This document shows, one piece after another, positions 1-64,000 of a stretch of 64,000 nt of DNA. Origin of the DNA: Escherichia coli (GTDB lineage: Bacteria > Pseudomonadota > Gammaproteobacteria > Enterobacterales > Enterobacteriaceae). Both the position numbers and the translations under genes were made by a program. The notes beneath the pieces are model-generated. The model did no database searches. It was not told the origin of the DNA and saw nothing but the letters and a program-made list of their open reading frames with translations. Numbering within the stretch: the stretch's first letter is position 1; the number at the start of each line of letters is the position of its first letter. The DNA is taken from assembly GCF_003334255.1 (NCBI RefSeq), contig NZ_QOWU01000010.1; one strand, given 5' to 3'.

Positions 1-1656
<1,656 letters not shown>

Positions 1657-1657
<1 letters not shown>

Positions 1658-2238
1658 TACAACTTCACCAAACCACTAAAGCCCATAAAGGCCAGAGACA
1701 TAAGACCTGCGGTAATTAACGCAATGGCATTACCGCGAAAAGGTGCCGGGACATCAGCCACAGCAAGGCGTTCGCGGATGGCGGCGAAGAGCACCATCAC
1801 CAGCGAGAAACCGACAGCGGCGGAAAAACCGTACAGCGCCGACTGCAAGAAATTGTGCCCGAGATTGATATTCAGCAACGCCACGCCGAGCACTGCACAG
1901 TTGGTGGTGATAAGCGGCAAAAAAATCCCCAGCAGACGGTAAAGCACCGGGCTGGTTTTGCGCACCACCATCTCGGTGAACTGCACGACCACAGCAATCA
2001 CCAGAATAAATGCCAGGGTGCGCAGGTAAATCAGATTAAGTGGGATCAAAATCCACGTATCGATAAGCCAGGCGCAAATAGACGCCAGCGTCATCACAAA
2101 CGTTGTTGCCAGCCCCATGCCCATCGCGGTTTCCAGTTTTTTGGAAACCCCCATAAACGGACAGAGACCGAGAAACTTGACCAGTACAAAGTTATTGACC
2201 AGTACAGTTCCGACAAACAGTAACAGGTAGTCAGTCAT
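1657..2238 (-). CDS. rsxA: RsxA, membrane subunit of Rsx/Rnf complex (193 aa)
   Basis: 193-aa polytopic membrane [34 protein letters not shown]... typical of RnfA/RsxA. Confidence 0.93.
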
Positions 2239-2314
2239 TTTTCGGCCTGAAATAAAAAAGCCGCCTATTATCCGTTAATCCAGAGCAGGCGACAACAGGT
2301 TAACTGTAAGGTTA

Positions 2315-2755
2315 TTACGGATTCACAAACGTCGCTTTTACCCGCGACGAGCGTTTGAAATAGGGGACGATCAATGCGGTTGCCAACAAAGTAAACAGCA
2401 ACTGGCGAACGGCTATGCCATCTTCCACGGGTGAAAAAGCGAATGCTTTTACTGCCAGCAATACGGAAATAAGCAGCCAGATAATATAGTGTTTAGGAAC
2501 ACAACGCCGACGTTTAAAGAAAGCGATGGTCAACCACAGTGTGTAATACCACAAGGCGATAGCGGTAATAAAAGAAACGCCCCATAAGATTTGTGTCGTC
2601 AGTGCTTGTCCGCCGAGCGTTTGAAATGTTTGCGGAGAAGATAACGCAGCGGTATACAGCAACAACGCCAGCGTCGTACTCAACAGAGCGACTAAAAGCC
2701 AGGCCAACGGGCCAAGCAACCAGCCTCCAATACGTTGTGGCGTTGTGGTGGTCAT
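2315..2755 (-). CDS. ydgK: YdgK inner membrane protein (146 aa from internal Met; ORF track extends 8 codons upstream)
   Basis: Hydrophobic ORF in conserved position downstream of rsxA; start chosen at second Met (2755) to give remembered 146-aa length. Confidence 0.8.
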   Translation of the reverse strand: MTTTTPQRIGGWLLGPLAWLLVALLSTTLALLLYTAALSSPQTFQTLGGQALTTQILWGVSFITAIALWYYTLWLTIAFFKRRRCVPKHYIIWLLISVLLAVKAFAFSPVEDGIAVRQLLFTLLATALIVPYFKRSSRVKATFVNP

Positions 2756-2840
2756 AGGTTCTCCAGAATAGCGACGCAAACAGGCAAATCTAATTTTAGG
2801 GGCGTTATTATAAGGCTTTTATAACCGATCGCTACTTTCT

Positions 2841-3056
2841 TTATTGGACATAGTGCCAGACGGACTTCGGTACCTGGCCGAGGTCAAACAAACGCCCGCC
2901 AGAAACCAGCTCTGCGCGACGGTGATCGGCAGCACGATACATATTGATCAGTTCCTGATCGTCCGTCAGGGTGTAATTAAGATGGTCGTAGAGTTTTTCC
3001 AGACTTTCGAGTGAACTGATTTTGCGAAATTTTAATAAGTAGTCCTGAACAGTCAT
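2841..3056 (-). CDS. cnu: Cnu (YdgT), Hha-family nucleoid-associated protein (71 aa)
   Basis: 71-aa [53 protein letters not shown]... matches Cnu/YdgT. Confidence 0.9.
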
Positions 3057-3328
3057 AAAAGGTCCATAAAATAATTAATACCAAAGGGGTAGGTATTATT
3101 AGTGATGATAAAATTTCACCAAAAGTGAACGCTTGTGTTATTACAATAATAAGAATGCACTGATGGCAAATATTCAGGGATGAAAAACTGCTCTGAAAAG
3201 AGTAACGCGCTTTACTATCCCTGACAATCACCAACAACATCGAACAAGATAATAAATTCCTGGTTTAATATCCGACAAGTGAAAACATGCACCCGGACGG
3301 GCAGCATGTCGCTCCACAAGTGCAGAGC

Positions 3329-3454
3329 TTACTTGTGTTGTACCGAAGCACTCTGTTCAGGTGGCTGATAGTTGTCAATGTGACTCGCCACGCCAAGAAG
3401 AATGACTGAAACGACAAGAACGATCCAACCTGTTAATTCAATAAGACGATTCAT
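3329..3454 (-). CDS. blr: Blr, small membrane protein (41 aa)
   Basis: Internal Met of the 66-aa ORF gives MNRLIELTGWIVLVVSVILLGVASHIDNYQPPEQSASVQHK (41 aa), matching Blr from memory. Confidence 0.75.
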   Translation of the reverse strand: MNRLIELTGWIVLVVSVILLGVASHIDNYQPPEQSASVQHK

Positions 3455-3696
3455 TACAGCCCACATCTCTCTTGATTGATCCATTAACTTCAGGGGGTAA
3501 ATGTTACTTAGCAATAATAGCTCCAGCAAGATTTTTACTGAGGTTTTTGCGATATTTAGCTTTTGTCGTTGGAAAATTCGCTATTTTTTTGACTTAAGTT
3601 AAACAACATCCCTTATTGCTGGCAGGTTATTAAACTGTTGAGCGTGGGTAAAGGATAGTGTCAAATAGCCATCATACTTCAATGAGAGGCAATGAC

Positions 3697-4737
3697 ATGA
3701 GCGACAACATCCGTGTTGGGTTGATTGGGTATGGTTATGCGAGCAAAACCTTCCATGCGCCCCTGATTGCGGGCACGCCCGGGCTGGAACTGGCGGTAAT
3801 CTCCAGCAGTGATGAAACAAAAGTAAAAGCCGACTGGCCAACGGTTACGGTTGTCTCTGAGCCGAAGCATCTGTTTAACGATCCCAACATAGACCTGATT
3901 GTCATTCCTACACCCAACGATACCCATTTCCCGTTAGCCAAAGCGGCGCTTGAGGCGGGTAAACATGTGGTCGTTGATAAACCCTTTACCGTGACACTGT
4001 CACAAGCGCGAGAGCTGGATGCGCTGGCAAAAAGCCTGGGGCGTGTGCTGTCTGTATTCCATAACCGTCGCTGGGATAGCGATTTCTTGACGCTAAAAGG
4101 TTTACTCGCGGAAGGCGTGCTGGGTGAAGTTGCTTACTTTGAGTCTCATTTTGACCGCTTCCGTCCGCAGGTGCGCGATCGTTGGCGTGAACAGGGCGGC
4201 CCAGGCAGCGGTATCTGGTACGATTTAGCACCACATCTTCTTGATCAGGCCATTACGCTTTTTGGTTTACCGGTCAGCATGACGGTAGATTTGGCACAGT
4301 TACGGCCCGGAGCGCAGTCGACCGATTATTTCCACGCCATCTTGTCCTATCCACAGCGGCGAGTCATTTTACACGGTACCATGCTGGCAGCCGCTGAGTC
4401 AGCACGGTATATCGTGCATGGATCCCTAGGCAGTTATGTGAAATATGGCCTCGATCCACAGGAAGAACGTCTGAAAAATGGCGAGCGTCTACCGCAGGAA
4501 GACTGGGGCTACGATATGCGTGATGGCGTACTTACCCGCGTGGAAGGTGAGGAACGTGTCGAAGAAACGCTGTTGACGGTGCCTGGGAATTATCCGGCTT
4601 ACTATGCGGCTATTCGTGATGCGTTAAATGGCGATGGTGAAAATCCGGTTCCGGCAAGCCAGGCAATCCAGGTAATGGAGTTGATTGAGCTGGGCATCGA
4701 ATCCGCCAAACATCGCGCGACTTTGTGCCTTGCATGA
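3697..4737 (+). CDS. ydgJ: YdgJ, Gfo/Idh/MocA-family NAD(P)-dependent oxidoreductase (346 aa)
   Basis: Start at ATG 3697 (MSDNIRVGLIGYGYASKTFHAPLIAG..., Rossmann GxGxxG near N-terminus); ORF track start 3658 is probably an upstream in-frame extension. Confidence 0.88.
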   Translation: MSDNIRVGLIGYGYASKTFHAPLIAGTPGLELAVISSSDETKVKADWPTVTVVSEPKHLFNDPNIDLIVIPTPNDTHFPLAKAALEAGKHVVVDKPFTVTLSQARELDALAKSLGRVLSVFHNRRWDSDFLTLKGLLAEGVLGEVAYFESHFDRFRPQVRDRWREQGGPGSGIWYDLAPHLLDQAITLFGLPVSMTVDLAQLRPGAQSTDYFHAILSYPQRRVILHGTMLAAAESARYIVHGSLGSYVKYGLDPQEERLKNGERLPQEDWGYDMRDGVLTRVEGEERVEETLLTVPGNYPAYYAAIRDALNGDGENPVPASQAIQVMELIELGIESAKHRATLCLA

Positions 4738-4770
4738 AAAATGGATGGTGCATTTGCACCATCCATTTTG

Positions 4771-5772
4771 TTACTTCGCGGCGACTTTTTCTCGCAGTGC
4801 GCGTTTTTCCTCAGCGCTGAGGAAAGCCATTTCCAGACCATTAATCTGTGCCTGGCGGATTTGCTCGCGGGATAACCCAGCAGCTGGCGCGGCAACGGTA
4901 TATTCGTGAATGATATCCACTCCCTGTACGCCGGGATCGTCAGTGTTAATGCTGGCACGAATGCCATGCTCAAGGAACGTTTTCAGCGGATGTGCAGCCA
5001 GCTCTGCTACGGTGCTGGTCTGAATATTGGAGGTCAGACAGGATTCAATACCAATTTGTTGCTCGGCGAGAAAATCCATCAGCGCCCGATCTTCAATGGC
5101 TTTTACGCCATGTCCAATACGCTCCGCACCCAGTTCACGAATCGCCTGCCAGATGCTTTCCGGCCCGGCAGCTTCGCCTGCATGGACGGTAATATGCCAG
5201 CCCGCATCACGCGCGCGGTTGAAGTGAGAAAGGAACAGACTTCCCGGGAAACCAAGTTCATCACCGGCTAAATCAAGTGCGGTAATCTGGTCACGGTGGG
5301 CTAAAAAGGCCTCCAGCTCTTGCTGACAGGCGGCTTCGCCGAAGGTCCGGCTCATAATGCCGATAAGCTTCGCCTGCACACCAAAGGTGCGGCAACCTTC
5401 ACGTACGCCATCGATCACCGCTTCGACAACACCCGCTACAGGCAGCTGATGTGCCATTGCCATGTAGCCTGGTGAAAAACGCAGCTCGACATAGTGCAGG
5501 CCGTGACGGGCTGCATCTTCAATGTTTTCAAATGCCACGCGGCGACAGGCATCAAGAGAGGCGAGAACTTTAACGCCCCAGTCAAGTTTGGTCAGAAAGC
5601 TCACCAGATCGGGTTCGTTGGCAATGACCTGAACGTGGGGAATCAGTGTTTCCAGGGATTGTGCAGGAAGCGAGATATTATACTGGCGGCCAAGTTCAAG
5701 AATGGTCTGGGGACGAATGTTGCCATCAAGGTGGCGATGGATATCAGTTAATGGCAGGGTGGTATCAATCAT
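4771..5772 (-). CDS. add: Adenosine deaminase (333 aa)
   Basis: 333-aa [31 protein letters not shown]... with the HxHLDG metal-binding motif characteristic of adenosine deaminase. Confidence 0.95.
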
Positions 5773-5875
5773 GGTCGCACTCTTTTTCTGGATATAAAAG
5801 TGCGCACCATTATAAAAACAAAGCAGGGTAAAAATCCACGATTGCGCAACGATTTTTTACGTTGCGCAATTGGGG

Positions 5876-7048
5876 TTAACGAACAGCGCGGATGGCGTTA
5901 ATTAATCCAGCCACACCTTTTTCCAGTTTCGAACGTGGGCAGCCGGCATTGAGACGGACAAAACCACGACCTTCTTCACCGTAGGTATACCCCGGCATGA
6001 TCGCGACTTTTTCTTGTTCGATAAGTGCTTTTTGCAACGCGTTGTCGTCAATATTCAACGGACGTAAATCAAGCCATGCCAGATAAGTGGATTGTGGGAT
6101 CTGCCAGTTGAGTTCAGGAAACGCGGCGTTCATTTTATCTGCGATATACGTCAGGTTATCTTTCAGATAGATGCGTAAGGCATCCAGCCACGGCGCGCCT
6201 TGCTGATAGGCGGCGATATGGGCAGTTAACGCCAGTACCGAAGGGGAAGAAAGCCCATCACGGCCTTTCAGTGCCGATAAATAGGCATCGCGGCTACTGC
6301 TATTTTCTATAATCCCGTAAGCACCGGTCAGGGCGGGAATATTGAAACTTTTCGAGCCCGACGTTAGCAACGCCCAGTCTCCGCGAGCCACATTACTCCA
6401 GGGAATATGCGGCTGCTCGCCCCAAACCATATCCATATGGATTTCATCGGAAATAACCCGCACACCATGACGCTCGCACAGGTCAGCCATGATCTCCAGC
6501 TCATCGCACGTCCACACTTTCCCGGTAGGATTCTGTGGGCTACACAGGAGCATAATTTTACATTCTGGTTTCGCCAACACGGCTTCCAACTTGCCCATAT
6601 CGCAAAACCAACCATCAGCCTGCTTCTCTAAAGCAACGGGCATTACTGTGCGCTGGTTACCTTCAATGGCCTTGTAAAATGCGTCATAGGCGGGTGTGTG
6701 GATCACCACGCCTTCACCTGTTTCAGACCACTGACGAATCAGTTCTGAAACCATATAGATGACAGAAGGGCCATACACCACCGTCTGAGAATCGATGGCG
6801 GTGTAATGCTGGGTGGAAAACCAGTGGGCAATAGCCGCGAGAAACTCATCGTTTTTCCAGCGGCTGTAGCCAAATACGCCGTGCATCAGGCGCTGATTCA
6901 GCGCCTCGATAATGCAGGGGGCAGTGGCAAAATCCATGTCTGAAATCGTGAACGGTAACAGGTCAGCAGTGCCGAAACGGTCAGCGACATAATCCCACTG
7001 TGTACACCATGTGCCATGACGATCCACGACCTTTGAAAAATCGAACAT
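5876..7048 (-). CDS. malY: MalY, PLP-dependent cystathionine beta-lyase / Mal regulon modulator (390 aa)
   Basis: 390-aa ORF MFDFSKVVDRHGTWCTQWDYVADRFG... matches MalY; sits immediately downstream of malX as in the malXY operon. Confidence 0.94.
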   Translation of the reverse strand: MFDFSKVVDRHGTWCTQWDYVADRFGTADLLPFTISDMDFATAPCIIEALNQRLMHGVFGYSRWKNDEFLAAIAHWFSTQHYTAIDSQTVVYGPSVIYMVSELIRQWSETGEGVVIHTPAYDAFYKAIEGNQRTVMPVALEKQADGWFCDMGKLEAVLAKPECKIMLLCSPQNPTGKVWTCDELEIMADLCERHGVRVISDEIHMDMVWGEQPHIPWSNVARGDWALLTSGSKSFNIPALTGAYGIIENSSSRDAYLSALKGRDGLSSPSVLALTAHIAAYQQGAPWLDALRIYLKDNLTYIADKMNAAFPELNWQIPQSTYLAWLDLRPLNIDDNALQKALIEQEKVAIMPGYTYGEEGRGFVRLNAGCPRSKLEKGVAGLINAIRAVR

Positions 7049-7057
7049 ATCTTATCC

Positions 7058-9853
<2,796 letters not shown>

Positions 9854-9964
9854 TCCTCTCTTTATCTGCTATACCTGGTAGTGTCCTTTCCTCAAGGTTA
9901 ATGATAAAAAATGTGGCACACAGGCGGTGCCTTTTATTTTTACTGAAGTTCACAGGAGGTTTAT

Positions 9965-10732
9965 GTGTTTAATTCTGACAACCTGAGACTCGACGGAAAA
10001 TGCGCCATCATCACAGGTGCGGGTGCAGGTATTGGTAAAGAAATCGCCATTACATTCGCGACAGCTGGCGCATCTGTGGTGGTCAGTGATATTAACGCCG
10101 ACGCAGCTAACCATGTTGTAGACGAAATTCAACAACTGGGTGGTCAGGCATTTGCCTGCCGTTGTGATATTACTTCCGAACAGGAACTCTCTGCACTGGC
10201 AGACTTTGCTATCAGTAAGCTGGGTAAAGTTGATATTCTGGTTAACAACGCCGGTGGCGGTGGACCTAAACCGTTTGATATGCCAATGGCGGATTTTCGC
10301 CGTGCTTATGAACTGAATGTGTTTTCTTTTTTCCATCTGTCACAACTTGTTGCGCCAGAAATGGAAAAAAATGGCGGTGGCGTTATTCTGACCATCACTT
10401 CTATGGCGGCAGAAAATAAAAATATAAACATGACTTCCTATGCATCATCTAAAGCTGCGGCCAGTCATCTGGTCAGAAATATGGCGTTTGACCTGGGTGA
10501 AAAAAATATTCGGGTAAATGGCATTGCGCCGGGGGCAATATTAACCGATGCCCTGAAATCCGTTATTACACCAGAAATTGAACAAAAAATGTTACAGCAC
10601 ACGCCGATCAGACGTCTGGGCCAACCGCAAGATATTGCTAACGCAGCGCTGTTCCTTTGCTCGCCTGCTGCGAGCTGGGTAAGCGGACAAATTCTCACCG
10701 TCTCCGGTGGTGGGGTACAGGAGCTCAATTAA
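9965..10732 (+). CDS. hdhA: 7-alpha-hydroxysteroid dehydrogenase, SDR family (255 aa, GTG start)
   Basis: 255-aa ORF MFNSDNLRLDGKCAIITGAGAGIGKEIA... with SDR TGxxxGxG and Yx3K motifs; matches HdhA; preceded by AGGAGG RBS. Confidence 0.9.
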   Translation: MFNSDNLRLDGKCAIITGAGAGIGKEIAITFATAGASVVVSDINADAANHVVDEIQQLGGQAFACRCDITSEQELSALADFAISKLGKVDILVNNAGGGGPKPFDMPMADFRRAYELNVFSFFHLSQLVAPEMEKNGGGVILTITSMAAENKNINMTSYASSKAAASHLVRNMAFDLGEKNIRVNGIAPGAILTDALKSVITPEIEQKMLQHTPIRRLGQPQDIANAALFLCSPAASWVSGQILTVSGGGVQELN

Positions 10733-10826
10733 TACACTAACGGACCGGTAAACAACCGTGCGTGTTGTTTACCGGGATAAACTCATCAACGTCTCTGCTA
10801 AATAACTGGCAGCCAAATCACGGCTA

Positions 10827-10838
10827 TTGGTTAACCAA
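10827..10838. promoter_or_regulatory. Perfect palindrome TTGGTTAACCAA upstream of uidR (candidate UidR/TetR-type operator)
   Basis: 12-bp perfect palindrome about 115 bp upstream of uidR; a near-copy (TTGGTTAACTAA) lies upstream of uidA. Confidence 0.4.
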
Positions 10839-10952
10839 TTTCAGAGTGAAAAGTATACGAATAGAGTGTGCCTTCGCACTATTCAACAGCAATGATAGGC
10901 GCTCACCTGACAACGCGGTAAACTAGTTATTCACGCTAACTATAATGGTTTA

Positions 10953-11543
10953 ATGATGGATAACATGCAGACTGAAGCACAACCGACACGGACCCGGATC
11001 CTCAATGCTGCCAGAGAGATTTTTTCAGAAAATGGATTTCACAGTGCCTCGATGAAAGCCATCTGTAAATCTTGCGCCATTAGTCCCGGGACGCTCTATC
11101 ACCATTTCATCTCCAAAGAAGCCTTGATTCAGGCGATTATCTTACAGGACCAGGAGAGGGCGCTGGCCCGTTTCCGGGAACCGATTGAAGGGATTCATTT
11201 CGTTGACTATATGGTCGAGTCCATTGTCTCTCTCACCCATGAAGCCTTTGGACAACGGGCGCTGGTGGTTGAAATTATGGCGGAAGGGATGCGTAACCCA
11301 CAGGTCGCCGCCATGCTTAAAAATAAGCATATGACGATCACGGAATTTGTTGCCCAGCGGATGCGTGATGCCCAGCAAAAAGGCGAGATAAGCCCAGACA
11401 TCAACACGGCAATGACTTCACGTTTACTGCTGGATCTGACCTACGGTGTACTGGCCGATATCGAAGCGGAAGACCTGGCGCGTGAAGCGTCGTTTGCTCA
11501 GGGATTACGCGCGATGATTGGCGGTATCTTAACCGCATCCTGA
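10953..11543 (+). CDS. uidR: UidR (GusR), TetR-family repressor of the glucuronide operon (196 aa)
   Basis: 196-aa ORF with TetR-type N-terminal HTH (TRTRILNAAREIFSENGFHSASMKAICKSCAISPGTLYHHF); position upstream of uidA. Confidence 0.9.
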   Translation: MMDNMQTEAQPTRTRILNAAREIFSENGFHSASMKAICKSCAISPGTLYHHFISKEALIQAIILQDQERALARFREPIEGIHFVDYMVESIVSLTHEAFGQRALVVEIMAEGMRNPQVAAMLKNKHMTITEFVAQRMRDAQQKGEISPDINTAMTSRLLLDLTYGVLADIEAEDLAREASFAQGLRAMIGGILTAS

Positions 11544-11874
11544 TTCTCTCTCTTTTTCGGCGGGCTGGTGATAACTGTGCCCGCGTTTCATATCGTAATT
11601 TCTCTGTGCAAAAATTATCCTTCCCGGCTTCGGAGAATTCCCCCCAAAATATTCACTGTAGCCATATGTCATGAGAGTTTATCGTTCCCAATACGCTCGA
11701 ACGAACGTTCGGTTGCTTATTTTATGGCTTCTGTCAACGCTGTTTTAAAGATTAATGCGATCTATATCACGCTGTGGGTATTGCAGTTTTTGGTTTTTTG
11801 ATCGCGGTGTCAGTTCTTTTTATTTCCATTTCTCTTCCATGGGTTTCTCACAGATAACTGTGTGCAACACAGAA

Positions 11875-15115
<3,241 letters not shown>

Positions 15116-15153
15116 TATTCAATAAAAATAATCAGAACATCAAAGGTGCAACT

Positions 15154-16419
15154 ATGAGAAAAATAGTGGCCATGGCCGTTATTTGCCTGACGGCTGCCTC
15201 TGGCCTTACCTCTGCTTATGCGGCGCAACTGGCTGACGATGAAGCGGGACTACGCATCAGACTGAAAAACGAATTGCGCAGGGCGGATAAGCCCAGTGCT
15301 GGCGCGGGAAGAGATATTTACGCATGGGTACAGGGAGGATTGCTCGATTTCAATAGTGGTTATTATTCCAATATTATTGGCGTTGAAGGCGGGGCGTATT
15401 ATGTTTATAAATTAGGTGCTCGTGCTGATATGAGTACCCGGTGGTATCTTGATGGTGATAAAAGTTTTGGCTTTGCCCTGGGGGCAGTAAAAATAAAACC
15501 CAGTGAAAATAGCCTGCTTAAATTAGGTCGCTTCGGGACGGATTATAGTTATGGTAGCTTACCTTATCGTATTCCGTTAATGGCTGGCAGTTCGCAACGT
15601 ACATTACCGACAGTTTCTGAAGGAGCATTAGGTTATTGGGCTTTAACACCAAATATTGATCTGTGGGGAATGTGGCGTTCACGAGTATTTTTATGGACTG
15701 ATTCAACAACCGGTATTCGTGATGAAGGGGTGTATAACAGCCAGACGGGAAAATACGATAAACATCGCGCACGTTCTTTTTTAGCCGCCAGTTGGCATGA
15801 TGATACCAGTCGCTATTCTCTGGGGGCATCGGTACAGAAAGATGTTTCCAATCAGATACAAAGTATTCTCGAGAAAAGCATACCGCTCGACCCGAATTAT
15901 ACGTTGAAAGGGGAGTTGCTCGGCTTTTACGCGCAGCTCGAAGGTTTAAGTCGTAATACCAGCCAGCCCAATGAAACGGCGTTGGTTAGTGGACAATTGA
16001 CCTGGAATGCGCCGTGGGGAAGTGTATTTGGCAGTGGTGGTTATTTGCGCCATGCAATGAATGGTGCCGTGGTGGATACCGACATTGGCTATCCCTTTTC
16101 ATTAAGTCTTGATCGTAACCGTGAAGGAATGCAGTCCTGGCAATTGGGCGTCAACTATCGTTTAACGCCGCAATTTACGCTGACATTTGCACCGATTGTG
16201 ACTCGCGGCTATGAATCCAGTAAACGAGATGTGCGGATTGAAGGCACGGGTATCTTAGGTGGTATGAACTATCGGGTCAGCGAAGGGCCGTTACAAGGGA
16301 TGAATTTCTTTCTTGCTGCCGATAAAGGGCGGGAAAAGCGCGATGGCAGTACGCTGGGCGATCGCCTGAATTACTGGGATGTGAAAATGAGTATTCAGTA
16401 TGACTTTATGCTGAAGTAA
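15154..16419 (+). CDS. uidC: UidC (GusC), outer-membrane protein of the glucuronide operon (421 aa)
   Basis: 421-aa ORF with signal peptide (MRKIVAMAVICLTAASGLTSAYA) and beta-barrel-like C-terminus ending in F. Confidence 0.9.
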   Translation: MRKIVAMAVICLTAASGLTSAYAAQLADDEAGLRIRLKNELRRADKPSAGAGRDIYAWVQGGLLDFNSGYYSNIIGVEGGAYYVYKLGARADMSTRWYLDGDKSFGFALGAVKIKPSENSLLKLGRFGTDYSYGSLPYRIPLMAGSSQRTLPTVSEGALGYWALTPNIDLWGMWRSRVFLWTDSTTGIRDEGVYNSQTGKYDKHRARSFLAASWHDDTSRYSLGASVQKDVSNQIQSILEKSIPLDPNYTLKGELLGFYAQLEGLSRNTSQPNETALVSGQLTWNAPWGSVFGSGGYLRHAMNGAVVDTDIGYPFSLSLDRNREGMQSWQLGVNYRLTPQFTLTFAPIVTRGYESSKRDVRIEGTGILGGMNYRVSEGPLQGMNFFLAADKGREKRDGSTLGDRLNYWDVKMSIQYDFMLK

Positions 16420-16426
16420 AAAATAA

Positions 16427-16456
16427 CGCCGGAGAGAAAAATCTCCGGCGTTTCAG
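16427..16456 (+). terminator. Intrinsic terminator downstream of uidC
   Basis: Hairpin CGCCGGAGAGAAAAATCTCCGGCG followed by TTTCAG immediately after the uidC stop. Confidence 0.6.
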
Positions 16457-16483
16457 ATTGTTGACAAAGTGCGCGTTTTTTAT

Positions 16484-16580
16484 GCCGGATGCGGCGTAAA
16501 CGCCTTATCCAGCCTACAAAAACTCATAAATTCAAAGTGTTGCAGGAAAAGGTAGGCCTGATAAGCGTAGCGCATCAGGC
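16484..16580. repeat. REP/BIME elements (two inverted REP units)
   Basis: GCCGGATGCGGCGTAAACGCCTTATCC... and GTAGGCCTGATAAGCGTAGCGCATCAGGC are characteristic E. coli REP sequences in inverted orientation between convergent genes. Confidence 0.65.
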
Positions 16581-16603
16581 AATCTCTGGTTTGTTTTCAG
16601 ATG

Positions 16604-16634
16604 AAAACGCCGGAGTGAAAATTCTCCGGCGTTT
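16604..16634 (-). terminator. Intrinsic terminator downstream of ydgA
   Basis: Hairpin AAACGCCGGAGTGAAAATTCTCCGGCGTTTT with flanking T/A runs (potentially bidirectional). Confidence 0.55.
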
Positions 16635-16644
16635 TGGCCGTGAA

Positions 16645-18153
16645 TTACTGCTGCGGAATTGCCGGTACAGCCGGAACGTTAAGAGCTGGCATCGCAAACA
16701 TGCCAACAAAATCTTCTAACGACATTTTCTGCCCATTTAACGTTATCTGACCGTTAGCATATTGCAGGCTGGTGGTGATGGTATTGTCCTGCAAGGTGGT
16801 CAGACGGAACATCTGCCCCATTGCTGATGCACCTTCAACTTGCTGTTTCGCCAGTTTTTTCGCTTGATCTTCCTGATAACCTTCCAGCTTCGCTACCTGA
16901 GTCATAAACTCAGTTGCCATATCCACCGGAATGGTCAGTTTCGCATCCAGAGATTTAACCGAACGATCTACTTCCTGCGCCAGCGTTTGCGGCGCTTCTT
17001 TAGTCGTTGCCGGATCTTTCAGGAACAGCGACAGATTCAGGGCACTTTCACCCTGACTGTTTTTCCAGCTTAGCGGCGCGATAGTAATCACCGGATCGCC
17101 TTTCAGCATCAGCGGCAGGGCGCTAAAGAAGGCTTCCGTCACTTTCTCCTGATAAAGTTCGGGGTTGTTGGCAATTTCTGGCTGTGCCAGCAGCGCCTGA
17201 GTTTGCGCGTTATATTGCTGGCTAAACTGATGCCAGGCTTCACCATCAATCTGGCCGACTTTTAAAGTCAGCTTGCCGCTGCCCAGATCCTGATTCTGTA
17301 CCTTCAGGCTGTTTAGCGAGTAATCCAGTTGGCTATTGATCGTTTTACCGTCATTGACCAGATCCGATTTACCGCTGATCTCCATGCCTTCCAGCAGTGC
17401 CAGTTCTTTGCCTTCCACTGAAATGGTCATTTTTTCCAGTGACAGTTTTTGATTTCCTACACGCTCACCAAAACTTGCCAGCGTGCTGGAACCGTCGGTT
17501 TTCAGATTATTAAAGGTCAACTGCACTTTCTGGTTGTATTCGTTAACTGCGTCTATCCGACCACTTTGCGCCTCCCCGGAAAGGGAGATGGCTTTGCCGT
17601 CTCTGTCAGCATTTAACTGGAACTCGCCGCCGCTAAAGGCGACTTTTTCATCCTTTTGCTCGTAATTCAGTGGCTTGAGCGAAATATCGGAACTGGAATC
17701 ACCGCTGTAACCAATGCGCGAGTTAATCTCAAAAGGCGTTTCACCTTTTGCCATATCAAACAGTGGTTTGCTTACTTCGTTATTAACCAGCGTGGTTTGA
17801 ATTGATGCCATCGACGGGATCAGGTTCAGTTTTTTAAGCTGGGCAAGCGGGAAGGGACCATGATCAACCGATTCGTTGAAGATGACGCTCTGACCGCTTT
17901 TAATCCACGGATTTTCTTTCCCGGCAATGGGTTTCACCAACAGTTGCAACTGGCTGCTGAATACGCCGCGATGATAGTTTTGATAACTCACTTCCAGGTT
18001 GGATTCAGGAGCTGTCAGTTTGAGTTGCGCGTTCGCCTGCGCGACCATGTCTTCGAGATGGGTTTCAATCTTCTTGCCTGTATACCATGCGCCGCCTGTC
18101 CAGACTACGCCTAGCGCAACAATGACGCCTACCGCTACCAGCGATTTATTCAT
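16645..18153 (-). CDS. ydgA: YdgA, DUF945-family periplasmic/membrane-anchored protein (502 aa)
   Basis: 502-aa ORF with N-terminal signal/anchor MNKSLVAVGVIVALGVVWTGGAWYTGKK...; conserved position between uidC and manA. Confidence 0.88.
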   Translation of the reverse strand: MNKSLVAVGVIVALGVVWTGGAWYTGKKIETHLEDMVAQANAQLKLTAPESNLEVSYQNYHRGVFSSQLQLLVKPIAGKENPWIKSGQSVIFNESVDHGPFPLAQLKKLNLIPSMASIQTTLVNNEVSKPLFDMAKGETPFEINSRIGYSGDSSSDISLKPLNYEQKDEKVAFSGGEFQLNADRDGKAISLSGEAQSGRIDAVNEYNQKVQLTFNNLKTDGSSTLASFGERVGNQKLSLEKMTISVEGKELALLEGMEISGKSDLVNDGKTINSQLDYSLNSLKVQNQDLGSGKLTLKVGQIDGEAWHQFSQQYNAQTQALLAQPEIANNPELYQEKVTEAFFSALPLMLKGDPVITIAPLSWKNSQGESALNLSLFLKDPATTKEAPQTLAQEVDRSVKSLDAKLTIPVDMATEFMTQVAKLEGYQEDQAKKLAKQQVEGASAMGQMFRLTTLQDNTITTSLQYANGQITLNGQKMSLEDFVGMFAMPALNVPAVPAIPQQ

Positions 18154-18253
18154 AATGATTATCCATAAAATGAAATCAGGCGGACTGGCCGCCTGAAGGT
18201 GTTATAAGCCTTTAATAAGCTTAGCAAGAGATGTTAATTTTTTCAGTAAGCTC

Positions 18254-19429
18254 TTACAGCTTGTTGTAAACACGCGCTAAACGGCCGTGGCCTTTGACAG
18301 TCACCGGTGATTCGTTGGCGGCAATAAACGCTGATTCACCCGGTTTAAGCTGTAACTGCTGAGAACCTTTCCACAACGTTGCATCGCCTTCGACGCAGAA
18401 CAAAATGGCGGCACTCTGCTGGCTAATGGTGGTTTCTTTATCACTAAGGTCATGCAGCGAGAAGGCAAAATCATCCACTGGAATCGGGAAGTCCAGTTCT
18501 GCACCTTGTTTCACCGGCTGGGTCAACAACTGGTTAGCCGGTTTGGCTTCGAATTTCACATTGGCAACCAGTTCCGGAATATCAATGTATTTAGGCGTCA
18601 GACCCGCACGCAGCACGTTATCGGAGTTTGCCATCACTTCCAGCGCCACGCCTTGCAGGTAAGCGTGCGGTGTTTCAGCGAACAGGAACATCGCTTCGCC
18701 AGGGTTCAATTTCACCACATTCAGCAATAGCGGGGAGAACAGACCGCTGTCTTCCGGGTAAAATTCAGAAATTAAACGAATCGTTTGCCACGGTTCACCC
18801 TGCTGGCTATCGAGGGCCGATTTTAAAATCGCCAGCGCGCGGGATTTTTCTTCACCCTGCATATTCAACAGGCTGGCGAACAGTTCGCTTAAACGTTCGG
18901 CATCAGGCTGTTGTAAAAAGTGAGCAATCGCCGGATGTGCACCTGCGACCGGCTGGAGTAGGGAGACAATCTCGGAAAATTCACGAAACGCGTTCATCGC
19001 AAGGAAAGGCGTCAGCGCAAAAACCAGCTCCGGCTTGTGGTTAGGATCTTTATAGTTACGCTCGGCGGCATCCATCGGGATACCTGCGGCATTTTCTTTG
19101 GCAAAACCGATTTCAGAATTGTGTTTGTTTGGATGAACCTGAATGGAGAGTGGCTGTGCTGCGCATAATACTTTGAACAGGAAAGGCAGTTCGCCAAAGC
19201 GTTTGGCAACGGCCTCTCCGAGCAGAGTCGATTTATCACTCTCAATCACATCACGCAGTGAAACGATATCTCCGGCGGCATTCTGCACTCGTGAACTGCT
19301 TTTCGGATGTGCGCCCATCCACAGCTCGGCCATCGGCTGGCTGGACGGATTTTCCATACCATAAAGTTCAGTCAACGCCGTTTTGCTGCCCCAGGCATAG
19401 TTTTGCACTGAGTTAATGAGTTTTTGCAT
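18254..19429 (-). CDS. manA: Mannose-6-phosphate isomerase (391 aa)
   Basis: Start at Met 27 of the ORF (MQKLINSVQNYAWGSKTALTELYGMENPSS...), the class I PMI N-terminus. Confidence 0.93.
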   Translation of the reverse strand: MQKLINSVQNYAWGSKTALTELYGMENPSSQPMAELWMGAHPKSSSRVQNAAGDIVSLRDVIESDKSTLLGEAVAKRFGELPFLFKVLCAAQPLSIQVHPNKHNSEIGFAKENAAGIPMDAAERNYKDPNHKPELVFALTPFLAMNAFREFSEIVSLLQPVAGAHPAIAHFLQQPDAERLSELFASLLNMQGEEKSRALAILKSALDSQQGEPWQTIRLISEFYPEDSGLFSPLLLNVVKLNPGEAMFLFAETPHAYLQGVALEVMANSDNVLRAGLTPKYIDIPELVANVKFEAKPANQLLTQPVKQGAELDFPIPVDDFAFSLHDLSDKETTISQQSAAILFCVEGDATLWKGSQQLQLKPGESAFIAANESPVTVKGHGRLARVYNKL

Positions 19430-19627
19430 GATCAATCCCTGTTTTAATGTGGAAATTAATCCCACTATTAAAGCAAGAATCCTACGGGAAGTAACCTGGA
19501 GCCGCAAAAAGTCGTACTAGTCTCAGTTTTTGTTAAAAAAGTGTGTAGGATATTGTTACTCGCTTTTAACAGGGCAACGGAACACCCGCCCAGAGCATAA
19601 CCAAACCAGGCAGTAAGTGAGAGAACA

Positions 19628-21274
19628 ATGTCAAACAAACCCTTTCATTATCAGGCTCCTTTTCCACTCAAAAAAGATGATACTGAGTATTACCTGCTAA
19701 CCAGCGAACACGTTAGCGTATCTGAATTTGAAGGGCAGGAGATTTTGAAAGTCGCACCCGAAGCGTTAACTCTGTTGGCGCGCCAGGCGTTTCATGATGC
19801 GTCGTTCATGCTGCGTCCGGCGCACCAACAACAGGTGGCCGACATTCTGCGTGACCCGGAGGCCAGCGAAAATGATAAATATGTGGCGCTGCAATTCCTG
19901 CGTAACTCCGACATCGCGGCGAAAGGCGTTCTGCCAACCTGTCAGGATACCGGCACCGCGATTATTGTTGGTAAAAAAGGGCAGCGTGTATGGACCGGTG
20001 GTGGTGATGAAGCGGCGCTGGCGCGCGGTGTCTATAACACTTATATCGAAGATAATCTGCGCTACTCGCAAAACGCGCCGCTGGATATGTATAAAGAAGT
20101 GAATACCGGCACCAATCTGCCAGCGCAGATCGATCTTTATGCCGTTGATGGCGACGAATACAAATTCCTCTGTATCGCCAAAGGTGGTGGTTCGGCAAAC
20201 AAGACGTATCTCTATCAGGAAACCAAAGCGTTACTGACGCCGGGGAAACTGAAAAATTACCTGGTTGAGAAGATGCGCACGCTGGGTACGGCGGCCTGTC
20301 CTCCGTATCATATTGCGTTCGTTATTGGTGGAACTTCTGCAGAAACGAACCTTAAAACGGTGAAACTGGCTTCCGCGAAATACTATGATGAACTGCCAAC
20401 GGAAGGGAATGAGCACGGTCAGGCGTTCCGCGATGTGGAACTGGAAAAAGAATTGCTGATCGAAGCGCAAAATCTTGGTCTGGGTGCGCAGTTTGGTGGT
20501 AAATACTTCGCTCACGACATCCGCGTGATTCGCCTGCCACGTCACGGCGCATCCTGCCCGGTCGGTATGGGCGTCTCCTGCTCTGCTGACCGTAATATCA
20601 AAGCGAAGATCAACCGTCAGGGGATCTGGATCGAAAAACTGGAACATAATCCAGGCAAATATATCCCGGAAGAGCTGCGCAAAGCGGGAGAAGGCGAAGC
20701 GGTGCGCGTTGACCTTAACCGTCCGATGAAAGAGATCCTCGCACAGTTGTCGCAGTATCCCGTTTCTACACGCTTATCGCTTAACGGCACGATTATCGTC
20801 GGTCGTGATATTGCTCACGCCAAACTGAAAGAGCGGATGGATAACGGTGAAGGGCTGCCGCAGTACATCAAAGATCATCCGATTTACTACGCGGGTCCGG
20901 CCAAAACGCCGGAAGGTTATGCCTCCGGTTCTCTTGGCCCAACGACCGCCGGACGGATGGATTCTTATGTCGATCAACTGCAAGCGCAGGGCGGAAGTAT
21001 GATCATGCTGGCGAAAGGCAACCGCAGCCAGCAGGTGACGGATGCCTGTAAAAAACACGGCGGCTTCTACCTTGGCAGTATCGGTGGTCCGGCCGCTGTA
21101 TTGGCGCAGGGAAGTATTAAGTGCCTGGAATGTGTTGAATATCCGGAACTGGGAATGGAAGCCATCTGGAAAATTGAAGTGGAAGATTTCCCGGCGTTTA
21201 TCCTTGTGGATGATAAAGGAAATGACTTCTTCCAGCAGATACAACTCACACAATGCACCCGCTGTGTGAAATAA
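19628..21274 (+). CDS. fumA: Fumarate hydratase class I, aerobic (548 aa)
   Basis: 548-aa [44 protein letters not shown]... matches FumA; Cys-rich Fe-S fumarase. Confidence 0.95.
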
Positions 21275-21279
21275 ACAGA

Positions 21280-21304
21280 GCCGCCCTTCGGGGCGGTTTT
21301 TTTA
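21280..21304 (+). terminator. Intrinsic terminator downstream of fumA
   Basis: GC hairpin GCCGCCCTTCGGGGCGG followed by TTTTTTT. Confidence 0.7.
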
Positions 21305-21416
21305 CATGGCACGAAAGACCAAACATTTGTTATCAAATGGTAAATAATAAGTGAGCTAAAAGTTGCTTAACGAAAGCAAAACAGAAAGAAAAAATTAATC
21401 AGGTGAGGAGCAGGTC

Positions 21417-23779
<2,363 letters not shown>

Positions 23780-23821
23780 TTATAGCACAGTCGTGGTGAC
23801 TTGACCATCGTGCGCGTAGTG

Positions 23822-25123
23822 TCAGGCAGAGGTAAATTGCGGGATGTTATGCCATAACGGCCAGCTAAACGAGAAGCGGGCACCACCCAGTTCGCTGGTG
23901 TCACAATTAACCGTACCGCCCATTGCCAGTGCTATAGAGTGGACAATTGCCAGCCCCAGCCCGCAGCCGCCGGTTGAGCGATCCCGGCTGGGATCGAGGC
24001 GAACAAAAGGTTCAAAGATATGTTCGCGGTTTTCTGGGGCAATCCCTGGGCCATCATCCTCAACAATTAATGTCGCTCTATTCCCCGACAGTAGCAGGCT
24101 GGTTTCAACCGTTGAATGGCAGTACCGCAGGGCGTTATTGAGCAAATTATCCAGCACGCGCTCCATTAAGCGCATATCCAACGCCGCATAATGGCCTTGC
24201 ACGAGCGTTTTTATCCGTACCGTTTTATCGGGCGTTACTGCCTGAATATCTGCCAGATGCGTTGACAGCCACAACGGCAGGTCTGGTTCGCTAAGATGAA
24301 GCTCGTTTTGTGGGCGATCGAGTCGGGCATAAGTCAGCAGCTCTTCAATTAAAGCTTCAAGTTGACTGATATCACGATTCAACGCCTGGGATTCGGCGGC
24401 GCTCAGGTTATCGCTCATCTCCAGTCGATAACGCAGGCGCACTAACGGTGTTCGCAGTTCGTGAGCGATACCGTCAATAAGCTGTTTTTTGCTGGCAATT
24501 AAGGCGTTGATATTGTCCGCCATCTGGTTAAATGCGACGCCAAGTCGTTCAAAGCTCGAACCCTCATCAAAGTGGATACGTTCATTGAGATGCCCATCGC
24601 CAAATCGTTGCGCCGCTGCTTCCAGTTTTAACATATCCTGCCAGTGCGGACGCATCCAGATAAACACCGGAAAGGCGAGGGAAATAGCAATAAAAGCGAT
24701 CAGGGCGATATCCAGCAATCGCATCTGATGGAGATAATAAAGATAAGGAACAGGACCAACTGCCAGCACGTAGTGGCTGCGCGGGATACGCTGCAAAAAC
24801 GTGTACTGATCGTCCAGGGCGACAATTTCGCCGCCACGCAGTCGGTGCATGGAAATATCATCAAGATGGTATTTACTCAGTGGCTCGACACGCAGATCGA
24901 AAGAGAGATTTAAATCCATCTCTTTCAGAGTTTTACCCCAGTCGTGTGGGGGGATCTCACGCAATTCGCTGCGCATCAGATACAGCGAACTGTTCATCAA
25001 ATCATCCAGCGACTGTTTGCCCGCGCGTTCGGCGGTAAATTTGTACACCAGCCCAACCAGCAGAGACATCACAAGGAAGCAGACAAACAATAACAGGTAA
25101 AACTGGATAAACAGTTTTTTCAT
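23822..25123 (-). CDS. rstB: RstB sensor histidine kinase (433 aa)
   Basis: 433-aa ORF with two TM segments, HAMP, and H-box (GIAHELRTPLVRLRYRL) plus ATPase domain. Confidence 0.93.
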   Translation of the reverse strand: MKKLFIQFYLLLFVCFLVMSLLVGLVYKFTAERAGKQSLDDLMNSSLYLMRSELREIPPHDWGKTLKEMDLNLSFDLRVEPLSKYHLDDISMHRLRGGEIVALDDQYTFLQRIPRSHYVLAVGPVPYLYYLHQMRLLDIALIAFIAISLAFPVFIWMRPHWQDMLKLEAAAQRFGDGHLNERIHFDEGSSFERLGVAFNQMADNINALIASKKQLIDGIAHELRTPLVRLRYRLEMSDNLSAAESQALNRDISQLEALIEELLTYARLDRPQNELHLSEPDLPLWLSTHLADIQAVTPDKTVRIKTLVQGHYAALDMRLMERVLDNLLNNALRYCHSTVETSLLLSGNRATLIVEDDGPGIAPENREHIFEPFVRLDPSRDRSTGGCGLGLAIVHSIALAMGGTVNCDTSELGGARFSFSWPLWHNIPQFTSA

Positions 25124-25126
25124 CGC

Positions 25127-25846
25127 TTATTCCCATGCATGAGGCGCAAAAAGATAGCCTTTGTTACGCACAGTTTTAATGCGATAAGGTTCTGCGGCGT
25201 TATCGAGCAGTTTTTTTCTTAACCGCGAAATAGCCACGTCCACGCTACGATCCAGTCCGTCATAACTGACGCCGCGTAAATTTTTCAGCAATGCATCGCG
25301 GTCCATGATTTGCCCGGCATGGGTAGCTAATTCCCACAATAATTCGAAATCAGCTGTCGAGAGCGAGATTTCAGTGTTAGCCAGGGTGACTACGCGGTTG
25401 ATGGGATCGATGGTCAACGTGCCGAAATGCAGGGCTTTGTAGGGAGTCAGAGACGTTTCCTGAAGACCTTTGGTCAGTGTGGCTTGCTCATTCTGACGCA
25501 AATGCAAACGTAAACGCGCTAGCAAAACAGCAGGGGGCGTCGTTTTGAGAATATAGTCGCAGGCACCCATTTCCAGTGCCAGGATGTGGTTCATATCGCT
25601 ATCGAGAGAGGTTAGAAGAACAATCGGTCCAGACCACTTTGCGCGTAAATCACGACAAATGGTCATGCCGTCCTTGCCTGGTAGCATGATGTCGAGTAAC
25701 ACCAAATCCGGATTTTCTCGCAAAATGGTTTCTTCGGCCTGGTCGCCGCGCGGCTCTACGGTAACCTGCATATCATGTTTTGCCAGGTACGCGGCAATCA
25801 GTGAACCGACTTCCGCATCATCTTCCACAAATACGATAGTGTTCAT
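25127..25846 (-). CDS. rstA: RstA response regulator, OmpR family (239 aa)
   Basis: Start at internal Met (MNTIVFVEDDAEVGSLIAAYLAKHDMQV...); receiver domain plus winged-helix; ORF track start 25906 is an upstream extension. Confidence 0.9.
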   Translation of the reverse strand: MNTIVFVEDDAEVGSLIAAYLAKHDMQVTVEPRGDQAEETILRENPDLVLLDIMLPGKDGMTICRDLRAKWSGPIVLLTSLDSDMNHILALEMGACDYILKTTPPAVLLARLRLHLRQNEQATLTKGLQETSLTPYKALHFGTLTIDPINRVVTLANTEISLSTADFELLWELATHAGQIMDRDALLKNLRGVSYDGLDRSVDVAISRLRKKLLDNAAEPYRIKTVRNKGYLFAPHAWE

Positions 25847-25974
25847 AACATTCACGGTAGATATAAAAACGTCACAATACACCGCGCTGTTTTTACTTAC
25901 TATCAATCGTTTCTAAACAAGTTTTCATCAGGTATTCTACTGATGACTTGTTATGGAAGTGTTAAGGTAAAAAG

Positions 25975-26310
25975 ATGGGGCTGGTAATCAAAGCCGCGCT
26001 CGGTGCGCTGGTAGTGCTGTTGATTGGTGTTTTAGCAAAAACGAAAAATTATTATATCGCCGGGCTGATTCCACTTTTCCCGACCTTTGCGCTTATCGCG
26101 CATTATATTGTTGCCAGCGAACGCGGCATTGAAGCCTTACGCGCAACCATCATTTTTAGTATGTGGTCGATTATTCCCTATTTTGTTTACCTGGTGTCGC
26201 TGTGGTATTTCACCGGAATGATGCGCTTGCCCGCCGCTTTTGTTGGTTCTGTTGCGTGTTGGGGGATAAGCGCATGGGTGTTGATTATATGCTGGATAAA
26301 GCTGCATTAA
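25975..26310 (+). CDS. ydgC: YdgC, GlpM-family inner membrane protein (111 aa)
   Basis: 111-aa hydrophobic ORF MGLVIKAALGALVVLLIGVLAKTKNYYIAGLIPLFPTF... Confidence 0.88.
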   Translation: MGLVIKAALGALVVLLIGVLAKTKNYYIAGLIPLFPTFALIAHYIVASERGIEALRATIIFSMWSIIPYFVYLVSLWYFTGMMRLPAAFVGSVACWGISAWVLIICWIKLH

Positions 26311-27029
26311 CGCAGATGACGACCGCCATCAAGTGGGAAACTGCGTCCGGTGACAAAGCAACTGGTAAGTAAGTAATCGACCAGGTCGATCACTTCTTTC
26401 TCGCCAGGCGCGGTTTTCATCAGTGATTTATTCAGCGCCTGTTGTCGATATTCGGCATCATCATGTTCATTAAACAGGATCAGCGATGGCGCAATAGAAT
26501 TCACTTTCACTTCCGGTGCCAGCTTGCGGGCAAACGAGCGGGTCATATTATCCAGTGCCGCTTTGCTTGCAGCATACGCAATATGTTTGTCGCTACCGCG
26601 CTCCACCACATAATCGGTAAAGTGAATGATATCGCTGGCGGCGTGTCCGTGCCCACGCAGTAATCTTTCCAGCGCATGGTTGAGCAGGTATGGGGTATTA
26701 ACGTGGATCTGCATCATGCAAGCCAGTACGTCGGCCAGTGGCGCACCCGGTTTTTCCGCCATCCACGCACTGGCGTTATGCAAAATAGCACGCAGACCAT
26801 GGGTGCTTTTTAGTACTTCATCGGCAAACGCCATCACACCGTCGTTGGTCGAAAAATCAGCCTGAATACACTGCGCACCTGCATTAATCAGTCCATCAAT
26901 GGCTGGATAGTGTGTCCGATAGCTGACAATCACCGGTTGCTTTTGATTAATGAAATGCCATGCGAGGGCGAGGCCGATGCGACGACCTCCGCCAGTAATT
27001 AATATTGGCAAGGGCTGGGTTTTACCCAT
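26307..27029 (-). CDS. folM: FolM, dihydromonapterin reductase, SDR family (240 aa)
   Basis: 240-aa ORF MGKTQPLPILITGGGRRIGLALAWHF... SDR fold; matches FolM. Confidence 0.92.
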   Translation of the reverse strand: MGKTQPLPILITGGGRRIGLALAWHFINQKQPVIVSYRTHYPAIDGLINAGAQCIQADFSTNDGVMAFADEVLKSTHGLRAILHNASAWMAEKPGAPLADVLACMMQIHVNTPYLLNHALERLLRGHGHAASDIIHFTDYVVERGSDKHIAYAASKAALDNMTRSFARKLAPEVKVNSIAPSLILFNEHDDAEYRQQALNKSLMKTAPGEKEVIDLVDYLLTSCFVTGRSFPLDGGRHLR

Positions 27030-27065
27030 CGTTATCTCCTTTGCTATCCAACGATGGGATGAACG

Positions 27066-28448
27066 TTATCCCACCAGCATCCAGGTCGCCGGAACTGAGG
27101 CAATTAACAGCATGCCAATCAGCACCATTTCCTGACGGTTCAGTACATTATCATGGGTATGCGTTTTGCGCGCGTACAGGAAAACCAGCAGCCCCGGTGC
27201 ATACAGAACAACGGATAACAGCAAGTGCATTGGACCAGAGGCGTACAATAACCATAAGCCATAAATGCAGGCACCGACACCTACCGCTTTATGCAGTGGA
27301 CGGGTTGCGATTTTCAGCAAGAACGCGCCGACCAGGAAATAGGGCACCAGAATCATTTCTGAGGCGATGGTCAGCAACGTGTTGTAATCGGAACCGGTCA
27401 GCCAGATGAGTACCAGACAAATTTGCACGCAGATGTTGGTCAACCACAGTGAGGCGGATGGCGCAGCTTGTGCGTTCTGGCGCGCAAAAATGCGCGGGAA
27501 TGCTTTATGAGTGGCGGCCAGGAACGGTACTTCTGCTGCCATGATGGTCCAGCTTAAGTACGCGCCGCAAACGGAAACGATCAAACCGGCAGCGATGATG
27601 ATTTCGCCCCATGGTCCCATCATTTCCACCATCAGACCGGCCATTGACGGGTTACGAATTTCAGCCAGTTCAGGACGTGCCACCACACCCAGCGAAAGCA
27701 GCGTTACCAGCAAGTAAACGCCCAGAGCGGAGAGAACCGCCAGCAGTGTCGCTTTGCCAACATCACGTTTATTACGCGCACGCGCAGAAACAACCACGGC
27801 ACCTTCCACACCAATGAAAACCCACAGGGTGATCAGCATGGTGTTTTTCACCTGTTCCCAAACGGGTACGCCAAGTGCAAGTCCGGTGAAGTCGAGCTTG
27901 AAGGTATCCAGTTTGAACATCATCATCGCCAGCACAACAAACAGACCCAGCGGCAACAATTTTGCCAGTGTCGCCACCAGGTTAATGCTGGCAGCGGTTT
28001 GCACCCCGCGCAGGATCAAAAAGTGAACAATCCACAATAAAGCCGATGCACCGACTATCGATTGCCAGGTATTACCATCGCCAAACAGGCGCAATTCCGG
28101 CGTGTCCGTAAAAAAGCTTAACGCGGAAAAAACGATCACCAGATAGGAGACGTTGGCGATGACTGCGCACAGCCAGTATCCCCATGCGGAACAAAAGCCG
28201 ATTAGCTCGCCAAACCCTTCGCGGGCATAGGTAAAGATACCGCCGTCAAGTTCGGGACGAATGCGCGTGAGGATCAGCATGGCAAAGGCCAGCAATAAAA
28301 TGCCAGCGCCAGTAATACCCCAGCCGATGAGCAGTGCTGCCGGGCTGGCAACTGCCGCCATATTTTGCGGCAGACTGAAAACACCCGCGCCCAGCATTGA
28401 GCTTAATACCAGCGCGGTGAGTGCGCTCAGTCCCAGTTTCTTTTCCAT
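27066..28448 (-). CDS. ydgI: YdgI (ArcD-like) arginine:ornithine antiporter, APC family (460 aa)
   Basis: 460-aa polytopic ORF MEKKLGLSALTALVLSSMLGAGVFSLPQNMA..., APC-family signature. Confidence 0.9.
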   Translation of the reverse strand: MEKKLGLSALTALVLSSMLGAGVFSLPQNMAAVASPAALLIGWGITGAGILLLAFAMLILTRIRPELDGGIFTYAREGFGELIGFCSAWGYWLCAVIANVSYLVIVFSALSFFTDTPELRLFGDGNTWQSIVGASALLWIVHFLILRGVQTAASINLVATLAKLLPLGLFVVLAMMMFKLDTFKLDFTGLALGVPVWEQVKNTMLITLWVFIGVEGAVVVSARARNKRDVGKATLLAVLSALGVYLLVTLLSLGVVARPELAEIRNPSMAGLMVEMMGPWGEIIIAAGLIVSVCGAYLSWTIMAAEVPFLAATHKAFPRIFARQNAQAAPSASLWLTNICVQICLVLIWLTGSDYNTLLTIASEMILVPYFLVGAFLLKIATRPLHKAVGVGACIYGLWLLYASGPMHLLLSVVLYAPGLLVFLYARKTHTHDNVLNRQEMVLIGMLLIASVPATWMLVG

Positions 28449-28633
28449 CGATATCCAGTGATTAAAACGTGATAAGAAGAATAAATATTAGGGCAAAACG
28501 CATAAAAATGGAGTTTGCCACTGAAGCGCGGGATTTTACGAAGAGATGTGTCTGCATGCAATGGTCGCGGGGAAATTTGTGACTAAAAATGCGAAAGGCG
28601 GCATCAAGCCGCCTTATAGGAGTAACTGAATAG

Positions 28634-29578
28634 TTATTTATACAGATCTGCGCTGACGGTCAGGTTATTACCACGTTCCTGCCACTGGCGGGTGATGTGG
28701 TAATACTTAGCACCTTTCTTCGCGGCACGTTTCGCAACCTGATAGGAGACTTCGGTCATGTTGCCGTAGTTGCCAGAGAATTTGATGCTGTCGAACGGGA
28801 CCATCATCGCTGCGGTCGCTTTGTTCAGTTCTTCGACTTTAGTGCCATCCGGGAGCGTGACGGTGTAACGCCCGCCTTTTGATGACTGGGTTTCAAAGAA
28901 GCGACCGACTTCAGAACTTGGTGATGCGGTAGTCGCAACACCCGGGATCTCAACTTTCTTCGCGGCTTCGCCACCGGCAGCCAGAGCTGCACGTCCTGCT
29001 TCGGAATCTGCCGGGATCACATCCGGGCTCTGGACGATACGTTTCTTAGCATCTTTTTTATAGATGAATGCAGTAATACGCTGGTTGCCGCCCTGGTTGG
29101 CATCGATTTGACGAACGATGTAGAAAGAGTAGGCACCTTTCGCTTTTGCCGCTTTGGTGATGGCATCATTGACTTCTGGCTGGCTACGATAGAAGCCCTG
29201 GACGGTGACCGTGTCAAACGGTTCAATCAGAACAGCCTGATCTTTCGGCAGTTCGACAACACCGTTAATTACGCGATTACTTGTTTCTTCTGCTTTTTCA
29301 GCATCGGCTTTATAGAGGTCAGCGACCACACGCCAGTTACCGCTGTTACCAAAATCAGAAGTGTCGACAACATAAAAAGAGGCGGCACCTTCTTTATCTG
29401 CGCGACGAGAAACGGCTTTCACCGCTTCGCCAATAGCATTAAAACGACCGGTAACCACTACACGGTCAAAAGGTTTAACCGCTGCCGCTTGCTCCGGTGT
29501 CAGTTCTGTTGCTGCGTTAACGGAGAATGCCGTAGCAGAAAGCAGTGCCGACGCCAGGAGGGTGTTCTTAAGCTTCAT
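28634..29578 (-). CDS. ydgH: YdgH, DUF1471-repeat periplasmic protein (314 aa)
   Basis: 314-aa ORF with signal peptide and three repeated YdgH/BhsA/McbA-like domains. Confidence 0.9.
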   Translation of the reverse strand: MKLKNTLLASALLSATAFSVNAATELTPEQAAAVKPFDRVVVTGRFNAIGEAVKAVSRRADKEGAASFYVVDTSDFGNSGNWRVVADLYKADAEKAEETSNRVINGVVELPKDQAVLIEPFDTVTVQGFYRSQPEVNDAITKAAKAKGAYSFYIVRQIDANQGGNQRITAFIYKKDAKKRIVQSPDVIPADSEAGRAALAAGGEAAKKVEIPGVATTASPSSEVGRFFETQSSKGGRYTVTLPDGTKVEELNKATAAMMVPFDSIKFSGNYGNMTEVSYQVAKRAAKKGAKYYHITRQWQERGNNLTVSADLYK

Positions 29579-30038
29579 AAAAATAATCCTTCGCCTTGCG
29601 CAAACCAGGTACTGGTATTGTTATTAACGAGAAACGTGGCTGATTATTGCATTTAAACGGTGTAACTGTCTGCGTCATTTTTCATATCACATTCCTTAAG
29701 CCAATTTTAATCCTGCTCAAATGACCGTCTATGCTTAAAAAACAGCCGTATCAGCATCATTACTACTGAAGCAACTGAATTGTATAAGTTAATTTAATGT
29801 TAAGTAGTGATTCGTGCCGGGGCGATGTCTCGTTTTACCCGACCGTCGAAGACAATTATCAGTCTTTATCCGGCGTTCTAAGGTGTTTATCCCACTATCA
29901 CGGCTGAATCGTTAATATTTTGCGAGTTCACGCCGAAATACTGATTTTTGGCGCTAGATCACAGGCATAATTTTCAGTACGTTATAGGGCGTTTGTTACT
30001 AATTTATTTTAACGGAGTAACATTTAGCTCGTACATGA

Positions 30039-31634
<1,596 letters not shown>

Positions 31635-31641
31635 GGGGTAA

Positions 31642-33033
<1,392 letters not shown>

Positions 33034-33038
33034 CCCTG

Positions 33039-33060
33039 ACGGCCTCTGCTGAGGCCGTCA
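33039..33060. terminator. Bidirectional hairpin between convergent pntB and tqsA
   Basis: Inverted repeat GACGGCCTC-TGCT-GAGGCCGTC (9-bp stem) between the two stop codons. Confidence 0.5.
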
Positions 33061-33963
33061 CTCTTTATTGAGATCGCTTAACAGAACGGCGATGCTTTGA
33101 CCTCCCGCTGTTTGTTCAAGCGCAATTTTGACAATAATTGTCAACGGCACGGAAAGCAGCATACCCACCGGTCCTAACAACCATCCCCAAAAAATCAACG
33201 ACAAAAATACCACCAATGTGGAAAGCCCCAGCCCACGCCCCATGATACGCGGCTCCAGAATATTGCCGAAGACCAGATTAATCAGCAGATATCCCGCCAG
33301 CACCAGCAACGCTTCGTAGAAGCCATTAAACACCAGTACCTGAGCGATAGGGGGGATTGCCGCGAGGACTGAACCAATATTCGGGATGTAATTAAGCGCA
33401 AAGGCCAGCAATCCCCAGACAAAAGCGAAGCGAACATCGAGTGCGGCGAGCATCGCCCAGGCGACCAGGCCGGTGATGATGCTGATGGCTGTTTTCAGCA
33501 CCAGATAATGAGAAACACTGTCAATCGCACGTTGAATCGCCGCCATCCCTTCAACCGGACGCGCCATCATTTGCTGAAATTTTCCGGGCAATTGTGGCAC
33601 TTCGAGCAGCATAAACAGCACCGTCAGCAGCAATAAAAATATTGATGACATGGCATTAGATAACTGCGTCAATAAGTTGGTGAGCAACGTCATCGCCGCG
33701 TTCGGATCAATATAATGCGCCAGCTGGTCAACTGAGACGTCAATCCCTACGCGTTGCAACAACGGTTCAAGCGCTTGCAGCGGCGTCATAATAGAGTTGC
33801 GATATTGCGGTAACGTCCGCGTCAACTCGTTGAGCGCGGAACCCAGATAAGCTAATAGCAACACCATCGCCATCACGATGATGGTCATCAAAATCGACAC
33901 CGCCAGTACACGCGGCACACGCCAGCGGACCATGTGTTGCACCAGCGGGTTAAGAATAACAGC
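33058..33963 (-). pseudogene. tqsA: tqsA (ydgG) 3' fragment: AI-2 exporter lacking its first 45 codons because of island insertion
   Basis: Minus-strand coding sequence ...[27 protein letters not shown]... to stop matches TqsA residues 44-344; sequence 5' of 33964 is unrelated and enters an integrase gene. Confidence 0.88.
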
Positions 33964-33964
33964 A
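33956..33964. repeat. Left att core copy (ATAACAGCA) at island/tqsA junction (attL)
   Basis: Identical 9-mer at both junctions; flanking sequence on the outer sides corresponds to contiguous tqsA codons. Confidence 0.7.
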
Positions 33965-34091
33965 TTTTATCATTTAGTGTTTTTTGCTGTTTCATAATGT
34001 TTCAGGCTGTGCATTATGTTTTTGATTATCAACAGATTTGTGATTTTCCTTGTTCCAGCTTGTTTCACGTTGTAGCCCTTTGTGCAACGAT

Positions 34092-34115
34092 CGGTGTAGT
34101 CACTGGTGTAGTCAC
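34092..34115 (+). repeat. Tandem 10-bp repeat GGTGTAGTCA x2 (candidate integrase arm-type site) upstream of int
   Basis: CGGTGTAGTCACTGGTGTAGTCAC 25 bp upstream of the int start; a near-identical copy lies at 48725-48747 near the other island end. Confidence 0.5.
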
Positions 34116-34139
34116 TTTTTCGTAAAGAGGGGGTAAAAC

Positions 34140-35369
34140 GTGAGCAGAGCAATGAACAAACTGAGCGATACCTTGCTAAGGAAACTTCATGGTAAGCCAG
34201 CGGAGAAAAACACGTTTTATAGTGATGGCGGAAACCTGAGCGTGAAATATTTAACATCAGGGAAATTGACCTGGTATTTCACATACAGGGCCGGAACGGG
34301 AAGGGAGACACGACCCGAACGCATTAAGCTGGGAAGTTATCCTGATCTGAGCCTGAAAGCAGCCAGGGAAAAAGCCGCACAGTGTCGCACATGGCTGGCT
34401 GAGGGGAAAAATCCACGTCATGAGATGAATTACACCGTACAGGAAGCGTTAAAGCCCGTAACGGTTGGCGATGCGCTCACCTACTGGCTTGAGTATTACG
34501 TAAAGGAAAACCGCGTGGATTATATCGCCCTGAAAAGGCGACTTAATAATCACGTAATACAGCAGATTGGTGCTATGCCGCTGGATAAATGCGAGCTACG
34601 GCACTGGCTGGCCTGTTTTGACCAGGTGGCAAAGCGAACGCCTGTTACTGCCGGATTCGTGCTACAGGCGTGCAAACAGGCGCTTAAGTTCTGCCGTAGG
34701 CGGCGCTATGCAATCAGCAACGTTCTGGACGATCTGAACGTGGCGGACGTTGGGAAAAAACCGGATATAAGCGAACGTGTCTTAAGTAACAAAGAACTTG
34801 GCGAATTATTGCAGGCACTGGACAAAAAAATATTTTCCCCTTACTACGTCGCGTTAATCCGCCTCCTGATTGTCTTCGGAGCCAGGACGGTAGAACTGAG
34901 GCTATCGGAGATCGGGGAGTGGGATTTTACGGAAATGCTATGGACCGTTCCGAAGGAGCACAGCAAAACGAAGGTCGCAATATTCCGGCCCATACCGGAA
35001 GCGATCCTGCCGTTCGTCACGCAGCTGGTGGAGCAGAACAGGCACACGGGCTTATTGCTGGGGGAAGTGAAACAGGAGGCCAGCGTATCGCAGTATGGAA
35101 GATTAGCGCACAGGAGGCTTAATCATCCTCACTGGTCACTGCATGACATCCGGCGCACCTTTACAACCATGCTGAACGATTTAGGCGTTGATCCGCATGT
35201 CGTGGAGCAGCTTACAGGTCATCAGATGCCAGGAATGCAGCGAGTTTATAATCATTCCCGTTATCTGGATGCTAAACGCAATGCGCTGGATATGTGGATG
35301 GAGCGGTTAGGGATACTGGCGGGAACACATGAAAACGTAACCACGCTACCAGTAGCCAGAAGAAAATAA
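34140..35369 (+). CDS. int: Tyrosine integrase, P4-type (DUF4102 arm-binding N-terminal domain plus catalytic domain ending ...HDIRRTF...Y), 409 aa from GTG
   Basis: N-terminal KLSDTLLRKLHGKPAEKNTFYSDGGNLSVKYLTSGKLTWYF resembles the P4 integrase family N-terminus; C-terminal HxxRRT and downstream Tyr; GTG at 34140 has a GAGGGGG RBS (alternative ATG at 34152). Confidence 0.88.
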   Translation: MSRAMNKLSDTLLRKLHGKPAEKNTFYSDGGNLSVKYLTSGKLTWYFTYRAGTGRETRPERIKLGSYPDLSLKAAREKAAQCRTWLAEGKNPRHEMNYTVQEALKPVTVGDALTYWLEYYVKENRVDYIALKRRLNNHVIQQIGAMPLDKCELRHWLACFDQVAKRTPVTAGFVLQACKQALKFCRRRRYAISNVLDDLNVADVGKKPDISERVLSNKELGELLQALDKKIFSPYYVALIRLLIVFGARTVELRLSEIGEWDFTEMLWTVPKEHSKTKVAIFRPIPEAILPFVTQLVEQNRHTGLLLGEVKQEASVSQYGRLAHRRLNHPHWSLHDIRRTFTTMLNDLGVDPHVVEQLTGHQMPGMQRVYNHSRYLDAKRNALDMWMERLGILAGTHENVTTLPVARRK

Positions 35370-35743
35370 TTTTTTTCGTGTTTTTTCAGTATGCGCATAC
35401 TGGATATGCGAACAGATACAACATGCAACAATGAGCAACAATGCGGAACAACTACGAACAAGAGACGAAAAAGTGTACGGATTTATAAGTAGCTGATTTT
35501 TAATGTGTTACTGGTTTTTTATACACTAGCGAATCACTCTTTAAATAGCGAGAAAAAAGGCATGAAACAATATTTTATGCCTTTGTATTAACATGAATTT
35601 AAATGATTTTATCCTGATTATTCCTGTTTCTGTAAACCATACGACCTCAACATTTGCCAACTCTGAATCATCCTGACACAATCAGACACATCCCAACGCA
35701 ATAGAACACGAAATAACTCTTTAAGAAACGAAAGGGGGCAATA

Positions 35744-35932
35744 GTGTTAAGCACTGATCGGTTTATACGTGAAAAAGAATGCGAAAAGCTAACAGGCCTT
35801 AGCCGCTCATGCCGCTACCGCCTGGAAAAGGCCGGACAATTCCCATCACGTCGTAAACTTGGCGGTCGTTCCGTTGGCTGGTCTTTATCCGAGGTTCTGG
35901 CCTGGAAGGATAGCTGCAAGGCAGTTCATTAA
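35744..35932 (+). CDS. alpA: AlpA-family transcriptional regulator / excisionase-like HTH protein (62 aa, GTG start)
   Basis: LSTDRFIREKECEKLTGLSRSCRYRLEKAGQFPSRRKLGGRSVGWSLSEVLAWKDS fits the AlpA/Vis-type small HTH family; RBS AGGGGG 5 nt upstream. Confidence 0.75.
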   Translation: MLSTDRFIREKECEKLTGLSRSCRYRLEKAGQFPSRRKLGGRSVGWSLSEVLAWKDSCKAVH

Positions 35933-36432
35933 TCACGCTGGCGGCACACAGCCGCCACACATCAATCATCTGAACACAGAGCTATAACCATGAAGATTGA
36001 ATATACGCCAGAACGTGGGCGGGGATTCGTTCGCCCTGGTGAGACTGGAAAACCACAAAATTGGGGTTTTTCAGGCATAAAAAAAGCGGCCCCGAAATGG
36101 AGCCGCCTTTCTGAACAGATAACACGCTGCGCCGTTTGTGTGTGTGATCCCAAACATAAGCACGGGGATGATAGCCGCTATCAGGCTGGTGGGCAATGCA
36201 ATCAGTCTGGTTCAGTTCGTTGCCATACCTGCAATGAGCGCTTTTCCCTGTACTCTTTAAGGAATTGCTCAAGGGCAAAAGCACATGGCGCGAATCTTTC
36301 TGATTCATGCTCTATCTTTCTGCGCCGTCTTTTCCGTGCCGGTGATAATGTTTTGGTCAATTCTTTATCGGTCATTGTGTTGTCCTGCATAGCAATGCGC
36401 CGTAATACCTCACACCACGGCGCTGATAGTGA

Positions 36433-36738
36433 TTATTCTGATTCTTTGGCCTTGCGGCGCTGTAGTTCTTCACGAGCGATGGCGATAAGTTGCCCGAGTT
36501 CTTCCGTAGCTTTAATACCAATTTTTTCCACTTGCGCCAATGCATCGAGAGAAGAAATCAGAGGATTTTCACTGCTTCCTTCTGCCTGGCGGCGGGCGAT
36601 CTCCCCGCGCATGGCGGTTACTATGAATCCGGCGTTGCTTTCGCCGTCCAGTTTTACGGATTCCATGCCATCAAAAGCATCATGTGGGATACGAATTGAA
36701 ATCTGTTTTGATTTGTCGTTGATAGTGTTTTTTGCCAT
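36433..36738 (-). CDS. Hypothetical protein (101 aa), leftward-transcribed; candidate island regulator
   Basis: Start at Met 14 of the ORF, with AGGAGA RBS 7 nt upstream; the only clearly leftward gene in the island, divergent from the replication operon; function unknown. Confidence 0.5.
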   Translation of the reverse strand: MAKNTINDKSKQISIRIPHDAFDGMESVKLDGESNAGFIVTAMRGEIARRQAEGSSENPLISSLDALAQVEKIGIKATEELGQLIAIAREELQRRKAKESE

Positions 36739-36925
36739 GTGCATTCTCCTAAACAAAAGATGTGATTCAGTATACACAAAAAAGAATCACAAAAAACACT
36801 TGACCTGTGATTCAGTTGAATTTAATTTAAATCACACCTCAGTAAGAGGATGTAAACGACAACGCCCCGAACTGTTTGCGGCAGTAGCGGGGCGTCTAAC
36901 CAAACCGTTAACAGGAGTAACGATT

Positions 36926-37123
36926 ATGGCTGGAACACAGCATACCCCACGTCTGGCGCACACACAAACTGCCTTTGTGTGGCGTTTTCTGGCACTAAGT
37001 GCCGGAGAATCTCAAATCATCCACGTAACCGCCTGGACGGAACGCGAAGCGCGTAGCCGTTGCCCGTCCGGTTGTGTTGCTGTATTCGCCGCCCGTATTC
37101 GTCAGGGGGTGTGCCATGCCTGA
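36926..37123 (+). CDS. Small protein (65 aa), first gene of rightward operon; possibly Icd-like (function uncertain)
   Basis: ATG at 36926 preceded by AGGAG RBS (ACAGGAGTAACGATTATG); C-terminal part of the spurious long ORF 35990-37123; stop overlaps next gene start. Confidence 0.5.
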   Translation: MAGTQHTPRLAHTQTAFVWRFLALSAGESQIIHVTAWTEREARSRCPSGCVAVFAARIRQGVCHA

Positions 37124-37436
37124 CATGACCAATTACCAGTACCTGATTAATCCGCATTTTAACTGTGAGCATGATATTGCTAAAAAGGTTTATTCCGCTG
37201 CGGATGGGGCTACTGACAATATATCAATGGCTGTTTCGTCAATTGGTAGCCTGATGTGGTATGCGTCAGAAAATAAGGAATATGACGAAAAGGCCATGCG
37301 CATTGATATGGGTAATATTGGTTTGTTACTGGCAATGCTTGGACATTTTGATATTTCGTTACGGTGCACCATTGAAAATGCCACAGATGCATTAAATGCT
37401 ATAAAGAAAGCGAATACTGATTCAAATCGGGGATAA
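37116..37436 (+). CDS. Hypothetical protein (106 aa)
   Basis: ATG at 37116 overlapping the upstream stop (translational coupling); no recognisable motif. Confidence 0.5.
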   Translation: MPDMTNYQYLINPHFNCEHDIAKKVYSAADGATDNISMAVSSIGSLMWYASENKEYDEKAMRIDMGNIGLLLAMLGHFDISLRCTIENATDALNAIKKANTDSNRG

Positions 37437-37442
37437 ATAATC

Positions 37443-37742
37443 ATGAGAACGTATTTATCTGGCTTTACTGCCAGCGGTTATGCACACCCCAAAATTATCC
37501 CCGGCGCTATTTATCTGGATAAGAACGGTAACAGAGTAACGGTAAAAGAACTGATGTTTGACCGTGTGTATTTTATTCGTGATGGCTATTCATTTCATAG
37601 TTCGCTGAACGTGGAGATCTTTATTAGCAGATTCCGGCGGGAAATCCCGCTTTCCAGAAATAACCATGTGTCATGTATGGATGTTGATAAAAAACTACAG
37701 GAACTGAAAAACATGATTGCCGCGTGGAGAGAGCAGAAATGA
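37443..37742 (+). CDS. Hypothetical protein (99 aa)
   Basis: ORF directly upstream of and overlapping the primase gene start; no recognisable motif. Confidence 0.5.
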   Translation: MRTYLSGFTASGYAHPKIIPGAIYLDKNGNRVTVKELMFDRVYFIRDGYSFHSSLNVEIFISRFRREIPLSRNNHVSCMDVDKKLQELKNMIAAWREQK

Positions 37743-39556
37743 AAAAAGCGCCAAATTTAAAACACCAGCCGCGTGACAAAATGACGGAAGTCATCATTTT
37801 TGCGGGTAGTGATGCGTGGGCACATGCGAAGCAGTGGCAGGAACAGGACGGGCGACTGGCTGGCGATAACGTGCCACCTGTCTGGCTTGGAGAGCAACAA
37901 CTTGCCGAACTGGACAACCTGCAAATCGTACCGGACGGACGCTATCGCGTGCGTCTCTACCAGGCGGGGTTATTGCGTCCGGGGCTTGTTAATACCATCG
38001 GGCAGAAACTGGCAGCGGCAGGTGTCAGGGATGCTGATTATTACCCTGAAGGAATGCACAGCCAGAAACGGGAGAACTGGCGCGAATATCTGGAACGTGA
38101 GCGGGGAGAGCTGGCGGAAAAGAAAAAGGTAGTTGAACTGCCTGTAAAGAAAAAAGAGCGGGTAAAAGACGATAACGCTTCATCACTGGCGCTTAACCAG
38201 ATGGGAGCAAGTCAACGCGGCGAAGTTCTCCTGGCACATTATGGCGGTGAACTGGCGATTCATGCTGACTCTGACACTGTTCACTATTACAACGGCGTTG
38301 TATGGGAGCCAGTACAGGATAAAGAATTACAGCGAGCTATGGCGCAGATTTTCATTGATGCGGAGATCAGCTATTCGCAGAACGCCATTAAATCGGCGGT
38401 CGATACCATGAAGTTAAGTTTGCCTGTAATGGGGAATACAGCCCGTAACCTGATTGGATTCAGTAACGGTGTTTTTGATACCCGGACAGGCGATTTTCGG
38501 GAGCATAACAAAAACGACTGGTTGTTAATTGCCAGTGAATTACCTTTCAGCCCACCAGCAGAGGGGGAAACGCTGGCAACACATGCGCCGAATTTCTGGA
38601 AGTGGTTACGCCGTTCGGTGGCTGAGAATGACCGCAAGGCGGATCGCGTACTGGCTGCATTATTCATGGTGCTGGCGAACCGGTACGACTGGCAGTTATT
38701 CATTGAGGTAACAGGTCCAGGGGGAAGTGGTAAAAGCGTGATGGCGGAGATTTGCACCATGCTGGCGGGTAAGGCCAACACGGTATCGGCAAGCATGAAG
38801 GCGCTGGAAGATGCCAGGGAACGCGCGTTAGTGGTTGGCTTTTCGCTGATTATCATGCCGGATATGACCCGTTACGCTGGTGATGGCGCAGGAATTAAGG
38901 CCATTACAGGCGGTGACAAGGTGGCAATCGACCCGAAGCATAAAGCCCCCTACTCAACACGCATTCAGGCGGTAGTGTTGGCGGTGAACAATAACGCCAT
39001 GTCATTCAGTGACCGCAGCGGGGGGATTTCACGTCGTCGGGTGATATTCAATTTTTCGGAGGTTGTACCGGAAAACGAACGCGACCCCATGCTGGCAGAA
39101 AAAATAGAAGGAGAGCTGGCGGTTGTGATTCGCCACCTGCTTACTCGTTTTTCTGACCAGGACGCAGCTAAACGCCTGCTGTATGAGCAGCAGAAATCAG
39201 AAGAAGCTCTGGTGATAAAACGCGAGGGCGATTCGCTGGTGGACTTCTGCGGCTATCTCATGTCGTCGGTAATGTGTGATGGTCTGTTAGTGGGTAATGC
39301 CGAAATTATTCCGTTCAGTCCGCGCAGGTATCTTTATCACGCCTATCTGGCATATATGAGGGCACACGGATTCGGTAAACCTGTAACACTGACGCGCTTC
39401 GGTAAAGATATGCCGGGGGCAATGGCGGAATATGGCAGGGAGTATATGAAACGGAAAACGAAGCACGGTTTGCGTTCAAACGTGACACTGACGGAGGAAT
39501 CAGAAGACTGGATGCCATCATGTGTATCGGTCACTAATGACGATAGCAAAAATTAA
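37739..39556 (+). CDS. Primase / replication initiator with P4/D5-type NTPase domain (605 aa)
   Basis: Walker A VTGPGGSGKS and downstream Walker B-like hydrophobic-acidic stretch in the C-terminal half (P4-family primase C-terminal domain architecture); GGAGAG RBS before ATG 37739; followed by an iteron array. Confidence 0.75.
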   Translation: MKKAPNLKHQPRDKMTEVIIFAGSDAWAHAKQWQEQDGRLAGDNVPPVWLGEQQLAELDNLQIVPDGRYRVRLYQAGLLRPGLVNTIGQKLAAAGVRDADYYPEGMHSQKRENWREYLERERGELAEKKKVVELPVKKKERVKDDNASSLALNQMGASQRGEVLLAHYGGELAIHADSDTVHYYNGVVWEPVQDKELQRAMAQIFIDAEISYSQNAIKSAVDTMKLSLPVMGNTARNLIGFSNGVFDTRTGDFREHNKNDWLLIASELPFSPPAEGETLATHAPNFWKWLRRSVAENDRKADRVLAALFMVLANRYDWQLFIEVTGPGGSGKSVMAEICTMLAGKANTVSASMKALEDARERALVVGFSLIIMPDMTRYAGDGAGIKAITGGDKVAIDPKHKAPYSTRIQAVVLAVNNNAMSFSDRSGGISRRRVIFNFSEVVPENERDPMLAEKIEGELAVVIRHLLTRFSDQDAAKRLLYEQQKSEEALVIKREGDSLVDFCGYLMSSVMCDGLLVGNAEIIPFSPRRYLYHAYLAYMRAHGFGKPVTLTRFGKDMPGAMAEYGREYMKRKTKHGLRSNVTLTEESEDWMPSCVSVTNDDSKN

Positions 39557-39569
39557 ACTTATGGAATAA

Positions 39570-39792
39570 CTGTTCACCACTGTTCACCCTGTCATAAATA
39601 TCTTTTGTATCAGTATGTTATAGGGTGAACAGTTATTTATGAACTGTTCACCAAACTATTCACTGTTCACCTTTTTGATTGTTTATTGAGCTTCAAGGGT
39701 GAACAGTGGTGAATAGTTGGTGAATAGTTTTTGTGAAACTGTTCACCCCTTAACATTATGAATTAAAAGATAAAATATCAAAAGGTGAACAG
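39570..39792. repeat. Iteron array (at least 8 copies of CTGTTCACC / GGTGAACAG in both orientations): candidate island replication origin
   Basis: Copies at 39570, 39580, 39624(inv), 39644, 39663, 39698(inv), 39739, 39784(inv) plus GGTGAATAG variants at 39708 and 39718, in AT-rich DNA just after the primase gene. Confidence 0.65.
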
Positions 39793-39843
39793 GTGAAGGG
39801 TTAAAACGCAAAAATTTTAATTTACTGCTGTGAGATAAAGCCT

Positions 39844-40089
39844 ATGACAGCGAAGCACACAAAAAAATCACAATCGCACGCCCTTGATTTGACGGAACAC
39901 TGGTTAAGGGTGTCGATAAAAATCATCGACCGCAACGCCGGGGAAGGATATGCGAAAGCACATCCCGAACTGATTAGCTCATTCATGACAACGGCAGCTG
40001 CAAACTTTGCCACGCTGACAGAACGGGAGATTGCCGAAGCGGAACAGGTGACAACCATCAACGTTAAAACCGGAGAGCAGACAGCATGA
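39844..40089 (+). CDS. Hypothetical protein (81 aa)
   Basis: ORF immediately upstream of and overlapping the ssb start (ATGA overlap); weak RBS. Confidence 0.4.
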   Translation: MTAKHTKKSQSHALDLTEHWLRVSIKIIDRNAGEGYAKAHPELISSFMTTAAANFATLTEREIAEAEQVTTINVKTGEQTA

Positions 40090-40496
40090 CAGCACAGATA
40101 GCAGCTTACGGGCGGCTGGTGGACGACCCGCAGGTAAAACAGACCAGTAAGGGCACACCGATGACGCTGGCGCGTATGGCGGTATCGTTGCCATGTAGTC
40201 AGGCGCAGGATGGGCAGGCGACGTTATGGCTATCGGTCATCGCATTTGGTAAGCAGGCCGACTTCCTGGCTAAACATCAAAAAGGCGACGTTGCCAGCGT
40301 ATCCGGCACGATGCAGGTCAGCCAGTGGACCGGACAGAACGGGGAAACGCGGCAGGGTTATCAGGTTATTGCAGACAGCGTAATCAGTGCCCGTGCGGCA
40401 CGTCCTGGCGGGAACAGACGCAAAACCACAGGCACACAGGGTAATCAGCCACCAGCGGGAGGCGATGACCCTTACGGTGACGGTATTCCGTTCTGA
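40086..40496 (+). CDS. ssb: Single-stranded DNA-binding protein (136 aa)
   Basis: OB-fold-like N-terminal region, Gly/Pro/Gln-rich linker and acidic C-terminal tail ...DDPYGDGIPF, the hallmark SSB protein-interaction tail. Confidence 0.75.
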   Translation: MTAQIAAYGRLVDDPQVKQTSKGTPMTLARMAVSLPCSQAQDGQATLWLSVIAFGKQADFLAKHQKGDVASVSGTMQVSQWTGQNGETRQGYQVIADSVISARAARPGGNRRKTTGTQGNQPPAGGDDPYGDGIPF

Positions 40497-40506
40497 GGGG
40501 GTGGCG

Positions 40507-40779
40507 ATGGTACATGACCGCATAGCGGAAGAACTCGAGGCGAAAGGCTTTTACCGGAGGGCGGCGGCGCGATGGGGTGAAGTCATGCTGCTGGTGGAGA
40601 CAGACAAGGAACGGCATCAGGTTACGATGCGACGGCTGGAATGTTCCAGGAAGGCACAGAAGCCACCGGAGCCGCCGGATAACTTCGGAGACCTGAGAAA
40701 GGCAGTAGATCGCACTTATGCTGAAATGGGTATAGATGGTGTAAGCGATGAAATATGGCGTAATTACCCAGACAGCTAA
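40507..40779 (+). CDS. PerC-family-like small transcriptional activator (90 aa)
   Basis: MVHDRIAEELEAKGFYRRAAARWGEVM... resembles the conserved PerC motif (LEAxGxxRRAAxRW) as I remember it; GAGGGGG RBS. Confidence 0.5.
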   Translation: MVHDRIAEELEAKGFYRRAAARWGEVMLLVETDKERHQVTMRRLECSRKAQKPPEPPDNFGDLRKAVDRTYAEMGIDGVSDEIWRNYPDS

Positions 40780-40784
40780 TCAAC

Positions 40785-40808
40785 AGCCGGAGAAATCCGG
40801 CTTTTTTT
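40785..40808 (+). terminator. Intrinsic terminator
   Basis: AGCCGGAGAAATCCGGCT followed by TTTTTTT. Confidence 0.65.
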
Positions 40809-40903
40809 GCACCAGTTGAAACGGTATGGCGCATTACCGGGTTTTCGTCACGGTCAGGCATAGTTACTATCTGAAACAAACAGACACAACAGAGGAAAAA
40901 ACA

Positions 40904-41128
40904 ATGCCGATGAAATTTGATGAGATATTAAAACAGCGTGATAAATACCATGCTGACAACATGGAGACGATGAGCATCAATGATTACCGCGCATTCCTGG
41001 AGACGGGCGCACTGATTGAAAAGGATCAGCATGGTTTTGTGAGATGTGCTCTGTCCGGTGAAATGCTGGCGGTAAATCCTGAACAGATAGATGCATTGAT
41101 AGAATTTCTGAAAGGGATCAGGGACTGA
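40904..41128 (+). CDS. Hypothetical protein (74 aa)
   Basis: Start at internal Met with GAGGAAAAAACA-ATG RBS; followed by a terminator almost identical to the one at 40785. Confidence 0.45.
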   Translation: MPMKFDEILKQRDKYHADNMETMSINDYRAFLETGALIEKDQHGFVRCALSGEMLAVNPEQIDALIEFLKGIRD

Positions 41129-41138
41129 GCACGCATAC

Positions 41139-41160
41139 AGCCGGAGCAATCCGGCTTTTT
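41139..41160 (+). terminator. Intrinsic terminator (near-duplicate of 40785-40808)
   Basis: AGCCGGAGCAATCCGGCT followed by TTTTT. Confidence 0.65.
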
Positions 41161-41420
41161 GTCATTTTTTGTAAATTATTTGTTCGTGGTTGTTCCACGT
41201 TGTTCACTGACAGGATCGGCATATTTTACCCGAACTGAATCATGAGTATTCTCGCCCGTGGTGCCAGGACGCTGGGGCCACTTTCCCGCCTGTTAATGTG
41301 CTCGCCAATATTCATTACCAGGCGGGAAAACGATCGGTGCGATTGCTGATTTCCTTATGAAAAACGGTTGAGTTTTTGCCGCGTCCTGGAGTTCCTTACT
41401 TAACCCCAGGACTTTTTTTT

Positions 41421-42578
41421 ATGCCGAGAATAATCGAATTACGCCAGCAGAAAACCGCCATTAAAAATCAGATGCGCGACATGCTGGAGAACGCGGAAAA
41501 AGAAAACCGCAGCCTTAACGATGCAGAGGGCGCAAAATTTGACGAATTACGCGCTAAAGCTGAATCCCTCGATAAAGACATTTCCCGCCTTGAAGCCATT
41601 GCAGACGAAGAGCGCAGCAAGCCAGGTAAAAGCAGCCAGACCACTGACCCGGCAGAACTCCGCAACTACATCCTGACAGGTGAAACCCGCGCATTAAGTA
41701 CAGGCGTTCCCGCTGATGGTGGTTATACCGTTATCCCCGAACTGAACACCGAAATCATGCGAATGCTGACGGATGAATCCACCATGCGCCGCATCTGTAC
41801 CGTGAAGAAAATCAGCAGCAACGAGTTTAAGCAGCTTGTTTCCGCTGGCGGTGCGACCGTTAACCACGGTGAAGAGGGTAAGACACGCGAACAGACCAGC
41901 ACCCCGCAGATTAACGAGGTGAGCATTAAGCTGTATCCGGTCTATGCGTACCCGCGCACCACACAGGAAATCGTGGATTTTTCCGATGTGGACATCCTTT
42001 CATGGCTGACGGGTGAGATTGGCGACACCTTCACGGAAACCGAAGAAAGCGATCTGGTTGTGGGCGACGGTGACAAAAAAGCAAAAGGTTTTTTATCCGT
42101 ACCCCGTGCAGAGAAGAACGACAAAGAGCGTGATTTTGGTACGTTGCAGGTAATTAAACCTTCCGAATCTCTGGCGTGGACATCTGCGGACCCGCTGATC
42201 GACCTGAAATTTGCATTACGTAAAAAATACCGCAAAAACGCGGTCTGGGTGGTTAACTCCACGACGGCGGCAAAACTTCAGAAGGTGAAGAACGCGAACG
42301 GTGATTACATCTGGCGCGACCGTTTACAGGCGGGTGATCCTGATACGTTGCTGGGCCTTCCGGTCGAATATCTGGAGTTTATGCCTGATAACGTTATTGC
42401 CCTGGGTGACTTCAAACGCGGTTACTACATTGTTGATCACGAAACAGGTGTTCGCACCAGACCGGACAACCTCACAGAGCCGGGCTTCATCAAAATTTTC
42501 ACGCAGAAATATTTAGGCGGTGGCGTGGTGGATTCGAACGCGATCAAGATTCTGGAACTGCCACAGGACGACGATTAA
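41421..42578 (+). CDS. Major capsid protein, HK97 fold, with N-terminal coiled-coil scaffolding (delta) domain (385 aa from ATG 41421)
   Basis: N-terminal coiled-coil region (IELRQQKTAIKNQMRDMLENAEKENRSLNDAEGAKFDELRAKAESLDKDISRLEAIADEE) followed by a region typical of HK97-family capsid proteins; ORF track start 41376 is a TTG extension; strong terminator follows. Confidence 0.85.
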   Translation: MPRIIELRQQKTAIKNQMRDMLENAEKENRSLNDAEGAKFDELRAKAESLDKDISRLEAIADEERSKPGKSSQTTDPAELRNYILTGETRALSTGVPADGGYTVIPELNTEIMRMLTDESTMRRICTVKKISSNEFKQLVSAGGATVNHGEEGKTREQTSTPQINEVSIKLYPVYAYPRTTQEIVDFSDVDILSWLTGEIGDTFTETEESDLVVGDGDKKAKGFLSVPRAEKNDKERDFGTLQVIKPSESLAWTSADPLIDLKFALRKKYRKNAVWVVNSTTAAKLQKVKNANGDYIWRDRLQAGDPDTLLGLPVEYLEFMPDNVIALGDFKRGYYIVDHETGVRTRPDNLTEPGFIKIFTQKYLGGGVVDSNAIKILELPQDDD

Positions 42579-42590
42579 CAGCATACAGAA

Positions 42591-42620
42591 GGGGCTTAAA
42601 AGCCCCTTTAGTGTTTTATG
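42591..42620 (+). terminator. Intrinsic terminator after major capsid gene
   Basis: GGGGCTT-AA-AAGCCCC hairpin followed by a T-rich tract. Confidence 0.65.
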
Positions 42621-42632
42621 GGTGAAAAAATT

Positions 42633-43190
42633 ATGAAGAGTATGGAAATCCGGTCATCGGAAATCACCACCAGCGCCAGCAACACGCTTACAGGCTACGT
42701 TGTTCGCTGGGATAAGCTTTCAGAGCTGCTATGGGGGGAGTTTTACGAAAAATTCCAGCGGGGAGCGTTTACTGAATGGCTTGCGGCGGGTAATGACGTT
42801 CGCGGCCTGTATGAGCATGACCACAGCATGTTGCTGGGGCGTACCCGTTCCGGCACGCTGAAACTGGAAGAGGACGAAACAGGGTTACGCTTTGAACTGA
42901 CCCCACCGGATACCAGTACAGGGCGCGACGTTATCGAACTGGTTAAGCGTGGGGACATCTCGGGGATGAGCTTTGGCTTTCGCTCCCGTAAGGATGTATG
43001 GGATACCACAACAGATCCATGCGTGCGCACCGTGCTGGTGGCGGAACTGTACGAAATTACCGTTACATCGGTACCGGCTTACCCCGATTCCGGCGTGGAG
43101 CTGGCCCGCCGTTCCCTGTATGAGCAGCACCCCGAAAAAATGCCGCGTGCGGATAATCGCCGCTGGTGGGTGGATTTAGCGGGGGTGTGA
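42633..43190 (+). CDS. Prohead maturation protease, HK97 family (S78-like), about 186 aa
   Basis: Sequence typical of HK97-type prohead proteases (GYVVRWDKLS..., YEHDHSMLLGRTRSGTL, GDISGMSFGF); start ambiguous among ATG 42618/42633/42642. Confidence 0.8.
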   Translation: MKSMEIRSSEITTSASNTLTGYVVRWDKLSELLWGEFYEKFQRGAFTEWLAAGNDVRGLYEHDHSMLLGRTRSGTLKLEEDETGLRFELTPPDTSTGRDVIELVKRGDISGMSFGFRSRKDVWDTTTDPCVRTVLVAELYEITVTSVPAYPDSGVELARRSLYEQHPEKMPRADNRRWWVDLAGV

Positions 43191-43191
43191 T

Positions 43192-44403
43192 ATGTGGCTT
43201 TTCAGAAGAAAAAAAGAGCAGCGCAGCATGACGCTTGATGAATTTATGGCGCTGGCTGGCACATCGAACACGGGGGCGGGTGAGTACGTATCATCGGGGA
43301 CAGCGGAATCACTGCCCGCCGTCATGAACGCCGTGACGGTCATCTCTGAGGCGGTGGCTACCATGCCGTGTTACCTGTACCTGGTACGCAATGAGAAGGG
43401 GAAGGAGGCCCGCGAGTGGCTTGATTCTCATCCGGTCGATCACATCCTCAACGAGCGCCCGAACGCGTGGCAGACTCCCTACCAGTTTAAGCGAATGATG
43501 ATCCGCCACTGCCTGTTAAACGGTAATGCTTATGCGGTGATTCAGTGGGGGCGTGATGGTTTTCCGGTGGCTTTACATCCTTACCCGCCGCAGTCGGTGA
43601 ACGTGGAGCAGACAGGCGAACACAACTGGCGCTACTGCATCACTGACGCCTACACCGGAAACACCCGCAACTATTTACCGTGGGAGGTTCTCCACCTTCG
43701 TTACTCCACGGATGACGGTTTTATGGGGCGCTCACCTGTAACCATCTGCCGCGAATCGCTGGGGCTTGGGCTGGCCCAACAACGCCACGGCGCGAGCGTG
43801 ATGCGTGATGGCATGATGGCGGCAGGGGTTATCACGTCAGGCGAATGGCTGGACGGCGTGAAGGGCAAACAGGCATTAGCCGCACTGGAACGCTACAAAG
43901 GGGCCAGAAACGCCGGAAAAACGCCCATCCTTGAAGGGGGTATGAGCTATCAGCAGCTGGGCATGAGTAATCAGGATGCTGAATGGCTGGCCTCCCGTCG
44001 CTTCACCATTGAAGACATCGCCCGAATGTTCAACGTCTCGCCGATTTTTCTGCAGGAATACAGCAACAGCACCTACAGCAATTTCAGCGAGGCAAGCCGC
44101 GCATTTCTCACCATGACAATGCGCCCGTGGCTGGCGAACTTTGAGCAGCAGATAAAAAACGCCCTGCTGGTGGCCTCGCCTGTACCTGGTATCCGGTATC
44201 AGGTGGAGTTTGACAGCGCGGACCTGTTACGGGCCACACCTGGCGAACGCTTTGCCACCTATGAACGCGGCATCAAATCCGGCGTTATGTGCCCGAACGA
44301 AGCCCGCGAACGTGAAGGGCTGTCCCCGCGTGATGGTGGTGATGAGTTCAGCCAGGCATGGAAACAGGAAGTAAAAATCAGCGAGGGAGAAAAACCGGAA
44401 TGA
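43192..44403 (+). CDS. Portal protein, HK97 family (403 aa)
   Basis: Size, position and conserved portal-like core (…LLNGNAYAVIQWGRDG…, …ILEGGMSYQQLGMSNQDAEWL…); immediately follows the protease with 1-nt spacing. Confidence 0.8.
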   Translation: MWLFRRKKEQRSMTLDEFMALAGTSNTGAGEYVSSGTAESLPAVMNAVTVISEAVATMPCYLYLVRNEKGKEAREWLDSHPVDHILNERPNAWQTPYQFKRMMIRHCLLNGNAYAVIQWGRDGFPVALHPYPPQSVNVEQTGEHNWRYCITDAYTGNTRNYLPWEVLHLRYSTDDGFMGRSPVTICRESLGLGLAQQRHGASVMRDGMMAAGVITSGEWLDGVKGKQALAALERYKGARNAGKTPILEGGMSYQQLGMSNQDAEWLASRRFTIEDIARMFNVSPIFLQEYSNSTYSNFSEASRAFLTMTMRPWLANFEQQIKNALLVASPVPGIRYQVEFDSADLLRATPGERFATYERGIKSGVMCPNEAREREGLSPRDGGDEFSQAWKQEVKISEGEKPE

Positions 44404-44738
44404 ACATAGGGCGACTGCGTGACAGGGTAACGATTCAGACCCTGAAACAGACCAGGGATATAACCGGCGAAATACTCGAAACGTGGGAGGACGGTCACAC
44501 ACTCTGGGCAAGCGTGAACATGATCAGCAGCAAGGAGGCCATTTCATCGGGTGCAGAGCTGGCGATTGGTACCGTAAGGATCTGGATACGGTACCGGAAG
44601 GACATCAATGCCACCAGCCGGATAAAGGTCAGTACGGGGCCGCTGGCGGGGCGTGTACTGAATATCATCGGGCAGCCGCTGCCGGATGCCGCCAGGACAC
44701 GCCTTGAAATTCTTTGTCGTGAGGGCGCGGAAAAATGA
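44400..44738 (+). CDS. Head closure / head-tail adaptor protein (112 aa)
   Basis: MNIGRLRDRVTIQTLKQTRD... resembles the head-tail joining family; ATGA overlap with portal stop; GAGGGAGA RBS. Confidence 0.7.
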   Translation: MNIGRLRDRVTIQTLKQTRDITGEILETWEDGHTLWASVNMISSKEAISSGAELAIGTVRIWIRYRKDINATSRIKVSTGPLAGRVLNIIGQPLPDAARTRLEILCREGAEK

Positions 44739-45031
44739 CAGAAGAACTTATCACCCTGGAAGAAGTGAAACTCCATTGCCGCATCGATGGCGACGAGGAA
44801 GACCAGTTAATCAGCGGATACATCGCCGCATCGCTTGAGGCGTGCCAGATACACATAGGCAGGCGCTTTGATGACGGGCTGGAGTTCACGCCAGCCATAA
44901 AGATTGGCTGCATGATGTTTATCGCTCACCTGTATGAAAATCGCCAGATTGTCGCGGATAACGCAAAAACACGCGTACCCATGACGATTGGTGCACTCTG
45001 GACGGCTTACCGTGATGTGGGGGTGTACTGA
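44735..45031 (+). CDS. gp6-like head-tail connector protein (98 aa)
   Basis: MTEELITLEEVKLHCRIDGDEEDQLISGYIAASLEACQIHIG... resembles the gp6-like connector family N-terminus. Confidence 0.7.
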   Translation: MTEELITLEEVKLHCRIDGDEEDQLISGYIAASLEACQIHIGRRFDDGLEFTPAIKIGCMMFIAHLYENRQIVADNAKTRVPMTIGALWTAYRDVGVY

Positions 45032-45471
45032 TGCCGTGGCAACCATTAAGACGATGCACAGAACCAGGCTGTAACAGGCGCGTGAAGTCCGGCAAGTGTG
45101 AGGAGCACAGGCGGGCGGCATGGCGTGCAGAGGATGCCAGACGAGGACACCGCCGCGCGCGTGGGTACTCCAGACAGTGGGACAAATACCGCGCCATGTA
45201 TCTGAGTAAAAACCCGTTATGCGTGCGATGCCTTGAGAAGGGGATATATACGCCCGCCGTGGTGGTGGATCACATTATCCCGATTAATGGCGGTGATGAT
45301 GTTCTCTTCTGGCCCGAATGGAACCATCAGCCATTGTGCCAGGCGTGCCATAACCAGAAAACGAAATGGCTTGATCCGGCAACAAAAAGCAAGCGTGCCG
45401 CAGGTGGATTTCGTGAAGAGGAAGAACGGGCCGCTAACCGCAATAACTGGATGTATGACGCTGATGAATGA
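45031..45471 (+). CDS. HNH endonuclease (packaging-associated), 146 aa
   Basis: Cys pairs plus VVDHIIPINGGDD...NHQPLCQACHNQK (HNH motif); located immediately upstream of TerS as in HK97-like cos packaging modules. Confidence 0.85.
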   Translation: MPWQPLRRCTEPGCNRRVKSGKCEEHRRAAWRAEDARRGHRRARGYSRQWDKYRAMYLSKNPLCVRCLEKGIYTPAVVVDHIIPINGGDDVLFWPEWNHQPLCQACHNQKTKWLDPATKSKRAAGGFREEEERAANRNNWMYDADE

Positions 45472-45759
45472 GCGGGAACAAAACCGCCTTATCCGTGGAC
45501 TTATAAGGCAGCGTGACGCATGGAAGACACAGGAAACAGGGCATAAAGATAAAGCGTCAGGACGCGCAGAACGCATCACAGCGAAGCGATTAACCGACCG
45601 TGACCGCGAGGTTATGGAATGTTTCCGCAATCGCTGATGAGGCTGTATGACGGGGTGGGGGGCGTTTTCAGGACAAACCCGACCCCGCCGGGCACCGACC
45701 GCCTCCTCAAATTTTTATGCACGGGAATTTTTTGAAAAATAATCTGACGAAAAATAAGC

Positions 45760-46116
45760 ATGGCAAGACCACCGAAAGCCCCCGCCTACCTGGATGACAT
45801 CGCCGTGAAGCAGTGGCGGGAAAAATCGCGGCAGCTTGCGGAACGGGGAGACCTGACCCCCGCCGACTGGAGCAATCTGGAACTGTATTGTGTCAACTAC
45901 TCCATTTACCGGAAAGCCGTCGCAGACCTTGCGGCGCGCGGGTTCAGCATTGTTAACAGTCAGGGCGGCGAGAGCAGAAACCCCGCATTAAGCGCGAAAT
46001 CAGACGCTGAAAGGGTGATGATAAAAATGGCCTCCTTGCTCGGTTTTGACCCGATAAGCCGCCGTAAAAACCCACCGGAAACAGAAGAAGAGGACGAGCT
46101 TGACCGCCTGGAATAA
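45760..46116 (+). CDS. Terminase small subunit, P27 family (118 aa)
   Basis: Resembles P27-type TerS (AVKQWREKSRQLAERGDLTPADWSNLELYCVNYSIYRKA); overlaps TerL start. Confidence 0.8.
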   Translation: MARPPKAPAYLDDIAVKQWREKSRQLAERGDLTPADWSNLELYCVNYSIYRKAVADLAARGFSIVNSQGGESRNPALSAKSDAERVMIKMASLLGFDPISRRKNPPETEEEDELDRLE

Positions 46117-47761
46117 GTACGCAGAAGACGTAAAAACGGGCAAAATTCAGGCCTGTAAACGGTTAAAACAGGCCGTTAAACGGTACTTTTCGGACCTTAA
46201 AAGCCCCCTTTACACGTTCGATCGTGAGGTTGTGGATCGGTTTATTGCCTTTTCCAGGGTGTGCCCGCACGTAAAAGGGCCGATGCGTGGCAGACCCATT
46301 GAGCTGGAGCCGTGGCAGCAGTTCGCCTTTGCGTGCATCCTCGGCTTTAAGGTTAAGGCCACCGGACGGCGCAAATATACGAGCGCCTTTATCGAAGTGC
46401 CGCGCAAAAATGCTAAATCAACGACCGCCGCGATTCTGGCTAACTGGTTTCTGATTATGGAGAACGGTCAGCAGGATATTTACACCGCAGCGGTGAGCCG
46501 TGACCAGGCGAGGATCGTATTTGATGATGCGCGTCAGATGTGCATTTTATCCCGACCGTTACGCAGGCGGGTGAATATTCAGGCGCATAAGGTGATACAC
46601 CCGAAAACCAACAGCCTGTTAAAGCCGCTGGCAGCAAAAGCGGCAACTATCGAGGGCACAAACCCCAGTCTTTCTATCGTGGACGAATACCACCTACACC
46701 CCGACAACGGCGTATATTCTGCGCTTGAACTGGGGATGGGGGCACGTCCCGAAGGGCTGTTATTTGCCATTACCACATCGGGAAGTAACGTCGTTTCAGC
46801 CTGTAAGCAGCATTATGATTATTGCTGCCAGATCCTGGACGGCGAAGAGGTTAACGAATCGCTTTTTGTGCTGATTTACGAACTGGACGACGAAAACGAG
46901 GTTGATGATCCGGAGATGTGGATAAAGGCGAACCCTAATATCGATGTTTCCGTGGATCGTGAAAAACTGGCCTCAACCATTCAGAAAGCGCGGGGTATTC
47001 CGTCGCAATGGGTGGAGATGATGACAAAGCGATTTAATATCTGGTGTCAGGGGACTACCCCGTGGATGGGTAATGGTGCATGGGCTGAGTGTGCCGGAAC
47101 GTTCACGGAGGAAGATTTACACGGTCAGGAGTGTTACGCGGGGCTGGACTTATCATCAACCAGCGATATTTCCAGCGTGTGCTATGCCTTTCCGGTCGGT
47201 AAAACCATTATGATGATTTCCCGTCATTATCTGCCGGAGTTCCAGCTACAGAACCCCGCCAATAAAAACCGCGCTGTCTATCGTCAGTGGGCTAAAGCAG
47301 GCTGGATACGCACAACGCCTGGCGACTGCATTGATTACGACCGGATCAGAGATGACATCATGCAGGACGCGGAGAAATTTAATATCAGGCTGGTGGGCTT
47401 TGATACGTGGAACGCCACGCATCTCAGAACGCAATTACAGGGGGCAGGTTTTGAGGTGGAGCCGTTCCCGCAAACCTACCTCAGATTCAGTCCGGCGGCG
47501 AAATCGTTCGAAGTTTTTGTTAACCGCAGGGTGATTGTGCATCGTGGCGATCCGGTGTTGTCCTGGTCGATGAGTAACGTCGTGATGCAGAGTGACGCGA
47601 ACGCCAATATCAAGCCGAACAAGAAAAAATCACCGAACAAGATAGACCCGAGCGTGGCGGCGCTGATGGCGTTTGGTACATTCCAGGCAGAGCATGAGGA
47701 TTTTGCTTTTGATATAAGCGACAGCCACCGCCAGAAACTGGAAGAATTTAGCGGGGTGTAA
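46100..47761 (+). CDS. Terminase large subunit (553 aa; apparent TTG start)
   Basis: ATPase and nuclease domains in typical TerL arrangement; no in-frame ATG/GTG near the 5' end, TTG at 46100 preceded by GAGGA. Confidence 0.85.
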   Translation: MTAWNKYAEDVKTGKIQACKRLKQAVKRYFSDLKSPLYTFDREVVDRFIAFSRVCPHVKGPMRGRPIELEPWQQFAFACILGFKVKATGRRKYTSAFIEVPRKNAKSTTAAILANWFLIMENGQQDIYTAAVSRDQARIVFDDARQMCILSRPLRRRVNIQAHKVIHPKTNSLLKPLAAKAATIEGTNPSLSIVDEYHLHPDNGVYSALELGMGARPEGLLFAITTSGSNVVSACKQHYDYCCQILDGEEVNESLFVLIYELDDENEVDDPEMWIKANPNIDVSVDREKLASTIQKARGIPSQWVEMMTKRFNIWCQGTTPWMGNGAWAECAGTFTEEDLHGQECYAGLDLSSTSDISSVCYAFPVGKTIMMISRHYLPEFQLQNPANKNRAVYRQWAKAGWIRTTPGDCIDYDRIRDDIMQDAEKFNIRLVGFDTWNATHLRTQLQGAGFEVEPFPQTYLRFSPAAKSFEVFVNRRVIVHRGDPVLSWSMSNVVMQSDANANIKPNKKKSPNKIDPSVAALMAFGTFQAEHEDFAFDISDSHRQKLEEFSGV

Positions 47762-47774
47762 TGAGGTCAGCAGC

Positions 47775-48056
47775 ATGACAGAAGCCGAAATAACGGGATT
47801 AATCCGCCGCGTTGCCGGAATCAGCCAGCAGGCTGACGAACAGGCCACGCAGCCGGACAGCGTGACAGCCGAAAACTATGCGCGTGTTGTTGCTGAGGTG
47901 ATGCGCCGTGATGGTATAGAACTTAATGGCGTGGATATGCGCAACATACGAACCAGAGTTCTTGAGTTGCTGGCCTACCGTCGCCGCGTGGAGATGTATC
48001 GGGAGAAGGAGAAAATAACGTACCACTGGAAGAAGCCGGAGCGGTTGCGGCGGTAA
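47775..48056 (+). CDS. Hypothetical protein (93 aa), last gene of island
   Basis: ATG 47775 with GAGG RBS 8 nt upstream; no recognisable motif. Confidence 0.5.
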   Translation: MTEAEITGLIRRVAGISQQADEQATQPDSVTAENYARVVAEVMRRDGIELNGVDMRNIRTRVLELLAYRRRVEMYREKEKITYHWKKPERLRR

Positions 48057-48349
48057 CTGGTTGATATTCCCGACGGACCAAAAATGGGTGGCTACATCCC
48101 TCGCTTCTGAGGACTGTTAACAAGCTGCCTGAAAGACAGTCACAAACTACGAAATTTTCGCAGTTTAATTAATGATCAGCTTAATCGCTAACCCGCTGAT
48201 ATTTTCGGAAACCTCAATTTGAGGAAGTCGGCGCGGTAACTCGCTGAACTTTAAGCAAAGTGCAAAATTGCGCTTGCTGAATAATCATTATGATTACGCA
48301 GATGATTAAGGAATGACCGAAGGCGGAAATTCGCCTGTGGTTAATGGGG

Positions 48350-48462
48350 GAGTTGCAGATCTGCAACTCGACCATGAAACTACGGAAACTACCCGTAGTT
48401 TGGGTAGTAAGAGTAACACCCAGATTTTGGGTCTTACTCGTGATACCCAAATTTGGGGTATC
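48350..48462. repeat. Cluster of perfect and near-perfect palindromes in the island right arm
   Basis: Perfect 20-bp palindrome GAGTTGCAGATCTGCAACTC (48350-48369); AAACTACGG/CCGTAGTTT stem (48376-48400); nested AGTAAGA...ACCCA...TGGGT...TCTTACT (48406-48439); GATACCCAAATTTGGGGTATC (48442-48462). Confidence 0.6.
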
Positions 48463-48724
48463 AGTGGCAACCATAACGACTTTCGTTACGGTTGATGCTT
48501 TTACCCCATTGGGGGAAAGGTATTACGATAATCATAACACCTACCGAACAGGTAAAGCCCACCAGCCTGATTAACGTTTAACCGGAAAAAAATTCCGGTA
48601 GGTGGGGATCCCCATATCGACATTAACGCCCCTCATGAATTGGTGCGCTTCCCCCTGGAAAGATGATCCGCCTGTATATTTCTTGTGTCTATTTGTTCCA
48701 CGTTGTTTCATACAGTGCACCGAA

Positions 48725-48747
48725 CGGTGTAGTCACTGGTGTAGTCA
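48725..48747 (+). repeat. Tandem 10-bp repeat GGTGTAGTCA x2 (second copy of candidate arm-type site)
   Basis: CGGTGTAGTCACTGGTGTAGTCA, same orientation as 34092-34115; preceded by TTGTTCCACGTTGTT, which recurs at 41190. Confidence 0.5.
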
Positions 48748-48821
48748 TTTTGCGATTTTTGGCACTTTTTGCGGTGAAAATTATTTAATTAAATCAACGT
48801 GTTATGTGAAATAAGTTATAT

Positions 48822-48830
48822 ATAACAGCA
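48822..48830. repeat. Right att core copy (ATAACAGCA) at island/tqsA junction (attR)
   Basis: Identical to 33956-33964; followed by contiguous tqsA 5' coding sequence. Confidence 0.7.
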
Positions 48831-48958
48831 ATAAATAATGCGAGAATAAACGGCACGATGATCTCGGCGGCAAAACGGATACCGCAGAGAATAATGACCA
48901 GCATTCCCAACATAATGACGATTTTTAGGCCATTGAGCGTGATGATCGGCTTTGCCAT
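48824..48958 (-). pseudogene. tqsA: tqsA (ydgG) 5' fragment: first 45 codons with native start and RBS, separated from the rest by the island
   Basis: Minus-strand ATG at 48958 encodes [45 protein letters not shown], which joins in frame to the fragment at 33058-33963 (shared AV codons) when the island is deleted. Confidence 0.88.
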
Positions 48959-49369
48959 GCTTGTCCCCGTTTTTTCTTCCTTTGCTAATAATAATGTCTT
49001 TTTCGCTCCGTCATCATAACGAAAATCAAACCGCTCAGGTAAAGAAGTGAAAATATTTTGAGTTAATTCTTAAGCTATGATACAAATCAGGCGTGTTCAA
49101 CTACCGAGGACAATTATCATCCGCGATGACGAGAAGCAACACTGCGGATAATTGTAATATTATGGACAATTTGTTCAGGACGTTATTTTCTACATTTACC
49201 CATCTTCGTACCTCATCCACTATCTTGCTCGTAGGTGAGCAGCACTGGCGCAACGCGCTTTAGTCCTTTCTTCTGCCAAAGCTTGCGCTATGCGCGGGGC
49301 TTGACCACTTTACTTTGGTTTCGCTGAATTAAGCGAAAATTAAAATAATTCTCTTGCAGGAGAAGGACA

Positions 49370-49735
49370 ATGTATATTTATTGGATTTTATTAGGTCTGG
49401 CTATTGCTACAGAAATTACCGGTACGCTGTCAATGAAATGGGCGAGCGTCAGTGAGGGAAATGGCGGCTTTATTTTAATGCTGGTGATGATTTCTCTGTC
49501 GTATATATTTCTCTCTTTCGCCGTTAAAAAAATCGCCTTAGGCGTAGCTTATGCGCTGTGGGAAGGTATCGGTATTTTATTTATTACCTTGTTTAGCGTT
49601 TTGTTATTCGACGAAAGTTTATCGCTGATGAAAATTGCCGGGTTAACCACCCTGGTCGCCGGGATTGTGTTGATAAAATCAGGTACCCGTAAAGCGCGTA
49701 AACCTGAACTGGAGGTGAACCATGGCGCAGTTTGA
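49370..49735 (+). CDS. mdtJ: MdtJ, SMR-family spermidine exporter subunit (121 aa)
   Basis: 121-aa 4-[32 protein letters not shown]..., SMR family; AGGAGAAGGA RBS. Confidence 0.93.
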
Positions 49736-50051
49736 ATGGGTTCACGCCGCCTGGCTGGCATTGGCAATCGTGCTGGAAATCGTTGCTAACGTCTTTTTGA
49801 AATTTTCTGACGGCTTTCGTCGCAAAATATTTGGCTTGCTCTCCCTGGCGGCGGTGCTGGCTGCCTTTAGTGCGCTTTCTCAAGCCGTTAAAGGGATCGA
49901 CTTGTCTGTCGCTTATGCATTGTGGGGCGGGTTTGGTATTGCCGCCACGTTAGCCGCAGGTTGGATCTTGTTTGGTCAACGGTTAAATCGTAAAGGCTGG
50001 ATTGGCCTGGTCTTGCTGTTGGCTGGAATGATCATGGTGAAACTTGCCTGA
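49722..50051 (+). CDS. mdtI: MdtI, SMR-family spermidine exporter subunit (109 aa)
   Basis: 109-aa 4-[36 protein letters not shown]..., overlaps mdtJ end. Confidence 0.93.
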
Positions 50052-50057
50052 TGAAGA

Positions 50058-50084
50058 CGCTGCCCGCGCTGTCGGGCAGCGTTT
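50058..50084. terminator. Hairpin between convergent mdtI and ydgD
   Basis: CTGCCCG-CGCTGT-CGGGCAG stem-loop immediately after mdtI stop. Confidence 0.5.
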
Positions 50085-50089
50085 GAACA

Positions 50090-50911
50090 TTATTTTTGCG
50101 ACAGTTGATCCAGCTTGTCGCGAAAACCGGTAACAGAAATGGCCCGGTTATCGGCGCGCCAGCGATCTTTCGCGGCAGGAGCCGAACTTTGCACCCCAAT
50201 TAATTGCCAGCCGTCATCGGTATGCAACATCAGAGGCGAACCGCTGTCACCCGGCAAGGTATCGCACTGATGTGACATCACCGACGTTTGCGCCCAGCCA
50301 GTCACTTCACAGTTTTGATGACTGTACAACGTATCGAGATGATCTTCAGGGTAGCCTGCCTGAGTCACTTTACGACCTGCCGCTTTTAATGCGGCGGTAA
50401 GCGCGGCTTTATCTCCCTCAAATAACGGCAACGGCGTAATGCCAGAAGGGGGATTACGTAGCACAATCAATCCGAAGTCCCACGGCGCGGCTGCGGGAGG
50501 TACAATCCAACCATCCCCATCTGCTTTTAACCGCTTTCCCAGTGTCGGATCAACGCGGCCTTCTATGTCGTGGATCTCATAGCGCCAAAGACCTTTATTT
50601 GACACAAAACGCAGCGCCACTGCTTTATCGGCTTTACCCTTTGGAGGTGTCAATAAACAGTGTCCTGCCGTTAATGCCAGATTGGGTGCAATCAGCGTCG
50701 CCGTACATAAATTGCCGCTGGCCGTTTCCAGTTGCCCAACCGCATCCCACGGTGATTGGGTCGTGTCATTCACTGGCACACGATCATCATGACCAAAAAA
50801 CAGGGTGCTGACCTCATCGTTTGCCGATCTGGCAACGTCTGGTTTATCTGCAAACACAAAAGCAGACGTCAAACTAATTGCACCCAACACTACAGCAATG
50901 GTTGTACGCAT
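50090..50911 (-). CDS. ydgD: YdgD, trypsin-like secreted serine peptidase (273 aa)
   Basis: Signal peptide plus His (TAGHC), Asp and Ser (GDSGSPL) catalytic triad motifs of S1 peptidases. Confidence 0.9.
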
Positions 50912-51186
50912 ATCACACTCTGGTGGGTAATTATGATTATTAAAAGCAAACCCTCATAAATACTATAGACGGGACGGGATGAAAGTGGGAGTAAAATCAG
51001 ATAACTACAATCAGGAAAGATAAAAACGGGCGGCAATCAGTGCGCATAAAATAAGGATGATCAGAATGAACTCAAAGCGATAACGGCCCACCATACTACC
51101 CTCCGCTAAAGGCGGTGCTAAACGTTACCCGCTTAGCACCGTAATTTTCAGGCGCGAGGGGGCGCGCCAGCATTACTGTTGAAAAC

Positions 51187-51495
51187 TTACGCTGCGGGTT
51201 GTGCAGCAGGTTTTGCCGGTTGCTGATGGCTGTGTTTCTTGGCGTGTTTCTTCGCTGCCTGCGCTTTTTGTTCAGGGGCTTTCTGTTCAGCTTTCGTATT
51301 TTTATGATGCTTTTTAGCCGCCTGCGCTTTCTGGGCAGGTGCTGCTTTATGCTGTTTTTTATGATGTGTAGTTTTCGCCGGCGCTGCTTTGGTGGTCGTC
51401 GCAGTCGGAGCAGGTGTGGTCGTAGTCTCTGCAGCAAAGGCGGCAGAAGACAGACCCATAGCAGCGGCAACAACCAGAGCTAATACTTTTTTCAT
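51187..51495 (-). CDS. asr: Asr, acid shock protein (102 aa)
   Basis: Start at Met 10 of ORF ([21 protein letters not shown]...) with GAGGG RBS; Lys/Ala/His/Gln-rich low-complexity repeats typical of Asr. Confidence 0.88.
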
Positions 51496-51918
51496 TGTCA
51501 TACCCTCAATTTGTTTTTTCATTTAACCCCACTGCGGGGCCGTTGAAATAACTATATCCCTGGGAATGGCAGACTTCCGTGAGTGGTTGGTTTCAGCGTG
51601 TAACGATATGTACAAACGCTGAATAAATTACAGCGTTGATAATAACGTATTGTGACTTAAGGAAAATTTAGCTACCAATAATAGTAGTCTTGATCGGGTT
51701 AACTATTTTACTACTTACAAAGCAGTAGAATAACTGCGCATCAGTAATAAATGACACACAGCAAAATGAATCCGTTTATTTGGGTACTTATAATCCTGAT
51801 GACGCTAGACGCGCTGCGGGAATTGGCTGGCGCTTCGTCTATTTTAGGATGGCTATTAACGTTGGTTTGAGCTGGCAATAAGTCCGGACGGGTATTTACC
51901 GCAGTCCGGACTTATTTT

Positions 51919-53172
51919 TCAGGCGTGCAGACGACGATGCAAACGCGTCCCGACCAGCAGAGCAATGACCAGCATCAGAGCAATAAATGCGCCGACGCCG
52001 TTCCAGCCATAGTTATGCCAGAAAACACCACCCAGCGTCCCGGCAATACTCGACCCCAGATAGTAACTGAACAGATACAGCGAGGAGGCCTGGCCTTTAG
52101 CGCGTTTTGCGCGGGGGCCGATCCAGCTGCTGGCTACTGAGTGGGCTGCGAAGAATCCTGCTGAGAAGAGTAACATTCCGGCAAAGATCAGCCACAGCGA
52201 GCTGAATAAGGTCATCAGTAAACCAAACAGCATAACCCCCGTCGAAAACAACATCACTGGACCACGCCCATAGCGGGTGGTCATGGTTCCGGCTTTGGGT
52301 GAGCTCCATGTACCGGTCAAATAAGCCAGCGATAATAAGCCAACCACGGCCTGACTGACATGCCAGGGGGAGAGCATCAACCGATAGCCGATGTAATTAA
52401 ACAGCGTGACGAACGACCCCATCAGAAAAAAGCCTTCTGCGAACAATAACGGTAATCCCCGGTCACGCCAGTGCAGACGAAAGTTGATAAACAACGTCTT
52501 AGGGCGCAGCGAAGTCGGGCGAAAATGGCGTGATTCAGGGAGGATTTTCCAGAACATCAACGCCGAGGCCAGCGCGAAACAACCGATTGCCGCCAGAGCA
52601 ATTCGCCAGTTGAAAAAGTCCGTGAAGACACCGCTAATTAAGCGTCCGCTCATGCCGCCAATTGAGTTGCCGCTGATATACAACCCCATTGAAAAGGCCA
52701 CGAAACTGGGATGGATTTCCTCGCTAAGATAAGTCATGCCAACAGCTGCCACGCCACTTAACGAAAGCCCAATCAAGGCGCGCATAATCAAAATGCCGTG
52801 CCAGCTGGTCATCATTGTCGAAAGTAACGTACAAATGGAGGCCAACAGTAGCGCCGTGACCATCACTGGTTTGCGACCAATGGCATCGGATAGCGGGCCA
52901 GTAAACAGCAAACCAATAGCCAACATCGCCGTGGAAATGGACAGTGAAATACTACTGTTCGCGGGGGTTAAGCCAAACTCCTGCGAAAGCACCGGAAGGA
53001 TAGGCTGCACACAATAGAGAAGTGCAAATGTTGCCAGTCCGGCAGAGAACAGCGCCAGGGTGACGCGCATAAATTGCGGCGTACCGCGTTTAATAAATTG
53101 ATTTGGCTGAGAAATGCTTTGCTTGTCAGTGTCGCTTGCCGGAGCGCCATCAACAGTTGTAGTACGGCTCAC
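51919..53172 (-). CDS. ynfM: YnfM, MFS transporter (417 aa)
   Basis: 417-aa 12-TM MFS ORF; conserved position next to divergent LysR-type ynfL. Confidence 0.9.
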   Translation of the reverse strand: MSRTTTVDGAPASDTDKQSISQPNQFIKRGTPQFMRVTLALFSAGLATFALLYCVQPILPVLSQEFGLTPANSSISLSISTAMLAIGLLFTGPLSDAIGRKPVMVTALLLASICTLLSTMMTSWHGILIMRALIGLSLSGVAAVGMTYLSEEIHPSFVAFSMGLYISGNSIGGMSGRLISGVFTDFFNWRIALAAIGCFALASALMFWKILPESRHFRPTSLRPKTLFINFRLHWRDRGLPLLFAEGFFLMGSFVTLFNYIGYRLMLSPWHVSQAVVGLLSLAYLTGTWSSPKAGTMTTRYGRGPVMLFSTGVMLFGLLMTLFSSLWLIFAGMLLFSAGFFAAHSVASSWIGPRAKRAKGQASSLYLFSYYLGSSIAGTLGGVFWHNYGWNGVGAFIALMLVIALLVGTRLHRRLHA

Positions 53173-53278
53173 TTGAAATCCTTGCTAAATATGCCTGTAG
53201 ATCAGGCTTATACATAGGGTAGGAAAATCGAATTGTTCTGTCTAATATATTAATAATCTCAAATAAGATGTTTTAAAT

Positions 53279-54172
53279 ATGAATATTGAACTTCGTCATC
53301 TGCGTTACTTTGTTGCTGTTGCGGAAGAGCTGCATTTCGGGCGCGCCGCTGCCCGCCTGAATATTTCGCAACCGCCGCTAAGTCAGCAGATTCAGGCGCT
53401 GGAGCAACAAATTGGTGCCCGACTGCTGGCACGAACCAATCGCAGTGTATTGCTGACGGCAGCAGGAAAACAGTTTCTTGCAGATAGTCGGCAAATCCTG
53501 TCTATGGTGGATGACGCTGCCGCTCGCGCTGAAAGGCTGCATCAGGGTGAAGCGGGGGAGTTGCGCATTGGTTTTACTTCGTCGGCTCCTTTTATTCGGG
53601 CGGTGTCCGATACGTTATCGCTGTTTCGCCGTGATTATCCTGATGTCCATTTACAAACCCGCGAAATGAACACTCGCGAGCAAATCGCTCCGCTCATTGA
53701 AGGAACGCTGGATATGGGATTGCTGCGTAACACAGCGTTACCGGAGTCGCTTGAACACGCAGTCATCGTCCATGAACCGCTTATGGCGATGATCCCGCAC
53801 GATCATCCCCTGGCAAATAACCCGAATGTAACGCTGGCTGAACTGGCGAAAGAACCCTTTGTCTTTTTTGATCCGCACGTCGGGACAGGGCTGTATGACG
53901 ATATTCTCGGGCTGATGCGACGTTACCATTTGACGCCCGTCATCACTCAGGAGGTGGGCGAGGCAATGACCATCATCGGTCTGGTTTCCGCCGGTCTGGG
54001 TGTTTCAATTTTGCCTGCGTCATTTAAACGTGTTCAGCTCAACGAAATGCGCTGGGTGCCGATTGCTGAAGAGGATGCGGTTTCTGAAATGTGGTTGGTC
54101 TGGCCGAAACATCATGAACAAAGTCCGGCTGCGCGTAACTTTCGTATTCATCTGCTGAATGCTCTCAGGTGA
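53279..54172 (+). CDS. ynfL: YnfL, LysR-family transcriptional regulator (297 aa)
   Basis: N-terminal LysR HTH (MNIELRHLRYFVAVAEELHFGRAAARLNISQPPLSQQIQALE) plus substrate-binding domain. Confidence 0.92.
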   Translation: MNIELRHLRYFVAVAEELHFGRAAARLNISQPPLSQQIQALEQQIGARLLARTNRSVLLTAAGKQFLADSRQILSMVDDAAARAERLHQGEAGELRIGFTSSAPFIRAVSDTLSLFRRDYPDVHLQTREMNTREQIAPLIEGTLDMGLLRNTALPESLEHAVIVHEPLMAMIPHDHPLANNPNVTLAELAKEPFVFFDPHVGTGLYDDILGLMRRYHLTPVITQEVGEAMTIIGLVSAGLGVSILPASFKRVQLNEMRWVPIAEEDAVSEMWLVWPKHHEQSPAARNFRIHLLNALR

Positions 54173-54306
54173 GGGAAATTTCAGCGAAAAAGCCCGAAAA
54201 ATGTGCTGTTAATCACATGCCTAAGTAAAAATTTGACGACACGTATTGAAGTGCTTCACCATAGCCTACAGATTATTTCGGAGCGCGAAAATATAGGGAG
54301 TATGCG

Positions 54307-55527
54307 GTGGTTGCTGAAAACCAGCCTGGGCACATTGATCAAATAAAGCAGACCAACGCGGGCGCGGTTTATCGCCTGATTGATCAGCTTGGTCCAGTCT
54401 CGCGTATCGATCTTTCCCGTCTGGCGCAACTGGCTCCTGCCAGTATCACTAAAATTGTCCGTGAGATGCTCGAAGCACACCTGGTGCAAGAGCTGGAAAT
54501 CAAAGAAGCGGGGAACCGTGGCCGTCCGGCGGTGGGGCTGGTGGTTGAAACTGAAGCCTGGCACTATCTTTCTCTGCGCATTAGTCGCGGGGAGATTTTC
54601 CTTGCTCTGCGCGATCTGAGCAGCAAACTGGTGGTGGAAGAGTCGCAGGAACTGGCGTTAAAAGATGACTTGCCATTGCTGGATCGTATTATTTTCCATA
54701 TCGATCAGTTTTTTATCCGCCACCAGAAAAAACTTGAGCGTCTAACTTCGATTGCCATAACCTTGCCGGGAATTATTGATACGGAAAATGGTATTGTACA
54801 TCGCATGCCGTTCTACGAGGATGTAAAAGAGATGCCGCTCGGCGAGGCGCTGGAGCAGCATACCGGCGTTCCGGTTTATATTCAGCATGATATCAGCGCA
54901 TGGACGATGGCAGAGGCCTTGTTTGGTGCCTCACGCGGGGCGCGCGATGTGATTCAGGTGGTTATCGATCACAACGTGGGGGCGGGCGTCATTACCGATG
55001 GTCATCTGCTACACGCAGGCAGCAGTAGTCTCGTGGAAATAGGCCACACACAGGTCGACCCGTATGGGAAACGCTGTTATTGCGGGAATCACGGCTGCCT
55101 CGAAACCATCGCCAGCGTGGACAGTATTCTTGAGCTGGCACAGCTGCGTCTTAATCAATCCATGAGCTCGATGTTACATGGACAACCGTTAACCGTGGAC
55201 TCATTGTGTCAGGCGGCATTGCGCGGCGATCTACTGGCAAAAGACATCATTACCGGGGTGGGCGCGCATGTCGGGCGCATTCTTGCCATCATGGTGAATT
55301 TATTTAACCCACAAAAAATACTGATTGGCTCACCGTTAAGTAAAGCGGCAGATATCCTCTTCCCGGTCATCTCAGACAGCATCCGTCAGCAGGCCCTTCC
55401 TGCGTATAGTCAGCACATCAGCGTTGAGAGTACTCAGTTTTCTAACCAGGGCACGATGGCAGGCGCTGCACTGGTAAAAGACGCGATGTATAACGGTTCT
55501 TTGTTGATTCGTCTGTTGCAGGGTTAA
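54307..55527 (+). CDS. mlc: Mlc (DgsA), ROK-family global repressor of PTS genes (406 aa, GTG start)
   Basis: 406-aa ROK-family ORF MVAENQPGHIDQIKQTNAGAVYRLIDQLGPVSRIDLSRLAQ... with zinc motif HTQVDPYGKRCYCGNHGCLE. Confidence 0.93.
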   Translation: MVAENQPGHIDQIKQTNAGAVYRLIDQLGPVSRIDLSRLAQLAPASITKIVREMLEAHLVQELEIKEAGNRGRPAVGLVVETEAWHYLSLRISRGEIFLALRDLSSKLVVEESQELALKDDLPLLDRIIFHIDQFFIRHQKKLERLTSIAITLPGIIDTENGIVHRMPFYEDVKEMPLGEALEQHTGVPVYIQHDISAWTMAEALFGASRGARDVIQVVIDHNVGAGVITDGHLLHAGSSSLVEIGHTQVDPYGKRCYCGNHGCLETIASVDSILELAQLRLNQSMSSMLHGQPLTVDSLCQAALRGDLLAKDIITGVGAHVGRILAIMVNLFNPQKILIGSPLSKAADILFPVISDSIRQQALPAYSQHISVESTQFSNQGTMAGAALVKDAMYNGSLLIRLLQG

Positions 55528-55651
55528 CATTTTTTAACTGTTCTACCAAAATTTGCGCTATCTCAATTTGGGCCAGGAAAGCATAACTTAGACTTTCAAG
55601 GTTAATTATTTTCCTGGTTTATATTTGTGAAGCATAACGGTGGAGTTAGTG

Positions 55652-56347
55652 ATGCTGAAGCGTTTCTTTATTACCGGTACAGACACTTCTGTAGGGAAAA
55701 CGGTGGTTTCCCGCGCATTGCTACAAGCGTTAGCCTCCCAGGGAAAAACGGTTGCGGGATATAAACCCGTAGCGAAGGGGAGCAAAGAGACACCCGAAGG
55801 GCTGCGTAATAAAGATGCCCTGGTGTTGCAGAGTGTTTCAACCATCGAACTGCCTTATGAAGCAGTTAATCCTATCGCGTTAAGCGAAGAAGAAAGTAGC
55901 GTGGCGCACAGTTGCCCAATCAATTACACCCTCATTTCAAACGGCCTGGCAAACCTGACCGAAAAAGTCGATCATGTCGTGGTAGAAGGGACTGGCGGCT
56001 GGCGCAGTCTGATGAATGATTTGCGTCCACTCTCTGAATGGGTAGTGCAGGAACAACTGCCGGTGTTGATGGTTGTCGGTATTCAGGAAGGTTGCATTAA
56101 CCATGCACTGCTAACAGCTCAGGCGATCGCCAACGACGGGCTGCCGCTCATTGGCTGGGTGGCTAACCGAATCAACCCAGGACTGGCGCATTATGCGGAA
56201 ATCATTGATGTGCTGGGTAAAAAACTTCCGGCACCGCTCATTGGTGAACTGCCTTATCTGCCGCGCGCCGAACAGCGTGAACTGGGGCAATACATCCGCT
56301 TAGCTATGCTGCGCAGTGTGCTGGCGGTAGATAGAGTCACGGTGTAA
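55652..56347 (+). CDS. ynfK: YnfK (BioD2), dethiobiotin synthetase paralog (231 aa)
   Basis: Start at internal Met ([20 protein letters not shown]...), P-loop GTDTxVGKT typical of BioD. Confidence 0.9.
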
Positions 56348-57556
56348 CGTCCGCGAAATTACCGACGCAATTACGCAGGCAATCAATAAACCGGGGAGTA
56401 GCTGATACTCCCCGGTCATTTCACATATCATCAACGTCGACATAATCGGCGCGTGCGTGGTCGCCGCCAACAGTGTCGCCATCCCGGTCAATCCGAGTAA
56501 AAGTGTAATTTCTTCGCCATCAGGGAACCATAATCCCAGGCTACGACCATACAACATGCCAATGGCAAGACCGATAAATAGCGTCGGTGTAAAGACCCCA
56601 CCGGGTGCGCCGGAACCGCTACTCGCCAGCACGGCACACAGTTTACAAAGGAAGATCCCGGCAATGATCATTAACAGTGGTGGGGCGGTTAAAAAGGATT
56701 GTACGGTGCTATAGCCGTTGCCCCACACTGCAGGTGTGAACAGGGAAAGCAGACCCACGATCAACCCGCCTAGTGCCAGTTGCCAGGGCGGCGCAAGTTT
56801 GAGACTCACAAATCCACGATGACAGGCGTTCATTAACGTTAACAACAGTGGTCCGCACAGACCTGCCAGCACACCTGTACTGATAATCAGCGCATAGTCA
56901 CGAGCCTGAACCGTCACTGAGAGTTGTACGTTGTAGAGTAACGCGTCGCTATGATTAATCAGATTGCTAACCAGCAATGCCACGACGGCGGAAATAATCA
57001 CCGGGCCGAGAGAGGCCAACATCATAGTGCCAAACAGCACTTCGGCTATAAATAAACTGCCAGCAAGCGGGGCACGATAGGCCGCAGCCATTCCCGCCGC
57101 GGCCCCACAGGCGATCCATAATTTCCACTCCTGGCGTGGCGTAAAACGTTGGGCAAAACAGGAGGCGGCAAGGGCAGCTAAAAGAATCATCGCACCTTCG
57201 CGACCAATTGCACTGCCGCTGGTTACTACCAGCAGAGAGGCAAGCGATTTAACCAGGCTTGCTGCGTAATCGAACTGTCCATCGGTTTGCAACGCTTCCA
57301 TATAATCGGTCGGCGCATGAGGGCGTTGTTGGGTAAATTTCTGCCAGCCCATCAGCAACAAACCCGCCGCCAGTCCGCCGAGCGCCGGAGTTAGCAACCG
57401 TCGCCAGGGGGAAAGGTTTGTCGCTGCATTGACCAGACTGCCGGAGTCATTATTGAGGAACAACCACTCCAGTAGCAGCATCGCATGACGAAACCCGGCA
57501 ACGGCAAAGGCCGCGAGAATACCGACGACTGTTGCGATAAGCAGACGGCGGAACAT
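56300..57556 (-). CDS. clcB: ClcB, ClC-family voltage-gated chloride channel (418 aa)
   Basis: Start at Met 21 of ORF ([26 protein letters not shown]...); ClC motifs GSGIP-like and GxFxP; 3' end overlaps ynfK convergently. Confidence 0.88.
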
Positions 57557-57750
57557 AGTGCGCAGATCCGGATAGATGTGTAGATGATGCATGAGCAGAA
57601 ATGGGCAATGAAACACGGGCGACTATTTTGCGGCAAAAGAGGCCAGCCGCAAAAGCAGTGCGTGCTTTAAGAGATAAAAAAACGTGACACTGTAACCTAT
57701 TATTGCCGGATTGCGCGTAATCGTCACCATCCGGCAATATTACGGTGATC

Positions 57751-58365
57751 CTATCGAAACAGCGGTTTAACCGCGACAGGAATTAACAGTTGTGATTGCC
57801 ATTGCGCCAGCGTTAAGCGAGCCAGTTCACCCAGTGCACGGTAGAAAGGGTGTTCTGCTTTTTCGATAAAAACATCAAGAAAACGTGTTGACCACGGAAA
57901 AAGGTGCCATGCCAGCAATTCTTCGCATTCTGTCTGGCGACCATTCTCCGCCAACCACGCAGCCATCAACAGCAGTGAACCAAAATGATCTTCCGGTTCG
58001 TTTTGCTTCATTTCAAACTGAATGCCTTTCTCGCGCATCCACTGACGAAGTGCCAATGTTGAATCGCCAAACAGCACAGATTCGCGATCCAGCCAGACCG
58101 ACCCCCACGGCGGAGACGGCAGTGCCCACGGGCCGACAAACAAACGCTGCCAGGCCTGGGCGTGAGTCTCTTCACACTGTGTCTGAAAAGCCGTCACCAG
58201 CGGCGCTAATGACGCTTCTGGTAGAGGCCACTGAGTTTCCCAGCCGTCACTGGTGAGTACCGCAACCAGAGGTGCGGCTTCCGCACTCTCTGGAGCGTAA
58301 TAAAACAGCGCGCCCAACACGCGCGCCGCGACAGAAAAATTATCTTGCTGTGAAAAATGGGTCAT
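57751..58365 (-). CDS. dmsD: DmsD, Tat-proofreading chaperone for DMSO reductase (204 aa)
   Basis: Start at Met 4 of ORF (MTHFSQQDNFSVAARVLGALFYYAPESAE...), TorD/DmsD family. Confidence 0.9.
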   Translation of the reverse strand: MTHFSQQDNFSVAARVLGALFYYAPESAEAAPLVAVLTSDGWETQWPLPEASLAPLVTAFQTQCEETHAQAWQRLFVGPWALPSPPWGSVWLDRESVLFGDSTLALRQWMREKGIQFEMKQNEPEDHFGSLLLMAAWLAENGRQTECEELLAWHLFPWSTRFLDVFIEKAEHPFYRALGELARLTLAQWQSQLLIPVAVKPLFR

Positions 58366-58407
58366 TCCTAACATCCTGAAATGTGCGGGTTGCCCCGCAC
58401 CAATTTG

Positions 58408-59262
58408 TTAACCTGCAATAGCCATTCCTACTGTCATGTGCAGGCCATAAAAGAGCACACGCCCGATCATCTCACCGCCAAGTATGAGGATTAGCCCCAG
58501 AATAAGTCCGGCAACGTGAGGTTCACGGCGACGAATGAGCGGGCAAAGCCAGCATCCAAGACCTGCGCATAACAATACCACACGCCAGACCTGTAAGGAG
58601 GCGTAATCTGGTACCAGTGCGCTGGCTTGTTGCACGGATGAGTGAATAGACGCCAGAGACAAACCTTGCAGCACAATCACCCCGGCACAAGCGATCAGCG
58701 CCAGAACGCTAATGATGGCAAATGGTGTGGTATTAAATGTAACGCGAGCTGCCCGCAGAATTGCGGCAGCAAGTATTGGACCGCTCAACAATACCGTCAG
58801 GAAGAAAGCCAGCGTAGTGTAACCGTTATGCCAGGTTGGCACGGTGTCGATTTGATACACGCAGGTCATCATCCAGACGAAAATGACGCCGAGCGCCATG
58901 CTGAAAAGTAACCAGAGTTTCCCCAACGCTTGCGGCATTTTACCGATGACTGCCACCAGCCACCATAATCCGCCAACGGCAAAAAATATGGAACCGGCAG
59001 CAATCTCGTTACTCAGACCAGAAGCTCCGATTCGATTCAGCGAGTTAAACGCCCGCAGTGGCGATCCCAGGTGCATGACAGAGGCAATAAACCCGACGCC
59101 CATCAACAGCCAGAGGAAAAACATGCCACGGACAATACGCTGACGGTCTGCGTCATTTTTGGCGGCGAACCAGCCAATTCCGCTAACAATCAGCGCGCCT
59201 ACTACGCATTGACCCAATACGGTAAAGATAACCAGTGGCCACTCATGCCATCCATTTCCCAT
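58408..59262 (-). CDS. ynfH: YnfH, DMSO-reductase-type membrane anchor subunit (DmsC paralog), 284 aa
   Basis: Start at Met 81 of ORF (MGNGWHEWPLVIFTVLGQCVVGALIV...) with GGAGG RBS; polytopic membrane protein. Confidence 0.88.
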   Translation of the reverse strand: MGNGWHEWPLVIFTVLGQCVVGALIVSGIGWFAAKNDADRQRIVRGMFFLWLLMGVGFIASVMHLGSPLRAFNSLNRIGASGLSNEIAAGSIFFAVGGLWWLVAVIGKMPQALGKLWLLFSMALGVIFVWMMTCVYQIDTVPTWHNGYTTLAFFLTVLLSGPILAAAILRAARVTFNTTPFAIISVLALIACAGVIVLQGLSLASIHSSVQQASALVPDYASLQVWRVVLLCAGLGCWLCPLIRRREPHVAGLILGLILILGGEMIGRVLFYGLHMTVGMAIAG

Positions 59263-59263
59263 T

Positions 59264-59818
59264 TTACACTTCCTCCGGATTAGCCAGATAACCAGTGGTA
59301 TCGCCGGTCGGGCGGCTGTTGGCGTTAGGTTTGATAACGATATTGGGTTTTGTGAAATGCGCGCGCGGCAGTGGCGCGACGGCAGCAAGAGTGCCGTGCT
59401 TCTGGCGCAGCTCTTCAATTGGACCGAACTCAAGTGCACGCAGCGGGCAGGATTCGACACATATGGGTTGTTTCCCCTCGGCGACGCGCGAATAACAACC
59501 ATCGCACTTCGTCATGTGCCCTTTTTCAGCATTGTACTGTGGCGCGCCGTACGGACAAGCCATGTGGCAGTAGCGGCAGCCGATACAAACATCTTCATCA
59601 ACCACCACAAAGCCATCTTCACGCTTATGCATTGCGCCGCTGGGGCAGACTTTTGTACATGCGGGGTCATCGCAATGGTTACAGGAGATGGAGAGATAAT
59701 AAGCGAACACGTTCTGGTGCCAGACGCCATTATCTTCCTGCCAGTCGCCGCCAGCGTATTCATAAATACGGCGGAAACTGACTTCCGGGCCAAGATCTTT
59801 AAAGTTGTTGCTCACCAC
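59264..59818 (-). pseudogene. ynfG: ynfG 3' portion: 4Fe-4S subunit of DMSO-reductase paralog, N-terminal about 25 codons (first Cys cluster) replaced by prophage-derived sequence
   Basis: ORF reads MVSNNFKDLGPEVSFRRIYEYAGGDWQEDNGVW...; from KDL onward it matches DmsB/YnfG, but the conserved MTTQYGFFIDSSRCTGCKTCELACKDY N-terminus is absent and sequence upstream runs into a phage integrase gene. Confidence 0.7.
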
Positions 59819-59855
59819 TTGAAAGCGTGAGCTTAACTCATTCTAATTCAATTAC

Positions 59856-61019
59856 TTATGCTTTCTTTGCATCCTCAAAAACCTCAGGGTGGGACAAATT
59901 TGGGACATCGTCACCCAATATGTCGTCAATTTTCCTCGCGTGCTCTGTCAAATGATTAGGTGCAAGGTGTGCGTACCTACGCACCATTTCGATAGACTCC
60001 CAGCCGCCCATTTCCTGAAGTACTGACAGTGGTACACCTGACTGAATTAACCAACTGGCCCAGGTATGGCGGAGGTCATGAAAACGGAAATTTTCAATTC
60101 CTGCCCGACGACATGCTGTTAACCACGATGTGTTATAGTCCAGGCGCATCTTTCTGATGCTTGGTGTCATTGTCCCGTCAGGCCTTCTGGCAGCAGTGGT
60201 ATAAACAAACACCCAGCGGTGATGTTTGCCTATTTGATCACGCAACACCTTGCAGGCAGTGTCATTCAGTGCGACCCCAATAGCGCGGTTTGACTTACTG
60301 TCTTCAGGGTTTACCCAGGCAACACGTCGCTGCATATCGATTTGTTGCCACTCCAGATTAATAATGTTTGATCTCCTCAGGCCAGTTGCCAGTGCAAATT
60401 TAACTACAGATTTCAGGGGATCAGAACATGCATCAATGAGTCTCCTGGCTTCTTCTTTTTCCAGCCATCTCACGCGTTTGTTTTTTACGGCAGGTATTTT
60501 GATTACAGGTGCTTTTTCAAGCCATTTCCAGTCTCGCTCTGCGGCGCGCAGAATAGCCTTGATCATTGCCAGGTGTGTTGCTTTTGTTTGCGTGCTCACC
60601 GATTTAGGTATATAGGCTGGTGGTTCTTTCCCTTTTCTTAATGCAGCCTCCACCTGCAACTTCCATCTCTCCTTTGTTTTTCGGTTATACGCTTTGCTGA
60701 TAACTGAGTAGATCATTGCCTCCGATATATCCTTAATCCTTATTCCCTCGAAATGCTCAATCCAGAATGCGATTCTGGATTTATCGGAATCGATGGATTT
60801 CTTGTCGGCTTTTTCCTCAAGCCATCTCAGGCAGGCTTCTTCGAAAGTGACATCTGGCATATCCCCCAGTCTGTCTACTCGCCAGAGTTCTGCTTTTCGC
60901 TTGTCGTGCAACTCCTGAGCTTGCCGCTTGTCCTTTGTGCCAAGAGACTCCTTAATTCGCTTCCCGCCCGGGAGCGAGTACGAGGCGTACCATATTTCAC
61001 CTCTGCGGAAGAGTGACAT
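59856..61019 (-). CDS. int: Lambdoid prophage tyrosine integrase, DLP12 IntD-like (387 aa)
   Basis: [47 protein letters not shown]... closely resembles IntD as remembered; catalytic [10 protein letters not shown]...Y region present. Confidence 0.9.
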
Positions 61020-61246
61020 TTTCTTTCCTCTGTTATGCCATCACCCGCGCTCACCTGGACAGTATGCAGCGGTGAATGAAGTGCTGCAATGCAGGCTTGC
61101 CGGGTTGTGAGATAAGGTGATCTTTTACCGGAAGAATTTTTTCGGGTTGCCTGTAGTCGGCCCGTTCGTATCCAGTTAACAGCTGTTGGCCTTGATATCT
61201 TGAGAAACTTACAGGCCTCTTTGAGGGTGATACTGTGTGAATCCAT
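60875..61246 (-). CDS. xis: Excisionase-like HTH protein (start at internal Met [36 protein letters not shown]); 3' extent uncertain
   Basis: Excisionase-type HTH motif directly upstream of int; the open frame continues 145 nt into int in another frame, so the true stop or a frameshift is uncertain. Confidence 0.5.
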
Positions 61247-61280
61247 ATTTTCGCCATTAAAAACCGCCCGAAGGCGGTTG

Positions 61281-61541
61281 TCAGTTGATTGATATGCGGC
61301 GCATTTTTCGAAGGCTGGCAATATGCTTTTCCTTCTCAATTTCTGCTTTAATCATGTGTAGTTCGTTGTGATCGATTCGCTCAAATTCTGCATTAAATGC
61401 GCTAATTGAAGCGGCTCTGGTTCTCCCATCCAGCCTGCGGAAGATTACCTGCGTCAGAGTGATTTTGCAGACTTCAACCGGATAGTTGTTGGCGTCGACG
61501 AAGGACTGCCCGCGCTGGATCAGAACGAACACAGGTAGCAT
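61281..61541 (-). CDS. Hypothetical prophage protein (86 aa)
   Basis: ORF between exo and xis on the same strand; poor RBS spacing, so the call is weak. Confidence 0.3.
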   Translation of the reverse strand: MLPVFVLIQRGQSFVDANNYPVEVCKITLTQVIFRRLDGRTRAASISAFNAEFERIDHNELHMIKAEIEKEKHIASLRKMRRISIN

Positions 61542-61579
61542 TCCTTAACTGTCATATCATTTGCACCTCGTTGCTACGG

Positions 61580-62260
61580 CTATCGCCATTGCTCCCCAAA
61601 TACAAAACCAATTTCAGCCAGTGCCTCGTCCATTTTTTCGATGAACTCTGGCACCATTTCGTCAAAACCAGCCATGTATTTTTCATCCCGCTCGACCACG
61701 ACATAATGCAGGCCTTCACGCTTCATACGTGGGTCATAGTTGGCAAAGTACCAGGCATCTTTTCGCGTCGCCCACATGCTGAATTGCACCTGGGCCATGT
61801 AAGCTGATTTTATTGCCTCGAAACCACCGAGCCGGAATTTCATGAAATCCCGGGAGGTAAACGGACATTTCAGCTCAAGGCCTTTACCGTCACTGCATAA
61901 ACCATCGGGAGAGCAGGCTGTACGCATACTTTCGTCACGATAGATGATCGGGGATTCAGTAACATTCACGCCGGAAGTAAACTCAAACAGAGCTCTGGCG
62001 TCGTTCTCGTACTGTTTTCCCCATGCCAGGGCTTTGGCGTTAACTTCCGGGGCCACACCCGTGCAGACCTCAGCCAGCAGAGTGTGGAAGTAGGACATTT
62101 TCATGTCAGGCCATTTCTTTCCTGAGCGGGGTTTTGCTATCACGTTGTGAACTTCTGAAGCGGTGATGACGCCGAGCCGTAATTTGTGCCACGCATCATC
62201 CCCCTGTTCGACAGCTCTCACGTCGATCCCTGTACGTTGCAGGATAATGTCCGGTGTCAT
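61580..62260 (-). CDS. exo: Lambda-type exonuclease (Red alpha), 226 aa
   Basis: [68 protein letters not shown]... near-identical to lambda Exo as remembered. Confidence 0.95.
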
Positions 62261-63042
62261 GCTGCTACCTTCTGCTCTGTGACTTTCTGTTTCAGGAATC
62301 CAAGAACCTTCACAGCTTCAGCCTGTGTTAGTTCTGAAGATGTGTAAATGTTGCGGCGAAAAATCTGGGAACAGAGCGGCAACAGGTCGTCATCCCACGT
62401 TTTTTCCATGGAAGTAAGAAGGGCGTTAATTTCCGACATGGTTTCTTCGTTAACCGGGGTGATGTCGCGTTCCGGCTGACGTTCTGTAGTATATGCAGTA
62501 TTTTCGACAATACGCTCGGCTTCATCCTTGTCATAGAGGCCAGCAAATCCGAAGGCCAGGCGAGCACACTGAATCATGGCTTTGTGCCGTAACATCCGTT
62601 TGGGATGCGACTGCCACGGTCCGGTGATTTCTCTGCCTTCGCGGGTTTTGAATGGTGCGCGGCGACATTCATCCATCCACTCGGTAACGCAGATCGGGTG
62701 ATTGCGATCTTTGCGGTAAATCCGGCATGTACAGGACTCATTGTCCTGCTCAAAGTCCATGCCATCAAACTGCTGGTTTTCATTGATAATGCGGGACCAG
62801 CCATCAACGCCAACCACCGGAACGATGCCGTTCTGCTTGTCAGGGAAGGCGTAAATTTCTTTCGTCCAGGGATTAAGGCCGTACTGGTTGGCGACGATCA
62901 ACAATGCGATAAATTGCGCATCGCTGGCATCACCTTTAAATGCCGTCTGGCGAAGAGTGGTGATTAGTTCCTGTGGGTCGACAGAATCCATGCCGACACG
63001 TTCAGCCAGCTTCCCTGCCAGCGTTGCGAGTGCTGTACTCAT
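62257..63042 (-). CDS. bet: Lambda-type Bet (Red beta) single-strand annealing protein, 261 aa
   Basis: [66 protein letters not shown]... matches lambda Bet. Confidence 0.95.
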
Positions 63043-63047
63043 CCGTT

Positions 63048-63344
63048 TTATACCTCTGAATCAATATTAATTTGGTGACGGGCGATGGTTTCAGCCATGT
63101 AGCGGATGTGTTCTGCCATGCGTTCCTGAAAATCGACATCGTCATCAAATGCACGGGAAATAGCTTTTTTGCTGGCCCCGTGACGTTGCAGATTATCGAT
63201 GCATAGCGATTCAAACAGGTGTTGGGGCAGACCTTTTTCCAGGTCGTCTGCCAGCTCAGCTTCAGTTTCTTCACGGGCAATTTGCTGGTAGTGTCGTGCC
63301 CATGACTGCTCTTCAATGCGATCGGGGATAAGCCAGGCATTCAT
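63048..63344 (-). CDS. gam: Gam, RecBCD inhibitor (98-aa short form)
   Basis: ...[86 protein letters not shown] matches lambda Gam. Confidence 0.92.
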
Positions 63345-63835
63345 GATTTATCACCTCCGAAATTTTCAAGCCTGTTGGCAATCATGATGGCGATATCAGG
63401 GATTGCTGGCGCTGTGGCTATACATGCGGGGTTGGCGCACAAACCATAGACGGCGGCAATCACGAGCTGTCTTTTCCAGTCGAGAGTTACTGGCTCAGAA
63501 TTGGCGTCATCGCCGGACGTATCACTGCCTGGCTCGTTCTGAACAACGGTTTCGCCCTCCTGAGCGGCATCAACAGAGTTTTCCTGAATGATCTTCTCCT
63601 CAGTTTGTGCTGAGTCTTCTCCATCAGCGGCGTCATTTTCTCCAAAAGTTTCTGTGTAAGTGCTATCGCCCATTACCGCACTACAGTCAGGGCAGTTACC
63701 CCCGCCAGTCTGACCACAGACGCGGCAGTTTTTTTCCAGCTCCGGTTGCGCTACTGGCCCTGGCTGTTGCTCTTCTGACCCGTTTTGTTGCGTATCCGGG
63801 CTGTTTTGTCCCGCTTCTGGGGCAATTTGTTCCAC
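63341..63835 (-). CDS. Hypothetical acidic prophage protein with CxxC...CxxC motif (164 aa)
   Basis: ORF upstream of gam in the same operon; highly acidic, two Cys pairs (CRVCG...CPDC), hydrophobic C-terminus; not lambda Kil. Confidence 0.5.
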
Positions 63836-64000
63836 TTTGGACTGATTCTGGTCCTCAGTGTCGCGAGTCTGGATCCCCTTGAACCGCCCCGGGTTTCCTG
63901 GAGAGTGTTTTATCTGTGAACTCAGGCTGCCAGATCATCGTTTCCGATGGAAGCATAATAAGCTTTTTCTGCTTCTGCCGGAGGAGTATGGCCCAGCCTT

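Follow-up and report, generated by a model that had tools for sequence, protein, structure and literature searches.

Phage satellites of the PICI type are normally triggered to excise by a helper phage, which acts through the regulator AlpA during the lytic cycle, and AlpA is needed for their induction (10.1101/2022.09.08.507074). One of the chromosomal genes that integrated elements are known to interrupt in Escherichia coli is tqsA. Bobay et al. (2013, PMC3603311) reported it among genes that are disrupted by prophage integration and are otherwise core, and Mageeney et al. (2020, PMC7192596) named it as a new candidate for regulated gene integrity, with quorum-sensing functions among the affected genes. 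An earlier study had mapped a CP-933C relative, the ED1a element, to the interval from ydgD to ydgG, the latter being the old name of tqsA (Flockhart et al., 2012, PMC3378721). CP-933C (OI-51) itself encodes RgdR, a regulator of type III secretion (LEE) (PMC3378721).

The product of the interrupted gene, a proposed exporter of the signal AI-2, has been described in structural detail. In the cryo-EM structure of TqsA, the five protomers of the pentamer make their major cytoplasmic contact through helix H1 (T7-F29), and H2 (A31-W57) lies horizontally, embedded in the membrane (PMC9475539). Native mass spectrometry revealed binding of AI-2 by TqsA and also by YdiK, which is one of three TqsA paralogues along with YhhT and PerM (PMC9475539). 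Transport by TqsA could not be demonstrated in vitro, and the authors of the structure termed AI-2 a 'probable substrate' and were open to other substrates (PMC9475539). Deletion of tqsA in K-12 is reported to raise intracellular AI-2, lsr expression, biofilm formation and motility (Herzberg 2006, as summarised in PMC9475539).

We examined a stretch of E. coli DNA of 64 kb (the window), in which tqsA lies on the minus strand and is cut in two by an island of 14,857 bp. The tqsA 3′ fragment is located shortly after the downstream end of the gene pntB (31645-33033, plus strand). The pieces of tqsA and the repeats that bound the island are as follows.

33058-33964, minus strand: tqsA 3′ fragment, codons A44-E344 plus the TGA stop (33058-33060), without a start codon of its own
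33956-33964, no strand: attL core, the left of the two 9-bp direct repeats ATAACAGCA; all six independent loci have this core
48822-48830, no strand: attR core, right copy of the same 9-bp direct repeat, identical in six independent loci
48822-48958, minus strand: tqsA 5′ fragment, beginning with M1, a 100% match to CDS positions 1-137
48794-48958, minus strand: 54-aa ORF that starts in the 5′ fragment, with M1-I46 native and YNLFHITR plus a stop derived from island DNA
48959-49130, minus strand: native tqsA upstream region (promoter and 5′ UTR), unchanged and 100% identical to K-12 derivatives

Translated on the minus strand, 33058-34140 gives two in-frame stops followed by 301 residues, the C-terminal part of TqsA, and the 3′ fragment matches the rejoined CDS at 100% from position 129 to 1035. 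The native part of the 5′ stub ends in ...FIAVI before the island-encoded YNLFHITR; the island base that follows the repeat recreates the Ile codon by chance (ATA for ATT), such that 46 native residues are kept. As the two fragments overlap by the direct repeat ATAACAGCA, the crossover must have occurred somewhere in codons 43-46. A preliminary description of this DNA had the gene split by the island after codon 45. The split itself is correct and its coordinates were nearly exact, needing small adjustments of the fragment limits to 33058-33964 (3′) and 48822-48958 (5′), but the crossover cannot be assigned strictly to codon 45. The two fragments cover positions 1-48 (5′) and 52-344 (3′) of the NCBIfam profile NF008930 and are 14.9 kb apart, and the window as it stands therefore does not carry this family member as a single uninterrupted ORF.

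To reconstruct the empty site, the island and one copy of the repeat were deleted, which joins 33665-33964 to 48831-49130 in a sequence of 600 nt. This reconstruction is 100% identical, and ungapped, to K-12 derivatives (DH1, MG1655). The insertion is thus exact, and the native promoter and 5′ region were left untouched; the 5′ piece retains both its promoter region and its start, as the preliminary description had proposed. The rejoined CDS of 1035 nt encodes 344 amino acids that are 100% identical to the TqsA of PDB 7NB6, and across positions 1-344 of the profile NF008930 (AI-2E family transporter) it scores 672.6 bits, where the cutoff is 318.

Integrative elements usually restore the gene that they enter, and this outcome was rejected here, given two in-frame stops and no fused ORF. 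The stops, TGA TAA at 33967-33972 in the minus-strand reading, are located immediately upstream of the junction, and hence no island-encoded N-terminus can be fused to the 3′ piece. The description of the gene as split and not rebuilt is borne out by this arrangement.

These data are most readily explained, in our judgement with high probability, by a capsid-forming PICI that would have integrated at the 9-bp core, in tqsA codons 43-46 and in the middle of H2, by site-specific recombination catalysed by its tyrosine integrase. The attP side of the island brings no replacement for the 5′ end of tqsA, which would leave two non-functional pieces: a promoter-proximal stub of 54 amino acids and a 3′ fragment that encodes residues 44-344 and has neither promoter nor start. 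With the island in place the host would be a tqsA null, and the wild-type gene would be expected to return on precise excision mediated by Int and AlpA. With the break in mid-H2, any product started internally would be without H1 and would keep little or nothing of H2. Judged from the structure, TqsA function is almost certainly lost while the island is integrated.

The assignment of the island is based on matches to PHROGs and on the PGAP annotation of its closest relatives. Its principal features are listed below.

33965-48821, plus strand: island classed by its gene content as a capsid-forming PICI (phage satellite), 14,857 bp between the cores
34093-34114, plus strand: tandem pair of GGTGTAGTCA on the attL side, upstream of int (copies at 34093 and 34105, 12 nt apart)
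34140-35369, plus strand: tyrosine integrase, 409 aa, intact (PHROG 1, E = 6e-72), equal in length to the PGAP integrases of related islands
35744-35932, plus strand: AlpA-like excisionase/transcriptional regulator, 62 aa (PHROG 2790, E = 2e-17)
37724-39556, plus strand: primase-type replication protein, 610 aa (PHROG 864, E = 1e-193)
40086-40496, plus strand: SSB (PHROGs match)
40507-40779, plus strand: PerC-family regulator (PHROGs match)
41376-47761, plus strand: head and packaging module with intact frames for major capsid, prohead protease, portal, head closure, adaptor, HNH, TerS and TerL
48726-48747, plus strand: tandem pair of GGTGTAGTCA on the attR side (copies at 48726 and 48738, 12 nt apart)

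Capsid-forming PICIs are expected to span 10-15 kb, and the island, at 14,857 bp, falls within this range. It carries int at one end, is flanked by att repeats, and has an AlpA-type regulator by int, a replication module and its own set of genes from capsid to terminase. No PHROG tail or lysis family was detected among the 20 island ORFs scanned, and none is annotated in related islands. On this gene content the island is identified as a capsid-forming PICI.

Several other parts of the island deserve mention. A 99-aa DUF4222 ORF (37443-37742, plus strand) has the size reported for RgdR, and the island that hosts it is related to the one that encodes RgdR. A 377-aa ORF occupies 35990-37123 (plus strand), and its residues 313-377 match Icd-like families of cell-division inhibitors or repressors. 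At the same place the closest genome (locus L002) has separate genes for 247 and 65 amino acids, which reflects either a fusion or an indel in this regulatory region. The rightmost stretch of the island (48057-48821) consists of about 760 bp without a convincing ORF and holds the right-hand arm repeats; for this region the annotation of the relatives gives nothing or, in some, one short hypothetical ORF.

The sequence GGTGTAGTCA occurs only four times in the 64 kb, where 0.12 occurrences are expected by chance, and all four copies are at the two ends of the island. All related loci have conserved it at the two ends of their islands, in tandem at the left and in one or two copies at the right. 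The pairs reside within an imperfect direct repeat of 76 nt (34043-34118 and 48676-48751). Their placement suggests that they are probably arm-type binding sites for the integrase. A separate exact repeat of 15 nt, TTGTTCCACGTTGTT, is present upstream of the capsid operon (41190-41204) and near the right end (48693-48707), with a diverged copy upstream of int (34060-34074); it is perhaps a promoter element, or a binding site for a regulator, common to these places.

Searches for the same sites elsewhere were negative. A 26-nt query for the attP junction of the excised form had no matches in IMG/VR, and the same attL had none in the GTDB representatives (one genome per species). A looser pattern for the left end had a single match, on a 1.5-kb contig of an archaeal MAG, which was rejected as an unrelated AT-rich chance match. 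The att sites are not named in the main text of Fillol-Salom 2018 (PMC6092414).

The islands closest to that of the window, in strains G6/7, G1/2 and G8, are 99.8% identical to it over 97% of its length. Five related loci (L001, L002, L004, L005 and L006) have the breakpoint and core exactly as in the window, making six loci with the window itself. These five carry different islands of 11.7-15.6 kb, some with different replication modules, and their host tqsA alleles show 0-22 nt differences, which are mostly synonymous and give 0-2 amino-acid changes. An identical breakpoint shared by different islands and alleles shows that one int-att module, common to these satellites, has repeatedly integrated in a site-specific manner. 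None of the five split genes has acquired stops or frameshifts, at a divergence too low to separate recent insertion from selection to keep the gene restorable.

One of the five loci (L005:19035-30728; NZ_CP061914.1, strain SMBL, from goat) holds an 11.7-kb classical PICI at the same tqsA breakpoint and with the same int-att module. This element has genes for major capsid, head decoration and connector proteins and is without portal or TerL. The presence of the module in a classical PICI indicates that it is exchanged between satellite types.

Relatives with about 86% identity are located at other loci in approximately 700 genomes, and their alignment starts exactly at window position 33964, which provides an independent mark of the island boundary. 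A further locus (L003:17960-29140; NZ_CP023541.1, E. coli O104:H21 CFSAN002236; also 94-3024) has an integrase inside caiT that is 99.5% identical in its 5′ region to the integrases at the tqsA site. Here caiT is split into pieces of 1155 nt and 399 nt at ATAAAAACA; of the 9 positions of this core, 7 agree with the tqsA core ATAACAGCA. This insertion is found in one strain only (two records) among 5,426 genomes and, from its sequence, looks like a rare secondary-site event that broke another transporter gene.

The collection used for counting comprised 5,426 complete E. coli genomes. An uninterrupted tqsA site is present in 5,166 of 5,423 complete genomes, and the junction between tqsA′ and the integrase in 247 (the junction region having at least 95% identity in about 244). 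Approximately 245 of the 5,426 genomes (about 4.5%) carry a tqsA-site integrase at the identical breakpoint, and many O26, O111 and O121 Shiga-toxin-producing (STEC) strains are among the island-bearing genomes. The same core and breakpoint in six loci and about 245 genomes led us to reject an assembly artefact or a random IS-like insertion.

Among genomes without an intact tqsA site, roughly ten are also without the tqsA′-integrase junction. In H56 (NZ_AP027697.1), IS1 lies between the two halves of the empty-site query, and in H95 (NZ_CP014583.1) only the 5′ half of the query is matched.

The preliminary description had singled out a functional full-length TqsA, or a second intact tqsA elsewhere in the genome, as evidence that would contradict it. 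Computationally, neither was found, and a second copy is absent from the window and from the island-bearing complete genomes. A tblastn search of the 64 kb with TqsA recovered no tqsA-like sequence besides the two fragments, and the empty-site query never matched more than two places in any complete E. coli genome, leaving no third, intact place. The complete genomes yield 256 extra places for this query against 257 genomes without an intact site, a near equality which indicates that island-bearing genomes carry the two halves only. A second copy was rejected on the combined strength of these searches, and by extension from the complete genomes of its close relatives the source strain too is expected to have none.

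What the loss of TqsA means for the cell is less certain than the loss itself. By analogy with the published K-12 deletion, it is plausible that carriage of the island alters AI-2 and biofilm phenotypes, as had been anticipated. A competing view, which we hold to be possible but on balance doubtful, accepts that the gene is broken and supposes that its loss is phenotypically silent, with AI-2 leaving the cell by other routes or with TqsA having a different substrate. The reservations of the structure's authors about transport and substrate, cited above, favour such silence (PMC9475539), as does the existence of three paralogues, of which YdiK also binds AI-2; YdiK, YhhT and PerM might buffer the loss of TqsA. 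It is also favoured by the disruption of this otherwise core gene (PMC3603311) in about 4.5% of complete genomes, the successful O26, O111 and O121 STEC lineages included. Against it are the increases in intracellular AI-2, lsr expression, biofilm and motility that are reported for the K-12 deletion (Herzberg 2006, via PMC9475539).

The preliminary description had also made the phenotype conditional on excision. Formally this is sound, as precise excision would yield a wild-type gene at all six loci, and with its integrase, alpA and att sites intact the island is probably able to excise. A physiological on/off switch, in contrast, is unsupported, because excision of a PICI normally occurs in a cell that is about to lyse. 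We consider it quite unlikely that the satellite serves as such a switch, keeping tqsA off and bringing it back through a regulated excision that the cell survives, to the advantage of host or satellite, for example (and this is speculation) through changed AI-2 signalling that influences helper-phage decisions. The idea draws on the naming of tqsA as a candidate for regulated gene integrity, with a tight integrase clade that repeatedly disrupts the same domain (PMC7192596). Our data agree with that pattern, in that one integrase clade occupies the same intragenic position without restoring the gene in six loci and about 245 genomes. Different satellites and different host alleles share one breakpoint, none of the six loci shows decay of the split gene, and int, alpA and both cores are intact. 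Opposed to this reading is the normal fate of the excising cell, which dies when excision is induced through AlpA and a helper in the lytic cycle (10.1101/2022.09.08.507074). In addition, IMG/VR yielded neither attP nor a circular form, the lack of decay is weakly informative at the present divergence, and the rare off-target insertion in caiT fits a simple sequence-driven choice of site equally well.

A further reading would hold that the choice of tqsA is adaptive: silencing of the putative AI-2 exporter would shift the AI-2 balance of the host and alter the dynamics of helper-phage induction or infection, or biofilm and virulence, and occasional non-lethal excision would create a population-level switch. 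We regard this as very improbable. If it were true, the effect on biofilm or virulence would act together with the island's PerC-family regulator and its probable RgdR-family regulator.

Production of an active fragment of the transporter can be discounted most readily. The longest in-frame ORF of the 3′ fragment runs uninterrupted from 33942 to 33058 with a GTG start and encodes 294 amino acids. The first possible starts are this GTG (V51), which has no Shine-Dalgarno pairing, and the ATG of M54, for which pairing is weak (−2.8 kcal/mol). On the minus strand, the region upstream of the 3′ piece, between the junction (33965) and 34400, gave no sigma-70-like site. The earlier statement that this piece has no obvious start stands. 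The ATG of M69 (33888, minus strand) is preceded by GGCGGTG, and its anti-SD pairing (−6.1 kcal/mol) compares with −5.7 kcal/mol at the native tqsA start; some truncated polypeptide may therefore be made from M69, given read-through transcription out of the island. It is scarcely credible that a TqsA truncated to V51, M54 or M69 is made from such transcripts and is active in transport: the ORF is open, M69 has pairing as strong as that of the native start, and the C-terminal domain is intact with the proposed binding-site residues K200, N234, P237, N238 and E280, but no promoter-like site precedes the fragment on its strand, the island genes, int through terL, all run opposite to tqsA, on the plus strand, and the product would be without H1 (the main cytoplasmic pentamer contact) and most or all of H2 and, if started at M69, would also lack the conserved R61.

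Next to the junction, RefSeq/PGAP annotates in related genomes a hypothetical protein of 60 amino acids (33970-34152, minus strand) that reads toward the tqsA 3′ fragment. The ORF overlaps the start of the integrase gene and the arm repeats, and a longer version of 95 amino acids has no PHROG match. It is probably spurious, and it is the sole candidate for outward transcription into tqsA′.

A tqsA null that is caused by site-specific insertion of a capsid-forming PICI, and that excision could reverse, remains the reading we prefer, and its essentials were on record before this analysis. In every related genome that we opened, PGAP labels the 3′ piece 'AI-2 transporter TqsA, incomplete, missing N-terminus' and the 5′ piece 'pheromone autoinducer 2 transporter, missing C-terminus', so that both are already pseudogenes in the RefSeq/PGAP annotation. 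Disruption of tqsA by integrated elements and its effect are thus annotated and published, and the present finding is a correct rediscovery. Its conceptual novelty is nil, as the disruption, the candidacy for gene integrity and the pseudogene flags are all prior. The analysis contributes the 9-bp core, locates the break in codons 43-46 (mid-H2) and counts its occurrence among complete genomes.

The value of these additions is in annotation and in the interpretation of strains. About one in 20 complete E. coli genomes, including many O26, O111 and O121 STEC, would be a natural tqsA null through satellites at the tqsA site, and the status of tqsA is worth minding when AI-2, lsr or biofilm data are compared across strains. 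In addition, the question of AI-2 export by TqsA could be addressed in these naturally island-bearing strains.

Compared with the tqsA disruptions noted previously (PMC3603311, PMC7192596), the locus is alike in that the same gene is hit recurrently, without restoration and by a tight integrase clade; the main texts of those reports are without the tqsA breakpoint, the satellite classification and the structural reading. It also resembles the prophage gene switches at mlrA (with the Stx1 prophage), comK, sigK and hlb (PMC7192596), where intragenic insertion inactivates a gene that precise excision restores. Those systems differ in having proven regulated excision or restoration of the phenotype (PMC7192596), and the element in the window is, by analogy with other PICIs, a helper-dependent satellite.

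The ED1a element (EcCIED1a) is similar in its site, between ydgD and ydgG (PMC3378721), and in its RgdR-family regulator, which the window island probably also has in its 99-aa DUF4222 ORF. It differs in being drawn as a classical PICI beside EcCIEDL933 (10.1101/2022.09.08.507074), and its likeness to the window island is one of description. EcCIEDL933 (CP-933C, OI-51) itself is found between ycdF and phoQ (PMC3378721) and not in tqsA. The relatives of its integrase region are only about 86% identical in DNA to that of the window. In architecture the island corresponds closely to EcCIEDL933 and the capsid-forming PICI family (10.1101/2022.09.08.507074): it is about 15 kb long, with int at the left, alpA and then the replication module, and it encodes its own HK97-type capsid, protease, portal, connectors, HNH, TerS and TerL, with no tail or lysis genes.

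Follow-up and report, generated by a model that had tools for sequence, protein, structure and literature searches.

The closest described relative of the element considered here is EcCIEDL933 (also CP-933C, O-island 51 (OI-51) or Sakai Sp7), the prototype Proteobacterial cf-PICI, for which an induction by HK106 and HK446 that requires alpA, small capsids of about 46 x 42 nm with T=4 heads, exclusive self-packaging, and an adaptor and connector that set tail specificity have been described (10.1101/2022.09.08.507074; 10.1101/2025.02.11.637232). Its transfer is not abolished by mutation of the helper capsid or terL, and EcCIED1a has been named as a classical PICI (10.1101/2022.09.08.507074). 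In the SatelliteFinder definition, cfPICI and PICI are separated by portal, head closure, adaptor and TerL, which are forbidden in the PICI model (PMC10085698). A related island of strain ED1a was placed at the tqsA (ydgG) site, between ydgD and ydgG, in 2012 (PMC3378721), and the site was listed in 2020 as an integrase target and candidate "regulated gene integrity" site, flagged computationally only (PMC7192596). Here we describe an island in tqsA, within a 64-kb stretch of Escherichia coli DNA (the window), that is very probably an intact cf-PICI and a mosaic sibling of EcCIEDL933; a tyrosine integrase would have inserted it at a 9-bp core.

Insertion of the island in tqsA

The island is 14,866 bp (14.9 kb) long and is bounded by two 9-bp direct repeats, ATAACAGCA, each abutting a fragment of tqsA:

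33058..33964, minus strand: tqsA 3' fragment, codons ~44-344 (RefSeq annotation and in-silico flank joining)
33956..33964, unstranded: attL core ATAACAGCA, 9-bp direct repeat, left island boundary inside tqsA (repeat detection and K-12 empty-site alignment)
48822..48830, unstranded: attR core ATAACAGCA, right island boundary (repeat detection and K-12 empty-site alignment)
48822..48958, minus strand: tqsA 5' fragment with 46 native codons, followed by 8 codons from the island and a stop codon (in-silico flank joining)

The first-pass annotation had placed an insertion absent from the K-12 gene order in tqsA, between pntB and mdtJ, at 33956-48830. These coordinates are exact to the base, with pntB/tqsA' on one side and tqsA'/mdtJ on the other, and alignment identifies K-12 as the empty site, its tqsA aligning with attL as far as the core and with attR beyond it. 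The gene is split at codon 46. Neither fragment carries an amino-acid change relative to K-12, and when the two flanks are joined in silico a 344-aa TqsA is obtained that is 100% identical to that of K-12. The 3' fragment is separated from its promoter and start codon, and directly upstream of it the island end contributes in-frame TGA and TAA stops.

Presence at this site is patchy. Among 5,426 complete E. coli genomes, 5,169 have an intact tqsA and 247 carry an island with this int/attL arm at tqsA, while at least 70 hold at least 80% of the island; roughly 254 interrupted sites were counted among 5,423 genomes, 247 of which share the same arm. Integration silently inactivates tqsA in about 4.6% of these genomes, a point of relevance to between-strain comparisons of AI-2 or biofilm phenotypes. 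It is conceivable, although in our judgement unlikely, that the gene serves as a reversible switch, with integration taking away the promoter and first 46 codons without replacement and excision rebuilding a perfect gene. Were this the case, helper-triggered excision, or island loss, would tie the AI-2 exporter gene tqsA to satellite mobilisation, which would thereby be coupled to quorum-signal export and biofilm behaviour.

Gene content and class of the island

Gene content was established from PHROGs profile matches for each ORF and from the RefSeq annotation of the 99.9%-identical copy in G6/7. The left end and the middle of the island comprise the following:

34043..34118, plus strand: P-arm block preceding int, with the tandem repeat GGTGTAGTCA(C) x2 at 34093-34114 (repeat analysis)
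34140..35369, plus strand: tyrosine integrase, 409 aa (phrog_1, E=6e-72)
35744..35932, plus strand: alpA (excisionase/transcriptional regulator family), 62 aa (phrog_2790, E=2e-17)
36202..36390, minus strand: conserved short ORF of 62 aa, lying downstream of the YlcI-like gene (phrog_21027, E=2e-15)
36433..36741, minus strand: YlcI/YnfO-family ORF, 102 aa (phrog_6522, E=2e-57)
36761..36836, unstranded: two palindromes between divergent genes, TGTGATTC-N15-GAATCACA and TGTGATT-N17-AATCACA (sequence)
36926..37123, plus strand: Icd-like gene, 65 aa, opening the rightward operon (NF033153, 60.8 bits against a cut-off of 25; phrog_1743)
37116..37436, plus strand: ORF, 106 aa (phrog_15327, E=4e-71)
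37443..37742, plus strand: DUF4222 protein (RgdR family), 99 aa (phrog_285)
37739..39556, plus strand: P4 alpha-like primase/helicase, 605 aa (phrog_864, E=1e-193)
39568..39794, unstranded: P4-type replication origin, iterons GGTGAAYAG in both orientations (motif scan)
39844..40089, plus strand: ORF, 81 aa (phrog_1231)
40086..40496, plus strand: single-stranded DNA-binding protein (phrog_44, E=1e-39; 100% identical to EcCIEDL933)
40507..40779, plus strand: PerC-family regulator, 90 aa (phrog_994; 100% identical to the EDL933 protein)
40904..41128, plus strand: ORF, 74 aa (phrog_1957)

The P-arm block is 76% identical to the block at the right end, and both are putative arm-type Int binding sites. 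A swappable cassette of 447 nt (36440-36886) holds the YlcI/YnfO ORF, which diverges from the icd-primase operon, and the two palindromes between the divergent genes are putative operators. A 377-aa ORF at 35990-37123 was rejected as a single gene; only its last 65 codons (36926-37123) constitute the Icd-like gene. The 74-aa ORF lies between duplicated terminator-like hairpins at 40783-40806 and 41137-41160 (repeat family D10). Just after the primase gene, 11 copies of GGTGAAYAG(T/G) fall within 39568-39794; a scan of the whole window returned 17 matches against 1.6 expected by chance, a number that none of 100 shuffles reached, which bears out the iterons that had been noted with a mid-island primase.

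The right-hand part holds a head and packaging module:

41421..42578, plus strand: major capsid protein of the HK97 fold, 385 aa, with a delta-like scaffold part at the N terminus (phrog_10, E=4e-89)
42618..43190, plus strand: prohead maturation protease (phrog_80, E=8e-67; 98.9% identical to EcCIEDL933)
43192..44403, plus strand: portal protein (phrog_12, E=1e-116; 99.3% identical to EcCIEDL933)
44400..44738, plus strand: head closure protein (connector) (phrog_25, E=1e-34; 96.4% identical to EcCIEDL933)
44735..45031, plus strand: head-tail adaptor (phrog_40, E=8e-36; 100% identical to EcCIEDL933)
45031..45471, plus strand: HNH endonuclease, packaging cofactor (phrog_144, E=8e-45; 99.3% identical to EcCIEDL933)
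45455..45637, plus strand: ORF, 60 aa (phrog_3173)
45760..46116, plus strand: small terminase (P27 family) (phrog_83, E=3e-39; 100% identical to EcCIEDL933)
46100..47761, plus strand: large terminase (phrog_9, E=2e-179; 97.8% identical to EcCIEDL933)
47775..48056, plus strand: ORF, 93 aa (phrog_1561, E=3e-56; 87% identical to EcCIEDL933)
48676..48751, plus strand: P'-arm block, tandem repeat GGTGTAGTCA x2 at 48726-48747 (repeat analysis)

All 385 residues of the capsid protein are identical to those of the EcCIEDL933 capsid protein and of the solved structure PDB 9gyi (chain 9gyi_B). By analogy with HNH-dependent cos phages, the 122-bp gap between the 60-aa ORF (45455..45637) and terS is likely to be the cos region.

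Every gene listed in the first-pass annotation (integrase, AlpA, primase, capsid, protease, portal, head closure, connector, HNH, TerS and TerL) was recovered by PHROGs, and the features expected of a cf-PICI are present throughout: a terminal integrase and exact att repeats at a dedicated chromosomal site (Int 34140-35369, 9-bp cores), a regulator of the AlpA type together with a primase/replicase and its origin (phrog_2790, phrog_864, 11 iterons), the island's own morphogenesis genes (PHROGs 10, 80, 12, 40 and 25, E-values 1e-34 to 1e-116) and its own packaging genes for HNH, TerS and TerL (PHROGs 144, 83 and 9). No island ORF matched a tail, tape-measure, baseplate, fibre, holin or endolysin family in PHROGs, the ORF-free gaps are too short to conceal a tail or lysis gene, and the length falls in the size class of about 10-15 kb. 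The island has all 11 core components that SatelliteFinder sets for a cfPICI and none of the forbidden tail and holin ones, which, together with 96-100% identity to the proven cf-PICI EcCIEDL933, sustains the original reading of a capsid-forming satellite that needs helper tails and lysis. Contiguous tail or lysis genes, structural mismatches and a larger conventional prophage had been named in advance as contrary to it, and none of the three was encountered.

The most serious competing explanation follows the historical CP-933C/OI-51 annotation, and holds the island to be the cryptic, inert remnant of a phage that has decayed to its head genes and lost its mobility. RefSeq annotation of the island as generic phage proteins only is in keeping with this. 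However, the core genes include no pseudogene and are all 96-100% identical to those of an element with proven high-frequency transfer. The att cores, moreover, are perfect, and the K-12 amino-acid sequence is retained in both tqsA fragments. Patchy presence and absence at one site across lineages, combined with recent module exchange, argues further for an active element, and we consider decay quite improbable.

A P4-like satellite, which would remodel helper (P2-type) capsids instead of making its own, is a second alternative. Both P4 and the tqsA island have an integrase of the same family, AlpA (P4 ORF88), an Icd/cI-region homologue and an alpha-type primase/helicase, that of the island sharing 50.7% identity with P4 alpha across residues 145-595. 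The iteron octamer is the type-1 ori/crr repeat of P4, in which GGTGAACA occurs 11 times, always inside the annotated ori and crr, and in the island the GGTGAACA iterons lie just downstream of the primase gene, like P4 crr. P4 uses the P2 capsid protein and the P2 terminase. The tqsA island, in contrast, encodes a complete HK97-type head and HNH-TerS-TerL set of its own, with a capsid protein identical to one proven to self-assemble, and it lacks P4 sid, psu, delta and epsilon: none of the four products is matched by any ORF, all ORFs of at least 60 aa are otherwise accounted for, and the remaining small ORFs belong to other PHROGs, so that the P4 combination of Sid, Psu and Delta with alpha and AlpA is not found. 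The 106-aa ORF (37116..37436) showed no similarity to P4 ORF106 in direct comparison. Dependence on a P2-type capsid is accordingly hardly credible.

It is equally hard to sustain a classical PICI (EcCICFT073 or EcCIED1a type), in which capsid-like genes would merely redirect helper capsid assembly. The int-alpA-regulatory left end does recur on a classical PICI of about 11 kb in strain 300709, at the same tqsA site, yet the classical tqsA/ydgG elements are without portal, protease, head closure, adaptor, HNH and TerL and rely on helper capsids and terminase, whereas all four markers that distinguish cfPICI from PICI (portal, head closure, adaptor and TerL; PMC10085698) are present and intact in the tqsA island. 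An autonomous temperate tailed phage was rejected, as tail, lysis and lysogeny-control modules are missing from the att-bounded unit and the closest entries in the phage collection are satellite-sized records of 15-16.5 kb. The best capsid matches from full-sized phages (about 38-41 kb) are at most 40% identical, and one 106.5-kb Klebsiella phage record reaches 64%.

Proposed life cycle

We tentatively propose the following cycle for the cf-PICI in tqsA. A helper prophage would turn on alpA, and AlpA would drive Int excision at the ATAACAGCA cores, restoring tqsA exactly. The P4-alpha-like primase/helicase may then fire the GGTGAACAG iteron origin beside its own gene, while the capsid, protease and portal proteins would assemble into small T=4 HK97-fold heads. 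HNH, TerS and TerL are predicted to cut and package island DNA from the island's own cos site, and the neck would be completed by the head closure and adaptor proteins. Tails and cell lysis would be supplied by a helper phage, for which HK106-type siphovirus tails are predicted since the adaptor is identical to that of EcCIEDL933. Of a lambdoid prophage, the window takes in just the first 4 kb, and a helper with HK106-type tails was not identified there. Helper induction via alpA, small capsids made by the island, exclusive self-packaging and the hijacking of helper tails on which the particles would depend are all expected by homology to EcCIEDL933, given the 96-100% protein identity and the identical, structurally solved capsid protein. 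It is nonetheless plausible that inducibility and helper range differ, because the integrase, replication module and regulatory cassette are unlike those of the prototype.

Comparison with described satellites

Among phage records, the best match is Escherichia phage vB_KppS-Ant (LR881103, 16.5 kb, 'induced prophage'), itself satellite-sized and deposited as a phage; judged by primase (74%) and capsid protein (65%) matches, it is much more distant than EcCIEDL933. The left end of the island is shared with the strain 300709 classical PICI, whose Int and AlpA are identical to those of the G6/7 copy of the tqsA island (same RefSeq protein accessions). Its cassette region is 100% identical to the window, and the same 447-nt cassette is missing in G6/7 and EDL933.

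The presence of the EcCIEDL933 comparator between roxA and phoQ was verified in the EDL933 strain. The two elements share gene order and size class (14.9 kb for the tqsA island and 15.4 kb for EcCIEDL933), with identities of 97.7% for the DNA from ssb to terL, 96-100% for the head and packaging proteins and 98.4% for AlpA, and the 62-aa ORF at 36202..36390 has an identical copy in EcCIEDL933. The first-pass annotation had supposed this copy, its site and its cargo to be uncharacterised, which does not hold: the packaging module is essentially that of the published EcCIEDL933, with its capsid structure solved (PDB 9gyi), the island recurs in the 70 or more complete genomes counted above, the site was on record by 2012 and 2020, and the PerC-family protein is 100% identical to the EDL933 protein named PchE (PMC3378721). 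Judged by sequence, the tqsA island is a near-copy of a studied E. coli prototype and an ordinary member of a known family. As the family, its mechanism, the capsid structure and the attachment site are all published and the island occurs in dozens of EHEC and commensal genomes, its value as a discovery is small.

The difference from the prototype is modular. The integrase is 91% identical, with 22 of the 37 differences within residues 1-100 (N-terminal domain), and the arm repeats read GGTGTAGTCAC in the tqsA island and GGTGTAGTTAAT at the same places in EcCIEDL933, changes that match those in Int; the core is ATAACAGCA inside tqsA in the one and GGACATATTT between roxA and phoQ in the other. 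A P4-alpha-like primase stands where EcCIEDL933 has a DUF927 protein and three small ORFs, the YlcI/YnfO cassette is extra, and the DUF4222 protein shares no more than 29% identity with the RgdR orthologue of EDL933 and has PGA in place of the RGD motif (RgdR is described in PMC3378721). The modest value of the island lies in a natural comparison set, in which one head and packaging module is paired with a different replication module and with a swappable regulatory cassette common to a classical PICI, and with two 91%-identical integrases whose unrelated core sites and matching arm-repeat changes could provide a compact system for mapping integrase site specificity.

Gene content and identity of the island

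The island inside tqsA (ydgG, the AI-2 exporter gene) was mapped from PHROG searches, NCBIfam and the RefSeq annotation of the 99.9%-identical copy in strain G6/7. All of its genes run rightward save two small ones, and the NCBIfam additions were limited to Icd-like and P4 primase C-terminal domain matches.

Genes and sites of the island, in window coordinates
34140-35369, +, integrase gene, int
35744-35932, +, alpA
36202-36390, -, 62-aa ORF in the regulatory stretch
36433-36741, -, YlcI/YnfO-family ORF of 102 aa in the regulatory stretch
36926-37123, +, Icd-like gene
between the Icd-like and DUF4222 genes, +, 106-aa ORF with no assigned function
37443-37742, +, DUF4222 (RgdR-family) gene
37739-39556, +, P4-alpha-like primase, 605 aa
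39568-39794, iteron origin
after the iteron origin, +, in order: 81-aa ORF, ssb, PerC-family regulator, 74-aa ORF
41421-42578, +, major capsid, opening the head and packaging genes
after the capsid, to 47761, +: prohead protease, portal, head closure, head-tail adaptor, HNH, 60-aa ORF, TerS, TerL
after TerL, 93-aa ORF (+), then a non-coding right arm of ~770 bp

Tail, tape-measure, baseplate, fibre, holin and endolysin families found no match among the island ORFs, and the gaps between the annotated ORFs are too short for a tail or lysis gene, in agreement with the first-pass annotation, which had described a block free of tail, baseplate and lysis genes. PADLOC found no defence families in the ten small or accessory ORFs, and the 106-aa ORF has no similarity to ORF106 of P4.

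The decisive comparator is the element that O157:H7 carries between roxA and phoQ, for which the same protein accessions were confirmed in strain EDL933. This element, known as CP-933C, O-island 51 or Sp7 (PMC3378721), matches EcCIEDL933, the prototype capsid-forming phage-inducible chromosomal island (cf-PICI), by size (15.4 kb), strain and gene content (10.1101/2022.09.08.507074). Across the ssb-terL segment, 97.7% of the DNA sequence is shared by the two islands. The capsid, adaptor, TerS, SSB, PerC-family regulator and 74-aa and 60-aa ORFs are 100% identical, and the other proteins compared are close to it (portal and HNH, 99.3% each; protease, 98.9%; AlpA, 98.4%; TerL, 97.8%; head closure, 96.4%, with 4/112 residues differing). 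The capsid protein also agrees at 385/385 residues with chain 9gyi_B of a solved structure, labelled ‘Major head protein’; cryo-EM work on EcCIEDL933 has been described (10.1101/2025.02.11.637232). The closest entries in the phage collection searched are satellite-sized records of 15-16.5 kb; the best capsid matches from full-sized phages (~38-41 kb) are at most 40% identical at the protein level, and a 106.5-kb Klebsiella phage record holds a 64% match.

All 11 core components of the SatelliteFinder cf-PICI model (PMC10085698) are present, and the tail and holin genes that it forbids are absent. At the level of sequence, the island has every feature by which a cf-PICI is defined, and the earlier mechanistic reading of a cf-PICI-type satellite is upheld by its gene content and its near-identity to EcCIEDL933. 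A classical PICI was rejected given the portal, adaptor, connector and TerL, and a P4-like satellite given the lack of sid, psu and delta.

Several smaller features of the island deserve mention. Two 24-nt terminator-like hairpins, ACAGCCGGAG(A/C)AATCCGGCTTTTT, which are 96% identical (40783-40806 and 41137-41160), bracket the 74-aa ORF just 5′ of the capsid gene, suggesting that a terminator was duplicated or that a gene cassette (moron) was inserted. The right end (48057-48821, ~770 bp) contains no ORF with a family match and no Rfam match, and outside the P′-arm repeats it resembles EcCIEDL933 only in patches of 75-90% identity. A 377-aa ORF (35990-37123) was rejected as a gene: codons 1-310 match no family and are read antisense across the YlcI-like gene, and the Icd-like gene takes up just the final 65 codons, so that the frame is antisense read-through joined to icd. 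In relatives, RefSeq annotates the equivalent of 35990-36925 (+) as a 247-aa ‘hypothetical protein’, WP_001304194.1, which has no PHROG family and an unusual Cys/Arg/Ser-rich composition. It is unlikely to be a real gene, since its equivalent in the window lies antisense to the YlcI gene and continues into icd. Over 35990-36439 the island and EcCIEDL933 differ by just 10 substitutions, too few for a codon-position count to indicate the coding strand. Between 36130 and 36430 there is a single substitution, whereas the int gene differs by ~8%.

Replication, proposed life cycle and candidate helper

The iterons noted in the first reading of the sequence proved to be 11 copies of GGTGAAYAG within 227 bp. 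A scan of the whole window found 17 occurrences of the motif against 1.6 expected by chance, a number reached in 0/100 shuffles. The satellite phage P4 has the octamer GGTGAACA as its annotated type-1 repeat of ori and crr, and its 11 occurrences in the P4 genome all lie inside these two annotated regions. The crr lies directly 3′ of the alpha gene, and the iteron cluster of the island is placed likewise; the P4 alpha protein and the island primase are 50.7% identical. An Rfam search of 33000-50000 (E≤0.1) revealed no P4 CI/C4-type RNA, returning only two chance miRNA-model matches on the palindromic origin. The replication module of EcCIEDL933 is different, consisting of a DUF927 protein and three small ORFs in place of the P4-alpha-like primase. 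The neighbouring DUF4222 protein shares only 29% identity with the RgdR orthologue of EDL933 and has PGA at the position of the RGD motif, which RgdR requires for LEE activation (PMC3378721).

By analogy with the prototype EcCIEDL933, the following life cycle is the most probable. A helper prophage would switch on alpA, whereupon Int and AlpA would cut the island out at its ATAACAGCA cores and the alpha-like primase/helicase would initiate replication at the iterons. The capsid, protease and portal proteins of the island would form small T=4 heads, into which HNH, TerS and TerL would package island DNA from its own cos site, putatively located in the 122-bp gap 5′ of terS. Head closure and adaptor proteins would finish the neck, and the helper would provide lysis and tails, possibly as free tails attached after lysis. 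EcCIEDL933 itself is induced by HK106 and HK446 in an alpA-dependent manner, forms heads of ~46 x 42 nm and packages island or phage DNA in a mutually exclusive fashion; its adaptor and connector set tail specificity, taking HK106 tails and refusing those of HK022 (10.1101/2022.09.08.507074; 10.1101/2025.02.11.637232). As the adaptor is identical and head closure differs at only those four residues, the island is predicted to use HK106-type tails.

A candidate source of lysis or tails for the satellite is a lambdoid/Rac-like prophage inserted in ynfG. It begins within the window (59264-64000), which includes only the first 4 kb of it.

Genes of the ynfG prophage
59856-61019, -, integrase
61281-61541, -, DUF4222 gene
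within 59264-64000, -, exo, bet, gam and recE

Insertion in tqsA and distribution

The island is bounded by a 9-bp direct repeat, ATAACAGCA (33956-33964 and 48822-48830), giving a net insert of 14,866 bp flanked by pntB and mdtJ. K-12 tqsA aligns with the left junction as far as the core and with the right junction past it, and an in-silico fusion of the flanks encodes a TqsA of 344 aa with exactly the K-12 sequence. The edges and the two neighbouring genes are exactly those first assigned. No tRNA gene was found in the window.

The insertion does not leave tqsA unaffected. In-frame stops precede the 3′ fragment (33058-33964), which has lost the promoter and the initial ~46 codons; the 5′ fragment (48822-48958) encodes 46 native and eight island-derived residues, and the island supplies no replacement for the lost part. 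Taken together, the two fragments show no amino-acid difference from the TqsA of K-12, which means either a recent insertion or a split gene that is maintained in a restorable state; as both fragments are undecayed, excision would restore the gene. tqsA is among the candidate ‘regulated gene integrity’ targets of Mageeney et al. (PMC7192596), and a tqsA switch operated by island excision is a candidate.

Among 5,426 complete E. coli genomes, tqsA is uninterrupted at this position in 5,169 and the attL junction of the window is present in 247. At least 80% of the island is found in 70 genomes, at least 80% of the island plus flanks in 87, and at least 80% of the head and packaging module in 413, the O157:H7 lineage included. 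Among the carriers are O26, O111 and O157 strains and also commensals.

Relation to described islands

The initial impression that this copy, its site and its cargo were uncharacterised is not borne out. The cf-PICI family, for which six E. coli attB sites are published, was described in 2022-23, a survey counted 969 elements in 13% of Enterobacteriaceae genomes (PMC10085698), and the prototype EcCIEDL933 has already undergone genetic and structural dissection. In 2012 a related island of strain ED1a was reported at the ydgG/tqsA site (PMC3378721), and the cf-PICI paper gives EcCIED1a as a classical PICI (10.1101/2022.09.08.507074). The EDL933 protein identical to the PerC-family cargo is also published, as PchE (PMC3378721); the PerC-like genes of EcCIEDL933 and EcCICFT073 reportedly have no effect on LEE1 expression (PMC11773190). 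The residual value of the island lies in the candidate tqsA switch, a swappable regulatory cassette and an integrase-specificity pair.

The window is 99.9% identical to G6/7 over 47 kb except at 36431-36958, within which 447 nt (36440-36886) stand in place of 281 nt of the G6/7 island. This cassette carries the YlcI/YnfO-like gene, whose product has just a weak Rv0623-like Pfam match (E=0.07), and two operator-like palindromes (36761-36791 and 36806-36836), TGTGATTC-N15-GAATCACA and TGTGATT-N17-AATCACA. Strain 300709 has this region, with 100% identity, in a classical PICI of 11 kb at tqsA, whose Int and AlpA proteins are identical to those of the G6/7 island, in agreement with the published exchange of left halves between PICIs and cf-PICIs (PMC10085698). 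The cassette may be an exchangeable regulatory or helper-sensing module; its exact combination with the rest of this island occurs in none of the 5,426 genomes.

The island also differs from EcCIEDL933 in its integration module. The two Int proteins are 91% identical, and of their 37 differences 22 fall in residues 1-100 and only three beyond residue 250. Where the island has the tandem arm repeats GGTGTAGTCA(C) x2 (34093-34114 and 48726-48747), EcCIEDL933 has GGTGTAGTTAAT x2, and the two cores bear no relation to each other (ATAACAGCA in tqsA, GGACATATTT between roxA and phoQ). The change of arm repeat coincides with the clustered substitutions in the N-terminal domain of Int and with the unrelated cores. 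The island and EcCIEDL933 form a natural integrase specificity-switch pair at 91% Int identity.

Follow-up and report, generated by a model that had tools for sequence, protein, structure and literature searches.

The window (the whole stretch of E. coli DNA that was analysed, 64,000 nt) contains a tqsA gene in two pieces, separated by an island and bordered at each junction by a copy of the same 9-bp sequence. The features at the two junctions are the following:

33058..33963, minus strand: tqsA 3' fragment, codons 44-344 plus stop (ORF and translation); the RefSeq equivalent is a pseudogene without the N-terminus
33956..33964, plus strand: attL core ATAACAGCA (copy search and K-12 alignment), with a predicted 7-bp overlap AACAGCA at 33958-33964
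33965..48821, plus strand for all major genes: integrated island between the cores, 14,857 bp, a phage satellite with the architecture of a capsid-forming phage-inducible chromosomal island (cf-PICI)
48822..48830, plus strand: attR core ATAACAGCA (copy search and K-12 alignment), with a predicted overlap AACAGCA at 48824-48830
48822..48958, minus strand: tqsA 5' fragment, codons 1-45 (ORF and translation)

The initial annotation had claimed a duplication of this 9-mer, and we indeed found ATAACAGCA at 33956-33964 and 48822-48830, marking both island junctions. A scan of the window returned a third copy at 27215-27223, all three being on the plus strand. The count alone is not significant (at least three copies occur in 5 of 100 shuffles of the window) and the copy at 27215-27223 is a chance one; the significance of the 9-mer comes from its position at both tqsA breakpoints. 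Alignment with K-12 MG1655 covers positions 1-33964 (99.97%) and 48822-59803 (99.91%) of the window, and these two flank alignments share exactly 9 bp, which are ATAACAGCA. By our own estimate, two fixed breakpoints would show a 9-bp overlap by chance with a probability of about 4^-9 (4e-6). With junction probes against island-free genomes, the left homology ends exactly at 33964 and the right one begins exactly at 48822. It had also been proposed that the repeat defines the island boundaries to the base pair; the junctions do lie at the repeat, but their resolution ends at the identity block. When sister elements are compared, strand exchange is suggested to occur within the 7 bp AACAGCA, at 33958-33964 and 48824-48830. 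For annotation purposes, the island boundaries in the window can be set at 33965-48821.

Read in codons, the core spans the third base of I43, A44, V45 and the first two bases of I46. Translation agrees with the earlier accounting of residues 1-45 in the right fragment and 44-344 in the left. Left flank, one core and right flank together give an uninterrupted 344-aa ORF on the minus strand, which matches the Pfam AI-2E_transport domain over residues 14-328. The split falls within this conserved domain, which is disrupted and not restored by the island. The 5' tqsA frame reads on into the island to give a truncated peptide of 54 aa (ORF 48794-48958), and at attL the tqsA frame is preceded by an in-frame TGA TAA just upstream, inside the island; these tandem stops indicate that the island supplies no replacement for the TqsA N-terminus. 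RefSeq labels both tqsA pieces as partial in island carriers.

That excision would restore tqsA is also supported. The core-joined flanks amount to 344 codons, and the reconstructed 800-nt attB is found unbroken and with 100% identity in many island-free E. coli, where it is annotated 'tqsA: AI-2 transporter TqsA'. An island-free allele differing from left flank plus core plus right flank had been named as the observation that would speak against this; when the comparison was made, the sequences were equal. Overall, the reconstructed attB is uninterrupted in 5165 of the 5423 genomes having a match. The integration target, at tqsA codons 43-46, is a protein-coding gene and not a tRNA, as had been stated. 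In annotation, the two tqsA pieces are to be treated as an occupied attB and not as a decayed gene.

A 95-aa ORF (33970-34257, minus strand) lies antisense to the integrase start, and its RefSeq version is 60 aa long (WP_001332680.1). It shares its frame with the tqsA 3' fragment, from which TGA TAA alone separates it, and readthrough would fuse it to TqsA 44-344. We could not detect a PHROG match for this ORF, and it is probably spurious.

Gene content of the island

The main genes of the island, with the source of their assignment, are:

34140..35369, plus strand: tyrosine integrase, 409 aa, with Arm-DNA-bind_3 (residues 8-95) and Phage_integrase (214-375) domains
35744..35932, plus strand: AlpA-like HTH protein, 62 aa, PHROG 2790 and PHROG 66 ('excisionase and transcriptional regulator')
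37724..39556, plus strand: P4-family primase/replicase (profile matches)
41376..47761, plus strand: head and packaging module (PHROGs, and RefSeq names from a 99.8%-identical island), composed of the next eight genes, each assigned by PHROGs
41376-42578, plus strand: major capsid
42618-43190, plus strand: protease (prohead)
43192-44403, plus strand: portal
44358-44738, plus strand: head closure
44735-45031, plus strand: adaptor (head-tail)
45031-45471, plus strand: HNH endonuclease
45760-46116, plus strand: TerS
46100-47761, plus strand: TerL

The integrase gene starts 176 bp from attL, and its product matches Phage_integrase (PF00589, E = 7.5e-16) and Arm-DNA-bind_3 (PF13356, E = 1.1e-17). 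In the PDB, a sequence search found a counterpart only for the arm-binding domain, in a CP4-like integrase, so the catalytic residues (R249, H335-x-x-R338, H361, Y370) were read from sequence motifs and not from a structural alignment. The 62-aa AlpA-like protein, presumed from its profile matches to act as excisionase and island activator, is named a helix-turn-helix regulator in RefSeq, and an NCBIfam search with it returned no family. Further genes encode a protein with an Icd-like domain, an SSB and a PerC-like regulator. None of the head and packaging ORFs is truncated, and no tail or lysis genes were found in the island, either with PHROGs or in the RefSeq annotation of a near-identical island. 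Judged by gene set and size, the island is classed as a cf-PICI. RefSeq gives the same gene picture for the 99.8%-identical island of strain G6/7, at the same locus between pntB and ydgV/mdtJ. Compared with phages, the whole island has only weak partial matches (at most 21% coverage at about 77% identity), one of them with the 16.5-kb 'phage' vB_KppS-Ant. An Rfam search of the whole window gave nothing at the gathering threshold.

Two parts of the island are of a different nature. A 377-aa ORF at 35990-37123 has an Icd-like C-terminus; in close relatives this stretch is annotated as separate genes or as pseudogenes, together with a YlcI/YnfO gene on the antisense strand, and it is a variable 'dynamic zone' downstream of alpA. 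The right end of the island (48057-48821) comprises 765 bp without large ORFs, with clustered imperfect palindromes of 20-26 nt built on ACCCA/TGGGT in the region 48400-48510. The segment 48058-48527 is not conserved in an 11-kb relative (L028, described below). A packaging site, an origin or a small RNA are possibilities for this palindrome region.

Outside the island, K-12 homology ends at 59803, inside ynfG, where a second integrative element starts and runs off the window (59804-64000). It has an ORF for a 387-aa integrase (59856-61019, minus strand), followed by more minus-strand ORFs. By layout and ORF sizes, it resembles a lambdoid prophage (integrase, exo, bet, gam, recE) located at a truncated ynfG in strain S19-651. 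ynfG would be another protein-coding integration target, and the second element, lying 11 kb away from the satellite, may be a helper phage.

Recurrence of islands at tqsA

An unbroken match over the attL junction was found in 247 of 5426 complete E. coli genomes, and over the attR junction in 246; only 70 of these carriers have 80% or more of the window's island. In the cases sampled, the core is base-exact around islands of 10.35, 11.40, 14.69, 14.87 and 15.25 kb. Their cargo differs, and includes a type with a ClpP-protease/capsid fusion (S19-651) and cf-PICI types (E11, G6/7, O26). Carriers include O26, O111, O157:H7 PV15-279 and one commensal strain. Use of the same exact site around different cargos points to an int/att module that is common to several satellites and has been integrated many times, and this repeated integration is something that neither a transposon-type duplication nor a chance repeat can explain. 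A search of GTDB species representatives for the core plus island end pattern gave no matches; a match to the island end alone, in an archaeal MAG, was discarded as chance, the sequence diverging directly after the pattern.

Two contigs join the island left end plus ATAACAGCA to a sequence other than tqsA: L016 (IMGVR_UViG_2671180417_000010, positions 6366-6450) and L024 (1925-1950). The partner is the 5' end of a DUF968 (ydfU-like) gene of a lambdoid prophage, adjoining hokD. The unbroken DUF968 allele reads AATCAATGTCAGCATTCCATAA, with two mismatches in the proposed overlap. This junction looks like a secondary, off-target site within a prophage.

Proposed anatomy of the recombination sites, and the predicted excised form

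Besides the cores, each island arm contains a doubled motif:

34093..34116, plus strand: P'-arm doubled motif, GGTGTAGTCACT twice, a candidate arm-type integrase site; proximal edge 132 bp from the overlap centre
48726..48747, plus strand: P-arm doubled motif, GGTGTAGTCA-CT-GGTGTAGTCA, co-oriented with the P' copy; proximal edge 80 bp from the overlap centre

In both arms the doublets sit within an imperfect direct repeat of about 70 nt. GGTGTAGTCA has four exact copies in the window, all within about 150 bp of the island ends, and when one mismatch is allowed the observed number of matches was reached in none of 100 shuffles.

We found two sister integrases at other sites: one at ycfD/roxA-phoQ (O157:H7 FRIK1989; 91% amino acid identity) and one at abgR-smrA (81.5% nucleotide identity). 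Both sister attPs are colinear with the tqsA-type attP without a single gap, and their arm motifs lie at identical offsets. The identity blocks between attL and attR are GGACATATTT at ycfD/roxA-phoQ and AATATCGTGA at abgR-smrA. Once these two blocks and that of tqsA are aligned with one another, all three have exactly 7 positions in common, which read AACAGCA (tqsA), GGACATA (ycfD/roxA-phoQ) and ATCGTGA (abgR-smrA) and abut a conserved island end, TTTTAT(C/A)A. The ycfD/roxA-phoQ attP reads TGATAAAA-GGACATA-TTTTATCA, its 8-bp inverted flanks matching at 8/8 positions; that of abgR-smrA reads TTATAAAT-ATCGTGA-TTTTATAA (7/8). In the tqsA-type attP, TTATATAT-AACAGCA-TTTTATCA, agreement between the left site and the inverted right site falls to 5/8. 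In the tqsA attB the 7 bp are flanked by TTAAGAAT and ATAAATAA, and all three attBs have a similar weak dyad (TTAAGAAT/ATAAATAA, TGAAGTAT/TTTATTCA and TTATTAAT/ATGAATAA). Our proposal is a core of the lambda type (C-O-C') whose 7-bp overlap occupies 33958-33964 in attL and 48824-48830 in attR; the overlap, core-type and arm-type assignments are a comparative inference from three site types. When the 30 occurrences of AACAGCA in the window were scored for core-type flanks, the two att sites came out on top (16 and 15 of 16) and the copy at 27217 reached 6/16, a scoring that is circular in that its consensus came from those same att sites.

The window's integrase and that of L003 share 91% amino acid identity and have different cores (AACAGCA versus GGACATA) and slightly different arm motifs. 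The substitutions between them lie mostly in the first 60 residues (the arm domain), with others between 120 and 300. This set of integrases, 81-91% identical and with sites differing mainly in the overlap, may aid integrase re-targeting. The published 'att site core' of EcCIDI14, CGGTGTAGTTAATGGTGTAGTTAATT, is a doubled arm motif that is present in both arms of these islands, and the actual crossover of EcCIDI14 probably takes place elsewhere.

An IMG/VR scan with the core plus island left end returned four more attL junctions in tqsA and one contig, L018 (11,098 nt), that has the island right end, instead of tqsA, ahead of the core. L018 has an exact terminal direct repeat of 119 nt, as found in circular assemblies, and this repeat stops exactly at the core, where it may mark a branch point of the assembly graph produced by a mixture of integrated and excised forms. 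A second, independent attP junction was found in an ENA metagenome contig, L028 (CYGL01000683.1, 11,271 nt), by a metagenome scan with an attP-specific 24-mer. Here the junction is internal, 2.5 kb from one contig end, between late genes and int. Both contigs are relatives of about 11 kb that are 95-97% identical in the int/att module and do not carry the 14.9-kb cargo type. Instead of monomer circles, the source of their attP junctions may be tandem copies in the integrated state or concatemers formed in replication. The number of cores is one in attB, two in the integrated state, and one, between right and left ends, in the excised form of these close relatives.

This last count bears directly on whether the repeat is a 9-bp target-site duplication, made by a staggered cut of the transposase type, rather than a core borne by the element. 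IS1 and Tn10 generate 9-bp target duplications, 9 bp being a common length for such repeats, and the 9-mer is by itself statistically ordinary in the window. However, we found no transposase and no terminal inverted repeats, the sole recombinase being the tyrosine integrase, and the site is base-exact in 247 genomes with different cargos. The sister elements have a different core, which again matches their own target. Finally, a single core lies between the island ends in the excised-form junction, which places it in the attP of the element. A target-site duplication is therefore rejected as extremely unlikely, and we retain the reading of the 9-mers as att cores.

A further question is whether these att repeats are relics in a fixed, decayed remnant that has ceased to excise in the source strain. 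Some relatives have pseudogenes after alpA, and the exact attP of the window's cargo type is absent from the phage and viral collections scanned: the exact 31-nt attP junction of the window's island had no match in IMG/VR, a spaced pattern from arm motif to core had none in the viral collection scan, and the reconstructed 400-nt attP had none among INPHARED phages in distant mode. By contrast, both cores, both arm doublets and the alpA-like gene are intact, the integrase has the length of its relatives and its catalytic motifs, and the head and packaging ORFs are uninterrupted in length. Moreover, islands that are 97.9-99.8% identical occur in the unrelated serotypes O26, O111 and O157 and in a commensal strain, which implies recent mobility. 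We thus regard a decayed remnant as very unlikely.

Taken together, the ATAACAGCA pair very probably represents the attL and attR cores of a cf-PICI that was inserted site-specifically at tqsA codons 43-46 by its own heterobivalent tyrosine integrase. In the proposed mechanism, the integrase (Int) would contact the doubled GGTGTAGTCA motifs, located 80 bp upstream and 132 bp downstream from the overlap, through its N-terminal arm domain, and would exchange strands within the 7 bp AACAGCA, flanked in attP by imperfect 8-bp inverted core-type sites. Integration truncates TqsA within the AI-2E transporter domain. A helper phage would then switch the island on, upon which Int and the AlpA-like protein are presumed to drive excision, and this would rejoin the two fragments into a wild-type 344-codon tqsA. 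Helper-phage-driven, AlpA-dependent induction has been reported experimentally for other E. coli PICIs and cf-PICIs.

Integration in tqsA might instead serve as a regulatory switch ('regulated gene integrity'), in which reversible excision and re-integration in surviving cells toggle AI-2 export, and would then be more than a landing site that is neutral or carries a mild cost. The transporter domain is disrupted and not restored, the site has been used recurrently and independently, and tqsA was proposed as a regulated-gene-integrity candidate, without experiments, by Mageeney et al. (2020). Against this, the E. coli PICIs studied need activation of AlpA by a helper phage, which leads to lysis and leaves no survivor with a repaired gene, and the sister integrases use intergenic sites (ycfD-phoQ, abgR-smrA), so that disrupting a gene is not a family trait. 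Such a switch is unlikely, and a form of it in which the island leaves and re-enters the tqsA core at low level, independently of a helper, and so reversibly switches AI-2 export, appears quite unlikely. If true, it would create subpopulations with and without the TqsA exporter and tie quorum-signal handling and biofilm to satellite carriage.

Relation to known satellites and att systems

The tqsA att site and its core sequence have been known since 2018. Table S1 of Fillol-Salom et al. (2018, ISME J) gives 'ATAACAGCA, tqsA' for EcCI042 and EcCIK1516, 'GGACATATTT, ycfD-phoQ' for EcCICFT073 and 'ACATTATTAATATCGTGA, lysR-smrA' for EcCIEC2733.1. Bobay et al. (2013) had already listed tqsA among the genes disrupted by prophage integration, and Mageeney et al. 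(2020) mapped 11-16-kb islands at this gene (Eco33.11.tqsA, Eco557.15.tqsA, Eco282.16.tqsA). According to Alqurainy et al. (bioRxiv 10.1101/2022.09.08.507074), four of the six attB sites known in E. coli are used by both cf-PICIs and classical PICIs. The initial observation is a correct rediscovery and, with the exact core and target gene published in 2018, an ordinary one. What is new is a refinement drawn from sequence comparison, namely the predicted 7-bp overlap, the putative 8-bp inverted core sites and the doubled candidate arm motifs at a fixed 80/132-bp spacing. It is potentially useful for satellite mapping or integrase re-targeting.

EcCI042 (FN554766.1, positions 1832521-1843554) and EcCIK1516 share with the window's island the identical att core ATAACAGCA and the target tqsA, as well as the left-to-right order int, alpA, primase and the presence of a perC-like gene, but they are classical PICIs of 11-11.4 kb, whereas the window's island has 14.9 kb and a complete head and packaging module. 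The comparison with EcCI042 covers core, target and gene organisation. The 15.4-kb prototype cf-PICI EcCIEDL933 resembles the window's island in its size of about 15 kb and in its genes: int, alpA and rep, followed by major capsid, protease, portal, head-tail connectors, HNH, TerS and TerL, tail genes being absent. This likeness is one of gene set and size. A cf-PICI forms small capsids of its own and borrows only the tails of its helper, which the window's island may do as well.

The att system of EcCICFT073 is similar to that of the window: the integrase of FRIK1989, with the same site and core as EcCICFT073, is 91% identical in amino acids, and the attP is colinear without gaps, with equal spacing of the arm motifs and the same C' site, TTTTATCA. 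It differs in its overlap (GGACATA versus AACAGCA here) and arm motif (GGTGTAGTTAA versus GGTGTAGTCAC here), and its target is intergenic, whereas that of the window's island is inside a gene. The report on HE-PICI attPs (Tommasini, Mageeney and Williams 2023, PMC10111431) places a doubled motif at 81±2 bp on the upstream side and 132±2 bp on the downstream side of the attP centre. The window likewise has two co-oriented copies of a doubled motif, with proximal edges at 80 and 132 bp, although the distances in that report may have been measured otherwise than from the proximal edges, as here. The HE-PICI motif given there is TGTATTGC, compared with GTGTAGTCA here, and the HE-PICI targets it describes are prophage late genes.

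Finally, the window's sites resemble attP and attB of phage lambda in having a heterobivalent tyrosine integrase, a short identical overlap with putative imperfect inverted core sites, candidate arm sites to either side, and a small HTH protein as presumed directionality factor. They differ from lambda in the length of the identity block, which is 15 bp in lambda and 9 bp here, and in their arm sites, which are here arranged as tandem doublets.

Follow-up and report, generated by a model that had tools for sequence, protein, structure and literature searches.

A repeat block that is found near both ends of a capsid-forming PICI (cf-PICI) in Escherichia coli is probably the attachment-site scaffold of that island, built from two modules: a tandem 12-mer (module B), which would serve the integrase, and an array of TTGTT-type units (module A), which would serve AlpA and which appears to be reused before alpA, before an ORF of 74 aa and before the capsid operon. 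The island lies within a 64-kb window, by which we mean the whole stretch of DNA analysed; it measures 14.9 kb (14.87 kb, span approximately 33956-48830), is EcCIEDL933-like, and sits in tqsA, a gene on the minus strand that it breaks up in its 5' part. It has the int-alpA-primase backbone, HK97-type capsid/packaging genes of its own, a length of ~15 kb and a dedicated att site, the features by which a cf-PICI is recognised. For an island in strain G6/7 that is 99.8% identical, RefSeq lists a tyrosine integrase, an AlpA-type HTH protein and a DUF4222 protein together with a primase, SSB, a PerC-family regulator, an HNH protein, a P27-type TerS, TerL, and a capsid set of HK97-type major capsid protein, prohead protease, portal and connectors; tail and lysis genes are absent from that annotation. 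About 75% of the island's length is ~96% identical to the O157:H7 island between roxA and phoQ, which is a capsid-forming PICI of the EcCIEDL933 type (bioRxiv 10.1101/2022.09.08.507074).

The boundaries of the island follow from a comparison with island-free E. coli genomes, whose match to the window ends at 33964 and restarts at 48822, with a 9-bp overlap, ATAACAGCA. A tRNA was rejected as the integration target: there are no tRNA genes in the window, and the target is inside tqsA. The joined form is found in an 11,098-bp, terminally redundant IMG/VR contig (L011), a sister island with the same integrase, in which right-arm module B, the sequence GTTATATATAACAGCA fused to TTTTATCATTTAGTG, left-arm modules A and B, and int follow one another in that order, with the starts of the module B pairs 233 bp apart across the core. 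This junction directly confirms the att core and the presence of both blocks in one attP, and the contig shows that an excised or concatemeric form of this island type occurs. A preliminary description of the window had placed the two copies of the block just upstream of int and just inside the right junction, in the same orientation and positioned like arm-type sites of attP. All of this held: the sequences are present, the junctions fall where that description required, and the repeats are distinct from the core, inside the element and on both sides of the crossover region, which is the layout of an attP. The IHF-consensus site of the right arm (Table 1), one of five such matches in the whole window on both strands, is also kept in three related islands (L001, L002 and L003).

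Table 1. Features of the island in tqsA, by position in the window
Feature	Coordinates	Strand	Basis
att core, left copy (attL crossover region), ATAACAGCA	33956..33964	.	island-free genome matches; attP junction in L011
Core-proximal module A', left arm; five TGTTTYA-like units, 10-bp spacing (TGT 33978, 33988, 33998, 34008, 34017)	33977..34024	+	
Module A, left arm; TTGTTCC / TTGTTTC / TTGTAGC / TTGTGCA, 10-bp phased; putative AlpA/RDF sites	34050..34089	+	
Module B, left arm; GGTGTAGTCACT x2, 24 nt before int GTG start; putative integrase arm-type sites, P'-like	34093..34116	+	
int, tyrosine integrase, N-terminal Arm-DNA-bind_3 (PF13356) domain	34140..35369	+	
Module A, inverted; five units (TTGTTCG, TTGTTCC, TTGTTGC, TTGTTGC, TTGTATC), 46-92 nt past int stop	35415..35461	-	
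Promoter-like site before alpA; TTGCCA-17-CACAAT with TG	35654..35682	+	consensus match only
Module A-like units, inverted, weaker (TTGTGTC, ATGTGTC, TTGCGTT, CGTGTTC), over predicted -10 and alpA leader	35675..35712	-	
alpA, 62 aa	35744..35932	+	Pfam Phage_AlpA, E 5.6e-18
Possible extra module A cluster, inverted (TTGTGTC, TTGTTTC, weak third unit), before 74-aa ORF (40904-41128)	40873..40900	-	score 25.6
Intrinsic-terminator-like hairpin and T run, immediately 5' of capsid-proximal module A	41139..41156	+	
Module A before capsid operon; TTGTCAT, TTGTAAA, TTGTTCG, TTGTTCC, TTGTTCA; ~210 nt before capsid ATG 41421	41159..41211	+	
Module A, right arm; TTGTGTC / TTGTTCC / TTGTTTC	48683..48714	+	
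Module B, right arm; GGTGTAGTCACT GGTGTAGTCATT, 72 bp before core; putative integrase arm-type sites, P-like	48726..48749	+	
IHF-consensus match AATCAACGTGTTA (perfect), between right-arm module B and core	48792..48804	+	consensus match
att core, right copy (attR), ATAACAGCA	48822..48830	.	island-free genome matches; L011 attP junction

The block reads TTCCTTGTTCCAGCTTGTTTCACGTTGTAGCCCTTTGTGCAACGATCGGTGTAGTCACTGGTGTAGTCAC at 34046-34115 and TTCCACGTTGTTTCATACAGTGCACCGAACGGTGTAGTCACTGGTGTAGTCA at 48696-48747, and in a repeat search of the window these stretches formed part of a 76-nt direct repeat (34043-34118 and 48676-48751, 76% identity). Exact matches include a 23-mer, CGGTGTAGTCACTGGTGTAGTCA, at 34092 and 48725, and a 15-mer, TTGTTCCACGTTGTT, at 41190 and 48693. 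The end block is a composite of module A and module B, in the same orientation on both attP arms; it had been described as one shared motif, and its tandem 12-mer does behave like integrase arm sites, but that description merged two modules. Module A consists of TTGTTYC-type units with TGT cores 10-11 bp apart (TGT at 34051, 34061, 34071 and 34081 on the left arm, and at 48684, 48694 and 48704 on the right), and module B is a tandem 12-mer, represented on the left arm by two copies of GGTGTAGTCACT. Direct-repeat units one helical turn apart, lying between arm-type sites and core, are the layout of an array for a recombination directionality factor (RDF). A cluster equivalent to the core-proximal A' was also found in six related islands (L002, L003, L006, L210, L214 and L215).

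The arrays are not a product of chance, because phased runs exceed those of shuffled sequence and sites outside the training set outscore the null. In the 64-kb window, both strands included, there are five runs of three or more TTGT with 10-11-bp phasing, four of them in the island, compared with 0.01 in block shuffles. A position matrix trained on the seven arm units only, with triplets scored at 10-11-bp spacing, gave scores of 27.9 at 35451-35425 (minus strand), 25.6 at 40900-40873 (minus strand) and 24.5 at 41180-41206 (plus strand), all of them untrained island sites; the best score in host DNA was 17.3, and the maximum over 20 shuffled windows was 18.6.

Module A therefore recurs inside the island (Table 1), and module B is absent from every one of these internal sites. 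The array past the int stop is kept in six islands (L001, L002, L003, L005, L006 and EcCICFT073), and in EcCICFT073, where modules A and B are present at both ends, the inverted array after int has six units. The promoter-like site before alpA has a counterpart at the equivalent position in L002 (TTGCCA-17-AACAAT), and EcCICFT073 carries the same promoter-like site with A-like units before alpA. The cluster before the 74-aa ORF, kept in L002 and L005, is possibly a module A site, its weakest unit overlapping the ribosome-binding site of that ORF. The array before the capsid operon is present in all four cf-PICIs examined (window, L002, L003 and L210), where it is nearly invariant while the downstream sequence diverges, and in L003 a promoter-like site lies ~20 nt 3' of it; EcCICFT073 has no module A array before capsid genes. 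The preliminary description had noted a third partial copy at 41190-41207, upstream of the capsid gene, and had proposed that the same protein as at the ends, or AlpA, acts there. The copy exists, but it is module A only, without the tandem 12-mer. Since it carries the TTGTT module alone, integrase is an unlikely ligand, and AlpA is the better supported candidate because the TTGTT module is also present in the promoter region of alpA, which AlpA is known to activate in EcCICFT073, an island arranged alike (PMC6092414), and because it resembles TorI sites (PMC2951348). Four further TTGTT copies had been missed (33977-34024 and, on the minus strand, 35415-35461, 35675-35712 and 40873-40900). The TTGTT arrays were also considered as a replication origin; this was rejected, separate CTGTTCACC iterons being present at 39555-39772, 3' of the primase gene.

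We compared the window with islands inserted elsewhere in E. coli, namely at tqsA (L001), roxA/phoQ (L002, L005 and EcCICFT073, or L219), allE/allC (L003), cspD/clpS (L004, L007 and L008), abgR/smrA (L006) and rcnB (L210), and with relatives from Salmonella (L211-L213), Yersinia (L214) and Klebsiella (L215), whose integrases are 53-63% identical. IMG/VR relatives (L010-L089), most of which start at int and hence omit attL, were used for right ends only, apart from L011; a degenerate pattern, GGTGTAGNNNNTGGTGTAG, matched mostly unrelated coding repeats among the matches listed in viral contigs and was not used, and integrase peptide patterns, too specific for the purpose, matched a single unrelated locus in genome contigs. 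All fetched islands share one layout (core, A-like array, spacer, A array, tandem B, int), and modules A and B lie 10-90 bp before the core where a right end is available. Among the 95 related loci scanned that reach an end, tandem NGTGnnGTnnnT was found at the ends only and on the int strand only. In the Salmonella, Yersinia and Klebsiella relatives module B lies 20-60 bp before int, in differing variants, and across genera at least six variants occur: GGTGTAGTCACT in the window and L001; GGTGTAGTTAAT in most other E. coli islands and L213; TGTGTGGTCAGT, three times, in L210; TGTGAGGTCAGT in L211; GTGCGGTCAGT in L212; GGTGTAGTCTAT / GGTGTAGTCTGT in L214; and GGTGCAGTCAGT, at both ends, in L215. 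These natural 12-mer variants (GTCACT, GTTAAT, GTCAGT and others), each paired with an integrase allele, amount to a ready specificity-swap set, and such pairs could help to engineer PICI-based delivery vehicles for integration at chosen sites.

Comparisons between particular islands separate the two modules. Between the window and L002, the 50-nt A blocks are identical at both ends and AlpA is 98% identical, whereas all four B copies change together, from GTCACT to GTTAAT, and the N-terminal 90 residues of the integrase are only 78% identical, with the change concentrated in residues 33-41 (SVKYLTSGK vs SVRHSTSGL). The converse is seen in L004, L007 and L008 relative to L002: module B is the same and the SVRHSTSGLLTWYF segment of the integrase is identical (the integrases being ~76% identical overall), whereas AlpA is 60% identical and module A shifts from TTGTTYC to TTGTTCG at both ends. 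In turn, L210 shares its AlpA type and module A (TTGTTCG) with L004 but differs from it in module B and in the integrase (68% vs 75% identity to the query). By AlpA allele, the 62-aa protein goes with TTGTTYC and the 70-74-aa allele (L004, L007, L008 and L210) with TTGTTCG; other module A variants are TCGTCTA/TGGTTTA in L212, TTGTCCG in L213 and TTGTTCA in L214 and L215, and in each of these four islands the local variant recurs, inverted, immediately 5' of alpA. An exception is the capsid-proximal cluster, which hardly varies between islands whose AlpA alleles differ. L213 shares module B with L002 despite a rather different sequence in the integrase beta-hairpin. As judged from these comparisons, B appears to follow the integrase and A to follow AlpA, which is good circumstantial evidence, drawn from few independent events among islands of shared ancestry.

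We read module B as integrase arm-type sites because it is confined to the ends and changes in concert with the arm-binding domain of the integrase. PF13356 and PF00589 were recorded both for integrase homologues and for the called genes. An AlphaFold model of the integrase, built from a six-sequence alignment, was poor overall (mean pLDDT 46), and only the secondary structure of its N-domain was used, with caution: beta strands at residues 26-28, 33-37, 43-50 and 59-66 are followed by a helix (pLDDT 60-79). In this overall poor model, residues 33-41 cover the last part of a strand in the N-terminal sheet together with the hairpin loop (local pLDDT 60-79). A scan for sigma-70 promoters gave no promoter-like site before int.

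Module A is read as AlpA sites because its variants track the AlpA allele and because it is like the TorI sites in the attL of KplE1. That attL overlaps the intS promoter; its two blocks together contain five TorI sites (GTTCG/GATCG/GTCCG), and the IntS arm sites come next (PMC2951348). In the MG1655 sequence of KplE1, CAGTTCGtcaTGGTTCGcttCAGATCGttgaca comprises three units with 10-bp spacing beside the -35, after which come the arm sites and the intS ATG. In KplE1 (CPS-53)/HK620, IntS has an N-domain of the same DUF4102/Arm-DNA-bind_3 type as the island integrase, and the RDF gene is transcribed separately from int, as in the island. The order of elements is alike as well: core, RDF block, a second RDF block phased at 10 bp (nnGTTCG), arm sites and the start of int. 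The two differ in that the KplE1 arm sites carry a TAAA motif, where the island has a tandem GGTG..GT 12-mer; that torI is at the far end of the prophage, whereas alpA follows int in the island; and that PMC2951348 describes TorI sites in attL only, with none at late operons. The resemblance of the GTTCC/GTTCG/GTCCG cores to TorI sites is suggestive, TorI being only distantly related to AlpA (BLASTP E 2e-4, 26% identity; TorI against Pfam Phage_AlpA, E 0.16).

Module A might instead be bound by another factor, with AlpA acting elsewhere; the candidates would be the DUF4222 protein, a nucleoid protein of the host, or an inducer of alpA that comes from the helper phage. Helper phages do induce alpA transcription (PMC6092414), and DUF4222 is encoded in every relative examined; however, the array variants go with the AlpA allele of the same island, and such tracking is not expected of a factor from phage or host. 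The arrays also occupy both att arms, the expected place for an RDF, and the TorI layout of KplE1 is a direct precedent. We consider binding by such a factor unlikely. That both modules are arm-type sites of the integrase, with AlpA binding elsewhere or acting on transcription only, is quite unlikely. The internal TTGTT clusters would then let the integrase regulate alpA and the capsid genes, or would be leftovers. Both modules are indeed present on both arms, as arm sites are, and in distant relatives integrase and AlpA alleles often change together, so that module A correlates with the integrase there. Against this, A does not differ between the window and L002, where both B and the integrase N-domain do, A tracks AlpA in L210 vs L004, A resembles TorI sites, and A lies in a promoter region that is activated by AlpA and not by Int (PMC6092414). 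Finally, it is very improbable that the ends resemble each other without any site function, whether as what remains of a duplication or of recombination between islands, or on account of a small minus-strand ORF annotated over attL (33970-34152). In two genomes RefSeq does place a hypothetical protein of 60 aa across the left block, and the blocks are 76% identical over 76 nt; however, the architecture is kept at at least seven integration sites in four genera while flanks and spacers diverge, variation is concerted between both ends, the periodicity is 10-12 bp rather than 3 bp, and the ORF is without annotation in L002-L008.

The arrangement that we favour, with B for the integrase and A for AlpA, is of the KplE1/lambda class and ordinary in kind; it confirms an existing model and overturns none. 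Like the attP predicted for the island, that of lambda is served by a heterobivalent integrase, with arm sites flanking the core, RDF sites in phase, and an IHF site between arm and core. The lambda arm consensus, (C/A)AGTCACTAT, shares AGTCACT with the island 12-mer. The N-domain of lambda integrase nevertheless belongs to a different family from that of the island, and lambda has its RDF sites on one arm and arm sites in mixed orientations, whereas the island has RDF-like arrays on both arms and direct 12-mer pairs. EcCIEDL933, the prototype cf-PICI, and EcCICFT073, the prototype Gram-negative PICI, both have the int-alpA-primase backbone, identical A blocks, and the same layout at the ends and after int, and in EcCIEDL933-type islands the capsid/packaging module is ~96% identical to that of the window island. 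They differ from the window island in attB, which is at roxA/phoQ rather than in tqsA, and in the allele of the integrase; the B of the window island is of the GTCACT variant. The use of one winged-helix RDF both at attP and at promoters also has precedents, among them Cox of P2, a dual-function protein of this kind. RdfS of ICEMlSymR7A, a small winged-helix RDF, binds attP and the promoters of its own regulon and oligomerises along DNA (PMC11963761); RdfS lacks a clear consensus motif, whereas the island units, to which AlpA binding is predicted, are well defined.

In the mechanism that we propose, the N-terminal domain of the integrase would bind the putative module B pairs on both arms, bridge arm and core, and so build the intasome. 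AlpA, a small winged-helix protein, would coat one face of the DNA along the phased A units as a filament, as Xis and TorI do, and on the att arms would bend the DNA, act as RDF and permit excision. Made after induction by a helper phage, AlpA would also bind the array in its own promoter region, serving the known positive autoregulation, and in cf-PICIs it may bind the array past the terminator, so that capsid/packaging genes come on with excision; in this way helper-triggered AlpA would set off excision and capsid production at the same time as its own synthesis. Published work on related islands bears on several of these steps. In EcCICFT073, AlpA activates its own promoter, and its overexpression drives int-dependent excision and replication (PMC6092414); excision of EcCIMP1 depends on alpA (PMC11773190), as does the induction of EcCIEDL933 (bioRxiv 10.1101/2022.09.08.507074). 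AlpA left expression of Pint-lacZ unchanged in EcCICFT073 (PMC6092414), which, though module A adjoins int, fits a purely architectural role there and is not positive evidence for one.

Gram-negative PICIs and cf-PICIs have AlpA as their master switch, but the literature searched yielded neither a map of its operators or att-arm sites nor any account of where integrase arm sites or sites for AlpA lie in PICIs or cf-PICIs, and no binding, footprint or transcript data for this family. The present analysis provides a putative attP map, consisting of the core, an IHF-like site, two AlpA-type arrays and two integrase site pairs, as well as a candidate AlpA box (GTTCC/GTTCG, 10-bp phased) and a candidate AlpA regulon that takes in the capsid operon of cf-PICIs. 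The reuse of an RDF-type array before the capsid operon is the prediction that it adds.

One observation runs against activation by AlpA at its own promoter: the module A-like units near alpA lie across both the predicted -10 and the leader, a position that usually goes with repression, or else with a loading site of the Q-like kind. In Pseudomonas aeruginosa, AlpA acts at an element, GGGACG-N5-GGTA, between -35 and -10, and downstream terminators are bypassed (PMC7969949). That protein is of the same Pfam family as island AlpA. (A PDB search with AlpA returned a single entry of the AlpA family, 8c3t, which is unpublished; no paper was found for it.) In the island, a unit of the GGGAAC/GACAC type extends over both the spacer and the -10 of the promoter predicted for alpA, and intrinsic terminators lie downstream in the operon; on the other hand, the island motif is not an exact match to the P. 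aeruginosa element, and the island arrays have 3-6 units and are also found in the att arms. Given the placement of the sites and the predicted terminators at 40785 and 41139, PICI AlpA might be a processive, Q-like antiterminator like its namesake, with the alpA and capsid arrays as loading sites that would allow RNA polymerase to pass the internal terminators of the island; we regard this as rather unlikely. If it were so, a single 62-aa protein would link excision and autoregulation in a phage satellite to the read-through of late genes.

The joined attP junction is present at positions 1-310 of IMGVR_UViG_3300045988_152974, an 11.1-kb metagenomic contig in IMG/VR that has terminal redundancy and belongs to a sister PICI; an excised or concatemeric form of this island type has therefore been sampled. 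Insertion of the island has split the coding sequence of tqsA in two, whereas the other examined islands of the same family occupy intergenic positions, between annotated genes. A small open reading frame called over the left att arm (WP_001332680.1) is probably spurious, judging from the 10-12-bp repeat structure of the underlying sequence and its omission from the annotation of seven related E. coli islands (L002-L008).

Features of the window
Feature	Position	Strand	Remarks
phased TTGT run TTGTTCGATGTTGTTGGTGATTGTCAG	3221-3247	(-)	sole such run outside island
tqsA (AI-2 exporter) pieces	33058-33963; 48822-48958	(-)	both marked incomplete by RefSeq
60-aa hypothetical protein WP_001332680.1	33970-34152	(-)	RefSeq; over left att arm; two genomes
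CTGTTCACC iteron sets	39555-39772		directly 3' of primase gene
intrinsic-terminator-like hairpins (two)	40783-40806; 41137-41160		96% identical to each other
74-aa ORF	40904-41128		
perfect 18-nt inverted repeat	47384-47401; 48554-48571		inside terL; non-coding, near right end
hairpin-containing modules (several)	48057-48620		non-coding right end; ~40-70 nt each

The CTGTTCACC iterons form long imperfect inverted repeats, with 56-nt arms of 75% complementarity and 36-nt arms of 81%, and this region is probably the replication origin of the island. The 74-aa ORF is situated in the interval from the PerC-like gene to the capsid operon and is flanked on each side by one of the two terminator-like hairpins. 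In the non-coding right end, each module consists of YTGATATTYYCGG followed by an inverted repeat; the modules, which could be packaging or RNA elements, vary in number and order between related islands and are more numerous in the roxA/phoQ island (L002). The right-end stretch that the 18-nt inverted repeat links to the site in terL, GGTAAAGCCCACCAGCCTGATTAAC, is kept in L001-L003 and L005, all related E. coli islands.

Directly 5' of the alpA start codon, three relatives, from E. coli (L210, 11990-12030), Yersinia (L214), and Klebsiella (L215), also carry a GC-rich hairpin with a T run after it. In all three, an additional gene separates int and alpA, and the hairpin itself contains units resembling module A, the TTGTTYC-type repeats that are putative AlpA sites. 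The phased TTGT run outside the island may be a chance occurrence.

Follow-up and report, generated by a model that had tools for sequence, protein, structure and literature searches.

A leftward 101-aa gene and a rightward replication operon are separated by a 187-bp spacer (positions 36739 to 36925) in the 64,000-nucleotide stretch of Escherichia coli DNA analyzed here (the window), which raises the question of what is controlled from this spacer and by which factor. An earlier note had proposed a genetic switch with the product of the leftward gene as its repressor. This proposal was supported by the ribbon-helix-helix (RHH)-like character of the protein and by covariation of its N-terminal strand with the repeats in 40 intergenic sequences; the repeats were found to co-vary with no other neighboring protein and to overlie conserved −35 and −10 elements. 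We consider it likely that the region is the P4-type immunity/switch region of a capsid-forming phage-inducible chromosomal island (cf-PICI), with an RHH-type protein repressor and induction by AlpA read-through. The sites, their geometry, the promoter conservation, the protein/site covariation, the hairpin and the open frame that bear on this reading were all computed.

The island spans 34140 to approximately 48056. The genes and frames that bear on the spacer are as follows.

34140-35369: integrase gene
35744-35932, plus strand: alpA, encoding a Vis/AlpA-type regulator (phrog_2790, E=1.7e-17), co-directional with and upstream of the rightward operon
35990-37123, plus strand: long open frame, 377 aa from its first ATG and open from 35933, the proposed analogue of P4 eta
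36079-36111, minus strand: intrinsic terminator of the leftward operon, with a 13-bp stem, a 5-nt loop and U7 (alignment to the ctRNA terminator shape)
36202-36390, minus strand: second leftward gene, 62 aa (phrog_21027, E=1.6e-15)
36433-36738, minus strand: gene for a YlcI/YnfO-family protein of 101 aa, the candidate repressor (NCBIfam NF041551; AlphaFold models)
36926-37123, plus strand: gene of 65 aa that opens the rightward operon, a homologue of P4 kil carrying an Icd-like domain (NF033153, E=5.4e-18)

In the rightward operon, the Icd-like gene (65 aa) is followed by a gene of 106 aa and then by the DUF4222, P4/D5-type primase and SSB genes, and further island genes encode the major capsid, protease, portal, head closure and adaptor proteins, HNH, TerS and TerL. 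Among the island ORFs scanned, none was a tail or lysis gene, and no tRNA genes were found at 33000-52000. An integrase, alpA, a primase, a capsid set, HNH, TerS and TerL in about 10-15 kb is the gene set described for cf-PICIs (10.1101/2022.09.08.507074) and was found here; judged by its genes, the element is a cf-PICI. The related element EcCIEDL933 is induced by a helper phage, which also supplies the tails (10.1101/2022.09.08.507074). Genes of the 101-aa type were present in 654 of 5426 complete E. coli genomes (~12%), and a tblastn search of 50,697 phage records with the 101-aa protein gave no match. For Gram-negative PICIs the existence of a repressor has been called "unclear," AlpA has been described as an activator required for induction of the E. 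coli elements, and the differing induction strategies of Gram-positive and Gram-negative elements have been called "a mystery" (PMC6092414). A candidate repressor at this position is notable because Gram-negative satellites are not known to have one of their own.

Within the spacer, the following sites were delineated.

36761-36791: operator 1, sub-sites TGTGATTC (36761-36768) and GAATCACA (36784-36791), enclosing the leftward −10 candidate
36769-36774, minus strand: leftward −10 candidate TATACT; TAnnnT occurs at the same position in all operator types (anchored alignment)
36800-36828, plus strand: rightward promoter, with −35 TTGACC (36800-36805), a 17-nt spacer and −10 TAATTT (36823-36828)
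36806-36836: operator 2, sub-sites TGTGATTC (36806-36813) and AAATCACA (36829-36836)

The control-region features listed in the earlier note were all present in the 187 bp, with coordinate offsets of 1 to 3 bp and one half-site missed. The repeat TGTGATTCAGT does occur twice, the second copy at 36806-36816 as claimed and the first starting at 36761 (36761-36771) rather than at 36760. Its partner GAATCACA was located at 36784-36791 instead of 36787, and the −35-like hexamer TTGACC was found as described. The count of two repeats and one partner proved incomplete, an AATCACA half-site at 36830-36836 having been overlooked: there are four sub-sites, which make up two operators. Because of this fourth half-site, the two sites have an identical 31-bp geometry, TGTGATT-N17-AATCACA, with starts 45 bp apart. 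Only two matches to this pattern exist in the 64 kb, even when two mismatches are allowed, against an expectation of 0.35, and of the nine TGTGATTY octamers in the window four lie within 76 bp. The sub-site centers (36764.5, 36787.5, 36809.5 and 36832.5) follow one another at intervals of 23, 22 and 23 bp, or about two helical turns, so that all four sub-sites would lie near one face of the DNA.

The start of rightward transcription is predicted at ~36834-36836 on the plus strand, and operator 2 extends over the spacer, −10 and start of this promoter, an overlap that implies repression. The leftward −10 lies inside operator 1, an arrangement implying autoregulation. In a consensus promoter scan nothing in the spacer rose above background, the rightward promoter falling below threshold with a weak −10 (TAATTT). 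On inspection of the anchored alignment, no recognizable −35 was seen for the leftward promoter, which may therefore be weak or activated.

The leftward gene at 36433-36738 is, as proposed, an ORF, and is preceded by a GGAGAA Shine-Dalgarno sequence running from 36749 to 36744. Its product belongs to the YlcI/YnfO family, since the YlcI_YnfO_N model (NF041551) matched residues 9-50 with 65.7 bits against a cut-off of 30; relatives of the protein are given the same name by PGAP. The family is also found in lambdoid prophages that lack any Icd gene, and no functional study of it was found in the literature. AlphaFold predicted an extended segment at residues 11-17, a helix at 19-28, a D-G-E-S turn at 31-34, a second helix at 35-53/54 and a long helix at 59-100, with a pLDDT of 87-93 over residues 11-50 and low confidence in the linker before the long helix. 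In domain terms, an RHH-like N-domain (residues ~9-53) is joined by a linker to the long C-terminal helix (59-100). The strand, two helices and G-x-S/T/N turn of the RHH topology are all present, in a monomer model that cannot show the intersubunit sheet.

Pfam gave no significant match for the 101-aa protein or 29 relatives, PDB sequence searches with full and N-terminal profiles gave noise-level matches only (HicB RHH, E=1.7), and Foldseek with both AlphaFold models gave no informative structure match. Comparison with Arc by hhalign produced a weak match (E=0.0038, probability 9%) in which the beta-strand was aligned in register. The N-domain profile retrieved 96 cluster representatives, of which one remote member matches Pfam Arc (5.4e-4), and at the same position in the O157 cf-PICI there is a 57-aa protein matching both YlcI_YnfO_N (0.0014) and Arc (0.041). 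These data are consistent with the 101-aa protein being a probable member of the RHH family, and its C-terminal long helix, as modeled, is likely to be an oligomerization helix.

To compare this arrangement across relatives, 106 loci from nine genera were assembled, the sources being E. coli genomes, IMG/VR, other genera and look-ups of identical proteins; the genome contig scan returned 9 loci, and a fixed-loop DNA pattern scan of IMG/VR yielded none beyond those already collected. The gene order was constant, with int, alpA, optional cargo (BRO-N, AntA), the leftward repressor gene, a spacer of ~190-210 bp and the Icd-like gene leading into the primase/helicase. When 15 representatives were anchored on the −35, this hexamer lay 60-63 nt from the leftward ATG, and all had a −35 of TTGACx, a 17/18-nt spacer and a −10 of TAAnnT. 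One sub-site lay directly after the −35, another over the expected start, and two upstream around the minus-strand TAnnnT. The sub-site sequence varied among elements, changing in concert at all four positions, and it did so with the residues of the N-terminal strand. The pairings of strand residues 11-15 with sub-site class, and the sequences that label the type B and type C regions, were as follows.

KQISI or RQISI: TGTGATT
QLTTV: TGTGTTT
QSLTA: TGTAAG
QMTTI: GTATATC/GAGATA
QQLNA: GGTATTC
QMKNI, QLKNI or QIKNV: GTGTG(T/C)A
Type B region: TGTGTTTC
Type C region: TGTAAGAC

The count matrix of nine strand variants against six sub-site classes, built from 40 distinct intergenic sequences, was perfectly diagonal. 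The pairing was kept despite diverged flanks in Serratia, Edwardsiella, Yersinia and Klebsiella (type A), in Xenorhabdus/Photorhabdus (type B) and in Enterobacter (type C). Different sub-sites occurred in loci whose AlpA and primase were 95-100% and 95-99% identical to those of the window, and conversely TGTGATT (type A) was retained where identity to the proteins of the window was 31-42% for AlpA, 44-67% for the primase and 44-54% for Icd, type A loci including three replication protein families (D5-type, DUF927 and RepA-helicase). Residues 24-101 of the protein were mostly 85-90% identical among E. coli loci of all types and 54-77% identical in the most distant ones. Sliding identity profiles, drawn between operator types, revealed a mosaic pattern with no clean single swap. 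Only ~25-100 bp separate the sites from the variable N-terminal codons, and this physical linkage adds to the association; since linkage alone would co-transmit them, the argument rests on the concerted change of four sites and on its recurrence across genera.

In types F and G, the sub-site pairs were direct rather than inverted, and each sub-site must therefore be an independent dimer site. For a short family member of 59 aa, each sub-site was an 11-bp palindrome, GTGTTnAACAC, which together with the direct pairs of types F and G fits one RHH dimer per sub-site. Strand residues that set the recognition of a short repeated sub-site are a property of RHH proteins, and the comparison suggests the same property here. 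Overall, there is strong comparative evidence that the 101-aa protein and the sub-sites form a repressor/operator pair.

The leftward operon consists of two genes, of 101 and 62 aa, and is ended by a terminator. A minus-strand terminator-like hairpin had been noted near 36080-36115, and a 13-bp stem followed by U7 was indeed located there, running from ~36111 to 36079; it was also correctly taken to end the leftward transcript, except that the second gene of 62 aa precedes it. The hairpin at 36079-36111 has a dG of −21 to −22 kcal/mol (z = −3.9) and the form of an intrinsic terminator; it was not listed by the consensus terminator scan. The 62-aa gene is kept beside unrelated repressor genes, as in the O157 element. 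Read on the plus strand, 36079-36111 forms a weaker terminator-like hairpin after alpA, which would stand in the way of the proposed alpA read-through.

What the earlier note called a spacer sits within a long open frame that is conserved and whose 3′ part is the first rightward gene. The frame of this kil-like gene is open for 993 nt upstream, as far as the in-frame TAA of alpA (35930-35932), the sole stop that this frame contains from alpA to the kil-like gene. Antisense to the terminator and to the 62-aa and 101-aa genes, the frame then crosses the two operators and the leader before it becomes the kil/Icd-like gene. The frame was open in 76 of 80 distinct related loci, over 399-1623 nt, whereas the other two frames closed within 3-120 nt. 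In the spacers of 14 representatives covering all operator types there were no in-frame stops, against 3-9 in each other frame, and the per-locus probability of an open spacer frame was 0.0015-0.026. These statistics indicate that the long frame is kept open by selection. The kil gene of P4 matches the Icd-like model NF033153 at E=1.6e-21; BLASTP of the Icd-like protein of the window against the annotated P4 "cI" CDS gave no alignment, and the kinship is visible only through the NCBIfam model. In the vB_KppS-Ant record the depositors annotated the long ORF only, and PGAP calls pseudo "Icd-like" genes in the long frame.

Between the rightward start and the kil-like gene, the leader contains three hairpins.

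36837-36849, plus strand: 5′-terminal leader hairpin, CCUC-AGUAA-GAGG; other types have counterparts with different stems
36854-36906, plus strand: conserved leader element, comprising a hairpin at 36862-36895 with an 8-bp outer and a 4-6-bp inner stem, followed by an invariant UCUnACCA
36906-36922, plus strand: hairpin CGUUA-ACAGGAG-UAACG, whose loop contains the Shine-Dalgarno sequence for the kil-like gene; in other types the stem variant is CGAUA/UAUCG

The second of these contains the GC stem of the earlier note, which was confirmed as ACGCCCCG/CGGGGCGT, 8 bp with an 18-nt loop, once its end was corrected (36862-36869/36888-36895). In an alignment of 26 distinct variants, among them a Klebsiella phage, a Morganella phage and the O157 element, whose repressor differs, the stem paired in 86.9% of cells versus 31-47% when the partner columns were slid; six pairs showed compensatory changes, and 0 of 500 shuffles reached the observed values. 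A covariance model of the leader element found a single copy in the window (62 bits, E=8e-15) and no match in P4. An Rfam scan of 35600-38000 at E<=10, C4 and IsrK included, placed nothing on the hairpin or the operators, and RNAduplex detected antisense complementarity between the leader and the kil-like gene no better than that of shuffles. As an intrinsic terminator, the GC stem at 36862-36895 was rejected because it is followed by CUAACCAAACC and has no U-tract; nor was it listed by the terminator scan. On the evidence of covariation, it is a conserved leader hairpin common to elements with other repressors. The leader hairpins could possibly act as a Rho-dependent attenuator like P4 timm, as a nut-like signal or as a stability element.

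The left operon of P4 (PLL - ORF88/vis - PLE - cI RNA - kil in eta - alpha) shares its gene order and logic with the island. Common to both are an AlpA/Vis-like gene, a long ORF ending as a 65-aa Icd-like kil, a DUF4222-type ORF and a primase, and in both the kil-like gene is the first after the internal promoter and its frame is open upstream. In P4, an ORF at 8168-8812 begins where ORF88 (Vis/AlpA-like) ends, and its C-terminal 65 aa match the Icd-like model; a 65-aa Icd-like kil that ends a longer ORF extending from a vis/alpA-like gene is likewise what was found in the island. Forti et al. are said to have reported in 1999 that kil is nested in eta and that translation of eta on PLL transcripts prevents Rho-dependent termination, which reportedly makes transcription insensitive to immunity. 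We know of no function assigned to the eta product. By analogy, the rightward promoter may correspond to PLE, the alpA promoter to PLL and the long frame to eta, with the RHH gene replacing the CI RNA. The two differ in that the P4 immunity factor is a processed leader RNA, none being detectable in the island, whereas the island has a candidate protein repressor gene antisense inside the long ORF, with its own promoter and with operators on the internal promoter. In addition, the island has its own capsid and terminase genes, unlike P4, whose late region (sid, delta, psu) is without them.

An RHH repressor at divergent promoters is an already-known kind of switch. In P22 immI, the small RHH repressors Mnt and Arc likewise act through operators overlapping the back-to-back divergent promoters Pmnt and Pant, and Mnt combines an RHH N-domain with a C-terminal helical oligomerization domain, as the 101-aa protein combines an RHH-like N-domain with a C-terminal helix. 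However, there is no significant sequence relationship between these repressors and the 101-aa protein, the island sub-sites are 22-23 bp apart rather than adjacent as in the 21-bp operator of P22, and the predicted targets in the island are satellite replication genes whereas P22 regulates an antirepressor. In NikR, RHH dimers are joined by a C-terminal domain and bind half-sites about two turns apart (GTATGA-N16-TCATAC), and the omega repressor binds WATCACW heptads in direct or inverted orientation, both orientations also being found among the island sub-sites. The C-terminal domains differ from that of the 101-aa protein, however, and the omega heptads are contiguous; no metal-sensing domain was found in the 101-aa protein by Pfam scans, and its C-terminal part was modeled as one long helix. 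The resemblance of AATCACA to WATCACW is probably a coincidence. In Gram-positive PICIs (SaPIs), the region of the master repressors Stl/Rpr is similar in having a divergent regulatory pair beside int, with the repressor leftward and the replication module rightward (PMC6092414), and in its many allelic specificities. By contrast, Stl proteins are larger HTH proteins with a fold unrelated to that of the 101-aa protein, the candidate repressor of the island varies in its DNA-reading head while the remainder is conserved, AlpA is absent from SaPIs and is present and required for induction of the E. coli elements, and no helper-phage antirepressor is known for the island.

Other explanations of the repeats and of the open frame were weighed against these data. 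Short repeats in two copies are common, and the promoter scan was at background here, but that the repeats and the stem are chance features of an AT-rich promoter region is a reading to which we give practically no weight: shuffle expectations contradict it, the geometry is conserved across genera with compensated sequence changes, the hairpin shows covariation, and the comparative data have already refuted chance repeats. It is also quite improbable that the repeats are bound by another factor. TGTGA...TCACA resembles the half-sites of host CRP, P4-type initiators bind short repeats (the annotated ori repeats of P4) and PHROGs labels the Icd-like family "transcriptional repressor," so that CRP, a primase/initiator acting at iterons or an origin, AlpA and the Icd/kil-like protein were all considered. 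Against this, the sub-sites change among elements with near-identical AlpA and primase and are kept with very different AlpA, Icd and replication proteins (D5-type, DUF927, RepA-helicase); replication iterons and an AlpA site were rejected because the sub-sites are uncoupled from both proteins. A CRP site was rejected because the spacing is N17 rather than the N6 of TGTGA-N6-TCACA and the sub-site class differs between elements, and a host factor in general would leave six or more sequence classes unexplained. The PHROG label, for its part, traces to the obsolete "cI gene product" CDS of P4.

The open frame itself invites the reading that the genuine gene is the plus-strand ORF 35990-37123, in which case the 101-aa ORF would be an antisense shadow and the repeats would have arisen as a by-product of the coding sequence. 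The 993 nt of open frame, its recurrence in 76 of the 80 loci, the absence of in-frame spacer stops against 3-9 in each other frame and the annotations of vB_KppS-Ant and PGAP would all suit this reading, yet we regard it as unlikely. The long translation is rich in Cys, Ser and Arg, has no family match and runs through the terminator hairpin, whereas the minus-strand protein matches a curated family that occurs in lambdoid prophages without an Icd gene, is modeled with a pLDDT of 87-93 over residues 11-50 and has a conserved Shine-Dalgarno sequence and ATG. Since in P4 it is the translation of eta that matters, its product not being known to have a function, the coding and switch readings are compatible rather than exclusive. 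A P4/P1-like immunity likewise appears improbable; here the GC hairpin would act as an antisense RNA of the CI/C4 kind, preventing translation of kil and bringing about premature termination, and the RHH protein would be only an accessory. The hairpin does occupy the position of P4 cI between a constitutive promoter and kil, is conserved by covariation, recurs in elements with other repressor genes and is accompanied by a Shine-Dalgarno sequence inside a hairpin loop. Nevertheless, neither Rfam at E<=10 (including C4 and IsrK), nor comparison with the P4 leader, to which there is no similarity and in which the covariance model finds nothing, nor the duplex energy against the downstream gene, which is no better than that of shuffles, identified a P4-type CI/C4 antisense RNA, and the leader is only ~90 nt long.

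We therefore return to the switch with a protein repressor; its binding, repression, oligomeric state and induction route are what we infer from the computed features. The N-terminal beta-strand (residues 11-17) would read the 7-8-bp sub-site, and four dimers would probably fill the four sub-sites, joined by the C-terminal long helix pairwise as tetramers or as a higher oligomer. Occupation of operator 2 would block RNA polymerase at the rightward promoter (−35 at 36800, −10 at 36823), which is predicted to drive the operon from the kil/Icd-like gene through the DUF4222 and primase genes to its end, and occupation of operator 1 would autoregulate the leftward promoter. Induction may come from upstream, through AlpA-dependent transcription that starts at the alpA promoter and passes co-directionally through the nested leftward operon. 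Translation of the eta-like long frame would keep this transcription alive, so that the replication genes would be reached without need of the repressed promoter, and the same transcription would collide with that of the repressor gene. In Pseudomonas aeruginosa, AlpA is a processive antiterminator (PMC7969949, PMC9371919), and the proposed read-through route would fit both this mechanism and the AlpA requirement.

The use of a YlcI/YnfO family member as a repressor, a protein repressor in Gram-negative PICIs and the antisense embedding of its gene in an eta-like ORF all appear to be new. The locus provides a candidate repressor from an uncharacterized family, found also in lambdoid prophages, with operators predicted at base resolution, and its natural specificity swaps predict which residues read which bases. 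By analogy it ties the PICIs to the eta/kil anti-termination design of P4, and it also exposes systematic annotation errors, the antisense long frame being called a gene or pseudogene and the repressor gene being missed. More tentatively, and as a generalization that we consider possible though doubtful, a large group of enterobacterial satellites (~12% of complete E. coli genomes) may have replaced the RNA immunity of P4 with an RHH master repressor encoded antisense in a translated eta-like ORF, giving an AlpA-driven self-locking switch. If true, AlpA-driven read-through transcription and translation would at once bypass the operator-controlled promoter, escape Rho termination and shut off the repressor gene through convergent transcription. 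The different DNA-reading heads, carried on one conserved body, would then define at least six hetero-immune specificity classes, and that body might be what a helper-phage inducer targets.

In the window, the 993 nt upstream of the Icd/kil-like gene were free of stop codons in its frame up to the alpA stop, giving a long open frame (35933-37123, +) that runs antisense to the operon of the 101-aa candidate repressor and also crosses its operators. This upstream open frame was kept in 76 of the 80 distinct related loci, and the frame ending in the window's kil-like gene resembles P4 eta/kil (X51522 8168-8812, -).

Genes antisense to this frame were missed in related elements. The E. coli O157:H7 element (L107, an EcCIEDL933-type cf-PICI) was found to carry an unannotated leftward 57-aa Arc-like gene (2262-2435, -) at the position of the window's repressor gene, followed by the same 62-aa gene as in the window; PGAP had instead annotated a plus-strand pseudo "Icd-like" gene there. 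Two copies of CATGGTAATTACC, 30 bp apart, are present in this element and are likely operators. For Escherichia phage vB_KppS-Ant (LR881103; L099), the depositors' annotation includes a 324-aa long plus-strand ORF and lacks the antisense 67-aa YlcI-like gene (8619-8822, -), the protein of which begins MATKAVNAKSAQKKIRFPHE.

Further inverted repeats were observed in the window. At 36961-36990 (+), where the conserved Icd-like domain begins, the kil-like coding region contains a terminator-like hairpin (CACACAAACTGCCTTTGTGTG, then GCGTTTTCTG) that might be the counterpart of P4 timm. The arms of a perfect 11-nt inverted repeat, AGTGTTTTTTG (36724-36734) and CAAAAAACACT (36790-36800), fall in codons 2 to 5 of the 101-aa gene and in the stretch that separates operator 1 from the -35 hexamer, respectively.

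Some related elements have the leader hairpin twice, with the additional copy upstream of the repressor gene (L003, 2996-3047; L040, 1511-1562; L108, 1753-1805), and this duplication suggests module shuffling via recombination at the hairpin/Icd 5' region. The hairpin with UCUnACCA was also found in two phage records:

L110 2466-2517, Morganella phage IME1369_01
L109 2496-2547, Klebsiella phage P12620-1

The Morganella phage hairpin has a 10-bp stem of wholly different sequence, with umuD about 240 bp downstream.

Many related elements carry antirepressor-like genes (BRO-N, AntA or ORF6N) between alpA and the repressor gene, in the same orientation as alpA; the window element has none of the three there. 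Examples are as follows:

L001 1882-2460
L100 2993-3802
L101 3342-3935
L105 3203-4012

It is possible that these genes are antirepressors encoded by the elements themselves.

The related locus L108 encodes a short, 59-aa YlcI/YnfO variant (2199-2378, -) without the C-terminal helix, and at 2400-2480 three palindromic 11-bp sub-sites, GTGTTnAACAC, surround the -35. Short homologues of the repressor N-domain also occur in lambdoid prophages, including E. coli K-12 YlcI and YnfO (phrog_949, NF041551), and helper phages might therefore engage in cross-talk with the satellite repressor.

Follow-up and report, generated by a model that had tools for sequence, protein, structure and literature searches.

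The iteron array downstream of rep as the probable replication origin of a capsid-forming PICI inserted in tqsA of Escherichia coli

Introduction

The stretch of Escherichia coli DNA analysed here, which has a length of 64 kb and is referred to as the window, contains a dense array of short repeats (39570-39792) directly downstream of a gene annotated as encoding a 'DNA primase family protein'. The original prediction interpreted this array as a candidate replication origin of an island, bound by the island's own initiator. The locus raises the questions of what kind of element the array belongs to, whether the repeats represent the binding sites of the protein encoded upstream, and whether they mark the start site of replication or rather serve as an enhancer, as regulatory sites or as a site of DNA packaging.

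Genomic context of the array

The array is part of an island of about 14.7 kb (34092..48747), identified as a capsid-forming PICI (cf-PICI) inserted in tqsA. Both ends of the island carry the 23-bp sequence CGGTGTAGTCACTGGTGTAGTCA as a direct repeat (34092 and 48725). The AI-2 transporter gene tqsA is split into two annotated pseudogene fragments, one located at 33058-33942 on the minus strand and the other from about 49000 onward. A near-identical annotated copy of the island was detected in O157:H7 PV15-279, where the element also resides inside tqsA. The early genes of this copy are annotated to encode an integrase, a HTH regulator, an Icd-like protein, a DUF4222 protein and the 'DNA primase family protein', followed by a gap, a small ORF and the genes of SSB and PerC. 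Its later genes encode the major capsid protein, a prohead protease, the portal protein, head closure/connector proteins, a HNH protein, TerS and TerL; genes for tail or lysis proteins are absent from the annotation of this copy. In the window, the integrase of the island was assigned to phrog_1 (E 6e-72) and its major capsid protein to the HK97 capsid family TIGR01554 (E 8e-88).

Based on the near-identical copy, the island combines the features that define PICIs of Gram-negative bacteria, namely int, an AlpA-type regulator, unidirectional rightward genes and an att site of its own. Furthermore, it shows the characteristics of cf-PICIs (10.1101/2025.02.11.637232), which are islands of ~10-18 kb with modules for int, regulation and replication and with their own genes from the capsid to TerL, lacking tail and lysis genes. 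The prototype of the cf-PICIs is EcCIEDL933 (10.1101/2022.09.08.507074). Its equivalent in Sakai is prophage Sp7. An identity of the island with EcCIEDL933 itself was rejected, since EcCIEDL933/Sp7 is integrated between roxA and phoQ instead of tqsA and carries another Rep and other iterons.

The array is directly followed by a small conserved ORF (39844..40089, plus strand; 81 aa, phrog_1231), for which the same gene order was found in EcCICFT073 and Sp7, and by the ssb gene of the island (40086..40496, plus strand), whose predicted product matches phrog_44 (E 1e-39) and TIGR00621 (57.7 bits, above cutoff). The single-stranded DNA-binding protein is a likely accessory of the replication module. 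The adjacent gene at 40507-40779 (plus strand), which bears the name pchE in the annotation of Sakai Sp7, encodes a regulator of the PerC/PchE family, of which members have been reported as activators of the LEE pathogenicity island in EHEC (PMC6092414).

In the early region of the island, the ORF of 377 aa at 35990-37123 (plus strand) probably does not represent one gene. The similarity to an Icd-like cell-division inhibitor (NF033153) is confined to its last ~64 aa, and the annotation of the RefSeq copy divides the region into a truncated pseudogene, a YlcI/YnfO gene in antisense orientation and a gene encoding a 67-aa Icd-like protein.

Organisation of the repeat array

The array is intergenic, being located between the stop codon of rep (39556) and the start of the small ORF (39844), and begins 14 bp past the rep stop codon. 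Of the nine exact copies of the 9-mer CTGTTCACC present in the 64-kb window, eight lie within 39570-39792, five on the plus strand (39570, 39580, 39644, 39663 and 39739) and three on the minus strand (39624, 39698 and 39784). In 100 dinucleotide-preserving shuffles, the chance expectation was 0.36 copies per 64-kb window with a maximum of 2. A chance origin of the repeat cluster is excluded, since eight exact copies within 223 bp are opposed to 0.36 expected copies per 64 kb. Two copies with one mismatch (GGTGAATAG, minus strand, 39708 and 39719) and two copies with two mismatches (CTATTCACT at 39656-39664 and GGTGAAGGG at 39792-39800) bring the array to a total of 12 sites, six per strand, which are spaced by 8-11 bp within tandem groups. 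The GC content of the array amounts to 33% overall and to 28-38% along the region, compared to about 50-55% in the flanks. The original prediction had described at least eight copies of the 9-mer in both orientations together with variants, packed into ~220 bp of AT-rich DNA, and this description agrees with the counts and the base composition given above.

It had also taken the 9-mer as the repeat unit. While the repeats themselves are real, the conserved unit is the 8-mer TGTTCACC, as 71 distinct related arrays retain this sequence but have either C or G at the position of the first C of the 9-mer. The iteron positions are more conserved than the spacers (86.4% vs 80.3%; Mann-Whitney p = 3.6e-4), a modest contrast that was obtained from phylogenetically related sequences.

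Outside the array, iteron matches with up to one mismatch are scattered at about chance rate, and a second, crr-like iteron cluster was not found in the 14.7-kb island. Three isolated near-iterons are located inside rep at 38246 (AGTTCACC), 38278 (TGTTCACT) and 38983 (TGTTCACC); their density is close to chance for matches with up to one mismatch. A second origin inside the alpha gene has been reported for P4. DnaA boxes (TTWTNCACA) yielded five matches in the window, which corresponds to the chance level, and none in the array. A Rfam scan of the whole window revealed no family at gathering score, so that no known RNA accounts for the region.

The 12 sites are arranged in two modules of ~110 bp in inverted orientation, giving the array the structure of a dyad. 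The left module (39565..39671) comprises iterons at 39570 (+), 39580 (+), 39624 (-), 39644 (+), 39656 (+, degenerate) and 39663 (+), and has an AT-rich spacer at 39589-39623 between the iterons at 39580 and 39624. The right module (39698..39801) comprises iterons at 39698 (-), 39708 (-), 39719 (-), 39739 (+), 39784 (-) and 39792 (-, degenerate). Its AT-rich spacer at 39748-39783 reaches 83% AT and represents a candidate unwinding site; the AT-rich spacers of the two six-iteron modules range from 73 to 83% AT. The dyad centre is formed by a central spacer of 26 bp (39672..39697, 73% AT). The right module (39686-39806) shows 69% identity to the left module (39562-39683) in reverse complement, and the predicted secondary structure of single-stranded 39557-39843 is a single long hairpin with the central spacer in its middle (-61 kcal/mol vs -25 ± 3.4 in shuffles, z = -10.45).

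The putative initiator Rep

The gene upstream of the array, rep (37739..39556, plus strand), is annotated to encode a 'DNA primase family protein'. It corresponds to an ORF of 610 codons (37724-39556), in which RefSeq places the start at 37739. From the N- to the C-terminus, Rep consists of a Toprim-like module (aa ~1-140), a D5_N domain, a SF3 P-loop helicase and a winged-helix origin-binding domain. The corresponding Pfam matches are D5_N (167-296), DUF5906 (the SF3 P-loop domain, 330-438) and Pox_D5 (501-596). The Walker A motif GPGGSGKS and a RRR motif are invariant in the alignment. In the N-terminal module, E22, D30 and D48 are invariant.

Residues 118-600 of Rep, which cover the helicase and the C-terminal origin-binding domain, are 48% identical to residues 290-771 of P4 alpha, and residues 502-598 match the origin-binding domain of P4 alpha in PDB 1KA8 (E 1e-24). 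Both proteins share the SF3 helicase, the winged-helix origin-binding domain and the wing motif KR.TK.G...N.TL, which reads KRHTKQGIQTNLTL in P4 alpha. Binding of the type I iterons of P4 ori by alpha was reportedly found by Ziegelin et al. (1993, cited in PMC8628076), and the structure 1KA8 reportedly goes back to Yeo et al. (2002, cited in PMC2777425). The binding of these iterons takes place through the C-terminal domain of alpha. A domain of the 1KA8 type is a winged helix that follows a SF3 helicase (PMC2777425).

With regard to the N-terminus, no primase family was detected in Rep by Pfam, and hhalign shows no similarity between the N-terminal module and the primase region of P4 alpha. 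Judged from its domains, Rep would therefore be a SF3 helicase and origin-binding initiator with a short Toprim-like N-terminus, and its label as a 'primase' is doubtful. The original prediction of an array directly after a primase/NTPase gene is thus correct as to the adjacency, but doubtful as to the primase, of which Pfam recognises no domain. Since Rep is without a recognisable primase domain, the P4 model of a self-sufficient initiator, helicase and primase may not fully transfer to it. No homologue of the copy-number regulator Cnr of P4 was found in a comparison that covered one candidate, the ORF at 37074-37436.

Relationship to the origins of P4 and EcCICFT073

The P4 record NC_001609 contains annotations of an 8-bp 'ori type 1 repeat' at two sites, namely in crr, which directly follows alpha, and in ori, at a distance of about 4.5 kb. 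This repeat is TGTTCACC, with 11 exact copies in P4 compared to 0.37 expected, and the iteron of P4 ori is therefore identical to that of the island array. In both, the iterons are clustered and of mixed orientation. The similarity extends beyond the repeat unit. Both modules can be aligned colinearly with the core of P4 ori (9298-9420), at 66% identity for the right module and at 62% for the left one when reverse-complemented. Both modules and the P4 ori core share a common order, consisting of three iterons, an inverted iteron that precedes CCnTTAAC, ~35 bp of AT-rich spacer DNA and two iterons, and the spacer at 39748-39783 corresponds to the spacer of P4 ori. Given the same iteron order and the colinearity, the presumed origin of the island can be described as two P4-ori-like modules arranged head to head around a 26-bp AT-rich centre. 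For the P4 type 2 repeats (CAYTTAAAG) no cluster was found; the matches are at or below chance level and none of them is located in the array. The array further agrees with the origins of PICIs, in which two iteron sets flank AT-rich DNA at a position immediately 3' of the initiator gene.

The closest counterpart with functional data is EcCICFT073, the sequence of which was taken from the CFT073 chromosome. Its gene order is the same as in the island (DUF4222 gene, rep, a gap of ~288 bp, small ORF, ssb and perC), the two Rep proteins share 48% identity over the full length, and the gap of EcCICFT073 aligns with the array and exhibits the same layout of 12 sites in two inverted modules. As shown by Fillol-Salom et al. 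(2018, ISME J, PMC6092414), a temperature-sensitive plasmid that carries the rep gene and ori region of EcCICFT073 is maintained at the restrictive temperature. Mutation of rep in this plasmid resulted in no colonies, and deletion of ori led to significantly fewer colonies without abolishing them (PMC6092414). The incomplete effect of the ori deletion is a point against the interpretation of the array as origin.

In P4, the iteron cluster immediately downstream of alpha is crr, a cis-acting enhancer and not the start site, and like crr the island array carries type I iterons directly downstream of the initiator gene. By analogy, Rep might bind the array as an enhancer while synthesis starts elsewhere in the island, just as P4 ori is found ~4.5 kb from crr. 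However, the bipartite arrangement of ori and a distant crr was not detected in the 14.7-kb island, which contains one iteron cluster, its other matches with up to one mismatch being close to the chance rate. Moreover, it is the P4 ori core and not the crr unit with which the modules are colinear; crr consists of two 120-bp direct repeats with another iteron order, whereas in the island array an ori-like module is duplicated in inverted orientation. Taking furthermore into account that rep and the corresponding region of EcCICFT073 alone supported plasmid replication, it seems improbable that the array acts as a crr-like enhancer.

Co-variation and exchange of Rep and iterons

If the array is an origin recognised by Rep, the two are expected to change together. 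In a set of related loci from IMG/VR (160 collected), the type of iteron follows the type of Rep across 159 loci. T[GA]TTCACC arrays are present in each of the 76 loci that have an intact Rep of the window type with the wing motif KRKTKxGxRSNVTL, and arrays with a TCTACC core are present in 78 of the 78 loci with a Rep of the CFT073 type (wing TRKVKGVTQTNAITT). In two further loci, L084 and L085, Rep is 80-100% identical to the island Rep through about aa 575 including the recognition helix. The last ~30 residues, which form the wing, differ, and the 450 bp downstream contain GGTAGACAG iterons in another layout. Since the recognition helix is kept while wing and iterons are changed, the wing is a candidate determinant of iteron specificity, for which L084 and L085, representing a single lineage, provide a hint.

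Two loci deserve mention in their own right. In L081 from IMG/VR, the TGTTCACC array is followed, at about 330-470 bp past the Rep stop codon, by another tandem array, which comprises about ten units of 10 bp (CATCTCACTG) and is absent from the window. L003 is deposited as Escherichia phage vB_KppS-Ant (LR881103.1; 16.5 kb) and originates from an induced prophage. Because of its cf-PICI gene set, its 84%-identical Rep core and the TGTTCACC array after its rep gene (11721-11949), this genome probably represents a cf-PICI in packaged form and not a phage.

Comparison of the island with its relatives also reveals an exchangeable replication cassette (38105..39879) that consists of the helicase and origin-binding part of Rep and the iteron array. 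In relation to Sp7, the DNA identity is 92% around int and 71% over the first ~125 codons of rep; no DNA similarity was detected at 38105-39903, and the identity amounts to 97.7% at 39904-48068. In relation to EcCICFT073, DNA similarity ends at 38103 and resumes at 39879. Given that the boundaries are nearly the same in both comparisons, the helicase and binding part of Rep and the iterons travel as one unit. Such a joint exchange would be the behaviour expected of an initiator with its cognate origin. The downstream genes, 97.7% identical to those of Sp7, are conserved under three different iteron types.

The pattern of exchange also bears on a regulatory function of the array without any role as origin. 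Plasmid iterons often double as autoregulatory or handcuffing sites, and the array lies between two co-directional gene blocks, where the repeats might serve as operators for the ssb-perC-capsid operon, bound by Rep or another island protein, or as sites for the 'handcuffing' that controls copy number. However, neither a sigma-70-like promoter nor an intrinsic terminator consensus was found in 39300-40100 (2.0 and 0.8 expected, respectively), the exchange couples the repeats to the helicase and binding part of Rep and not to the conserved downstream genes, and the counterpart in EcCICFT073 has origin activity. A purely regulatory array is accordingly considered very improbable. Even less credible is a packaging (cos/pac) or recombination site, as might be suspected in an island that encodes HNH-TerS-TerL, given that such sites are often repeat-containing and AT-rich, because the packaging genes are, together with their flanks, conserved at about 98% identity in Sp7 while the array has been wholly replaced along with Rep, the repeat matches the binding site of the P4 initiator, and the att repeats are located at the ends of the island.

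Proposed function of the array

Based on the comparative sequence analysis, the array very probably represents the vegetative replication origin of the cf-PICI inserted in tqsA. The original prediction of an island origin that is bound by its own initiator thereby finds comparative support in the identity of the iteron with that of P4, the homology of Rep to 1KA8, the layout of the EcCICFT073 counterpart, the co-variation of Rep and iterons, and the cassette exchange.

According to the proposed model, induction by a helper phage and excision of the island would be followed by recognition of the 8-bp TGTTCACC through the C-terminal winged helix of Rep in a manner similar to P4 alpha. The twelve sites in their two inverted ~110-bp modules would nucleate Rep oligomers on either side of the dyad. 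SF3 rings would then open one of the AT-rich spacers, presumably that at 39748-39783 or that at 39589-39623, and load themselves onto the opened DNA. Since the array is a dyad, loading probably occurs in the form of two opposed hexamers, which would be expected to initiate bidirectional theta replication as in P4. The SSB of the island, encoded 300 bp downstream, presumably coats the opened DNA. At a later stage, replication would give rise to multimeric DNA, which may be packaged by the HNH-TerS-TerL proteins of the island.

Implications

An iteron-built PICI origin immediately 3' of rep with a P4-alpha-like initiator is a kind of element that is already known, and the current view of how such origins work remains unchanged. 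The additions made here are modest and comprise the exact match between the iteron of the island and that of P4, a P4-ori-like module duplicated in head-to-head orientation, and the exchange of cassettes among sibling cf-PICIs. The homology to P4 was called distant in the 2018 PICI paper (PMC6092414), the supplements of which do not contain the iteron sequences, and a PICI origin of the TGTTCACC type may already be drawn in Fig. 2a of that paper. No description of origins or iterons of cf-PICIs was found in the cf-PICI papers examined, and a full-text literature search for TGTTCACC retrieved only unrelated primer sequences.

The array region was detected in 652 of 5426 complete E. coli genomes, and the 551 bp around the array are 100% identical to many EHEC chromosomes, so that an origin can be placed for a satellite that is widespread in E. 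coli and present in many EHEC. The cf-PICIs of this family cross species by borrowing phage tails. The comparison further indicates that PICI replication modules, i.e. the helicase and binding part of Rep with the cognate iterons, are swapped as cassettes on a near-identical island backbone, and it ties the architecture of a PICI origin directly to P4 ori. In practical terms, the comparison yields a minimal unit of rep and ori as well as a specificity determinant that can be tested.

Since the iteron is identical and the P4 ori module is duplicated, it is conceivable, though we regard it as rather unlikely, that alpha proteins of the P4 family and the Rep of this PICI fire or titrate each other's origins, and that the wing in the last ~30 residues of Rep switches iteron specificity. 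If this holds true, replication cross-talk or incompatibility would exist between two satellite families that have been described as independently evolved.

Comparison with known systems

P4 possesses one ori module and additionally requires a distant crr in cis, whereas the island unites two modules of inverted orientation at a single site and lacks a further cluster. P4 alpha possesses a primase domain, of which no counterpart was recognised in the sequence of the island Rep.

Sp7/EcCIEDL933 is a sibling island, about 98% identical from the small ORF and ssb through terL, which shares the N-terminal module of Rep (71% identity) and carries a repeat array in the same gap. However, its Rep is a helicase of the DUF927/Cch type with a Cch HTH, and its array consists of 11 ATAACCCGCA iterons. 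HK106 has been published as helper phage of EcCIEDL933.

EcCICFT073 is a classical PICI, whereas the island is capsid-forming. The iteron core of EcCICFT073 is TCTACC (CTGTCTACC and variants) in place of TTCACC in the island, and the recognition helix and wing of its Rep differ from those of the island Rep. Furthermore, the spacer of its right module is GC-rich, and its AT-rich spacer corresponds to 39589-39623 of the island.

The origins of SaPIs are unrelated in sequence and belong to a Gram-positive host, in which pri and rep are often separate genes, but their iterons likewise flank an AT-rich region and their Rep is a helicase. They follow the same logic as the origin proposed here, being located immediately 3' of rep as, for example, in SaPIbov1 (Ubeda et al. 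2007, cited in PMC6092414).
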